A stretch of DNA of 64,000 bases from Chrysomallon squamiferum (taxonomy: Eukaryota; Animalia; Mollusca), in contig CM022678.1 in assembly GCA_012295275.1 (NCBI GenBank), positions 2,108,001 to 2,172,000 on the forward strand. The letters run 5' to 3'. A program made the position numbers and the translations under genes. Below, piece after piece: positions 1-64,000 of the stretch. The notes under the pieces are model-generated. The model was not told the DNA's origin and did no database searches. It worked only from the letters and a program-made list of their open reading frames with translations. Position 1 is the first letter of the stretch, and each line of letters opens with the position of its first letter.

Positions 1-271
1 CATTTTATTTTATCCATGCTTAAAACATTGTTTGAAATATAAAAAAAACAATCAATTAAACTGTTAATTATCAACTATTTAGTTTTTTTTTTAAATGTGT
101 TCCTAGCTTAATTTATCTGTTTAAAATGCATGTCTAGCTAATTTATGAGTTAAAAATGTATTGCTAGCTTAGTTTGTTCAGATGTTGCTAACTTAATTTA
201 TGTGTTAAAATGTGTTGCTAGCTTAGTTTGTGTGTTTAAGATATACTCCTTGCATGTAAATATTCTTGTAG

Positions 272-3200
272 GATGTAACTATAACAAATGATGGGGCCAC
301 CATTCTTAAGCTGTTGGAAGTGGACCATCCTGCAGCCAAAGTCCTCGTAGAGCTGGCAGAGCTGCAGGACCAGGAGGTGGGAGATGGAACAACCAGTGTG
401 GTGAGTCGGTTGTAGTTTTTTATTTATTATTAAGTTTTTAATATTTTACATGACACAGAAAAACCTTGCCCAGGATGCGCGCTGCCTTGGAGCAAGCAAC
501 TTACACAGATGTAAGTTTTCTCTTTATTTCACTTCTGCTGTGTGTACTTTCTGAAAAGGATTGTGGTCACACCTGTCTAAAAACATGAGAGATTTCATCA
601 GTTTTCGCTGGGGAGCTGTCGTCACAACTTGGGTAGAATGTAGGATGATTGTTCTGCAGTCAGCCATAGTTTCGTGTACGTTGTGATGGAGTGTGTCAAG
701 GGTGGACTGATATGTGATGTAATGTTTTTTAATTGTTTGATGAGGGGGGGAAAAAAAAAAAAAAAAAAACTTCAACTCTGCTCTTTAGTCTGGTTTCCTA
801 ATGCAGCAACACATGCATTAAAAAGAAGAGAGAAAAAATATCAGGAAATACTTAAGGGAAAAAAAAAAAAAACCATTTGTTTTAAGTGGGAGTTGTTTTA
901 ATTTTTCAAGAATTTTGTTTTGCAGCCAAACTTTTGTTTGCTTGTTAAAGTAATTGCCATATTAGATTCAGTAACTCAAGTCCAAAGGTTTTACCCAAAT
1001 TTGTTACTTTTTCTAATCAGTATTAGTTGTATAGTAAAAGAAATAACATTTCTGTTTTATATTAATTTTTTTTTTTTTACATGTTTATGGTGTTTGAGAG
1101 GAGGAAGTAATTTGTAAATTAAAGTTTGTTACTGATAATACAGTTGTTACAAAGTCCTTGTTGGACATTTTTGTAACTTCTGTGCATGACAGAAGTGTTC
1201 AGTTACTAGGGTAAGAGAATTTAATTTTAGGATTTTTAAGTAGATTTATTGTTGATTCTTAATTTTTAACTTGAAAACAATCATGAAAATTTTAATGTAT
1301 TTCTAGAACATCAGAATCGTATCATGATTTGTATCCATAATTAAACTTTTCTTTATATTTGAAATAAATATTAGTATTTTTTTATACCTTCTTGTGGTGT
1401 ATTTGTTTTGTTCCTACCCATTTGACATGTTGCAGGTTTGAATGCTGTAACATGTAGATACAGTAGGATAAATAAAAACTCAGCAGTGACGTGCTTTTTA
1501 TCTGAAACCAGTTTTCTGCTAATATTCTGTTACTGCACAAGTTGTGTTTTATTTGTGAGTAATTGTTAAGATCTAGCTCTCTGAGTTTAGTCGTAGATAA
1601 AGGCTGGTGTTGTGTGACACAGCAGTGATGGTAAAACTTTATTTTTACTTGAAGATAAAATTCTGAAAATTATACAGTTGTAACTTTCATAAACTTTCAC
1701 TAGTTGGTGGTTTTTTTGTATGTGTGTCTTTCTATTTTCTTTTTACTTTCTTTTTCTTGCTTCCTTTATGCTTCTTGTTAAGTGTCTGTTTAATTTTATA
1801 CCTGTTTTTTCCTCCAACCCACCCTGCATCTTTTTAATGTTTTTATTGTTTATGTAAACCTTCTTGTCTTTGACCCTCATTTCCATCACATTTGGCACAT
1901 AGCTAGTTATCTGTTTGTATGAGAGAAAGAAGAAAAAGCAAGAGAGAGAGAGAGAGAGAGACTGAGATTTTTGATTTTGATTGACCGGTACTAATGCAGT
2001 ATGTGTGGATTTTCAGTATAAAATTCCAGAACTTATTTCTCATTCTTAGATACTTATTATTTAATTGTGTTATATAATTTTTTATCAAATCTATATTTAA
2101 AAAATTTATTTGGTTGAATTAAACTTATTTTTATGCTGTAAATATTTAAAACGAAATATTAGTATTTTTTTATACCTTCTTGTGGTGTATTTGTTTTGTT
2201 CCTACCCATTTGACATGTTGCAGGTTTGATGCTGTAACATGTAGATAAAGTAGGATAAATAAAAACTCAGCAGTGACGTGCTTTTTATCTGAAACCAGTT
2301 TTCTGCTAATATTCTGTTACTGCACATGTTGTGCTTTATTTACGAACAGTTTTAATGTAATGATTTTAAAAAGGATACTGTTTATAAATACTGTTTCTGA
2401 AACATATTTTTTTTAATTATATCCCTGCAAATGTTGTTCTGTTTTTGCTGACTTGTTTTTTATATGATCCTCTTATTTTTATTTTTGTTTGTGCACAATT
2501 ATTTGTATGGATAATTTAATTTTAAAAATGTACTTGTACGTTGTGCAGGAAATATTTATTTAAATTCATACGTATGATTTATTTTAACCTAGTAATATTT
2601 CTATTATTTATGAATAATATTTTTTTGCATAAAAACTACTTTAAATTATGTGTGTTTGTAATAAATTTTGTTTGTTTCAGAAGAAAGCAGTAGCATTTTT
2701 AATTTTGTATAATTTTTTATCACGATCAAGTAGTATTGTAAACGTGTTTAGTACACATAGTTTTTCTTTATTTTGGAGAAATAATCTCTCAAATTGTCTT
2801 GTATTATGTATGATGTTTTTGTTTGTTTTGAACAGGTAATATATTTGAACTGTATTGTTTGTTTTGAACAGGTAATATATTTGAACTGTATTGTATTTTT
2901 TACAGGTAATATATTTGAACTGTATTGTATTTTTTACAGGTAATATATTTGAACTGTATTGTATTTTTACAGGTAATATATTTGAACTGTATTGTATTTT
3001 TTACAGGTAATATATTTGAACTGTATTGTATTTTTACAGGTAATAATAGCAGCTGAGTTGCTAAAGAATGCTGATGAACTGGTGAAATGTAAAATCCACC
3101 CAACGTCAATAATCAGTGGCTACCGTCTCGCCTGCAAGTTAGTTTACTCACTGGTTTAATAGATGTTGTTAAAACCAATGTTTATATACACTTTTTATTA

Positions 3201-6200
3201 TTGATTTATCATCATTTTATTATTTTTATTATTATTTATTAATATTAGGATTTATTTATTTATTATTTGGTTGTTGGCCTGTTTATAGAATGGTTAAAAA
3301 CTACAGAACCAGTTTTTTGTTTTTTTGTAAATAATAATAACAACAACATCATTAAGAATAATAAGAATAATAAATAGTAATAATGATAACAAGTTTTAAA
3401 AAAAAAGTTAAAAATAAGAAAAAAAAAAAAAAAAAAAAGAAGTAATAATAACAACAACAATAAATAATAACAGTGATAAATATTCTGTGTTTTAAATGTT
3501 TGTTTTCAGAGAAAATATTAAATATTACCACACACTAGTATGTAGAAATTATTTAAAAGATGTGTTTGTTTTCAGAGAAACTATTAAATATTACCACACA
3601 CTAGTATGTAGAATGTTTTAAAAGACATGTTTGTTTTCAGAGAAATTATTAAATATTACCACACACTAGTATGTAGAATGTTTTAAAAGACATGTTTGTT
3701 TTCAGGGAGGCAGTGAAGTACATTCAGGACAATTTGACGATTAGTTCAGACGAACTGGGACGAGATTCGATAATCAACGCAGCGAAAACAAGCATGTCCA
3801 GCAAACTGATTGGTCCGTATCCTTGTACTTAGTACTCACTGTCACTCTCAGCTGTCACAAACGAATGAGTGAGTGAGTGAGTGAGTGAATAAGTGAATGA
3901 ATGGATGAAAGTGTGATCAGGTTCCAATACAAAAGAAGGATGATATTTGGTGTAAGTTTTATAAGTAGTTTGTGAAACGTTTAGTCCCCCAAAAACCTGT
4001 AAATAAAACAAACAGAAATGTGGTTTTATCATTAAAGTGTTTCTAGTTGTATCTAGGGGTGAGCAGTGACTGTTTTTCTTTACAGAAGTTGTAGAGTCAA
4101 CCCTCAAGCATTTCTCCATAGTTGTTTTTCCACAGACCGTGTACAGTTCCTCCTGTTTATGGGACGGCACCCACAAATATAAACATCTTCAGGGTTGTTT
4201 TTTTTTTTTTGAAGGAAGATAATAATAATAATTATAAAGCTGTAATTATGACTGAAACTGATTTTATGTAAAGATCTAAACGTAAAAAAGAATTAAAAGA
4301 AAAATATGTTTCCTCAACGATGTTCAGTGATTCTGACTTTTACGCTGCTATGTGCGTTGATGCTGCAAATGCGGTGAAGACGCCAGACGGGAAGGGAGGT
4401 TTCCGGTACCCCTATTAAAGCTGTCAATGTACTGAAGGCTCATGGGAAGAGCTCAAGAGAAAGCACACTGATCCACGGTTACGCTCTCAACTGTACCACC
4501 GCGTCACAAGGTAAGAGTGCTCTCCCTTGACGTTATATTCAAACAAATTTCATTTCTGTTGTGATGTGTAAAATTATTTTGCTTTCATTTTTTTTTTTCA
4601 TTTTGTAGCTATTATGATAATGTGCTTTCTTGTTAGCTGCTGTTTATCATATTGCAATACTTTGAACAGTTTTTTATTTCAAACACAGCTATGTGTAAAT
4701 GTAGATACAGATATAGATACAGGTATATGTACAAGTACAGATATAGATACAGATGTACAGATTGTTGATTTCAAACACTGCTATGTGTGTGTAGATACAG
4801 ATGTACAGATTGTTTCAAACACAGCTATGTGTGTGTAGATAGATATAGATACATGTACAAGTACAGATATATAGATACAGATTCACAGATTGTTTTTTTC
4901 AAACACAGCTATGTGTGTAGATACAGATGTACAGATTGTTGATTTCAAACACAGCTATGTGTGTGTAAACGTAGATACAGATGTACAGATTGTTTATTTC
5001 AAATACAGCTATGTGTGTGTAGATACAGATGTACAGATTGTCAGATTGTTTCAAACACAGCTATGTGTGTGTAGATAGATATAGATACATGTACAAGTAC
5101 AGATGTATAGATACAGATGTACAGATTGTTTTTTTCAAACACAGCTATGCCAAAGAGGATCACACCAGCTAAGTTAGCGTGTCTGGATTTCAGTCTTCAG
5201 AAGACAAAGATGAAACTTGGAGTTGAGCTGCTAGTAGATGACCCAACTCAGTTAGACGCTATGAGACAGCGGTGAGTAGTGCTGGACAGGCAGAAAGTGA
5301 ATTTTGACATTTGATGTTAATAGCAGAAGTTTGATGTTAACAGTAAAAGTTAATAGTAACAGTAACTAGTTTGATGTTAACTGTAATAAGTTTGATGTTA
5401 ACAGTAGCAAGGTTAAGAGTAACAGTAACAAGTTTTATGTGAACTGTAACTAGTCAGACATTGATGTTAGGTATCTTGTGCTAACTGCAAGTGAATACAA
5501 ACAAATAAAATTACTTGTAAATGTACTGAACTAGCTGAGTACTTGCATATTAAAACAAAACAACACCCAGAGATGTATTTCAATATGTTTAATATTCATA
5601 CTGACACCACCAATAAAAATTAAATAAAACAGAAAAATAAAACGAAATACCTGAACTCTAATAAGAAATGAACTGTACTGTGAAGTGTTCTGGTTTCAGG
5701 GAGTATGACATAACGAAGGAGAGGATACAGAAGATTGTGGGGGCGGGGGCTAATGTAATAATGACTACTGGGGGGATTGATGACCTCTGTCTCAAGTACT
5801 TCGTGGAGGCTGGGGTGATGGGAGTTCGTAGATGTAAGAAAGCAGATCTGAAGAGAATTGCCAAGGCAACGGGAGGTAAATATTTTTATGTACATGGTTG
5901 ATGCATGTTTATTATTAGCATTAGTACTACTTTAAATGTCAAATCAAATACTTTATATAATTAGAAGTATATATATATATTCTATTTTAATATATTTACA
6001 AGTTGAAATTTTTGATTTTATACAGTTAAAAAAAAAATACTGAGCATTGGTCAATTACATACATTTTAAATGGCTTTGTATTTGAATTATTATTAATTTC
6101 ATTACGTTATTATTATTCATTTCTGTGTTCTTGTTAAGATTATTTTAATGTAGAGGTTTCAGATTTTTTTAAATAAAAAAAAAATCACATTACAAAATCT

Positions 6201-9161
6201 TAGAAGATTCATCTTATACTGTTTAAATTGAATTTTTATTAGATTTTTATTTTTGTTTTAAATTATCTAAATTATTATTATTTTTTTTTTTTTTCAGCAA
6301 TGTTTCTGATGACGCTGGCTAATCTGGATGGTGAGGAATCGTTTGATTCGTCACAGCTGGGCCACGCCGAGGAGGTTGTTGTAGAGAGAATATGTGACGA
6401 CGAACTGATTCTTATCAAAGCGTAAATAACTCTTGTTCATCAGTTTTACAAATGATTTAAATTTTTATATTTTTTATTCAAAAAGGTTAGGTATCTCTAG
6501 ATGTTAAATTGTTCATGAGATTTTTTTAAAATTTTATTCTTATAAATAAAAATTATTTGATTTATATTCTTCAGTAACATAATAAGTTTTAATATTATTA
6601 TGTCTTCACCCTTTATACTTGGAGAAGAGTTATTAAAGAGAGACAACTCATGTTGATACCACTTCAGCAGTTATCATTTCTAGTGAAATGGTTGTTTTTT
6701 TGTTATTATTAAAGGTAGAAAACTCTTAATATAGATGACAAATGGTTTGAGAGTTACCTGTTCAGATAAATGACTATTGTTATTTTTTATTATTATGATT
6801 ATTATTATTATTATTATTATTTATTATTTATTTGTTGTTGGGTTTTTTTAATGTTTATTTTGTTTATTTTATTTTATATATGATTCCATATAACCATAGG
6901 AAATTAAAAAATAAATATTTTTTTTAATTATTACTATTATTATTATTATTTTTTAACGTTCTAAAATTATTTTCTAAGCTACTTCTCTCTTTTGTACATT
7001 ATTTTTAACAGTTTTTAATGGGTTTTTTCTCTTTTTCTATATTGTCAAAACTTTTTATTTATTTATTTTTGTATTTTTACATATTTATTTTTGTTTGTTT
7101 GTTTGTTGTGATTTTATTTTATTTTATTTTATTTTATTTTCAGACCAAAGGCGAGGTCGGCAGCCTCCATCATTCTGCGCGGCGCCAACGACTTCATGTG
7201 TGATGAGATGGAGCGGTCAGTGCACGACGCGCTGTCGGTGGTCAAGCGAGTCCTGGAGTCAAAGTCCCTGGTGGCCGGTGGCGGTGCTGTAGAAGCTGCT
7301 TTGTCCATCTACCTGGAGAACTTCGCAACGTCGCTGGTAAGATTAGTCGAGAATTTTGTTTTTGTCCATTAATGTTTTGTTTCTGGGAAATATGGTGTGA
7401 AAGGATGTAGAAATTATTTTATTTATATTTTTATTTTTATTTTTATTTTTTTTTATTTTTTTATCTTCAAAAATTCTCTTTTCATTCTGGATCACAAGAT
7501 GGGGGGGTCCAAAGAAAGAGAGAGAGAAAAAAGAAATGTCTGCCTCCCTGCATCCTCACATTCTTCATTATGCTTTATTTTTACTAAGACCGATTGAAAA
7601 ACAATCACATCAGAGAAAGCAGAACAAAATTGTTTCTGTTCTTCGTTTTTTATTGCCCAAAATACATCAGCTTTAAAGTTAAGTTGAGTTTTTTGATAAT
7701 TTTTTTTATATAAACCACATAAAATGCACACCCAGAAATGTTGCATATAGCAACATCATTGCCCATCAATATATGCATTATACAGCCAAACCCATGCATA
7801 CATATTACACATGCAGGTGATTAAAGACACACATACACCCACATTCACACACACACAGACACACAAACACCCACATTCACACACACACAGACACACAAAC
7901 ACCCACATTCACACACACACAGACAGACAGACAGATGAGCAGGACATGCTAGAACTTGTCTGATACATGTCTGTGTGTACAGATGTGTTCATTCTACAGA
8001 TTTAGTTATCTGAGTTTTATCATCCTTCCCACAACTTTGCTGGTAGACCAACACATGGTTTTTATTAGTTATACATGTGGGAGACATCAACACAGCTCAA
8101 CAACAACATCAACTACACTGACATCATTGTCTGTGTGTATGTCAGGCTGTTACAGTTACTGTAGATCTGAAATCTTGCAAACCTGAAATAAAAACATAGC
8201 AGTAGTAGTAGTTATTAATAATCTTATTCTTGTATATTTTCAAAAGGTAGCAGTGGTGATGTGGTGGTGTTAGTAGTAGTTGTTGGTAATATTTATGTTT
8301 GTTAATTTTTAAATAGGTTTCTTCTAAATGACCCCTTGTTTGTTTGTGTTTTAAAACTGCTCCATTCTGCCACAACAAAACTAATCTGCCTCCATTTTAG
8401 TAAGATACTGACATGTGTAGACATTATTATTGTTAAAGTATCTTTAATACTGGGGTGTATTTGTAATGAGAATTTAAAATGGCAAAAATTGAAAATGATT
8501 AAAAAATCATATTATTAAATGTTTGTTTTTATCCTCACTTATCTCCTGTGACTTTGCTGATATCTCACTTGTAGGTATTACTGTGGTTACACACATGAGA
8601 ATTACTGAAAAACAGCTTCACCAGTTTTGTGTTGATATTTTTAATACTGTACACATTTTGCAGAAAACTTGTAACATTACGTACAGTGAGGGAATTGTTT
8701 TTATAAGAAACTGATAATTCTTACGGGTTTAAAGAGTCAGATAATTTTACAAGAATTGTTTATTAATTTTATTTATTGAAATGTAATTACTGCTGCCACT
8801 CTTCAGAAAACATTTTGAATTATAAAAAAAAAAAAAAAAATTATATTTGTACATAAATAACAAAAAGTAACAAGTGTCATACTAAAGATGAAAATAGTAG
8901 TGAAATAGCTGTGCACAAATCATAAATTCATGGGTTTCAGTATAAGGCACGTTTATTTTCATTCTCCACGGTTTTTTCCCATTCCAGGCATCGAGGGAGC
9001 AGCTTGCTATCGCTGAGTTTGCCAAGTCTCTGCTAGTCATTCCCAAGCAGCTTGCTGTCAATGCTGCCCAGGACGCCACGGACCTGGTTGCTAAGTTACG
9101 AGCTTACCACAACACCTCCCAGACCAAGCCAGACCAAGCAAAACTGCGATGGTGAGTAAAA

Positions 9162-9238
<77 letters not shown>

Positions 9239-10166
9239 CTTTCTCCCTCCCTCTCTCTCTCCCTCCCTCCCTCTCTCCCTCCCTCCCTCTTCTCTCTCTC
9301 TTTGACTAAATTTTGCAGCAGTAAAAATGCCTTCTTGGTACAGTTGTTAACACAGAATAGAAATAGCTGGATTAGAATCTTTCTCTTGAAAAAAAAAGTT
9401 GTGTGTTTTATTTGTCAGATACTTTATTATCAACAAAGTTTAATTTCAACGAAAAAATAAAACAGAACAAATCATAGAAAAATAGGTTCTTGTTTTTATT
9501 GGTGTTTTTTTTTTTACTTATTTATTTAAAATCTCTATTTCTCCTCTGTCTTTCTTTTTTTTTAAAGTTTTAAATGGTGATTTCTTGGGCTTTTTTTTCT
9601 AATCACAGTGTAGGTTTATATTTATATGAGGATTTTTTTTTTTTTTTTTAATGTATTTAAAATATCTATTTCTCCTCAGTTTAAAAAATGATTTATTTAT
9701 TTTTAATTTTTTTTTTTTATCCATTCACAGGGTAGGTTTAGATTTATATAAAGATTTTTATTTTAATGATTTGTTTTTTTATTTTTTTTTTTTTTTTTTT
9801 CCTTTCACAGGGTAGGTTTAGATTTATACAAAGATTTTTTTTTTTTTTTAATGAATTATTTTTTTTTTTATTTTTTTTTTTCCAATCACAGGGTAGGTTT
9901 AGATTTATACAAAGATTTTTATTTTATTTTAATGAATTTTATATTTTTCCATTCACAGGGTAGGTTTAGATTTGTACGAAGGTGTTGTGCGTGACAACAA
10001 GAAGTGTGGAGTACTGGAGCCGACCATTTCGAAGATCAAATCACTGAAGTTTGCCACAGAGGCAGCCATCACCATCCTGCGAATTGACGACATGATCAAA
10101 CTTTCACCCGAAGAGAAAAACAAATCTTACGGGGAAGCTATGAGAGACGGAGATCTTTGTGAATGA
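272..10166 (+). CDS. TCP1: T-complex protein 1 subunit alpha (CCT1 chaperonin), 5' exons outside window
   Basis: Exons 272-400, 3040-3137, 3706-3816, 4328-4510, 5145-5271, 5700-5875, 6298-6421, 7144-7336, 8988-9151, 9959-10166 have AG/GT boundaries. They translate to [13 protein letters not shown]...[18 protein letters not shown]...[15 protein letters not shown]...[25 protein letters not shown]. One extra C at 4409-4412 breaks the frame in exon 4328-4510. Confidence 0.97.
1411..1542 (+). ncRNA. intronic box H/ACA snoRNA candidate, copy 1
   Basis: 132 nt. Hairpin 1 has TCCTAC/GTAGGA and ACATGTTGCAG/CTGTAACATGT with an internal pocket. H box AAATAA at 1470-1475 lies 14 nt below the upper stem. 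Hairpin 2 has GCAGTGAC/GTTACTGC, with ACA at 1537-1539. Vertebrate TCP1 introns host H/ACA snoRNAs. Confidence 0.72.
2199..2329 (+). ncRNA. intronic box H/ACA snoRNA candidate, copy 2
   Basis: Near-identical duplicate of 1411-1542 (duplicated block ~1365-1553 / 2154-2341), with ACA at 2324-2326. Confidence 0.7.
2818..3044 (+). repeat. ~34-bp tandem array of the TCP1 acceptor junction (7 x CAG|GTAAT)
   Basis: CAGGTAAT at 2833, 2869, 2903, 2937, 2970, 3003 and 3037; the last is the true acceptor. Confidence 0.95.
3497..3705 (+). repeat. ~65-bp tandem array of a TCP1 acceptor (4 x TGTTTGTTTTCAG)
   Basis: Unit TGTTTGTTTTCAG-AGAAA.TATTAAATATTACCACACACTAGTATGTAGAA; the last copy is the acceptor of exon 3706. 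Confidence 0.9.
3817..4327 (+). other. U12-type (minor spliceosome) GT-AG intron
   Basis: 5' site GTATCCTT at 3817; branch-point-like TTCCTCAAC at 4310-4318, close to the AG at 4326-4327; no polypyrimidine tract. Confidence 0.88.
4677..5149 (+). repeat. tandem array of TCP1 acceptor plus first exon bases (~8 x TTTCAAACACAG|CTATG)
   Basis: Copies are separated by GTAGATACAGATGTACAGATTG-type spacers; the last copy continues as exon 5145 (AMPKR). Confidence 0.92.
9604..9980 (+). repeat. array of the TCP1 last-exon acceptor plus ~20 exon nt (5 x CACAG|GGTAGGTTTAGATTT)
   Basis: Copies near 9604 (diverged), 9726, 9806, 9887 and 9954 (real). Confidence 0.9.
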
Positions 10167-10255
10167 AGACAGAAAACTCAATTTTCAAATATTTAAATAT
10201 ATAGGAACAACCTTTTTAAAAATAAGATATAAATAATAATTAAAAAAAATTAAAT

Positions 10256-10305
<50 letters not shown>

Positions 10306-12260
10306 TATTCACATAATTAAAGGGCCTTCATTTTATTGTTATTTTTGTGGATTTTTTCTTTCTTCTTGGGTTCAAAAATGTCCTGCTTTTGAACACAGCA
10401 TTAATGTGAAATAAATCCTGTTTTTGTGGAATCATGTCCTTATTAAACAGGTGACTGCTAAAAACAGGTTTTTTTTTCTAGTTGTTCACTTCATTTCACA
10501 TCATTGGTGTCTGCTTCATGAAGAAATGTTTATTAGAAAAACCAGGAAAGTATTTTTTTTATTATTTTTTATTTTTTACTTTTTTTTTTTAAGCTTGCAG
10601 GATGGATAAATAAAGTTTCTGAAAAATATAAATTGTAAAATGCTAAAGAATTTTTTTTTTCAAATTCCTTGCAGTTGAAGTGAGTAAATGAATTTGTTCC
10701 TGGTTATTTCAATTTCTTTTCTTTTTTTTAATAAAATTATAATGAAAGGAATCAATTTTAATCGAAAAAAAAAAAAAAAAAAAAAATCTGAGTTACTCCT
10801 GTTTAGTTTGGATTTGGAACATTTTTAAAAATTACCATTAAGAATAATTAATTATATTTTGGGGAGAAAACAAAAAGAAAAGAAAAAAATGTGTTTGTTT
10901 TTTAATGTTTGTGCTCCTGCTAATGTGGCTAATTTGAAACTGTGCATAGTTCAACTGCCGGCTGAAAAAGTTACAGGTTTCTCATCTTGTTGGTGTGTTT
11001 GAGTTTGTGAACTTCACTTTGTGTTACATTAAATTTTCATCTTTGTACACTCTGTGTTTATTCTTTATTATTATTTTTTTATTATTATCATTACTTTATT
11101 ACTTTTGTTACTATTGTTTTAATTTTTTTTTTAAACTGAAAGTTAATTAAGAAATTGTTAGAAGAAGAAAAAACACATAGTAAAACATGATTAAAACAAA
11201 AACAGATTTCAAAAGCCTTTATTGATAAGTATACATCAAAAATATATAATTTTATATCTGTTAAAAAAAAAAAAAAAAAAAAAACACAATTAAAAAAAAA
11301 AAAAACCCCAAAACAGTAGTATATATTCTTAAATTATACAAAAATGAAAAAAACACAAACAATTGTTCTCATTTTACAAATGGAATCCATTTGTTCTTAT
11401 ACAGCTGTAAAACAAGACATTTATCAAATCTTCCGGTTGCCCAGTGTTCAAATCTTACTCAAAACTTCACATTAAACTTGTGTAAAAACTTCATTAAAGC
11501 TATTACAGCAACACTCGGCATACATAATTCATTGTAGGTGTAATTTCAGTTTTGTTCAGTACACCTCTATCCTTCATTATAAACAAACCAAAAGCCATAC
11601 ACACACGCATACATTAAATTTCATTGCATATTATCCCTATGTTGTCCTGTATAATACATACTTTATTACAGATACATGTTCAATTTTGTCCAATACATTT
11701 AACATAAAACTGAATACGACTAACATGCATCGCAGGATACAACAAGCTGATGTGCATTGCTTATACGTGATTTGAGAGATTACAACCATGTCTTCAGGAG
11801 ATTTCAAATGGATCATAATTCTGAATAAATAATTTGAGCATAAATTATCATTTTTATTTATTTATTTATTTCATATTATTATTATTAATTTTTTAATTTA
11901 TTTTTGATTTTGTGGTACATGTAAACAGTAAAACATTTCTGTGTCATTTCAAATCACTACTTTTGTTCTTAGCCTTAAACTTTACTAATAACAAAGTAAG
12001 ATTGTAACAAAATTATGAAGATGACTTTTTTTTTCATGACATCATCTTTTGTAAAAGAATGTGTAAATATTCTCTTAGTAATAATAATAACACAAAATAT
12101 AATGTAAAACAAAATCCCATTATCTTCAGTGAATGAGCATATAAATATAAATTATATATATATATAGATATATAGATAGATAGATAGATACATAAATGTA
12201 AAAAATACTGTTTGTCAAAATAAATTTAGATATAATAAAACTCAATATATTTTATCATTG

Positions 12261-12482
12261 CTTATCACTTAGTAACAGCCTGTCTATGTCCTATCATCAC
12301 TTAGTAACATCCTGTCTGTTACTATCATCACTTAGTAACAGCCTGTCTATGTCACTATCATCACTTAGTAACAGCCTATGTCACTATCATCACTTAGTAA
12401 CATCCTGTCTATGTCACTATCATCACTTAGTAACATCCTGTCTATGTCACTATCATCACTTAGTAACAGCCTATGTCACTAT
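12261..12482. repeat. ~33-bp minisatellite (~7 copies)
   Basis: Unit CTATCATCACTTAGTAACA[GT]CCTGTCTATGTCA. Confidence 0.9.
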
Positions 12483-14149
12483 GTCAAACAAGTCAGTTGT
12501 TTGAAATACGCACAAACAACAGCTTTGCCTGCTGTTCTCAAAAACAATCACAGTTTTATCTTTGTTATTAATTAAACTTATTAACATATTAAGTAACACA
12601 GTATAGTATTTTTGCTGAATAAACACAAACACTTCAGTGCTAAATGAGTATTCATTTAAAATACAAAAACATTTTAAAACACAGTTATCAAATATGACTT
12701 TGTATTGTACGCATTGCCTAACACCACATAAACTATTTTATATTTACATAACATGATACTATCAACATGAAAGAATAAAAAAAAACCTAATTTTATTATC
12801 CTACTATGTCAAGTATGATTAAAACTGAAAAAATACAATTGAAGTTTTGTTATTTTAGATACATCAAACGGTATTTTTGATTGTTTGCATTTTGGTTTTT
12901 TATTTTACAATTTTAATACATATTCTACATACATACATACACATACATACATTGTGTATGTTTATGTTTGTTTCAAATGATTGTTCTGATCATTTTAGTT
13001 CACTACTACCACTACTACTACTACTACTACTACAATAACTACAAATAATAATAATAATCTTAGTAGTAATAACAGAAATAACAATAATAATAATAATAAT
13101 AATAATAACAGTAAAATAATAATAGTCATAATAATAACAAAAATAATAATAATCATCATAGTAGTAATAAAAGTAATAATAATAATGTAATAATAATAGT
13201 AATAATAGTATTAATAGTAATAATAATAAAAATAAATGTAAGTATAAAGACATAAAATAAAGCACCAACAAACTGATACAAACTGTACTCAACACTACTA
13301 GACCAGTAAATATTTCTCACAATAAACCCTTAAAACAAAGACTTTGAATTAAATTTAATGTTGATTATATAATGGCACAAAAACCTCATTTTTAGCGAGA
13401 AAAAAGTAACAACAGTCATCAATACATCAAATTCTTGTTAAACACTTTTCAGACAATTTGTCAGCACCATACAGTAAAAATGTCTCTGTTAACAAGAAAC
13501 AAAGAGAAGTATTTGAAAATATACAAAATATATTTAAACCTTTTATTTTAAAATATTATTTTATGAACTTATTTCTTAACACAATAAAAGGACACATTAA
13601 CAAACAAAAGCATGAAAAAAATGAAACAAGAAAAATTATGACGATGATTATTAATAATAATAATAATAATTTAGAAATAATTAAAATGTTACCACAGCAA
13701 CACTCAATTGTAAACTTGATATTAAATTACATATATACAAAATACCCTGCACCTACACTAAATATAACAATACAACATCTCCTGAGTATTCTCAAGCAAA
13801 ACTATCGCCATAGAAACAGATATAGTCTTGATGCTTAACAACACACACATACATAAACACGCACACACACACACACACACAAAGAAATTACAAATGGCTG
13901 ACACAAATCAGAATTGTTGAGAAGAAAAAAGAAAATAAGTAAATAATAGTAGTTGTACTAATAATAATGATTTATGAGGATAATAATAAAGTTAAACTAC
14001 TGCTATTACTGTTAGTACTTTTACTGTTACTAGTACTATTACTACAGCTGCTACTACTACTACTAGTGTCAGTCCTTTCTTTCAGATGAATCTTGTGTGA
14101 CAGCATTTTTGGAAATCATTATTATTATTTGTTTTAAATATTTCCGTTC

Positions 14150-14195
<46 letters not shown>

Positions 14196-15057
14196 GTTAT
14201 TGTTATTGTTATTGTTATTGTTATTATTATTATGTAAGGGAAGGAAAAATGATGACAAAGTCAAAATATGTTAGCAAGTTAGTATGATCTTATCACCACA
14301 ATGTTAAAAATGTTACAATCATGTTGTAATAATTAATATGTTGCTGTAGTTACTATGTTGCTATAGTCAGTATCATTTTCCTGTGGTTAATATGCTGCAA
14401 TAGTTAGTATCATGTTGCAATAGTTACTGCATTGCTGTAGTAACTATCATGTTTTAATAGAGACATGTACATATCTTTATATCATGTTTCTGTAATCACA
14501 TTTGATACCACATTACTAAAAAGAGAACATAAACTTTTTATCACAACACTATAATCTCATTATCATGTTGATTTTGCATCATGTTGATTTTATTAACATG
14601 ACGCTATTATGTTACCAGCATGTTTAAATCAGACACAATTAATATGCAAATCTTCTTACACATATAACATTAAAATTTATCAGTCTTTTAAAGATCTGTA
14701 AAATCGAAAATATTAAATAGAGCAAATATAAAACTTCTGCCAGAGAGCTACATTTGGAATGGGAAATTAAAAAAAAAAAAAGAAAAAAAAGGAAGAGCAC
14801 TGTGGAATTACTTTTTTTTAACACTCAGTAAATTTCATGCTAGTTTTATAAAGTGTAATTGTAAAATAGACAAAAAACAAAATTGAAAACATTTTAAAAA
14901 AAACCCAGTGATAAATGTTTAAAAAAAATAAAGTCCAACAGACATTTCAGTGGAAGAAATTTAACTAATTTGTATCATTTAAACATATTCCCTGATTTTT
15001 GTCTGTTCCTCAGATTTTAAATATCACAGACTGAAAATGTAAACACAGTACATCTTG

Positions 15058-15114
<57 letters not shown>

Positions 15115-15292
15115 AAAGAGAGAGAGAGAGAGATTTACAGAAATATAAACAATCAATTTCAAACAGACAGATGGCAAAAGAGAAAAATACAGAATAAAGG
15201 AGAGACAGAGAGGAAAACGTTTGTGAGACGTACAGAGATGGACAGAAAGAAGGAGAAGGAGTGAGTGAAGGAGGTGTGCGTATTGTGTGATG

Positions 15293-18200
15293 TTAGTCTT
15301 TAAGGTCCTGACATCTTGTACAGTCCAGCATCTCATCAACGTACTCCTCTATCTGAACTGTCGTGTCTGTGATTCCAAACTTCTCTTTTATTAGTTCTGA
15401 TGCCTGGCTGATCAGAAGCAGTGGGTTGTAATCTTTCTCTGAAAAAAACAAAAAAAAAAAAAAAAAAAAAAAATGAACAAAAAAGGGTAAAAGTAAATAA
15501 AACAATATAAATACTTGGCTATTCATATTGATAGATAAATAAATGGAGATATTGATAGATAGATAGATATATAGAGAGAGAGACAAACAGACATGAGACA
15601 CACAGATAGACAAATAAACAGACAGATAGATAGATATATGGACAGATAAGTAGATGTAAAACACTATAGACATACATAATGTTTAAAATCCAAAATTATT
15701 TAAAATCTGGACACAAGGTCACTTTAAGCAGAGAATGTGTCAACACTGTGAATGCTGTAAGCAGAAGGAAAGTGAAAACGTTGGCTACAACAGATCAGCT
15801 GTCGTTAAAGTACACATGTACTTACCTATTGCTAAGTGGACGGAAAGTGCTGTCTTGTTCAGCGTCAAGGACCACACCCGGAGATTGTGAATATCCTTCA
15901 CCCCTTCAATCTCGTAAAATGTTTTCCTTATTTCAGAAAAATTTAAGTTTCTTGGTGTCCCTGTGAACCATGTTAAAATTTAGTTGTTATTTAAATTTAA
16001 TTGAATTTAATTTAATTTTGTTTATTTTGTTTGTTTGTTTGCTTGTTTGTATATTTATGGTTTTTTTGTTAATTTATTTTTTATTTTGTTTTTTTTGTTT
16101 ATTTGTTATTTCTTCTTAAACTTATTTACTAAAATAAAATTTAAATACTAGATACATTTTAGATATTTTGTTAGCATATAACTGGTAATTACAAATTATT
16201 AAAAAATATATTGTACAATTCCATAAATACTGTGAAACATTCTATAATAATTATTATATAAATATGTATCATAAAAATAACATTGTGAAATTACACAAAT
16301 ATTGGATAAATTAACAATAAATATTCATGTAAATAAAGAAAAAGTAAAATTGTTATATTAAGATAAATAATTTTATTTAAAAAACCCAGTATGTAGCAGT
16401 GTATAAAGGGGATAAATCAACACACATTTGTACAATTAGAAGAAACATTGTACAATTAAAACAATATTACGCTATTGAACAATATTGTATAATTTTAACA
16501 ATATTTAATGAATATTTAGAATAATATTGTATCATTAAAATAATATTGTACAATTAAAAAATATTGTTCACTTGGAACAAACATCATACAATTAGAATAC
16601 AATACTGTACAATTAGAACAGCCATTGTACAATTCGAACAATATTGTACAACTGGAACAACATTATATAATTAAAGCAAACACTGCATAGTTAAAACAGC
16701 ACTGCATAATTAAAGAAATACTTCATAATTAATTAATGAAATAATTATAAAAATAAAACAAAGCTCCAGACTCACCCTCCATGAGTATGACTAGAATATC
16801 TCGTACAACTGTGAAGGTCGTCACAATGACAAACACAGAAAACACAAACGTACAGATAGGATCGGCTATTTTATACTGTGGCTGTAAAGAAGAACGAATT
16901 AATTATTAAATAAAAAAATAAAAAATTAATATTTAATCTACAAAATGTCTCGTAAATGAAATACGTTACGGATTATGATTAAGAATAAAAAATTTTAGGT
17001 TACATAAATAAGAGGTAATAAAAATATTGATTAAAAATGTGCAACTAATTAAAAATATATTTTTCTTTCTCTCTGTTAATCTCTTTTTCTAATATTGTAT
17101 CTTTATTTCTATCTTCATTTGTCTCTGATGCTTTTACTTTCTTTCAATCTCTCTGTATCATCTAATCGCATTTTATTATTCTCCTTTTATTAAATTAAAT
17201 AAATAGGCAAAAATAAATTAAAATGAAATAAAATAAAATTCACAATAAATAAAAATAGCTAATCAATAATGTAAATAAAATAACAAACAAAATAATAAAA
17301 CAATAACAATAATGAAACAAAGTAAAATAAAATAAATAAAATAAAATAAAATAAAATAAAATAAAATAAAATAACATATATAACGAAATAAAATGAAATA
17401 AAAAAAAAACGTAAAAATAAATAAATAATAATTATAAAAAAAATAATATGTCTAAATAAAATAACAATAAAAACAAATAATAAAAAATAACTTAAAAAAT
17501 ATAATATAAAAAAAAGCAACAAAAAAACAACAATAATGAAATAAAACGAAATATAAATCCAATAAAACAGCAAACAATAAATAAAAATAATAAAAACACA
17601 AATAAAATCCAATAAAACAAAACTAACATAAAATGAAAAAAAAATTAAATTCATAAGAAAATAAACTGCTGCACATACAGACAAACAGACAGGCAAAGTT
17701 TTATTCAATTACTCAAACCTTAAAATAAATAATAAAGGCTGCTACAAGGACCCCTATACTCTGCACAAAGTCCCCTAGAACATGGATAAACGCTGCTGTC
17801 ACGTTGATGTTTTTTGACTCTTGGCGTTTGACGGGTGACGTCACCCTCCCATTCTCTGCCATGGAGCCGTAGTTGATGCTTGTTTCTGCTGAAGGAGTGA
17901 CGTTGTGGCTGTGGGTGTGAGATCCAAGAGAGTGGGAATGTTGGTGAAGAATCAGACCAAGACTGTAAACAATGATAAAAAAATAAATACATATATAAAT
18001 GAATAAATATCTGTACGTGTTTCTAAATACATTTTGTAGTAATATTAATAAAACTAGTAATGGTAATAGTAGCAGAGGTAATAGTAGTAGTAGTACTAGT
18101 AGTGGTAGTTGTAGCAGTTGTAGTTAAATAAATACATATATAAATGAATAAATATCTGTACGTGTTTCTAAATACATTTTGTAGTAATATTAATAAAACT

Positions 18201-18519
18201 AGTAATGGTAATAGTAGCAGAGGTAATAGTAGTAGTAGTACTAGTAGTGGTAGTTGTAGCAGTTGTAGTTATAGCAGCAATAATAGTAGCAGCAGCAGTA
18301 GTAGTAATAACAGTAGTATTAGTAGTAGTAGTAGTAGCAATAATAATGATAATAACTGTATGGTGGTACTAGTAGTAGTAACAGTAGTGGTAGTAGTAAT
18401 AGCAGTAGTAGAAACAGTAAAGTTGTAGGAAGGTAATAACAATCATAGAACATAACTTTCATCTTTCTGTAAACTGTAAATAGAAATTCAAATTTAAAAC
18501 AACAACAAAGTTTGATAGT

Positions 18520-18583
<64 letters not shown>

Positions 18584-20187
18584 TTTCGTTGTAAGTCTTT
18601 ACCGACATCTCAGTGACAACAACAACAACAGCTACGTGACGTACGTGAGGTTGAACGCGACGCCCACTGCCGCTGTGATGAGCATGATCTCGGCGTCGAT
18701 GGAGTAGTGCTGTCTGATGATGCGCTCAGTGGCCGAGTAACAGAGAATTCCTGTCAGCACCCACAGCACAAGTATAGACAGCAGCGCTCCAAGGATTTCT
18801 GTAAAATCAACAACATACTGTGAGTCAGTGAGTCAGTGAGTGGGTGAGTGGGTGAGTGGGTGAGTGGGTGAGTCAGTGAGTCAGTGAGTGGGTGGGAGAG
18901 GGGGAAGAAGCTAGACAGACAGAGAGAGAAAAAGAGAGGGAGAGAGATGGACAGGTACATATTTAAATGTAAATAGGATGTGCATAATTATACCATTTAA
19001 TGATATCTATATCTACATATATATATATCTGTACATCTAGATACTTACATACATACATACACTGACAAACAGATAAAAAGAGATTGACAGACAGATAGAG
19101 GCTGACAGAGATGCAGATATTATACAGATAAAGTAAATGTGATGTGTTGTACCTGCTCTGTACCAGCCAAAGAAACAAACAGACAGACAGACAGACAGAC
19201 AGATATAAGACAGATTATAAAGATGTGACAGTGTGATGTTGTACCTGCTCTGTACCAGCCGAAGCTGAGTTTTTTTGTTGCTGGTCGTGTGCCGAGGTAG
19301 AGAGCCAGCAGACTGATGAGAAAACTGGCGAAGTCTGTGAGGAGATGAGCAGCATCAGAGATGATAGCCAGACTGCCTGCCAGTATCCCTCCTGTAACAC
19401 ATAGATACATACATACATACATACATACATACATACATACATACATACATCAGAGATGATAGCCAGACTGCCTGCCAGTATCCCTCCTGTAATACATACA
19501 TACATACATACATACATACATACATACATACATACATAGATACATACATACATACATACATCAGAGATGATAGCCAGACTGCCTGCCAGTATCCCTCCTG
19601 TAATACATACATACATACATACATACATAGATACATACATACATACATACATACATACATACATACATACATACATACATACATACATCAGAGATGATAG
19701 CCAGACTGCCTGCCAGTATCCCTCCTGTAATACATAGATACATACATACATACATACATACATACATACATACATAGATACATAGATGCCTGCCATATCC
19801 CTCCTGTAATACATACATACATACATACATACATAGATGATAGCCATACTACATACATACATATACATACATAATACATACATATATATATACATACATA
19901 CATACATACATACATACATACATACATCAGAGATGATAGCCAGACTGCCTGCCAGTATCCCTCCTGTAATACATAGATACATACATACATACATACATAC
20001 ATACATCAGAGATGATAGCCAGACTGCCTGCCAGTATCCCTCCTGTAATACATACATACATACATACATACATACATACATACATACATCAGAGATGATA
20101 GCCAGACTGCCTGCCAGTATCCCTCCTGTAATACATAGATACATACATACATACATACATACATACATACATACATACATACATACA

Positions 20188-20221
<34 letters not shown>

Positions 20222-22949
20222 CATACATAGATACATACATACATACACACATACATACATACATACATACATACATACATACATCAGAGATGATAGCCAG
20301 ACTGCCTGCCAGTATACCTCCTGTAATACATAGATACATACATACATACATACATACATACAGACATACATACATAGATCAGAGATGATAGCCAGACTGC
20401 CTGCCAGTATACCTCCTGTAATACATACATACATACATATACATACATACATACATACATAGATACATACATACATACATACATACATACATCAGAGATG
20501 ATAGCCAGACTGCCTGCCAGTATATACCTCCTGTAATACATAGATACATACATAGATATACATACATACATACATACATACATACAGATGATAGCATACT
20601 GCCTGCCAGTATACCTCCTGTAATACATACATACATACATACATACATACATACATACATACATACATACATACATACATACATACATCAGAGATGATAG
20701 CCAGACTGCCTGCCAGTATACCTCCTGTAATACATACATACATACATACATACATACATACATACATACATACATACATACATACATACATACATACATA
20801 CATACATACATCAGAGATGATAGCCAGACTGCCTGCCAGTATCCCTCCTGTAATACATAGATACATACATACATACATACATACATACATACATACATCA
20901 GAGATGATAGCCAGACTACCCTCCTGTAATACATACATACATACATACATACATACATACATACATCAGAGATGATAGCCAGACTGCCTGCCAGTATCCC
21001 TCCTGTAATACATAGATACATACATACATACATTCATACATACATACATACATAGATACATACATACATACATACATACATACATACATACATCAGAGAT
21101 GATAGCCAGACTGCCTGCCAGTATCCCTCCTGTAATACATAGATACATACATACATACATACATACATACATACATACATACATACATCAGAGATGATAG
21201 CCAGACTGCCTGCCAGTATCCCTCCTGTAATACATAGATACATACATACATACATACATACATACATACATGATAGCATACATATCCCTACATAATACAT
21301 AGATACATACATACATAGATACATACATACATAGATACATACATACATACATACATACATAGATACATACATACATATATACATACATAGATACATACAT
21401 ACATACATACATACATACATACATACATCAGAGATGATAGCCAGACTGCCAGCCAGTATCCCTCCTGTAACACATACATATATACATACATACATACATA
21501 CATACATACATACATACATACATCAGAGATGATAGCCAGACTGCCTGCCAGTATCCCTCCTGTAATACATAGATACATACATACATACATTCATACATAC
21601 ATACATACATACATAGATACATACATACATCAGAGATGATAGCCAGACTGCCTGCCAGTATCCCTCCTGTAATACATAGATACATACATACATACATACA
21701 TACATCAGAGATGATAGCCAGACTGCCTGCCAGTATCCCTCCTGTAATACATAGATACATAGATACATACATTCATACATACATACATACATACATACAT
21801 ACATCAGAGATGATAGCCAGACTGCCTGCCAGTATCCCTCCTGTAATACATAGATACATACATACATACATACATACATACATACATACATCAGAGATGA
21901 TAGCCAGACTGCCTGCCAGTATACCTCCTGTAATACATAGATACATACATACACACATACATACATACATACATACATACATACATACATACATACATAC
22001 ATACATACATACATACATACATAGATCAGAGATGATAGCCAGACTGCCTGCCAGTATCCCTCCTGTAATACATACATACATACATACATACATACATACA
22101 TACATAGATACATACATACATACATACATACATACATACATGATAGCCAGACTGCCTGCCAGTATACCTCCTGTAATACATAGATACATACATACATACA
22201 TACATAGATCAGAGATGATAGCCAGACTGCCTGCCAGTATACCTCCTGTAATACATATATACATACATACATACATACATACATAGATACACACATACAT
22301 ACATACATACATACATCAGAGATGATAGCCAGACTGCCTGCCAGTATACCTCCTGTAATACATAGATACATACATACATACATACATACATACATACATA
22401 CATACATACATACATACATTAGAGATGATAGCCAGACTGCCTGCCAGTATACCTCCTGTAATACATAGATACATACATACATACATACATACATACATAC
22501 ATTAGAGATGATAGCCAGACTGCCTGCCAGTATCCCTCCTGTAATACATAGATACATACATACATACATCAGAGATGATAGCCAGACTGCCTGCCAGTAT
22601 ACCTCCTGTAATACATAGATACATACATACATACATACATACATCAGAGATGATAGCCAGACTGCCTGCCAGTATATCTCCTGTAATACATACATACATA
22701 CATACATACATACATACACATACATACATACATACATACATACATACACACATACATACATACATACATACATACACACATACATTAGACACATACATCA
22801 GAGATGATAGCCAGACTGCCTGCCAGTATACCTCCTGTAATACATAGATACATACATAGATACATACATACATACATACATACATAGATACATACATAGA
22901 TACATACATACATAGATACATACATACATACATACATACATACATACAC

Positions 22950-22992
<43 letters not shown>

Positions 22993-24259
22993 CATACATA
23001 CATACATACATACAAACATATATACATACATACACACACACACACACAAACATACACATACACACACACATAAATACATACATACATACATACATACAAA
23101 CATACATACATACATACATATACGTACATACAAACATACATACATACTGCATACATACATGCAAACATATATATACATACATACATACATATACACATAT
23201 ACACATAAACCAATAAATACATACAAAAGTTGATATAGCTAAATGTTTATGTAACTAAATGTTCACATAACAGAATGTTAACTGAAGAGAATGTTTAAAT
23301 AACAAAAGGTTATTGTAACTAAATGTTTACCTAACTAAATGTTTACATAACTAAATGCTTATGTAACTAAATGTTATTGTAACTAAATGTTTACAAAACT
23401 AAATGTTTATGTAACTAATGTTATTGTAACTAAATGCTTACAGGACTAATGTTTACCTTAACTAAATGTTTACATAAATGTTTACCCAACTGAATGTTTA
23501 CTAAATGTTTACCCAACTAAATGTTTACTAAATGTTTACTTACCGACTGCTTCTGCAGTCATGAAGACTAGACACAGCAGGCTGGCAGTGATCAGTTTGT
23601 TTCTCGCTCGTTTGTCCATTTCAGTTTTAGTGAGTCTGTCATGACAATGTCCTACTGTAAATACACACAGACATTAGACACACAGACAGAAAGACATTCA
23701 TACACTCAGGGGGATCAGACACACAGACAGACAGACACAGTTTGTCCATTTGACAAACACAGAAACTAAAGAAAAATTATTAGAATTGTTGAAATGTTGC
23801 ATGCAGGTAAAATCAGATACAGACAGATGAACAGACAAATAAGTCAGAAATTCAGACAAACAGATGGATGGATGGATGGGTGGAAGAAGAAGAAAAAAAA
23901 TAAAAAATAAATGTTTCGTTTATTAAGCCACTCATGATTAAACACCAGACAGATAATTAGAAAGGAAACCTGTCCAAAAAGTCTACTCCAGACAATTCTG
24001 TCTGCACAAATTAAAAGTATTAATAATTAAAAAATATATATATATCTAAAGTAAAATTAGTGAATTCTTTTTTAAACACTTACTTTCTGAATTATTTATA
24101 CTATGTTCCAGTTCTTCAGATCTGTAAAAACCACAACAGAAAACCTTCATAAATTATTTTCTTATACGGACAGAAATACAGTCAGAGATTGACTGATGGA
24201 CAGATAGATACACAGACAGACAGATTATGAATGTCTGTATGTATATTTTTCTCTACCTA

Positions 24260-24306
<47 letters not shown>

Positions 24307-24335
24307 TTTGTTTTAGGTATGTGTAAACTTGTAAC

Positions 24336-24373
<38 letters not shown>

Positions 24374-25270
24374 TGTGTGTGTGTGTGTGTTTAAATTTGT
24401 AACAGAAATGAGGTATTGATTTTAAATGTCACAGACAATGTCACTTGTCACAATGCAGAAAATGTCACACAAAAATTTTAATTTGATTATGTCAATCTTG
24501 TTAACGATCATCTAAATTGTGTTGTTTTGTAACCATGACAACAGTTCTCTGATTAAATACACAATACAAAGTAGAGAAGACAAAAAAATGGAGTGATTTA
24601 ACAATAATGCATTAGAATGATCTCCCTTGATAAAAAAAACAAAACACATATGATATATAAATATATATATATATATTTTGATAAAAAATTGAAATTAATA
24701 AAAAAAAATCATTTGTAGTTTAAATAATAATTTTTTTTTTTTTATATTATTATCATTATAATTATTGTTGCTGTTGTTATTATCATTCAAATGTATTACT
24801 GCTAGCATAAAATTTCAATAATTGATCAAAAGAAGTTTTTATTTTGTTATATTTTATATTGATAAATGTTACTAAACCAGTGTAATATTAAAATTCAAAA
24901 GAGAACTTTTTTTAATTTTGAAAAAAAAAAAAAAAAACACCTATAAAATAATATAAAAAAGGAAAAAAAAAATTTGAACCCCCCAAAAAATTAAATTTAA
25001 ATTAAAAAAAAAAAAAAAGTAGATAAAATGATCTATGTTGAAAGCTATGATACATGTCAGTTACACAAGCACCACTACAGATAAAATCTAATTAACTTTA
25101 TTAATGAAAATGCAGAACCAATATCACACGTAGAAAAGATGTTGAATGAAAAACGTTTTTGGTTTTAAATTTCAAAGTTAATGATGTTCATTTTATAAAT
25201 GAACACAATTTGTAAAAAAAAATAATAACTGAATAAAATTAATTAAAGCATACATACATACATACATGTG

Positions 25271-25301
<31 letters not shown>

Positions 25302-25756
25302 AAACATATATACATATTAAAACAAAAAAGATTAATAATAACAATAACAATAATGATGATAATAATATTAACAACAACAACAATTTAAATTAATAACAAA
25401 ATAAAATGTGACAATGTTTAGTTGACATATGGATCTGAAATATTATACATTAATTCACTGGCTGAACATATTTGTTTTGTTATTATTTATTTATTTATTT
25501 ACTTATTTTAAATAAAGTTAATAAAGTCATGTGTTTGTAACATACACGCACTGTATGCGATATGCTCAGACTGGGATTCTGGGATATTTTTAAAATTAAA
25601 TTATTATTATGTGTTTACAATAAACTAACACTGTATAGGATACACTCTCATACACACTTGTTTTTTTAAATTAAATAACAAAATTCTGAGTCTTTCAAAG
25701 GGTGTGGCTACTGTTCTGCCAGTCTGGTAGTGTTTTTGCAATTTATATATGTATGT

Positions 25757-25787
<31 letters not shown>

Positions 25788-26652
25788 GAGAACAATACAA
25801 AAACCATCATCTAGCAGACAAACAACTGTTGTATAAATTCTTTTTAATTTAACAGACTATTTATTGGATGATTGTTGTTTTTTTTTGTGTTTTTTAAATG
25901 ACCAAAATATTAAGACAAATATTAAGTAACAGTTGTGATAAGCAAAGTTAACATTCAACACAACTGAAGGAATTGTTAAAGTATTTGCACATTGAAGTTT
26001 TGTAACTGAAAATGTCTGATGAAAGTTTCAGAATTTTTTTTTTTTTTTTTTTTTTTTGATGATTGGCAGTCAAGCACATATGCTGGTGATTAAATCAAAA
26101 GCTGTTAATGATTAAGATATTTAAATGAATGCTCTTGTTTTAGATTTTGAGATATATTTGTACTGAACAGAAAATATTTAACTATATTTTGCTGGACTGT
26201 ATGAAAATTTCTCTTTGGAATATTACCTGGTACAAAACTTCCCAAGAAAGGTTATGATTTTAAAAACTTTATAAAGGGCCTAAAAACTGGTAACTAACGT
26301 AAAATTATTTTGTCTTTTTAAGCAAAAACCTGCATTGTTATAATGTCAAAATTATCTGTCCTGTAACTAAGCCACAAAATGGCCCAGAAACCAAATTTTC
26401 AGAAAAACTAATGTCATTTTATATAATATATACATATATATATACACAGCATTATCACTACAACAGATGTTTTTATATCAATATAAATCTATCTATCTAT
26501 ATACACACAAACACACACACACACACACACATATAAACGCGCACACGTACATACACACACACTACAACAGAAGTTTTCAAATTAGAAATGCCATGACTGA
26601 TTTTAAATGATATTTCTGTTAACAGTTAACATTCGTAGCTGTTTTGAGTTGT

Positions 26653-26688
<36 letters not shown>

Positions 26689-26734
26689 TTGTTTTTAAAT
26701 TTTTTTATTTTTTTTTCAGGATGCTTTTAAATTT

Positions 26735-26775
<41 letters not shown>

Positions 26776-27050
26776 CGTTTTCTCTTTTTTCTTTTCTTTT
26801 GATGATCTAAACTGAGAGATAATTAGCAGTGGCGTGGCTACCTGTAACTAATCAGCCTGCTCGATTCAGTGAAATTGTTACTTTCGTCTTCAATGTCCGC
26901 GTCGTCTGTCATCGAGGAAATACATTTATGACGAGGTCGTCTTCGATCCGAACTTGATAAGTTTCCTTGTTCCTTTACGCCACTTTTTCCTCCAAGAATC
27001 TTTGTTTCGGGGATAACATCAACTGGTGCATCATTTTCTTGAGAAGCCAT
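15293..27050 (-). CDS. SLC30A2: zinc transporter, CDF family, ZnT2/3/4/8 (SLC30A2-like) subfamily
   Basis: Exons 27050-26842, 24121-24084, 23654-23544, 19391-19245, 18798-18645, 17962-17719, 16881-16776, 15960-15826, 15438-15293 join in frame. Motifs: [35 protein letters not shown], His-rich loop, [27 protein letters not shown]-terminal CTRC. Confidence 0.94.
17981..18270. repeat. ~145-bp tandem duplication in ZnT intron, just upstream of an acceptor
   Basis: 17981-18125 is repeated at 18126-18270. Confidence 0.9.
19392..23225 (-). repeat. array of ~33 copies of ZnT acceptor plus first 38 exon nt, interspersed with (TGTA)n
   Basis: Unit TTACAG|GAGG[GT]ATACTGGCAGGCAGTCTGGCTATCATCTCTGAT-GTATGTATGT, which encodes [13 protein letters not shown]. 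Confidence 0.97.
23240..23543 (-). repeat. short tandem array abutting a ZnT donor (GTAAACATTTAG units)
   Basis: The real donor G|GTAAGTAAACATTTAG is followed by many GTAAACATTTAG(TT) copies. Confidence 0.85.
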
Positions 27051-27725
27051 ATTATTTATTTATGTCTGTCTATAATAATTTTACTTTTAGGTTCAGATGG
27101 CGAAGGGAAGGACGGGTTGAACAACAATGGATTAGAATTATCGCCCTTGATTACAAAAGGGCTTATTCGATTAAAAAAATCCCAAACCATTTTCAGTTAT
27201 AATAATAACGATTGGGCTTTTTGTTATTTCTCTTTTCAGCAGACGTCGGTATACTAAAAGCACGAGCGTTTCCCATTTCACATATCTGTATGCATATGTG
27301 CATATGTGTATGTGTATGTATGTACGTATGTATGTATAATATATATATATATATATATATATGAAAGCTTTTAAATTATCAGTTATATCACGTATTTGAT
27401 CTGAGTGACGTGGCAACATCATAAAATACATTATACAGCTTTGTTACTACGCCCCAAAATGGTCGGGAATATAAATGAGAAACTGAAATCATATTCGACG
27501 TTTTGAAAATTATTTGCAAATTGTTCAGCATAGATCAGTTTCAACTGCGTGGTTAAAAAAAAAAAAAAATAATAATAGTCTAAAAAAAATAATAATAAAT
27601 AAAAAAATAAAATAAAATAAAATAACAAAAATAATACTATTTTCAAAAATTAAGTTCAGAGCAAAAATCGACACGTTCCATGCTGGACAAAGAATAAGGA
27701 CAAAGGTTTCACTGGCACCATATTT

Positions 27726-27793
<68 letters not shown>

Positions 27794-27812
27794 CAACAAC
27801 AACAACAATAAT

Positions 27813-27860
<48 letters not shown>

Positions 27861-27917
27861 AATAATAATGATGATGATGATGATGATGAATAACAACATT
27901 AATAATAAAAAGAATAT

Positions 27918-28420
27918 GGCCGTAACTACTGAGGCAAATGAGGCAAATGCCTCATTCCTAAATTGACGATTTTTTAAAAAAAAAAAAAAAAAAAAATAAA
28001 CATTTTATTTTAAAAATTTAAAATATAAATCTCTAATCCGATAGAAACTTTATCCACAGAATGAATTCGTTTGTGTCCACGGTTAGCGTTTGAACATCTA
28101 CCAGCAGCTGTTCGTTGCGATGAAAGAACTGACTTCGAAAACATCAGTTTTTGCCTCATTTCAATAACAGTCTAGTTACGCGCGTCTGTTTTGTGAGTAT
28201 TCGTGTGTCAGTCCATTTTGTGCGTGATCTGACGACGCTTGTGTGAGTCGTGCGTGCGCTGTGCGTGTAGGTAACAGAGTGTAATGAAATGTACTCACTG
28301 TGTGCAGATTTCAGTGAGTTCTGTGTGAGTATTCTCGTCCATTGCTGAGCGCAGACGTGAGATGATCCGGAGATCTCAGGCACAAATAGCGTTCATTCCA
28401 GAAAACCTACCAGAGCGTAA
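27918..28420. mobile_element. possible non-autonomous DNA transposon (hAT-like) remnant
   Basis: Begins GGCCGTAACTAC-TGAGGCAAATGAGGCAAATGCCTCA (a TIR-like start with a subterminal palindrome) and is GC/CpG-richer than its flanks. No matching right TIR or TSD was identified. Confidence 0.3.
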
Positions 28421-28606
28421 TAAATATCAGAATCATTTTAAAAATGATAAAAACATCAAAGCTGCAGTATATAATAAAAAAAAAAAAATGGTAATATATA
28501 AAAATTTAAAAAATTAAAAAAGAAAGGAAGAAAGAATAAGTATATTTCCAGTATACATATACATATACATACTTTATATATATATATATGTATGTATGTA
28601 TGTATG

Positions 28607-28637
<31 letters not shown>

Positions 28638-30102
28638 GTGTGTATGTATATATATATATAATTAAAATATCACAGGTATACATTACATATATAACTGCGA
28701 TACAAAACACGTCAAAACTGTCTAAACTGACAAGCGGATTCAAATTATATGGGAATAAAGCAATTGTTTTCTTTTCAAATAATAGCAGCGGCAACGGCAG
28801 TAGCAACAACAACAACAACAAAAAGAAAATAAAGAACGAAAGAGAACAGAAAGAAAAAGTTATCTCCAACAATGTATCAGATTCAGTCGTGATAAATAAA
28901 CAAACAAACAAAAAAATAAACAAATAAATAAATAAACAATCGAGTAAATAAATAAATAAATAAATAAACTAATAAACAAACACACAAATAAATAAAGAAA
29001 TAAATAAATCAAAGAAAGAAAAACACAAAAACAAAAACAAAAATAAATAAATAATAATAAGAAAAAACAACAACAAAAAAACAACCTCTATTGGAGAAGA
29101 ATAACAAAACACAGTTAGTTATATTCCGCAGAGTTCTACAACTTGAAACTAGCGAACACGGACTAAATAAAAATGCAGATAAAAATTTACGGTTATCATT
29201 AAAAAGGCGTTGCGTTCGTGATCACCTGTTCCGACCTGCTACATGAAACAGTCCAAAGTTTTATCATCAGATAATTAAACAAATTTATTTTACCTCCAGT
29301 GACGTCGTAAGCTTTCGTTGACGTAAACTCTTGTTTGCAGATTGTTGCGTGCAATATGTCTTAATTATGAACTGCTTCATTTTTTAAATTGTATATTAAC
29401 AAACCACCGAATTCGTGAATGAATTAAACGGTGAGGACATTAAATACCGAATACGACGCACATGAATGCATATGTACATGTGTAAGTGTGTACGTGTGTA
29501 TGTGCACGTATATGTATGTAAGTGTGTGTGTATATGAATATGCATGTGTATATGTGTATAACTGAATGATGGTTATGTATATACGTATGTAAATATGTAC
29601 GTATATACGACTGTATGTATGCCATCATAGTAGCAGCAGTAGTGGTAATAGTAATTATATTAATAATAGTGGTAACAGCAACCGCAGAAGCTGTAGTAGT
29701 TAAAGTACTACTATTAGTAGTAGTATTTAGCAACAGCAGTAGTAATAGTAATAATAGTATTACTTCTAGTAGTAATAATAGTAGTATTACTAGTACTAAT
29801 ACAAATAATAATATTAACAGTATTAATAGTAATAGTACTACTAGCAATAGTACTAACAGAATGAGTACTAATACTAGTTAAAGTAGTAATAATTTCAAAA
29901 ACGTTGTAGTAGCAGTAGTAGTCATAGTAGTAGTGCTGGTGATGTATCGTAATCAGAGATGTATGCATAATGGAAACGATGCCAACATTATATTTATGTG
30001 TCCTTCGTCAGTTTCAGAATAAATAAATAAATAAATAAATAATAAATAAATAAATCTAAATTTAAGCATATTATTTGTAACAGTGGCAAAGACAGCATTT
30101 TC

Positions 30103-30145
<43 letters not shown>

Positions 30146-30308
30146 ATTATTAATAAATTTGTTTATTTAAGTTTTTTAAACGCTAGTACGTCACAACCTC
30201 TGAATATCAGACTGCGAATAATTTTCATAGAAAAGAAACGACGAATACTTCCGAATTTATATTCCCGAAAATAGCCGTAATATGGCGATAGGATACCGAC
30301 TTTTTATT

Positions 30309-30326
30309 TATGACGTCACAAACAAT
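30309..30326 (+). promoter_or_regulatory. CRE palindrome + AACAAT element, paralog A
   Basis: TATGACGTCACAAACAAT about 100 nt upstream of the ATG; the same motif lies upstream of paralog B. Confidence 0.6.
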
Positions 30327-30416
30327 GGGACAGGGGCGTGATGCTTGAGAGAGCAGCTTTCTGTTTTACGTAACACCTTTTGTTTTTTTTTTGTTTTATA
30401 TTTTTAGAAATTTGAC

Positions 30417-30626
30417 ATGAACATTGTTATTGATTTTAAACAGAAATGGGGACGTCTGGTTTGATCACAGCTGGAGTTGTGGTAGTCGGAGCTGGTCTGT
30501 TGTTTTATTTCAAACACAACATCAGCAACAGCGAAACTGAGGGGAGAATTAACAAAGTAAATTAGTTTATATTTCATAAATTACTGCTTTCTTTTTATTT
30601 ACATCCTCCTCCTCCTCCTCCTCCTC

Positions 30627-30687
<61 letters not shown>

Positions 30688-31775
30688 TACTACTACTGCT
30701 GCTGCTGTTATTGTTCTTATCGTTTACAAATATATACATATATTTTGTACTTGTTGCCAATACTGTTTCTGAACGATTATCTTCAGCGATATTGTTACAG
30801 ACGTTACTTTTGATACTGCTGTTATTATTGTTGTCGTCGTCATCATCATCATCTTCAGTATTATTATTATTACTGCTATTTATTACTGAGCTATATTGTT
30901 GTTATTATTATTGTTGTTGTTATTGTTGTTGTTGTTGTTGTTGTTGTTGTTACTGCTGTTGTTGTTGTTACTGTTATTGTATTTCAGATTATTTGCGACG
31001 ATCCAAGCGATTTCTCATTTTCGTACGAGGATGTTGTTTTGGACTCCGACAGGTCAGAACAAGATTTAAAGAATGTTCCAGAATTAAGGTTTGACTTTCC
31101 CTCCGCCAACCCTGTGGAACTCCGGTCCGCCGAGTGGTTAGAGGTCCAGCCCGGAGTTCCCTTCCGACCCCGTACTTCCGGAAACAGATCACCCAGTCGC
31201 AGACGAATCCGCTACACGGACGGAAGTATTCGCTCGGAAGGGAAGAAAAATGGCGCCACCTGGACAGCACGTCATCGCCCGACGTTGTTTTTCACTCTTT
31301 CGGTAGTTACAGCGGGGACACAGCTTCTTCGGAAAGGTCGTCGTTGCCAAGACAAAATAATTCGAATTCAAAAGGGTTGAGGTGCGTCGAGGAACTCCCC
31401 GGCCCGGATGTAATGAACGCACTGCAGCAGTGGCTCGAGATTCCGTCTGTTCGTAAGTTCCGGAAATATCCGAAATTGAACGAAGTTGGTTTAAACATCA
31501 TCGTTACGTGGTATCGCGAAATCTGCAGCCAGGTGAAAGACGACGAAGTGCCGCAAATTGTCGACCGATGTTCCGGCCTGTTTCAGCGACTGTTGGCGAA
31601 AAAGAAGGAGGAGCAGAGGAAAAAGCTCGCGCTGTTTGTGACGTCATCGCGTTTCCGCAGCGATTCGGATGATATTGTTTGTTTTCTTCCCAAAACAACG
31701 AGGTTGTCTCCCCGAAAATCAAAACTAACGTACCAAAGAAATGAGCTCAGGTCGTTGTTCCAAAATTTTAATTAG
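30417..31775 (+). CDS. uncharacterised 2-exon gene, paralog A: N-terminal TM anchor, RRRIRY motif, -1-frame GLN..WYR domain
   Basis: Exon 1 30417(or 30446)-30556, exon 2 from 30988. The 0 frame stops at 31380; the -1 frame is open 31095-31775. Homologous to the gene at 32798-34213. Confidence 0.72.
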
Positions 31776-32434
31776 TTAACAGAATCTATTTTTGGATATT
31801 TACTTTGCACTAGATCAGGTGTATAATTTATTTAAATTTTTTTTTTTTTTTTTTATTTCTCTTTATTTTTTTATATAATATATCGTGTTTTTTTTTTTTT
31901 TTTTTTTTTTTTGTTCCAACCACTTGAGGCGAATTTGTTTGTTGTTTATCTGATATTGCAGTTTGTGTATCGTGACTAAATCTAATTTAATTTGTGTTGG
32001 AAACCAGGAATTGATTTTATTTCAGATGAATGTTAGGTATTTTAATTACTGTGACAATATTTCGGTAATTAGGTGCCGTTATTTAGTTGATAAAACTGTT
32101 TAAAATGTTCTTTGTTTTCTTGTGTTTTTTATAGAAACATTAAAATTACCCTTTATCGATTTTGTAATAGTATTTACATACACACACACAGACACATACA
32201 CGCACATACATACATACATACACCTGTAGATACGCGAATATATAGTCACACATTTATACACATACATACACACACAAACACATATACACATACACATACA
32301 GACACTTACACACAAATACACACAGACACACACACGCACCCTCTTTTCATGCATACATACATACATACACCCACACACAAACATGTACACACATTTTTTT
32401 TAGCTATGCATATTTTGATTGATTGATTTATTTA

Positions 32435-32489
<55 letters not shown>

Positions 32490-32537
32490 GTTGTTGTTCT
32501 TATTGGATAGTGTTATCCAATAAGAACAACAACAACA

Positions 32538-32571
<34 letters not shown>

Positions 32572-32728
32572 GAAGAAGAAGAAGATGTTGTTGATGATGA
32601 TGATGATGATGATGAAGAAGACAAAGAAGAAAGAAAGAAAGAAAAAGGAAAGAAAAGAAAAAGAAAACGTGATCAATATAATAAAATGAATCTCCAAGAA
32701 ATCTTGAATTTAGGACGTAATTACGTTG

Positions 32729-32746
32729 TATGACGTCACGAACAAT
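32729..32746 (+). promoter_or_regulatory. CRE palindrome + AACAAT element, paralog B
   Basis: TATGACGTCACGAACAAT, 67 nt upstream of ATG 32798. Confidence 0.6.
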
Positions 32747-32797
32747 CAGCTGAAACAACGTGTAATAATAGCACAAAGCAGCGTGTTTCCCGGGGAC

Positions 32798-33046
32798 ATG
32801 GAGATGGCAATTCCTTTTAAACAAAAACTCACAGTCGGGTTGTTATCGGCGGGAGTGATGGCTACCAGCTTTGGGCTGTTCATGTATTTGAAACGAGTTG
32901 GGAGATTTGGAAATCAATCAGATGATGTAAGTACTCGAGAAATATCTACTACTGACCAGGGTAATAATAATAATCATAATAATAACAGTAACAAATGTAT
33001 TTTATATTATAAGCTTTATCATTAGTAACTATCATTAACAATATAC

Positions 33047-33112
<66 letters not shown>

Positions 33113-34213
33113 GTTTTATATATACTGTATTGCATTGTACTGTTTTATTTACTTATTTATTTATTTATTTATCTGACAGAGAATGAGAGGTGTAACTAAC
33201 AAAACGTCAGACAAATCATTTTCCTTCGATGGTTTGGCTTCCAATTCAAACTGTTACGGCGCAGATGAAGACGTTTCCAACTACAACGCCGCAACCATCG
33301 ACATCATCGTAAACCCCAGCAGCGTCACCATGGACGTGGTGCAAGTGGCAGCCCCGGCCACGACAGCGAGCAGACAGCAGGGACGACGTCGAATCCGCTA
33401 CGCAGACAGCGGCGTCGATCAGCAGGCCACGGCAGAGCGGAAGAAGTGCCACCCGGAAGAAACCACCCCCACGGCGACTTCTTCCTCACCGAGCACGACG
33501 CGGTCCGCAGCGACCGTTCCGCGGCTGAAAAGGAAGGCGAGCAAGAGTTGCGTCCCATGGCAACGTCGTCCAAGATAAAACAGATGGACTCGTCCACGGC
33601 CTTGTCCATTCTGAGGAGCGTGAGCGCGGAGGAGGAGGAAGAGCCGAGCAAGGAGAGCGTGGAGGTTTTCAACAGGTGGCTCAGCGTGACGTCTGCGTCG
33701 TCAGACCGCCAGACGTCGACGGCAGACGACGTGGGTCTCAACGTTTTCGGCAGGTGGTACCGCGAGATCCTCAGCGACATCTGCCGCGGGGACTTCGAGT
33801 CGCCGCACGTGCTGCTCAAGAGTTCCTACACGTTCCACCGGCAGCGGCTCTCAGAGGAGGACGACGGACTACGACGTCAGTCCGTCGACGTCTTCACCAG
33901 GTGGCTGGCGTCTCCTCCCCGGGAGAAAAACGACGTCGGCCTCAACGTGTTCGTCAACTGGTACAGAGACGTCCGGGATGTGGGCGACACGAAGAGGCCC
34001 CCGGTGCTGCAGAAATCCTCTTTCCCGTTCCAGAAGCTGCTGTTCGCTGAACAGCTGGAGAAGAAGAAACGCCGTCGCCAGCGTCTGATGATGCGCGCGG
34101 ACTGCTCCAACGGTGCTGACGGCGTCTGCTCGGAGTCCGCGGCGGCTTTGGCAACACGTAAGAAGGTTCACAGGGTCAACAAGAAACAAAGAAGCGAAAG
34201 CATTTACTACTGA
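32798..34213 (+). CDS. uncharacterised 2-exon gene, paralog B: N-terminal TM anchor, RRRIRY motif, two -1-frame GLN..WYR domains
   Basis: Exon 1 32798-32926 (MEMAIPFKQKLTVGLLSAGVMATSFGLFMYLKR), GTAAGT donor, exon 2 from 33180. The 0 frame stops at 33578; the -1 frame is open 33269-34213. GC/CpG-rich. Confidence 0.78.
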
Positions 34214-34832
34214 GCTGTTACGAGATTGATTTTATAAACGTTGAAAAATTGTAGAAATATAAACACACGTTTACATCATTATGTCTGTACGTGTGTGTAT
34301 TCGAATTTTTAACTATACCTGTATGAAGTACTCATTTTCCATCGGTCTATACACACTTACGTATATATGTAATATGTATCTATGTATATGTGTATGTGAG
34401 TGTCTGGGAGTGTAAGTGTATAGATATACCAGTATATTCAAATGTGTACAGACATATTTAATTAATACGAGTCTTTAACAGTTTTGTTATACGATTCATT
34501 AAATGATTGATTTGCTTTTTTAAAAACAGAAAAAGAAAAAAAAAGTAATACGTGCTAAACTTGAATGCGTTTGTTTTGTTTACTTCATTACAATCAGATC
34601 TATGACGTGTTTTCAGTGAAATTTCCTTTTTTTTTAGTCTATGATTGGAAACACGAAGTATGCAGATATTACTTTATATATATATATATATATATGAAGA
34701 AGCATATTTTTTTTCAATTTTTATTATGTTTTTGTAAATATATACTTAGGAACATGAAGATGAATGTGCAAATGATCATTATTATTATTATTATTATTTT
34801 TTTTTTTCTTATTTCTTTATTTAATTCCTTTT

Positions 34833-34866
<34 letters not shown>

Positions 34867-35046
34867 CTAGAATATAAAAACGTGTGTGAACAGATGACGT
34901 TGTGGTTGAGAAGGGAACAGACAACAGAGACCTCGTATAATCGACTTACTTCTATTTATTTCACATATATCAATTTAACATAGGAAACCGCTGGTTTGTT
35001 TAACAGTCACATGGCGTTAACGAAAGAAAGAAAAAAAAAAAAAAAG

Positions 35047-35080
<34 letters not shown>

Positions 35081-35380
35081 GTAATCATCAAGTTGTTGAT
35101 CCACACTACAGCATTGTCGTATTTCTTTATCACAAATGAGGTTGCCACAAACTATACAACAGAGGGTTATAATCTATCAGTTCTGTAACATCAACGTGCT
35201 CACCTGACGTCGCAGCAAACAGCACGGCGACGACAGTTTCATCTCACAAGCACACGCACGCACGCACGCACGTACGTGCAGACAGACGCACACGGAATAT
35301 ATAATATTTCAATAAAAGTACTAATAGTGCAATAGTTTTTCATTCACACATGTTAAAAAAAGAAAAAAAAAAAGAAGATA

Positions 35381-35427
<47 letters not shown>

Positions 35428-35502
35428 TAATAATATGACCAACTTTCTCTTAAAATAAATATTTAAATTAGAATATTTCAATTTGGATAACATTTGATTT
35501 AA

Positions 35503-35641
<139 letters not shown>

Positions 35642-35913
35642 AGACGTTCGAACATCTAATTTTATATCTTTTTCTTATCTCCTCTGTTAATCTGGAAAAA
35701 AAAAAAAAAAAAAAAAAAAAAATCTAATCCACAGCAACAATATGGTCACACGTCATACAAACCAAACACATTTTTGTTTTAAATCTTTGGAAATATTACA
35801 TGATAATTCTCTCAAAGTAAACAACAAAACAACAACAACGGCAACAACAACAACAACAACAAAACAACCGCTCATCTACCACGTCGTTCATTCATCAGTC
35901 GAGGTTACACACA

Positions 35914-35948
<35 letters not shown>

Positions 35949-35977
35949 TCACCCATGGAGCAACTATGCAAGCCGAC

Positions 35978-36016
<39 letters not shown>

Positions 36017-36753
36017 ATTTAATTTTTTTTTTTTATCAACATTATGACGAAAACATGAAAATAAAATTAAAACTACGTGCATTATGAATTAAGTTTCTCT
36101 CTCGAAAAATATTGCACAAGTATGTACAAAATACTACAATATATCATTAAAACGTAAGCTTATTATTATTATTACATAACTCATATACGACAAAAATTAT
36201 GTATTCAACAACTGACTATTACTAAAACTGCTTATTCCACTTCATGATCTGTTACTGTGTGTGTAAATAGACAGATATTTATGGCCATTAGTAAATTAAG
36301 AATTTATTTTTTTCTCTCTCAAATAATTAATTATATATTTTTAATAAACGACAGATATTTATAGTTTAATCTGAAATTTAAATAATAATAATAATAACAA
36401 CAAAAATATATATATATATTTATGATTTAAAAGAGAATTATTTAAAACATTTCTCTCCAAAAATTAGTTAAATATTTTCATCAAATTAATTTTGAATTTT
36501 AGCTAAAACATTTTTCCTCTGTTAAAATTATTTCTTAACTGAACGGATCTATACTAAATTCGATTCGTTTTTCAAAATGTTTACTTTGTTTCGTTCTAAA
36601 CTGTACTCCACCCCATCTGAAAAGAATTCTGTATTGAAATAAAAAAAAAAAAAAAAAAAAAGAAAAGAAGCTAATTAATCATTCTGAATTGTGAAAAAAT
36701 AAATAAATAAAAAATAAGGTTGAGTTTAGGTCCCCTGCTATTTTAGTATACAA

Positions 36754-36836
<83 letters not shown>

Positions 36837-37089
36837 CTTTGCTTCTTCCAGTGACAGTGACTAACAGTCTAATGTTTTAACAAGAGGATTAAAATAAAAA
36901 GATCATGACGTAATTAAACGATAGAATAATAATACATATTTCATTACACATTTCAACTAAAAAACATCATACATATTATACGATAATGTTTTAACCGTAG
37001 GATATAACATATGTATAACACGTTATAATTAATATGTGTTACAAGTTAAAATTTATACGTGTATTCCACGCTATAAGTTAACATATATA

Positions 37090-37121
<32 letters not shown>

Positions 37122-37859
37122 GCTTTATCTGAAAGATAATAATGTATATTTCACAGTCATAATGTATATTTCATATTCATAATATAAATATGATATGCAT
37201 GATGTATTAGAGTTTATAACATATCTTAATGAAAGAAAAGATGGCAAAAAAAAAAAAAAAAAAATAAATAAATAAATAAAATCTACGTAACTGTGATGTT
37301 TTGCTGTTCTCATTGGTTATATTTGTTTTTGATTAGTTAAAAATGAAAACAATCTAAATTTACACTGCCATTTAAATTATTCAAATTTTATTCTTAACTA
37401 CCAGCAACAACTCATAGATATGATTATATATATATATTAAATTTAAAAAAAATAATAATAATAAAAAAAAAAACTTACCTAGGTTTTAAGAAAGTTTAAT
37501 TATTATTATTATTATTATTTTATTTATTAAGAATACAATTTCTAATTTTTATTTTTAACAACAAAATAAATTTAAAAAAAATAAAAAAAATAAAAAAATA
37601 GTTTAATTTTTTTTTTTTTTTTTTTTCATTTGATATCATATTGTTACATTTCATCATTTTAATTGATTTAATTTTCTATTTTTGATTGCAATGTATATAA
37701 GTCAATCCAAAATCTAATTTTAAAAATGTTTTTTTTTTTTTTTTTTTTTTAAATTTATTTATTTGAAATTCTTTTATCATATATAAATGTTGTTGGCACA
37801 TTTAAAGTTTTATTTTGATTTTATTTACAATTAACAGCTAAACATTGTTATTTGTGCTA

Positions 37860-37901
<42 letters not shown>

Positions 37902-37942
37902 TGTAAAATTAGGAAAAAGAATAATACTGGAATATTAGCTTT

Positions 37943-38006
<64 letters not shown>

Positions 38007-38344
38007 CAAAAATGAAAAAAAAAAAAAAAAAAAAAAGAAAAAAAAGAAAGAAAAACAAAGTAAATAAATAAATAAATAAATATTTATAGTGTGTTTTTAT
38101 CTAAAAACAAAACATATACAACAAATCTAAAATATGAAAAATAACAAAAATCACAACAAAATGATGTATGAGAAGGTAACAACAACAACAACAACAACAA
38201 CAAAAAAAATAAAACTAAAAAACACTACTTTCTGACCCGTGGAAAAAAAGAAAAAAAAAAAAAACTCTGTTTAGTTCTTTACTGTAACTAAAAAACCCGT
38301 ACATGATGAAATTAGCTGTTTAGAAAGCAGAAAAGACTTTTTAA

Positions 38345-38377
<33 letters not shown>

Positions 38378-38579
38378 TATATGCTTTAGGAACAGTTGAC
38401 AGTATAATTATATAAAATACTCTTCACATGTGCCCTATCTGTTGCAGACTAGAATCATAAATTATAAAAAAATATTTCTAAAATGTTCATTGCACAAACC
38501 CATTAGAACAAAAAAAAAAAAATAATTTTGCATTTAGAATGAAATATTTAACTGATAAATTGCACAATGAAAGCCACTG

Positions 38580-38618
<39 letters not shown>

Positions 38619-38893
38619 AACAAATAAATAAATAAATAAATAAATAAATAAATACATTTTTTAAAAACTGATCATTTGGTATTGAGCATTCAAGAAACAA
38701 AATCTGAATATTAACTGATTGTTTTAAAAAAAATGAATATAATAAATGCATTATTATGCTACTGTGAGTGTGTTTTCTTTTCATTACCTAAGTATAGAGG
38801 GGTGGGGGTTGTCTCTTTTACTTAAATAAATAACTTCTTCACTACATTTCAAATTTTAAATTCTTAGTGTAAGATCATACGGTTAAATTTTGC

Positions 38894-38991
<98 letters not shown>

Positions 38992-39595
38992 GTAAATGGA
39001 AGTAGTAAACTATGAATTGAAAAATATCAGGTAAAAGTCTATGAACTATAAATATCTTCAATATGCACAAAAATGCGTAAGTACTAAATTTTTATATATA
39101 TATATTTTTTACTTTAATTTAAAAATCACAATTATTTTGACATTCAGCTTATTAATTCAAATATAATGAGAGAGAAAAAAAAAAAGAGAAATACATTTTA
39201 AAATTTCTAACCTTATTTTTAAACTTGTTTTCAATGTCAATGAGTTATCTCCCTTATCTGGCTTCTCTCCCCTTATGTTTCCATATTTATCTTATCTACT
39301 ATATTATTATTTATTTATTTTCCCCGCTACAACTTCTGAAGTGGTTGGTTTTTTTTTTTTTTTTATTAATCATTTTTAACAGACAAAATATATTGTTTAA
39401 ATTTCAGAGTTTTTATCTTTTATTTATGAATATATCTTTCAAAACCATTATTAACCATGTTCCTAATTAAAGCAAAAACAAAAAATAGAACAGAAAATGA
39501 AAAAAAAACAATGAAGCTGATAAACCTTATACAGACTGACATTTACATCATATGTATTACTTTCAAAAAACATTACTGGAAATATTAAACCATTT

Positions 39596-39627
<32 letters not shown>

Positions 39628-42600
39628 TTAAAAAAATCATTTTTAATGTATGATTTGTTTACATTTAACATTTATAATTACTGGTTTAGAATTTTTTTCT
39701 TAAATTACAACTACTCTATTAGACTTGGTTTCAAATGAAACGTTTCGTAAAACAATTTCGACTTCTCAAATAATTATTCTGAAAAATTCATCTTATTTCA
39801 AATTCAAACCGATTTTTTCTTTTTTTCTTCTTTCATGTTTGTAAAATACTGTCTGTTTTGTTTTTGGTGTTTGTTATCAAACTGAACTCTGTAAAAAGTG
39901 GACAATGTGTATCTGGCAGATAGTTACTTGTTCAAATTGAGCTACGTTTTTGGGAAATGCCTAACTTCTGACAAAAGAATTAGTAAGTCTATTCAAAATG
40001 AGCATAACCATATACACACACAAAGAGAAGATGCACATATATATATATATATCTACATATACATATACATACATATATACATACATACATATATGTATAC
40101 ATATACATTATATATATATATATACACACACACATGTACACACATATATGTATATATACATATACTCTCTCACACACACGCATATCTATTCACATGAATA
40201 ATAAATATATATATATATAGTATATTATATATATTTGTATACATAATGAAAATGATATAAATCAAAACAAAGAGAAAAAAACCCAGCTGATGATGAAAAT
40301 ATTTTAACGTCAGTGAATTACACACGCCACATGTAACAAACAACAGTCTGCCTTCGTCATTCACAAAAACAAAACATCTGATTGACAGGTACAACAATCT
40401 GAAACAGCAAATCAAATGAGCCAATACAACAGCTGACACAGTGGGCCAGCCAATGGTAAACAGTTTAACAAAAAAAAAAAGTCTCCTAGTCTCAACAAAC
40501 CACATTCTGTGTGTGTAAAACTGTGAGGTATCATAAATTCACAGTTATCTATCCTTTTTAAAGTTCTAGTTTAATGTCAGTCTTTTTCGTTTTAACATTT
40601 ATTTTATTTTATTTTATTTATTTATTTGGATATTATTTTCATTCCAAACAATTTTTTTTTAATTTTTTTAATTTTTTTTTACTGTTACATTTTTGCATTA
40701 CAAATCATATTTATAAATTACATAAACTGCACAACAGAAATATTATTTTTCCTCTCTTTCATGAATGGAAAGGAAATTTTATTTTATTTTTTTAAAAAAA
40801 GTTTCAGATGCTGATGAAATCTACTGTTGAAATAGACATTTTTAATTTAAAATCCTTCTTCTCAGGTCAACTACAGTTAACAAAATCAGTTATCATTATC
40901 ATTTTATCATTGTTAAATAACGTACTGAAGCACACTGTACAGTTTTAACAGGGTATCAAGACACGTGTATCAAATGGGGTGCTACACCCAGTTTTTGTTT
41001 CATCTGCTTAATGAAAGTCATTTCATGTTCAGTTATTTTACACTGTCACAGCCTGCTACCACAGTACACACCATATCCATGTGAATGCAAAAACAGTTAA
41101 TTTTATGTTTTAATTAATACTTGCCATAGGAAAAAAAACAAAAACAAATTTTGAACACTAATTCTGAGTGGAAAAGCCACACCCCCAAACCTCCATTCAT
41201 TACAATTCTTCACTGTTCGTGGATATTTATAGTTGCCTAATAATCTGTTAGATTCTAAATAAAAGTACAAACACAGGTATATTAATTAAATAAATAAACA
41301 TGAAATAATTACGAACGAATGAAAGAAAAAATAAATAAATAAATGAAATATTATAATGTTCTTACTAAATTGACTCATAACCTGTCAACCAAAGAATATA
41401 TATAAATATTATTATAATGTTAATATTATTCTTTGAGTAAATTCTAAAATGTTTTATTATTAGTTTTAGTACTCAATGTGAAATTTATATTATCTATTAA
41501 TTTCATTTAATACTGTACATATAGTTACATTGAAACACTTACAGTTGTCATGGTAACTGACTATGTGCCACAATAAGATAAAATAATTATTTTCATTTTA
41601 TGTCTTATTTATTTTCACTGATGTATAATAATGTAACACAAATTTAGCAGAAAAAAATGCACTTGTTACATTTAGCACATTCTGTATAACTGTTTTGTAA
41701 ACTTAATTCAGTTTTAAGTTAAGTAGATGATAGAAAATTATTGTAAAACTCATAAACAGTAGTTTATCTAAAACAAAAATTTCAAAATTTTTAAAGATTA
41801 AAATGTTATTGTATAAACCTTTTGGTACCTTTCATTGAAAATGGTCACTGTGTTAAGCACAGGTGTAGATAAATAAATTAACTAATAAATATTTAAATAA
41901 ATAAATAAATTGTTATTATAGCTTTGTAACAGACTATAAATGTATTAGTAATAAAATTTTATGACAGGATGTAAAATGGAATTCAAAATAAAGTTTTGTA
42001 AGAACTCAAACGTAACTTTCTCAACAAAAAATATGACATATTCACAATGTTCACTCCGTTGTATCTTGATACAACCCTGGTACAATGTGTCTGCAGTACA
42101 TTTTTAACTCAACCAGTTATTAACAGAATACTATTATTAACTTTACAGTCTTAAGTAAACATTTACCTGTACATGACTTGTTCTGAAACCACTACTGTGA
42201 GACTTAATAAACGGACTCTCAAAATGTTACTGTTGAAAGAAATTTTACATAAATTAATATAAATAAAATTATATAAATCTTTCACTATCAGCTTTAAAAC
42301 TCAAAATTTTAATTACACAAATTTTTTGGTTATATTTTAAAGTATAGTATATTAAAAACTGTCAAAAACAGCTCATCAAAAAGACCACAGATATTTCTTT
42401 TTTCTTTCTATGTAAACAGAACGGCAACATTATTTGTAAATCATGAAATAACAAGATGTGTGTTTGTATAATCAATATACAAGTGTAAAGTAACACAAAT
42501 ATTAAACCCATTAATTAAACACAATAAAATTTAATACCCTGTTTTAAAACAGCCCAAAGAGACTGCAACCTGTAAATTTTTTTTTTTTCACGATTAATAA

Positions 42601-43469
42601 ATAAATATCTATATAATATATATATATAAATTCTCGACATTTAAAACTTAATTTATTGATTTCATATAAATATTTAATACAAGAATGTTTTGTTTGTTGT
42701 TTTTTTTAATAAAATATGAAAAAATTCATCATATAATTTTGAAGTTTATTTCTGTAAATTATTATTCTTGAATTGAAAATTATTAATTTTTTGTTGTTTT
42801 TTTTAATCTGAATTTTCTGCAACTTTCCTTCGTTAATTTTCATTTGAAACAATTCTTTGTTTTTAAATCTTAAAATACCTGTAACACTTTCTTTTTCTTC
42901 TTCCAGCTTTTTTTTTTAAAACATCAAATCCAAATTCCTCTTTATATTTTGAAAAAGAAAAAAAAAAAAAAAAAAAAAAAAAATCCATCGACTATCTATC
43001 TTCTCAAGTCTTCCATTTATAAAACATTTTATAAAATGTGTTTTTCAGTGTCTGCGTCTTCCTGTGTTTTTTTTTGTGTTTCTTTTCTTCATCGTAATGC
43101 GTGGTAACAAATCTCAAAACTTGACACATACAACAACATACACTCAGCCCTGTAACAAACAGAAATGAAGAAACAAAAAAAAAAAAAAAAAAAAAGAATA
43201 TGTTAGCTACGAAGAGAGGAAACCTCAAAGGAGAGTAGGACCGCAAGAACAGTCTTCTGCGGACAAAGTGTCTCGAGGTAAACATTGTTTATATCAGCCC
43301 ATTCCACAGTAAATATGATTCCACAATTTTAATATGCCAAGTCACAGTACCGCTTACTGCAGTAAACTTTTGGCATGTGAGTATATACATAGCCGACGAG
43401 AAACATAGGATGCTGGGAAATCTGCAAAAATAAATAAATAACAATAACAATAACAATAACAATAACAAG

Positions 43470-44288
43470 TTATTTGATACCTCTGTTAAAATAACTGATA
43501 TATTAAATAAAGTTGATATCTCACACTAACTTATTTGATATCTGCATTAAATAACAAATATATTAAATAATATTGATATCTCACACTAACTTATTTGATA
43601 CCTGTGTTAAAAAAACTGATGTATTAAATATTTGATATATTATATAATGTTGATATCTCACACTAAGCTAATACCTGTTTGATACCTGTGTTAAAATAAC
43701 TGATGTATTAAATATTTGATATATTAAATAATGTTGATATCTCCCACTAAGCTATTTGATACCTGTGTTAAAAAAACTGATGTATTAAATAATTGATATA
43801 TTATATAATGTTGATATCTCCCACTAAGCTATTTGATACCTGTGTTAAAAAAACTGATGTATTAAATAATTGATATATTAAATAATGTTGATATCTCACA
43901 CTAAGCTATTTGATACCTGTGTTAAAATAACTGATGTATTAAATATTTGATATATTAAATAATGTTGATATCTCACACTAAGCTATTTGATACCTGTGTT
44001 AAAATAACTGATGTATTAAATAACTGATATATTATATAATGTTGATATCTCACACTAAGCTATTTGATACCTGTGTTAAAATAACTGATGTATTAAATAA
44101 TTGATACCTCACACTAAGCTATTTGATACCTGTGTTAAAATAACTGATGTATTAAATAATTGATATATTAAATATTTGATATCTCACACTAAGCTATTTG
44201 ATACCTGTGTTAAAATAACTGATGTATTAAATATTTGATATATTAAATATTTGATATCTCACACTAAGCTGTTTGATACCTGTGTTAA
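43470..44288 (-). repeat. ~77-bp array (~12 copies) of the DGK stop codon plus 3'UTR donor junction
   Basis: TTAACACAG|GTATCAAA in each unit. It fills a putative 3'UTR intron 44279-43422 (acceptor TTTTTGCAG). Confidence 0.9.
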
Positions 44289-46186
44289 AGAGGACCACTT
44301 TCTTCATTGGGAGATTGTGCTTTAAGAGGTTCATTTTCAGGAAAAAAGATACTTGGTTCTGTGTTCCTCCTCTTTATCTTGTTCTTGCTCTTCTTTAGCA
44401 TTGTCGCCTGGCAAAACACAAACACATACACGTAAATGAAAAAATCCCAGAACAAAACATTATAAAATAAAATAAAATAAAATAAAATAAAAACTGTGGA
44501 CTGATTTAAATTAAGAAGACCCCCCCCCCCAAAAAAAAACCCCAATAATAATAATATTTAAATATTAATCAACAATAATCTCCAATGTGTTCTAAACTCT
44601 ACACTTGACCTTTGAACTTACTTTAAGAGCTGACCTCAGCACAACGACCTGACCTGCGGGTTGTATCCATGGTTCCCCGTCCACTTGTACGGCAATGTCG
44701 GTTAGCAACGTTATTCGTAGCTGCAACACAAGACAAAGTGAAAGTAAACAAAGTGAAAGTAAACAGGCAGGTTTGTGTTTCTAACTCTTTCTCTACACAA
44801 TTATCCAGAGGTTAAGGAACTATTTAAAGGGAAGGGAACAACATCTCTTTTCTTCTTTGAGACACACAGTCAGGAGGGATGAAAAGGTGTATATATATAT
44901 GTATGTATTTAAAAAGGTAAAGGTGCAGTTTTAGGGAAAGTATGATAAATCTTCCTCGCTATACACATTTGGAAGGCAATGATACAGTTGTCAGCTGAGG
45001 TATAATGTGTTTACCCTGTCATACATACTTAAAAGGCAAATGTACAGTTTTAGCTCAGGTATCATATATTTTCACCCTGTTACACATGTTTAGAAATAAA
45101 AAGAACTATCTACTGGTTCATACAGACACACCCTGTCACACCTGTTTAGAAGGGAGAGGAACAGTTTCAGGGGGAAGTAATCTCATTTTCACTATGTTAA
45201 ACACATTTAGGACAGAAGAAAAGAAAAAAAAGAAAAAGACTGTTTCAGGGGAGGTAAATCTTCACTCCACTCTGTCCACCACATTTAAACAGAAATCGGG
45301 GAACAGATAAAGAAAAGTGTTAACTGTAACCATTTAAATGTCCTTGAAATAAAGATTGATGATTTTGACTGTGCAGGGGGTGAGAACAGGGTGTGGTTGG
45401 GGCGGGGTACTCACATGTCCTCCCTGGGCGATGCGCATTGCCTGTCGAAGTCCGCTGTGAATCTGTCCCATGTGGACGACCCCAGTGACACCAACAATCT
45501 CCAGCATTCCATCGTAGTGGGTAGGTTTTGAAAAATTGTCTTCTTTTTCTGGCCCCCAAGGGTTGGCCCCTGAACCCCAACTAAACAAAACAAACAATGT
45601 TCAGTATTTTATAAATACAACAATCTATCTATTTCTTTATCTCAGTGTCCACTCTGCCTGCAAGTTATTAATAAAGTTAATTTTCTAGTTGTAGATAAAC
45701 ACATTTCTTCTGAAAATCTGGGTAACACTTTATTTTAATATTTCACATAAGCAATTTGTTTTTTTGTAAGTAGTGAACAAAATTATTTTGGGGAAAAATA
45801 TAAATAAAATATGTATTCTAATTTCAATAAATTAACAGGCCCATATCTAGAAGCAAATGAATATGAAAGAATTAAATGAATAAAATCTCTTTTGTAGAAG
45901 TGAACAGATGGCTTCCTATATGCGAACAATCCTATTTTTTTTTTAGTTAAAATGAATAAAGACAAACTCAATAAACAAAATCATTCTGTGCAGATGAACA
46001 GTATGAATAAAAATGAATACAGATGAATGAAGATGAATAACCTGAGAATGTTGAGGATAATGATCCCTTCTACTTGTGGCAAATCGAGAGGTTTGCCGTC
46101 AACTTCTATTTTTATGTGACGATGCAAATCTTTGCAAGACTTCCTGTTGACCATCTTCCTTAGCCCCATTTTTATATATACCCCAA

Positions 46187-46225
<39 letters not shown>

Positions 46226-46380
46226 ATACATTAGACATTTTTATATATACACCCTTGTTGTGTAATCTGTCAATAAACAAATAAATAAATAATAATCTGC
46301 AAGATAAATAAATAAATAAATAAATAAGACATTTTTATATATACACCCTTGTTGTGTAATCTGTAATATAAATAAATATA

Positions 46381-46411
<31 letters not shown>

Positions 46412-46452
46412 GACATTTTTATATATACACCCTTGTTGTGTAATCTGTAAAA

Positions 46453-46511
<59 letters not shown>

Positions 46512-47294
46512 GACATTTTTATATATACACCCTTGTTGTGTAATCTGTAAAATAAATAAATAAATAAATAAATAAATAAATACATTAGAAATAAACACCC
46601 TTGTTGTGTAATCTGTCAATAAATAAATAAATAAATAAATAAATAAGACATTTTTATATATACACCCTTGTTGTGTAATCTGTAAAATAAATAAATAAAT
46701 AAATAAATAAATAAATAGATAAATAATAAACAAATAAATAATATTGTATGTTTTTATACATACACACTTTTAACAAATACACAAATAGCCAACTATGATA
46801 TAAAAACGTGTATTACACACACTTTTAACAAATACACAGACAACTGTGACATAAAAAACGTGTATTACACACACTCTTAACAAATACGCAAACACACACA
46901 CATGTGATATTAAAAAACGTGTATATTACACACCTGCTATTAAATTTGTCTGGTTTCTCCTCTCTAGCCATGTGGAAGTCTAGACAGAGATCAGCGTCAA
47001 TGCCGATACCAAAATAATTGTTCATAACAAAAATGGATGTGGTGTCCTCGCTGGTGTTTGCAGTGTTGGTGTTGTTTGCTATTGCAACCTTCGCCTCATC
47101 CGTCTCCTTTTCATTCGGATGGAATATTACAGTCCACCTAGCAGTAGTTGTAGTAGTGGAGTAGTAGTAGTAGAGTAGTGGTAGTAGAAGTAATAGAAGT
47201 AATAAAATAGTAATAATAATAGTAATAGTAGTAATCACAATAGTAGCAATAATTAGTAATAACAGTAATAATAATAAGTGTAATAGTAGTAGTA

Positions 47295-47332
<38 letters not shown>

Positions 47333-49749
47333 TATTATTATTATAATAATGGTAGTAATAATACCAATACCAATAATATTTTGTGATATATCGTAATTCT
47401 AGTTGTAAAAATAATAATGGTAGAAATAATAACGGTAAGAATAATAATAATAATAATAATAACAATGGTAAAATAACAATGGTAAAATTAAAAAAAAATA
47501 TATAGGTAAGGCAAACCCCAAAAAGAATAATTTTTCAACTTTACTTTTGCAATTACGATGGTAACCACGGCAACGTACCTGTCTAATTTGATTTCCTCTG
47601 CATCAATGACATCTCTTAAGAGATTGAGGGGGTCCTCTCCCCAGTGTACCCTGGTCCCCACCGTAACACTCGGGCCAGGTCATTTCCTGTGAACAGAGGT
47701 CAAACATTAGCCAATAAATAAATCAGATTTAAAAACAGCAACTACACGCTAATTTCAGTATTTATTTAACACTTGAGTTTGCAGGAAGCAAATACCACTG
47801 ATGATGACAATAAAAAACATTTCACATAAAAACATTTCACTGGAGGGTTAAAATTATTATTATTTTCATTATTATTATTATTATTATGGATTATGTGTTT
47901 TTAAAATTTCATTTGTCATTTAAATACGGAACATTTGACATTACAAACTGATGACATGTGGAAATCAAAGACTGGACATTACAAACACAATGATGACATG
48001 TGGAAGTCAAAGACTGGACATTACAAACACAATAATGACATGTGGAAGTTAAAGACTGGACATGACAAACACAATGATGACATGTGGAAGTTAAAGACTG
48101 GACATTACAAACACAATGATGACATGTGGAAGTCAAAGACTGGACATTACAAACACAATGATGACATGTGGAAGTCAAAGACTGGACATTACAAACACAA
48201 TGATGACATGTGGAAGTCAAAGACTGGACATTACAAACACAATAATGACGTGGAAGTTAAAGACTGGACATTACAAACTGACCTGTGCCCAGTGGAACAA
48301 TGGCCATTGGCGGCGACGAACACACCCCGTCCTGCCCCACATTGTCCAGACACGACAGCACCCACCCCACTGTCCCATCCCCCCCACAGACAAGAATCTT
48401 GTAGTACGGTATGTTTCTGAACACATACAGTCTGAAAATAAAAAACATTGAATGTTATTTTTTTTTTTTATATATATATATATATATATACATCCGTTAA
48501 CATAACAAAAAATATTTTACATGTATGTTAAGACAGTGGGTAAAAAAAACGTCAAAATAAAATTAATAAATGTTATCTTTATTAAGTCTCAAATAGTTTT
48601 TTCTTACAAATGGTTGTGCTGCACACACACACACACACACACACAGAGAAACGAGTGAACGTACCCAGGCAGAGGACCTCCGTTTTCCAGGTTGAAAACC
48701 TGGTGTGGGTTGAGAAGTTTCCGGAAGGAGGTGATCAGTTCCAGCCCCTGACACCCCCCACTCTTCACGTTGACAAACACCAGCAGGGGGTTCTTGTTCT
48801 CAGGTATCATGTGTGGCTGCAACAGTCGAACATTTTCATTTGTTAGGAGAAAAACGTCACGCAAGGCAAGTTACAAAAAACAACATTTAAAAAAAACCCA
48901 GAAAGCATAAAAAAAAAAAAAAAACATTAAAAAACCAAGAGATTCTTTTATTTGTTCTGAAAAATCCATAGAAGATAATCTTTTCTTTATAAACAATAAA
49001 AAAACAACAAAAAAAACCCCCAGAAGTTACCCTTTTATCTTTTGTAAAACAATCCACAGAAGGTAATCTTATATTTCTTCTCATCAAAAAAAAAAAAAAA
49101 AAAAAAAAATCACAGCTGTCCTCATATTTATTATAAAACAATCAACAGAAAATAATCTTTTAGTTATTATTTAAAATTTTTTTTTAAAAAAAAACCAGAA
49201 AAGTCCCTTGGAAAAGGCTTTTATTATTTCTTAGTCATTCTTTATTATCAGCAAAGTTTGATCACCAATAACAAAGAAGAAAGTCACATGAAAGTACCAG
49301 AAAATATCTTTAAAGTGTTTGCTTTAAATCTGTACACCATGTTTAATAAACATCACATGTGGGGGGAAAAAAAAAAAAAAAAAAAAACATATTTGGATTG
49401 TTTTCTTGAACTATTCTTAAACAAGTTTTGAAAAACAAAAAATTTGAAAATTACCTGTATATTTGGTAGTAACATAACTAGAAGTTGCTTATCATCGAAC
49501 ACTGCGTCTTTCAGTATATTAAACACTTGAGTGGCTTTGTCTGGGGAATTGTACACTAAGACTAGAGAGCCGTACTCGTAATAAATCACATCAAAGTGAG
49601 TCCACTTTAAATCTGCAACGAAACAAAGCAGTTATTTCAAAAATAAATACTGTCACTGAAAAGATAATGAAATTATTAGAAATTATTAATAGTAGATAGC
49701 AACAAAGTGGGATCAGTTTTGAAACTGGATAGTAATAATAATAATAATA

Positions 49750-49793
<44 letters not shown>

Positions 49794-49948
49794 ATGATGA
49801 TAATGATGATGATAATGATAATAATAATAATAATAATAATAATGATGATGATGATGATGATGATGATAATAATAATAATAATAAAAAATAAACAACTAAT
49901 AAGAACAAAAAACAAAAAATAAATATTGTAATTAAATAAATAAATAAA

Positions 49949-49988
<40 letters not shown>

Positions 49989-52900
49989 ACAAACAAATAA
50001 AAAAAGGTAATAATAATTATTAGTTTAAAAATAAATACTGTAAGGTTATGACTGTAAATGGAATGAAATTATTAACAACAGACAGCATCAAAGATTAAAA
50101 GCATTAAAACTGTGTATCAAAAATAAAATAAAAATAAAAATGTAAAAATAATAACAAAAGATATTAAAAAAAATTAAAAGGATTAAAAAATTTAAAATAA
50201 ATATTGTAAATGAAGACAGTAAATGAAATTATTAACAGTAGTTATCGTCAGTGTGTTTCTGTTATAACAGTAGGATTACAAAGAGTTGTCTACCTTTCCC
50301 AATGATTTCTAGGAGTATTTTCTCGTACTGTCGCTGGGACAGGCCTGTGGGCAGGTTGCCGAGATACAGGGAAATACTCGGCCCGTGTGGGTCTTCCTTC
50401 TGTTGAAGGTAAAACCTGGTCATCCGATTCTGCCGCAAAGATTCCTAAAATACAGCAACATTATAAATAAATAAATAAATAACACATTTTTATTTAATTA
50501 CATATATTATTACAAACAATGACATTTATTTCTTAAAAATTAAAGACATTAGCAAATTATTTTAAGATACTTTCCTATTCAAAAGGGGCCAATCTTTTCT
50601 TAAGTGTGATAATAAAAAAACAACTATATTTTATCGTGACAAAGATTGTCACGACAACCTCACACTTTTTTTATTTCAATGTTATACCTTATTATTATGA
50701 ACTTGTTAACACAAGATCCTCACAAAATTACTATTTCTGTCATATTTTTTAATGTTAACAATGGCTGATCATCAGTGACTAGACACTATTGTTATTGCAG
50801 TCATACTTTATTATCATCAAAGAATGCTCATCAATAAATATATAAAACACTGGATGTATACAGATGAGATTCGTAAATATTATCACTTCTACTTTTATTT
50901 AGAACAGTTCTGCTACTGTACAACAGAATTAAGATAATTAAAGAAAAGAACTAACATTTAAAAGAACTGATTAACATATTAATGAACTAATTAGCATATT
51001 AATTAAACAGCTGATTGACGTACTTTTCTGCTCTGCTGTATCAGTTCCCAGGGTTTCTCATCGTGAGCTAAAGTTCTCTCTGTGACACCTCGGTCCAACA
51101 ACACCTCAACCAGGTCAAAGTTGTCTGTGTATGCCTCCTGTAACAAACAAACAAACAAATAAATAAACAAACAAACAAACAAACAAACAAACAACACCTC
51201 AACCAGATCAAAGTTGTCTGTGTATGCCTCCTGTAACAAACAAACAAACAAATAAACAAACAAACAACACCTCTACCAGATCAAAGTTGTCTGTGTATGC
51301 CTCCTGTAACAAACAAACACACAAATAAACAAACAAATATATAAACAAACAAATAAACAAACAAACAAATAAACAAACAAATATATAAACAAACAAACAA
51401 CACCTCTACCAGATCAAAGTTGTCTGTGTATGCCTCCTGTAACAAACAAACACACAAATAAACAAACAAATATATAAACAAACAAATAAACAAACAAACA
51501 AATAAACAAACAAATATATAAACAAACAAACAACACCTCTACCAGGTCAAAGTTGTCTGTGTATGCCTCCTGTAACAAAACAAACACACAAATAAACAAA
51601 CAAAAACATATAAACAAACAAATAAACAAACAAACAAATAAACAAAAAACAAACAAATATATAAACAAACAAACAACACCTCTACCAGATCAAAGTTGTC
51701 TGTGTATGCCTCCTGTAACAAACAAACACACAAATAAACAAACAAATAAACAAACAAACAAACAACACCTCTACCAGATCAAAGTTGTCTGTGTATGCCT
51801 CCTGTAACAAACAAACAAACAAATAAACAAACAAACAACACCTCTACCAGATCAAAGTTGTCTGTGTATGCCTCCTGTAACAAACAAACACACAAATAAA
51901 CAAACAAATATATAAACAAACAAACAACACCTCTACCAGATAAAAGTTGTCTGTGTATGCCTCCTGTAACAAACAAACACACAAATAAACAAACACACAA
52001 ATAAACAAACAAACAACACCTCTACCAGATCAAAGTTGTCTGTGTATGCCTCCTGTAACAAACAAACAAACAAATAAACAAACAAACAACACCTCTACCA
52101 GATCAAAGTTGTCTGTGTATGCCTCCTGTAACAAACAAACACACAAATAAACAAACAAATATATAAACAAACAAACAACACCTCTACCAGGTCAAAGTTG
52201 TCTGTGTACACCTCCTGTAACAAACAAACACACAAATAAACAAACAAATATATAAACAAACAAACAACACCTCTACCAGGTCAAAGTTGTCTGTGTATGC
52301 CTCCTGTAACAAACAAACACACAAATAAACAAACAAATATATAAACAAACAAACAACACCTCTACCAGGTCAAAGTTGTCTGTGTACACCTCCTGTAACA
52401 AACAAACAAATAAATAAACAAATAAATAAACAAACAAATAAACAAACAAACAAACAACACCTCTACCAGGTCAAAGTTGTCTGTGTACACCTCCTGTAAC
52501 AAACAAACAAATAAATAAACAAATAAATAAACAAACAAATAAACAAACAAACAAACAACACCTCAACCAGGTCAAAAACATCTTTATATGCTTCATGTTT
52601 TAAATAAATAAACAAACAAACAAGGTGATTAGGAGCTTCACCTCTAATCCAAACTTGCGTGACGCCTTTTTGATGACTTCCTCTGCAGTCATGTCGCGAT
52701 GCACTGCGATGTTTTTGTAACCACTTGGAGTTGACTGATTGAAGATACTGAAAGAAAACCGGAGAGTCAAACAAGGGGAGACAACACATTTCAGCCTTTA
52801 ACCATCTCTCATTTGACATACATAACTTTAAGTTAATGTAATCATTTTATGGTAAATAACAAATTTTTGTAAATCCAGAATTTTCTTTTAAACTAAATAA

Positions 52901-55900
52901 TAAAGGTTGTTTCTTTTTCATCTGATTAAATTTAACATTCACTCTGAAATAAAACAGCGGAATTTGCAGTATTTATATATACATCAATTAAATACCTACA
53001 ATTTAGTCAGATATTTTTACCTGTAATTAAGGGTACAATTTACTGATTATTATATTATGGGTATAATTTACTTGTATCTCAAATCTCCAAGGTTCAATTT
53101 GCTGACAATTGTGGATAAAACTTAAATGCATCGCAAGCCCCCCATGTACACTTTGATACAATTAAGGGTTCAACATACCTCCATCATTCCGAACTCCAGG
53201 TACAATTAACTTACAGTTAAGGGATACAACATACCTGTATCTCAAGCCCCCAGGGTACACTTTGATGTATCCTCTGTCTGGATTCTTTTCTCTGTACCGC
53301 AGAAATATGGACGGCCTCTTTCCATCAGGTGTTTTCAGTTGTGATCTTATCGGACTCGTCTCCTCCAGCTCTCTCTCACCTGTGTGAAAACAATCAACTC
53401 GTTTAACCACCTGAAACACCTTGCACTCCTTTCAGTTAACTCTTTTAACCACCTGAAACACCTTGCACTCCTTTCAGTCAACACTTTAGTCTCTGAGACT
53501 CAGTTTTATACACAGCCAGGCCTGTACAAACCAATGCTCAAAGAACGAGGTTTATTGCACATGGTGTGTTCAGTGTATGATATACTGTTTTTTGTAATAA
53601 TTTAATATTGTCTTAAAGATATAAATCTATTTGTGTAAATTTTAAAAACAAAGGTCTGAATCCAAAGGGTCAAGGTTAAGTCAATTAAAAACTGACTTAA
53701 TGAATTGTTGTTTAAGATTGTGTTAATTTAAAAAAAAGAAAAAAAAAAAAAGAGTTAGTATCCAAAAGGGTAAACCAACTAACATAAAAACATAGTAACA
53801 GCAGTCTCGCACAGTAAGAGTAGTAAACCAACTAACATAAAAACATAGTAACAGCAGTCTCGCACAGTAAGAGTAGTAAACCAACTAACATAAAAACATA
53901 GTAACAGCAGTCTCGCACAGTAAGAGAAGAGTAGTAAACCGACTAACATAAAAACATAGTAACAGCAGTCTCGCACAGTAAGAGTAGTAAACCGACTAAC
54001 ATAAAAACATAATGACAGCAGTCTCAAGACAGTAAAACATAGTAACAGCAGTCTCATAGTAACAGTAAGTCTCAAGAGTAAGAGAAGAGTAAAAACCAAC
54101 TAACATAAAAACATAGTGACAGCAACATAAAAACATAGTAACAGCAGTCTCAAGACAGTAAGAGTAGTAAACCAAAAACTAACATAAAAACATAGTGACA
54201 GCAGTCTCATAAAACATAGTAACAGACAGTAAGAGAAGAGTAGTAAACCAACTAACATAAAAACATAGTAACAGCAGTCTTGAAGAGTAGTAAACCTGAC
54301 AACATAAAAACATAGTAACAGCAGTCTAAGAGAACATAAAAACATAGTAACAGCAGTCTCAAACTAACATAAAAACATAGTAACAGCAGTCTCAAACACA
54401 GTAAAAACATAGAGAAGAGAGTAAACCTAACTAAAAACATAACATAAAAAAACATAAAAACATAGTAACAGCAGTCTCAACACAGTAAGAGAAAAGAGTA
54501 GTAAAACCGACTAACATAAAAACATAGTAACAGCAGTCTCAAGCAGTAAGAGAAGAGTAGTAAACTAACAACATAAAAACATAGTAACAGCAGTCTCAAG
54601 AGAAGAGTAGTAAACCGAGAACATAAAAACATAGTAAACCACTAACATAAAAAAAACATAGTAACAGCAGTCTCGCACAGTAAGAGAAAGAGTAGTAAAC
54701 TAACATAAAAACATAGTAACAGCAGTCTCGCACAGTAAGAGAAGAGTAGTAAACCGACTAACATAAAAACATAGTAACAGCAGTCTCGCACAGTAAGAGA
54801 AGAGTAGTAAACCGACTAACATAAAAACATAGTAACAGCAGTCTCGCACAGTAAGAAGTAAACTAACCATAGTAACAGCAGTCTCAAGACAGTAAGAGAA
54901 GAGTAGTAAACATAAAATAAAAACATAGTAACAGCAGTCTCAAGACAGTAAGAGAAAAGTAAAAACCGACTAACATAAAAACATAGTAACAGCAGTCTTG
55001 CACAGTAAGAGAAAAGAAGTAGTAAACCATAAAAACATACTAACATAAAAAACTAACATAAAAACATAGTAATAGCAGTCTTGCAGCAGTCTAACATAAC
55101 ATAAAAACATAGTAACAGCAGTCTCAAGAGTAAGAGAAGAGTAAAACCGACTAACATAAAAACATAGTAACAGCAGTCTCAAGACAGTAAGAGAAGAGTA
55201 GTAAATCGACTAACATAAAAACATAGTAACAGCAGTCTTGCACAGTAAGAGAAAAGTAGTAAACTAACATAAAAACATACTAACAGCAGTCTCGCACAGT
55301 AAGAGAAAAGTAGTAAACCGACTAACATAAAAACATACCACCATCGGAGGCCTCAGCCACATAGTAATTCTTGGGGTCGTCCGATATGTGGAATGTTTTC
55401 AGAGCTGCCTCCTGTAAAACAAACAAAATAAACAATGGAACTTTAAAATATGTCAAGATCAACACATTGATAACATGTTGTTTTTGTTTTAATTTTTTTT
55501 TTTCAATGTAGTCAGACAAAGTATTGTTAGTTTGATTATACAATGTATACAAATCTTAATAAAAGATTAATTTCTGCATTTTCTGTAGCAAGCACTAGCT
55601 TCATATTTTTTTTATCAATCATTATTTTTATCTCTTTATCAGTCACTATTTTCATTTCTTTTTCTGTAAGTAATCACTTTTAAAACTGTATTTTGTTGCA
55701 TATTTCTCAAATGACTCTTATACCTGTTCTATATTGATTTCCAAACATTTCAATAACACTGCACAAATGCAAAAATTTGTCTTTCTACCCATTCAGAAAT
55801 GTATTATGATGATTCCTGCCATGACAAATATAACTTTAATGTAACTTTTAACTTTTATTCCATTTGTTATTAAACTGATTTTATTATTTATTTAGTTTTA

Positions 55901-58776
55901 TTATTTTGTATTTATTCGTATTATTTTATTTCATTTTATTTTTTTTAAATTTCAACATTTCTGCAGTTTTCAATGATGGTGTATGTTGTTAAAAGTTTTG
56001 CATCACATTCTGGGCCTGAATTAAAAAAAAGAAAAAAAAAAAAAAAAAAAAAATTAAAAAATCACAAAATCAAAATGCAGAAGACCTCATATTCTATAAG
56101 AAACAATCAAGCAAACAGACAGACAACTGTTTTTACCAGAATAGTTTGAGCTGCAGCATTTCTTGGGACTGATATTGTGCGATACAATCGCCTTCTGAGA
56201 GAAGCGTTTCCATCAAACACCCGAATAATCTCCACTGAAAACAAGTTTCATATCGTTATTTCACATTAATATAAAAATTCTTCTTGATTATCTAATTATC
56301 TCCACTGGGAAACAGTTTTAATATTTTTATCTGTATTCTACATTAACAGACAGTGAGACGCTACTGCTGATTACCTCCAATAAAAATAAAAATTTAATTT
56401 TAAATATTATTTCAAATTAATGCACTCTCATCTGTTATCACCAATCTTGTTATCTTTGAAGAAAATATAAACACATCATTTTTATTATTATTTTGAATTA
56501 ACAGACACTTGAACATCTCTGATTACCTAATTATTCAAATGGTGATGAATGCATTATTTTTATTAGTACTTCAATTTAATATCTACTCAGTTCTTACTGG
56601 AAACCTCATTATATTCAAATGAAAATAAATTCATTATTTTTACTGTTATTTTTAAATTCACGCAAACTCATTTACTGCTGTTTACCTAGTTACAAATTCT
56701 GTACACTATGCTTACTTATTATCTTGTTTACTCCAAGTTAAGAATAATTACAGAGAAAAATCTTTCAATGTGAAATTAATTTAATAAGTTATCCTTTACA
56801 ACAAGAACCAAAACATCGCAGATTGGAATAAAAGTGGAAATGTAAGAGAGAGAATATAGAACTGTAAGAATGTGTCAGAGAAATAGGGGAGGTAAGCCAG
56901 AGAAGCAAAGGGAGGCAACTGACTGTCAGTGTCCTTGTCCTTGTCTTTCCCCTCTTTGTCTCGCGGAGATCGTCTCTCTTTCTCCTCATCGTCATTCTTC
57001 GAGTCTCCACTTGATGACCACTCCTCAGAAACAGTGCGAGCTGAAAACAAACAACAAACTTTATACTGTAAACAAACAACATGTTAACTTTATACTGTAA
57101 ACAAACAACATGTTAACTTTATACTGAAAACAAACAACATGTTAACTTTATACTGAAAACAAACAACATGTTAACTTTATACTGTAAACAAACAACATGT
57201 TAACTTTATACAAAACAACATGTTAAACAAACAACATTTTTATACTGAAAACAAACAACATGTTAACTTTATACAGCAAACAACATGTTAACTTTATACA
57301 ACAAACAACATGTTAACTTTATACTGAAAACAATCTGTTAATTATAAACTGTAAACAATATGTTAATTATAAACTGTAAACAATCTGTTAATTATAAACT
57401 GCAATCTGTTAATTATAAACTGTAAACAATCTGTTAATTATAAACTGTAAACAATTTGTTAATTTTTAAACTATAAACAAACAATTTTTAAACTGTAAAC
57501 AATTTGTTAAACTGTAAACAATTTGTAAATTTTTTAACTGTAAACAAACAATTTGTTAATTTTATTTAAACTGTAAACAAACAATTTGTTAATTTTAAAC
57601 TGTAAACAAACAATTTGTTAAATTTTAAAATGTAAACAAACAGTTAGTTAGGCAAGCATGGAACAAACCCAGTCTGAACATAACACCCATACACAAATAT
57701 TTTTTATCCCCTTTTTCTAGATATTTAAATATACAAGCATATAAACATTTATTTGAATACAATACAGAAAACTACTAGGAAAAAAATATATAAAAAAATA
57801 GCATTCAATAGCATGCATCATTTAACCTTAATATATATATATATTTTTTTTAAATTTTAGTTTTTAATAACTGAATGCACTCACCTGGTATATCTGTGGA
57901 ATTGACAAGAAAATGGTCAGATGGAAGCACAGATGAATGAAGAAGTAAAAAAAAGAAAAAGAAGAAAAAATATGTTAATTATATAATTTAATATGCATTC
58001 GGAATGAAATAATGAAAAGAAAGACAGAGAGAGAGAGAGACAAAGAACACACCCCATGTAAAGTCCTATGTCAAAAACATTTTCAACAGAAAGTTTTAAT
58101 TTTTAAGATTTAAAATTTGTTTTTCATTGTTAAAAATGTTGAGAAGATTATAAACATTAATAAAGTTATATCAACTGTTTGTTATATAAATACTGATTAT
58201 TTTATATAATATATTAATATATATATATTTTATATATATAGCAAAATCAACTAATTCAGATCTATTTTTAACTTATATAGATAATGAAACATGTAAATAA
58301 ATAATACATATACTCCTTATTAATTTTATAGTTATATTCTAGAGGTGGTCCTTTACATGACAAATTGTACATAACATTAACAGAAACTTGTTATATTTTG
58401 TTAACATACACATTCACAATCTAGAGGTGTCCTTTATATGGGGTTTATGAATACACAATAAACACAAAAGACAGAGAACAATAACAACTGTAAATGCTCG
58501 TTAATAATATATGCTTTCTAGAGGTGTCCTTTATATGGGGTTTATAATAAATAATTAAGATAATAAAAGAGAAAAAAAAAAAGAAAACAAATGAGAGCAG
58601 CCCAAGCAAATTAATCAGCACATTAGTGAGACACTGCAAAAATTTAAATTTTTTTTTTATTTTTATTATAATTTAATGTATTATGTCAGACCTGCCCTGA
58701 TCATACTCTGAAAATAACAATAATAATAATAACAATAATAAATAATAATAATAGTAATAATAATAATAGTAACAAC

Positions 58777-58835
<59 letters not shown>

Positions 58836-58855
58836 CAATAATAATAATAATAATA

Positions 58856-58886
<31 letters not shown>

Positions 58887-58893
58887 TAGTAAC

Positions 58894-58946
<53 letters not shown>

Positions 58947-58963
58947 TAATAATAATAATAATG

Positions 58964-59006
<43 letters not shown>

Positions 59007-60262
59007 TGATGATAAAAGTAACAATAACAATAAGTATAATGATAATAATAATAAAAATAAATAAATAAATAAATACATAAATAAAATAGAGTATATAAAA
59101 ATGTCAATTTGTTGTTGATAAAACAAATTTGAAAACTAAATGGATAAAAATAAGAAAAAACTTAACTAAAGTTTAATAAAAATAGTAATAATAATAACAT
59201 ACTAGCAGTAACAATAACAAAAGTAATAGTAGTTAAAGATATTATTAATAACAATAAAAATTCAGATTAATTTTAAAATAATGTTTGCTGTAACCTGATA
59301 ATTATTATTATTATTTTTTGTTTTCAAAATTTCCCCACCCAGATTTATTTTTCTAATTCTATAAAACATTTCTTTCATTTAAAGATTTTTAAAGTTAAAA
59401 AGAAAGCAAAGAAGAAAGAAGAAATACAACTTATTATAATACAATACCTACCCATTCTTAATTTCGAGGATTTAAAAAAAAAAAAAAAAAAAAAAAATCC
59501 AACCAGCATTAATATGGTGGGTTTAAAATAATAATAATAATAATAATAATAAAAGTAAAAAAATAAAAATAAATGCCTGCTTATGTACCCAGTTAATTTG
59601 GTGGGTTTGTTTAAAAAATGAAATGCCTACCTATCTAACCCACTGTTAATTTGGTGGGTTTGTTTAAAAAATGAAATGCCTACCTATCTAACCCACTGTT
59701 TATTTGGTGGGTTTGTTTAAAAAATGAAATGCCTACCTATCTTACCCACTGTTTATTTGGTGGGTTTGTTTAAAAAATGAAATGCCTACCTATCTAACCC
59801 ACTGTTTATTTGGTGGGTTTGTTTAAAAAATGAAATGCCTACCTATCTTACCCACTGTTTATTTGGTGGGTTTGTTTAAAAAATGAAATGCCTACCTATC
59901 TTACCCACTGTTAATTTGGTGGGTTGTTTAAAAAATGAAATGCCTACCTATCCACCCACTGTTAATTTGGTGGGTTGTTTAAAAAATGAAATGCCTACCT
60001 ATCCACCCACTGTTAATTTGGTGGGCCAGGTTACAGCAAACCAATATATTTTTAAAAGATGGCCTAGCTGGGAAGTTCTGTGATGACCACTCATGTGACA
60101 GAATGTTAGATGGATGGACAGAAGGGTAGTTGTTGGAAGACAAACGACCTTGAACTTGAAATTCAGAATTAGGTATATCTGAAAAACAAATGTCACCTTT
60201 TTCCAAGTATTTTATTCAATGTTTTTTTTTGTTATTGTTGTTGTTGTTGTTATTGTTAATGC

Positions 60263-60299
<37 letters not shown>

Positions 60300-60469
60300 G
60301 TTACTTCTACATATTTTATATGTAAATTTTTATGTATTTATTCTTCTTTATTTGTCAGACTTTTTATCATTATGATTACTGTTTCCTAAATATGCACACA
60401 TATAAAACAGAATTTTCTGACCAATTGCTTATTTCTGCATTTATTTAATTTCCATATCACAACAACAAA

Positions 60470-60505
<36 letters not shown>

Positions 60506-61489
60506 CTATTTGAATTTTCAAATAAAAATTAAAATTACAAAATATAAACTTTTTAATATCAATTTTTTTCCCTTCAATTTATTTATTTATTAATTTAATT
60601 TATTTATTTATTGCATTCAACAATAGCTACTAAAAATAATCATGCTGGTTAAATTTTCAAAACAAAAATTGAAATAAACAAGATAACTGTTTTTAATCTA
60701 TGCTAATAGGCACCCAAGCACGCTTGTTATGGACATGTTATTAAAAAGCATGGGAAAATGTCAAGTAGTAAATCAGTGAAAGAGCTGGTGTTGTGTAATA
60801 ATATTAAATAATTCTTTGTTACTGACTGAACCAAGGTTTGATCCTAGTATCTATGAATTAGGAAGGAATGGGAGATAACTGAGGAAAGAAGTATTAGAAG
60901 CTGTAAGCTGTTTTTATATTAACTGTAGTTTAATTCTGAAAGTTGAGAAAAGAAACTAGTTGTAAGCTGTCTTTATATTAACTGTAGTTTAATTCTGAAA
61001 GTTGAGAAAAGAAACTAGTTGTAAGCTGTTTTTATATTAACTGTAGTTTAATTCTGAAAGTTGAGAAAAGAAACTAGCTGTAAGCTGTTTTTATATTAAC
61101 TGTAGTTTAATTCTGAAAGTTGAGAAAAGAAACTAGCTGTAAGCTGTCTTTATATTAACTGTAGTTTAATTCTGAAAGTTGAGAAAAGAAACTAGTTATT
61201 ACTGACACACAGTTAAAATCTGATAAAACTGATTATCAGCAGTGAATCCTTTGTGTGCACTTTTGTCAAAGACAGGTCAGTACATACCAGAACCTTTCTT
61301 AACCAGTACCCCAACAAAACAAATAAATATATAAAAGTAATAAAAAACAACAAATAATAATAATATAAATAAATAAATAAATAATAATAGTATAAAATAA
61401 TAAATTATTTAATTTTTGAAATTACTTTTTTTTTTTATATTTCTAAATAGTTCTTAAATATCTGTTAACTTATTCTAGAATCAATAAAT

Positions 61490-61533
<44 letters not shown>

Positions 61534-63723
61534 CAGAGAGAGTAACAGAGAGATAGAAACAGAGAAAAAGAGAGAGAGAGATAGAGAAATTAAACAGAGA
61601 GGTTTCAAATAACTTTTTTATTTTTTTTATTTACACTGACTGGTTTAAAGGAAGATGATGGGATAATAATGTTCCTGTCTGAAGCCCTGTGTAACTACTG
61701 TGAAAGTGTAACGAGCTGTTTTGATGAGTTATTTGAGTTTTATGTAACATACTCACTCTAATGAGCACCTATCTGTTGTTCAGGTCATGTAAACTGATGA
61801 AAAACTCAAGAATGACAAGGTTAGTTAGCAAATGAAACAAAAGCCAGAAAGAATCTTTCCAGTGACATTCAAATTATATCTGACATAATTTAAATATGTC
61901 ATTGATACCGGTGAATACTTATTTATATTGTTCATTCGTCTTTGTGACTGAATGTAAATAAATAAAATAAATAAATAAATAAATATATAAAAAACAATAA
62001 AATAAATGAATGAATGAAGAATAATAAATTAAAATAATAATAACAGTAATGATGACAATTATAATGACAATAATAATAATAACCATAATAATAATAATAA
62101 TATAACAATAATAAAAATTTAAAATAATAATAGTAGTAATAAATTAAAATAATAATAATAATAATAATAATAATTATAACAAAATGAAAAAAAAAAAAAA
62201 AAAATAACAGAATTATAATAATTATTTAAACTGAGGAAGAGTAATCAGTTTGTTTTTGTTTTGTTGTTTCCTCAGTAATTTTAAAAATTCAAAAACATTT
62301 TATTATTAATTTGTCTTGTGAAAATGTATAAAAAATTTTTTAAACAAGTTCTTTTAATTTTCTTTGTCACCAATTTATCATTCTCTTATAACTGTTAATA
62401 TTACTTTTCTTTCATTTTCAGTTAAATAAAATAAAATTTTACATTTTAACAAAAAACAGAAATTACTGAATTTAACATTACTGACTGCTGAATATTTTTG
62501 TTTTTTTTAAATAAAATTTTGAAGGTCACTGGGAAGGGGGGGAATCTAAACATCGTGAAAGCATCCATACTGGTTTTCCTACTTAGTCCAAGAATAGTCT
62601 CCACGGGAACATCCATTCTGGGAACCGTGAGGCAGCTGGGGGGCAGCATGATGTCACGCAGACTGCCGAACTTGCACTCCACCGGCAGGCTTCGGTAACA
62701 CTGAGCATGTGCCTGCAACAAATGTAAAATTGCAATTTGTAATTGTAACGGAATGTGATTTGAAAAAAAAAAATTTAAAAAAAAGATTATTTGAGTTTAT
62801 TTTGTTTTTGTTTCAGTTCATTATTTTTACTTTACTTTACATATTTACTTTTCTTGTTATTTAGTTTTTAATTTTCGTTTTAATTTGTTTTACCTTGTTA
62901 TTTATTTTACATTATTTTATTTGTTTTATTTATTGATTTTGTTCATTTTCTTTACTTTTTCCAAATAGGCAATAGAAAGAGCAACCATTGTTACTTTGTT
63001 GTCTTTAAGACCACTCCCAAACACTGCATAATGTGACTTGAAAAACCAACATTCATTTTACAGTAATACAAATAGTTTTATTATTATTTCTAGAAAGATT
63101 TTGCATATTTTGGGTGATTTCACATTTGGATTTATAGAACAAAAGAATGAATAATAATAAGAAAAGGGGAGGGGGGAGAGGGAGAGGGAGAGAGAGAGAA
63201 CAGGAGGTGTATGGAAGAAAGGAAAAGGCCTCCCTACAGTGGAGACTAGTAAAGGAAGGACAAATGAATGCATGAAAATGTGACAGTAAGGAGTCTAGAA
63301 AGACAAAAACAGTAGAAAAGAAGATATGAAGAGTTAGATAGAAACGTGGTCTGTGTGACTAGATTTGTCAGGGGGGGTCACTCACCGTCACTCCGCACCA
63401 TTCACATCTCATTCCTGCGAGACACTCGGACGACCAGCAGGTTTTCTTACACGACACACACTTAGAGTTGGGGGGCAGGTTACCCTCGCGCCAGTGGTGA
63501 TAGTGAACAACAGATGCCTGCAACAGTAGCAGTAGTAGCAATAGCAGCAATAGTAGTAATAATAATAATAGTAATAATAATAATAATAATAATAAATAAT
63601 AACAGTAATAGTAATAATAATAGTAATAATAGTAATAATAATAATGTGTGTATACAGATGTTTGTTAAATTCAATGAAGGAAATGGAGACTAACATCATC
63701 TCTCTAGGGTTGGTTGGTTGGTC

Positions 63724-63761
<38 letters not shown>

Positions 63762-63876
63762 AATTAACAAAAGAACTACAGACTAACCTTGTCTCTCTGG
63801 GGCTGGTAGGTAGCACACTCTTTACAGTCACTGACCACAAAATCCTGACACTCCAGATGTGCATAATATTCACAAA
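44285..63876 (-). CDS. DGKQ: diacylglycerol kinase theta (C1, RA, RRM-like, DAGK catalytic and accessory domains), 5' end outside window
   Basis: Exons 63876-63788, 63517-63386, 62712-~62571, (60178-59999), (57893-57885), 57040-56924, 56234-56137, 55411-55339, 53379-53235, 52747-52642, 51137-51024, 50444-50294, 49612-49455, 48816-48665, 48431-48283, 47686-47579, ~46266/46184-46042, 47137-46934, 45580-45415, 44720-44622, 44407-44285. Motifs: [69 protein letters not shown]. Confidence 0.95.
46185..46740 (-). repeat. 6 copies of DGK acceptor plus exon start (ACAG|ATTACACAACAAGGGTGTATATATAAAAATG) separated by (TTTA)n
   Basis: Each copy encodes [11 protein letters not shown], the conserved DGK accessory-domain start. 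Confidence 0.93.
47936..48282 (-). repeat. 42-bp array (~8 copies) abutting a DGK donor
   Basis: Unit GTTTGTAATGTCCAGTCTTT[GA]ACTTCCACATGTCATCATTGT, starting at AG|GTCAGTTTGTAATG. Confidence 0.92.
51138..52620 (-). repeat. ~15 copies of DGK acceptor plus first ~39 exon nt ([13 protein letters not shown]) separated by (TTTG)n
   Basis: Unit TTTGTTACAG|GAGGCATACACAGACAACTTTGA[CT]CTGGT[AT]GAGGTGTTG; it fills nearly the whole intron. Confidence 0.96.
53770..55338 (-). repeat. ~55-60-bp minisatellite (>25 copies) starting at a DGK donor
   Basis: The real donor is G|GTATGTTTTTATGTTAGT; repeat units read CTATGTTTTTATGTTAGT...GAGACTGCTGTTA. Confidence 0.93.
57041..57640 (-). repeat. 25-30-bp arrays of a DGK acceptor (GTTGTTTGTTT[TA]CAG)
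   Basis: Units TATAAAGTTAACATGTTGTTTGTTTTCAG and AACAGATTGTTTACAGTTTATAATT; the last copy is the acceptor of exon 57040. Confidence 0.9.
57885..57893 (-). CDS. candidate 9-nt microexon of DGK theta (ATATACCAG)
   Basis: Long pyrimidine tract, TGC and CTGAC upstream, CCACAG acceptor, GTGAGT donor; phase 1-1 and compatible with exon 57040. Confidence 0.6.
59500..60027 (-). repeat. 53-bp array (8 plus degenerate copies) of exon end plus donor
   Basis: Unit CCCACCAAAT[TA]AACAGTGGGT..GATAG|GTAGGCATTTCATTTTT. Confidence 0.93.
59999..60178 (-). CDS. candidate 180-nt in-frame cassette exon of DGK theta
   Basis: TTTTTCAG|ATATACCT...GGATAG|GTAGGC; open, phase 1-1 ([13 protein letters not shown]...HQINSGWI). 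Confidence 0.55.
   Translation of the reverse strand: MYLILNFKFKVVCLPTTTLLSIHLTFCHMSGHHRTSQLGHLLKIYWFAVTWPTKLTVGG
60899..61197. repeat. ~60-bp minisatellite (5 copies)
   Basis: Unit AGCTGTAAGCTGTTTTTATATTAACTGTAGTTTAATTCTGAAAGTTGAGAAAAGAAACT. Confidence 0.92.
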
Positions 63877-64000
63877 CTGTAAAATAAAACATGATATTCA
63901 CAAACTGTAAAATAAAACATGATATTCACCAACTGTAAAATAAAACATGATATTCACAAACTGTAAAATAAAACATAATATTCACCAACTGTATAATAAA
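63862..64000 (-). repeat. 28-bp array (5 or more copies) of DGK acceptor plus ~15 exon nt
   Basis: Unit TTTTATTTTACAG|TT[TG]GTGAATATCATG versus the real TTTTATTTTACAG|TTTGTGAATATTATGCAC. Confidence 0.92.

Follow-up and report, generated by a model that had tools for sequence, protein, structure and literature searches.

What are the tandem repeats that crowd the exon-intron borders in a 64,000-nucleotide stretch of the genome of the gastropod Chrysomallon squamiferum (contig CM022678.1, positions 2,108,001 to 2,172,000; hereafter the window), and why do they lie where they do? Our analysis indicated that they are minisatellites of the kind called "mirages" in lancelet genes and also present in intron 7 of human F7, here in a gastropod, and that they lie at exon edges more often than chance placement allows.

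Gene models and data basis

Three genes were modelled within the window: TCP1 (CCT-alpha; 272..10165, forward strand; 10 exons in the window, from the gene model, translations and RNA joints), a zinc transporter (SLC30A2-like, ZnT; 15293..27050, reverse strand; nine exons, including a candidate 20-nt exon) and diacylglycerol kinase theta (DGK-theta; 44280..63876, reverse strand; 20 exons in the window). A first-pass annotation of this DNA had listed 19 repeated sites as splice junctions, and the gene models placed all 19 at exon edges with GT/AG signals, in frame; they account for 19 of the 75 splice sites in these neighbouring genes. Coding array junctions were backed by tblastn with gastropod DGK-theta and ZnT2 proteins and those of TCP1 by RNA joints, the RNA evidence being assembled contigs from two runs (X8 and X9) of one study, which cover TCP1 only and drop rare isoforms. 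Introns range from hundreds of bases to 4 kb (median, 670 nt), tandem repeat makes up 36% of the window, and microsatellites and indels abound in intron interiors. GC content at the junctions is 0.47 on the exon side versus 0.31 on the intron side. An Rfam search of the window returned no match.

Anatomy of the junction repeats

Four acceptors of TCP1 carry arrays (forward strand). At 3040 (2818..3047), a 34-bp unit forms six decoys, each with AG|GT and six exon nucleotides, and RNA joins at 3040; at 3706 (3493..3709), a 65-bp unit ending at the AG gives three decoys without an exon stub (RNA joint, 3137>3706). Seven copies of a ~50-bp unit with five exon nucleotides precede the RNA-supported acceptor 5145 (4670..5151), the AG being kept in six, and an 81-bp unit at 9959 (9520..9981) yields four decoys with 15-23 exon nucleotides. 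RNA contigs use the exon-attached acceptor at all four arrays. A DNA contig of X4 covers the last decoy of the 9959 array together with the exon; at 3496, an X4 contig omits one 66-nt unit, and collapse of a short-read contig would look identical.

In ZnT (reverse strand), the acceptor at 19391 (19351..22854) carries an array of 31 decoys, in each of which an AG is joined to 38 nt of exon and a (TATG)n tract; most of these exon stubs run into a donor-like GTATGT, which gives the copies the form of a pseudo-exon bounded by AG and GTATGT. Donor 19245 (19143..19265) has a single 92-bp extra copy with 20 exon nucleotides, and an array of a 16-27-bp unit abuts donor 23544 (23235..23546), with the aligned GT kept in 0/10 copies.

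The arrays at DGK-theta acceptors (reverse strand) lie at 46266 (46222..46690; an exon stub of up to 31 nt plus (TATT)n, in five further copies), 51137 (51094..52577; 14 decoys with 41 exon nucleotides plus (TTTG)n, and one decayed distal copy), 57040 (57041..57645; a 25-30-bp unit ending at the AG without an exon stub, with 9 to 18 decoy AGs depending on strictness) and 63876 (63861..64000; a 28-bp unit with 15 exon nucleotides, extending past the window end), and acceptor 56234 has a single, diverged duplicate (56224..56325). On the donor side, a 77-bp unit at 44280 (43467..44291) keeps the GT in 10/10 copies, at a donor-like AG|GT just past the DGK stop codon that is a candidate donor, and a 53-bp unit with 27 exon nucleotides at 59999 (59588..60027; exon counterpart in P0002) keeps it in 7/8. 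At 46934 (46758..46933), a 52-bp unit starts from intron position +1 and is present in two copies without an exon stub. A 42-bp unit abuts donor 48283 (47943..48282; GT kept in 0/8 copies), and the indel-ridden array of a ~56-bp unit at donor 55339 (53768..55340) keeps the GT in 2/26, mostly with C at +1. Donors 53235 (53134..53266; scan threshold, 17) and 63788 (63675..63811) each have a single, diverged duplicate.

Taken across the window, a local copy lies in the adjoining intron at 19/19 sites (nine donors and 10 acceptors) and every unit has its own sequence, in agreement with the earlier claims that the decoys extend into the intron and that the arrays arose independently in place. The first-pass annotation had also treated every site as an array or duplicate of its splice site. 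This holds where the unit includes the junction with 5-41 nt of exon, as it does at 13 of the 19 sites (3040, 5145, 9959, 19245, 19391, 44280, 46266, 51137, 53235, 56234, 59999, 63788 and 63876), but at three (3706, 57040 and 46934) the unit stops exactly at the intron end without any exon, and at three others (23544, 48283 and 55339) the copies mostly have no GT at the aligned place and therefore are not decoy donors. Moreover, four sites (19245, 53235, 56234 and 63788) have a single extra copy rather than an array, diverged in three of the four. That the functional copy is always the exon-attached one agrees with the RNA at the four TCP1 acceptors; at 46266, exon 46042-46266 is broken in the assembly and the unit joined to the exon body has no acceptor, so that this site does not bear on the claim.

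Spare signals amount to approximately 107-116 copies with an intact AG or GT, of which 83-92 belong to acceptors and 24 to donors; at strict matching, 83/84 acceptor decoys keep the AG. Unit sizes range from 16 to ~100 bp, some units including a microsatellite, and a unit boundary falls within ~6 nt of the junction at 8/19 sites, exactly at the junction in three. Since breakpoints range from a few nucleotides into the intron to 41 nt into the exon, and both donors and acceptors are affected, there is no fixed splicing-defined breakpoint. Variants common to the decoys and missing from the working site, some of them homopolymer shifts, were found in 9 of the 10 arrays examined, with derived bases shared by 30/31 decoys at 19391, 13/14 at 51137, 24/27 at 55339, 9/10 at 44280 and 4/4 at 9959, which indicates that the arrays grew copy to copy. 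A gradient of divergence from near to far copies was significant in one of nine computable arrays (44280).

Enrichment at exon edges

The excess over random placement that the first-pass annotation implied was borne out within the three genes. Scanning them blind to exon positions gave 31 repeats. Fourteen of these are no more than 2 nt from a splice site versus 4.8 expected (P = 6.5e-5), an expectation computed with arrays collapsed to one unit and already allowing for purged exonic duplications; junction placement in the three genes of the window is approximately three times chance. With tandem-repeat sequence removed from the background, P stays between 2e-3 and 2e-4, and against the harshest background, from which all other tandem repeats were removed, 12/31 contain a site versus 5.1 expected (P = 2e-3).

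The excess sits in arrays of at least three copies (13/18, versus 1/13 for two-copy repeats; Fisher P = 7e-4 for this post hoc split). Accordingly, the statement that the repeats are mostly built from splice sites is true of arrays with at least three copies but not of all repeats (14/31). Two-copy repeats at junctions (1/13 versus 1.5-2.4 expected) show no enrichment at the strict threshold, with the qualifications that this class includes AT-rich chance matches and that four diverged junction duplicates (46934, 53235, 56234 and 63788) fall below the threshold, so that adding them would weaken the copy-number contrast. Confinement of the excess to arrays of at least three copies points to a step of expansion or persistence, and hints that the bias toward exon edges enters as arrays expand rather than at their birth.

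Flanking microsatellites are not enriched (5/19 array sites versus 11/56 others; P = 0.53), and exons at acceptor arrays start with GT in 1/10 cases versus 2/28 at other acceptors, so that AG|GT is not over-represented there, although the units at 3040 and 44280 are AG|GT repeats. Neither recursive splicing nor slippage at a microsatellite/exon boundary, both raised in the first-pass annotation, is thus a general cause. At donor arrays, the exon ends in AG in 7/9 cases versus 10/28 elsewhere (P = 0.052), a borderline difference that is not relied on.

Origin and persistence of the arrays

We consider the arrays to be neutral minisatellites of the mirage type that were extended, one copy from another, through DNA slippage or unequal exchange, a reading to which we assign a probability of roughly 0.6. 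Neutrality is likely given that splicing in the observed RNA continues at the site joined to the complete exon. A stretch touching the exon edge is duplicated in place, with the spare copies on the intron side, and the shared variants show that the array expanded from a spare copy and that the working site was not copied anew, presumably by one of these two mechanisms. Continued use of the exon-attached site, seen at contig level at the four TCP1 acceptors, is likely due to exon definition and, for donors, to 5'-to-3' scanning as in F7; at acceptors, simple 5'-to-3' scanning would favor the far decoy, which makes exon definition the likelier reason. Rare slips onto a decoy would be cleared by nonsense-mediated decay; in 31 of the 33 cases examined, splicing to a decoy acceptor would shift the frame or introduce a stop. 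As to why expansion favors exon edges, we tentatively propose, at rather less than even odds, that recombination or repair tracts may start in the exon, which is conserved and richer in GC, and misalign in the intron as allelic identity drops there, and that the exon may protect the adjoining array end against deletion. The listed differences that separate X4 from the window fall mostly in introns. This step sits poorly with the eight unit ends that lie close to the junction, a placement sharper than diffuse recombination suggests.

Those same unit ends, three of them exact, would suit a process in which R-loops, polymerase pausing or spliced-RNA-guided repair seed breaks or template switches at junctions, and so would the enrichment itself, the intron-rich structure of all three genes and the splicing of TCP1 seen in RNA. 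However, two-copy duplications, presumably the birth stage, are not enriched at the strict threshold, expansion proceeded from variant decoys and not from the working junction, and spliced RNA cannot be the template since the units carry intron sequence; we regard mutagenesis coupled to splicing or transcription as unlikely. The decayed old copies that persist at the ends of the arrays at 51137 and 48283, together with the wealth of microsatellites and indels in intron interiors (also evident against X4), would instead agree with a pure survival filter, under which duplications arise at any position, those in exons are purged, arrays lying free in introns are lost or decay faster and junction arrays last longest. 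The null already contains exonic purging, the excess outlives removal of tandem repeats from the background, and faster loss of free arrays is an assumption, making this explanation quite improbable. The simpler suggestion in the first-pass annotation, that such duplications survive because they are spliced out, fails for a related reason: purely intronic duplications are spliced out as well, and survival by splicing alone cannot yield an excess at junctions.

A function for the arrays, whether as ratchet points, as pseudo-exons that adjust expression by way of decay or as intron gains under way, appears very improbable. Recursive splicing proceeds via AG|GT ratchet points, which the units at 3040 and 44280 resemble, most ZnT copies have the pseudo-exon form described above, and acceptor decoys retain their AG almost throughout; on the other hand, AG|GT shows no enrichment at the arrays, the introns are short, reaching 4 kb and not tens of kb, no recursive-splicing intermediate appeared among the assembled RNA contigs, three donor arrays have lost the GT, and in other animals the arrays differ in junction or in unit. 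Unused decoys are also what has been reported for the lancelet genes and F7 (PMC3087553, PMC3902484, PMC1557585). That the consensus step of assembly multiplied the exon edges is barely credible, even though at least two exons contain indel errors and despite the broken exon 46042-46266, the indel-ridden array at 53768-55340 and the 66-nt unit skipped by X4. Decoy units at 2836, 4689 and 9892 are present in short-read DNA contigs of X2 and X4, from two studies, and hence are not assembly stutter, a confirmation for three TCP1 arrays that concerns presence and not copy number. The copies also carry shared point variants, and matching anatomy occurs in unrelated metagenome contigs.

These contigs came from a scan of DGK-theta in other animals, in which unrelated units lie at exon edges in metagenome loci L012, L017 and L019. 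Among the 64 of 80 loci with at least two exon blocks, 3 have arrays at a block edge, 10 have arrays at least 49 nt from the edge and 51 have no array; as the loci are redundant (two of the three edge-array loci share an assembly prefix) and arrays collapse in short-read assembly, these are presence data only.

Relation to known mirages

Although the first-pass annotation knew of no description of such arrays at this density, the same structure is on record in lancelet and human genes. As described for lancelets (Branchiostoma; PMC3087553, PMC3902484), mirages in the Adh3, globin (BflGb6/BflGb9), troponin C and PGBD5 genes are minisatellite-like tandem copies of 5' and 3' exon-intron borders, with units of tens to ~160 bp, AG/GT kept in many but not all copies, normal mRNA and decoys reported unused; the clusters show concerted evolution with the edges excluded, by a mechanism called unclear (PMC3087553). 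Likewise, the window combines donor and acceptor borders, units across the border with an exon stub at 13/19 sites (three more with the terminal dinucleotide and three mostly without GT), the authentic site in TCP1 mRNA, and variants shared by decoys. It differs in belonging to a gastropod rather than a cephalochordate, in its density (up to 31 decoys per site), in the microsatellites held by some units and in the measurement of enrichment against a null. Mirages are further characterized by copy-number polymorphism between alleles and, in Adh3, by somatic instability; the 66-nt unit that X4 omits at 3496 would fit the former as well as collapse of the contig.

In human F7 intron 7, the first unit of a 37-bp VNTR spans the exon-intron border and the exon-attached site is used, while the identical pseudo-sites are described as functional but silent (PMC1557585); that case is a single donor locus, whereas over half of the sites here are acceptors. 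In human segmental-duplication genes, internal tandem repeats at the exon-intron boundaries similarly involve minisatellite expansion across a splice boundary and are described as creating new introns or isoforms (PMC2812944). No extra coding intron was seen here relative to gastropod orthologues or to the DGK 3' exons of other animals, the intron positions of the DGK 3' part being the same in those animals; this comparison covers coding introns, the donor-like site at 44280 lying in the 3' UTR. Tandem duplication is reportedly also a route to new introns. A search of the literature, mainly of papers outside subscription journals, turned up neither a report from molluscs nor a genome-wide test of enrichment.

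Implications

Arrays of this type can break exons in long-read consensus, as probably happened at 46042-46266, and can mislead gene prediction. The window adds a measured exon-edge excess to a structure whose mechanism the lancelet paper calls unclear (PMC3087553). A broader and speculative possibility is that, in several invertebrate lineages, a mutational process, either exon-started recombination or splicing-coupled DNA damage, expands tandem repeats specifically at exon edges and gives rise to ladders of decoys at approximately one-quarter of splice sites, and that it may rank among the main ways in which introns grow while continually supplying new introns and pseudo-exons. If so, mirages would be the visible trace of an exon-edge expansion process that has never been measured genome-wide. 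A genome with approximately one-quarter of its splice sites repeated would make testable both how the spliceosome chooses among up to 32 near-identical acceptors and whether exon-intron structure shapes where DNA mutates.

Results

Within this AT-rich animal DNA, where tandem repeats make up 36% of the window, three genes were modeled: TCP1 (+ strand), a zinc transporter (ZnT, - strand), and diacylglycerol kinase theta (DGK, - strand). The top named protein matches came from the gastropod Gigantopelta aegis, to whose proteins most coding exons were 66-100% identical, with two exons falling below, which makes a related snail the probable source. All 75 splice sites of the 39 exons carried GT or AG, including a candidate donor in the DGK 3′ UTR (44280, -); candidate micro-exons of 20 nt in ZnT (24102-24121, -; its inclusion restores the frame) and 9 nt in DGK (57886-57894, -) were also identified.

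The first-pass annotation had described junctions copied into tandem decoy arrays (spare intron-side copies of a splice site) at ten acceptors (3040, 3706, 5145, and 9959 in TCP1; 19391 in ZnT; 46266, 51137, 56234, 57040, and 63876 in DGK) and nine donors (19245 and 23544 in ZnT; 44280, 46934, 48283, 53235, 55339, 59999, and 63788 in DGK), and a local copy was indeed found at every one of these 19 exon edges. The junction was copied together with 5-41 nt of exon at 13 of them; the rest end exactly at the intron end (3 sites) or consist of donor copies mostly devoid of GT (23544, 0/10; 48283, 0/8; 55339, 2/26), and the term array does not suit four sites with a single extra copy. About 107-116 copies in total retain AG or GT, the longest ladder comprising 31 acceptors across 3.5 kb of ZnT intron (19391). 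Nearly every copy retained AG at 10/10 acceptor sites, whereas GT was mostly lost at 3/9 donor sites, a difference in small numbers that may reflect selection against rival donors.

The claim that the functional copy is always the one attached to the exon does not extend to 46266, where the copy on the exon body lacks an acceptor and the reading frame of the exon departs from that of its orthologues. This fault is likely a consensus error, because other coding exons carry single-base indels; the extra base at 4328-4510 (a gap in RNA contigs), the missing base at 47579-47686, and the broken start at 46042-46266 are all likely of this kind.

An exon-blind scan (20-mers, at least 18/20 matching within 300 nt, low complexity left out) yielded 33 repeats, 31 of them within genes; 12 of the latter contain a splice site and 17 lie within 15 nt of one. 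The proposed enrichment was borne out: 14/31 lay within 2 nt of a site versus 4.8 expected (P = 6.5e-5) when founding units were placed randomly, with each array counted as a single unit and placements lying wholly within exons discarded, and P ranged from 2e-3 to 2e-8 over three backgrounds and three distance cut-offs. Repeats of at least three copies lay within 2 nt in 13/18 cases and those of fewer copies in 1/13, the chance level (Fisher P = 7e-4), a post hoc split that misses four diverged junction duplicates and gives only a hint that the excess is confined to the former. Multi-copy minisatellites at 90-232, 5310-5450, 12261-12484, and 16265-16732 touch no known splice site, the first lying 40 nt upstream of an acceptor with a unit that repeats a branch-point-like motif. 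Read in the DGK sense, the unit of a mid-intron 59-bp array (60902-61197) contains a strong pyrimidine tract and an AG resembling those of an acceptor; an open exon downstream of it was looked for and not found.

Four of 11 listed sequencing runs were compared with TCP1 only, at the contig level. Decoy units at 2836, 4689, and 9892 were present in contigs of two short-read DNA runs (X2 and X4, two studies), so the decoys of these three TCP1 arrays are not assembly stutter. None of the listed TCP1 contigs covers an array in full, and a 66-nt unit is missing from one of them; the contigs support the presence of decoys and not their copy numbers. Two RNA runs of one study (X8 and X9) gave exon joints at 3040, 3706, and 5145, and for 9959, one X8 contig continues from 9958 after exactly the 164 letters that make up the exon before it; thus, the attached acceptor is used at 4/4 TCP1 arrays, in contigs that hide rare forms.

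The RNA contigs also join both ends of the TCP1 intron 3817-4327, which has the donor GTATCCTT, presumably U12-type, and a branch-site-like motif close to its acceptor. Nearly identical copies of a ~215-nt non-tandem duplicate lie at about 1339-1554 and 2117-2341 in a TCP1 intron; vertebrate TCP1 is a snoRNA host gene, which raised the suspicion of a snoRNA here, and an Rfam search of the duplicate gave no match. Outside the counted gene models, two GC-rich two-exon gene candidates alike in layout (30429-31770 and 32770-34213, +) have introns in which junction arrays are absent.

Discussion

Bases absent from the working site are common to the decoys at 19391 (30/31), 51137 (13/14), 44280 (9/10), and 9959 (4/4), and at 55339, 24/27 decoys share such bases, including a change that abolishes GT. 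This pattern is explained by a single initial duplication that then grew from copy to copy; it is not explained by new copies taken repeatedly from the live junction. Neither microsatellite slippage nor AG-GT ratcheting, both suggested earlier, is general, because 5/19 array sites versus 11/56 others have a microsatellite or homopolymer no more than 60 nt away and the exon begins with GT at 1/10 acceptor arrays versus 2/28 other acceptors. The units at 19391 and 51137 were plausibly made through microsatellite overlap, since their exon stubs end in tract-matching bases.

Our favored account of the bias toward exon edges is inferred: recombination or repair tracts would start within the conserved exon and misalign where that exon ends, because GC drops from 0.47 to 0.31 across junctions, the listed X4 allelic differences are mostly intronic, and most human minisatellites are described as mutating through interallelic processes (PMC2599865). 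The exon may also shield its end of the array against deletion. Splicing-coupled damage remains a live rival: 8/19 units have an end no more than about 6 nt from the junction, in its favor and against tracts started in the exon.

Use of a decoy acceptor would cause a frame shift or stop in 31/33 tested (among 83-92 acceptor decoys). The first of several identical functional donors is reported to be chosen by 5′-to-3′ selection in human F7 (PMC1557585), and the attached donor may win here in the same way. For acceptors, exon definition is the likelier reason, because scanning would prefer the far copy and the last copy alone bears the whole exon and its donor. Reed and Maniatis reportedly obtained results in 1986 that point toward exon definition, using duplicated splice sites and truncated exons.

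Eighty DGK-theta loci of other animals were found in metagenome contigs, 64 with at least two exon blocks, and arrays occur at a block edge in 3/64. One has arrays at three junctions that are all clean in the window (L019:78-746, 995-1231, 1714-2186); in the other two, the exon whose acceptor is repeated in the window is the site of a 286-bp duplicate or is followed by a 27-28-bp array (L012:419-933, 1051-1436; L017:234-558). The units at all three loci are unrelated to those in the window.

Tandem copies of exon-intron borders are described in lancelets as mirages, which affect both borders, keep AG/GT in many copies, and leave splicing normal, with clusters that evolve in concert; their mechanism is described as unclear (PMC3087553; PMC3902484). 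Repeats at exon-intron boundaries are also reported in human duplicated genes (PMC2812944), F7 being a further human case. Our literature search, whose coverage excluded most subscription papers, found neither a mollusc mirage report nor a genome-wide enrichment test. The window repeats are of this known mirage kind, real, dense, and statistically enriched, in a new animal group; they are most likely neutral here, and their testable part is the bias toward exon edges.
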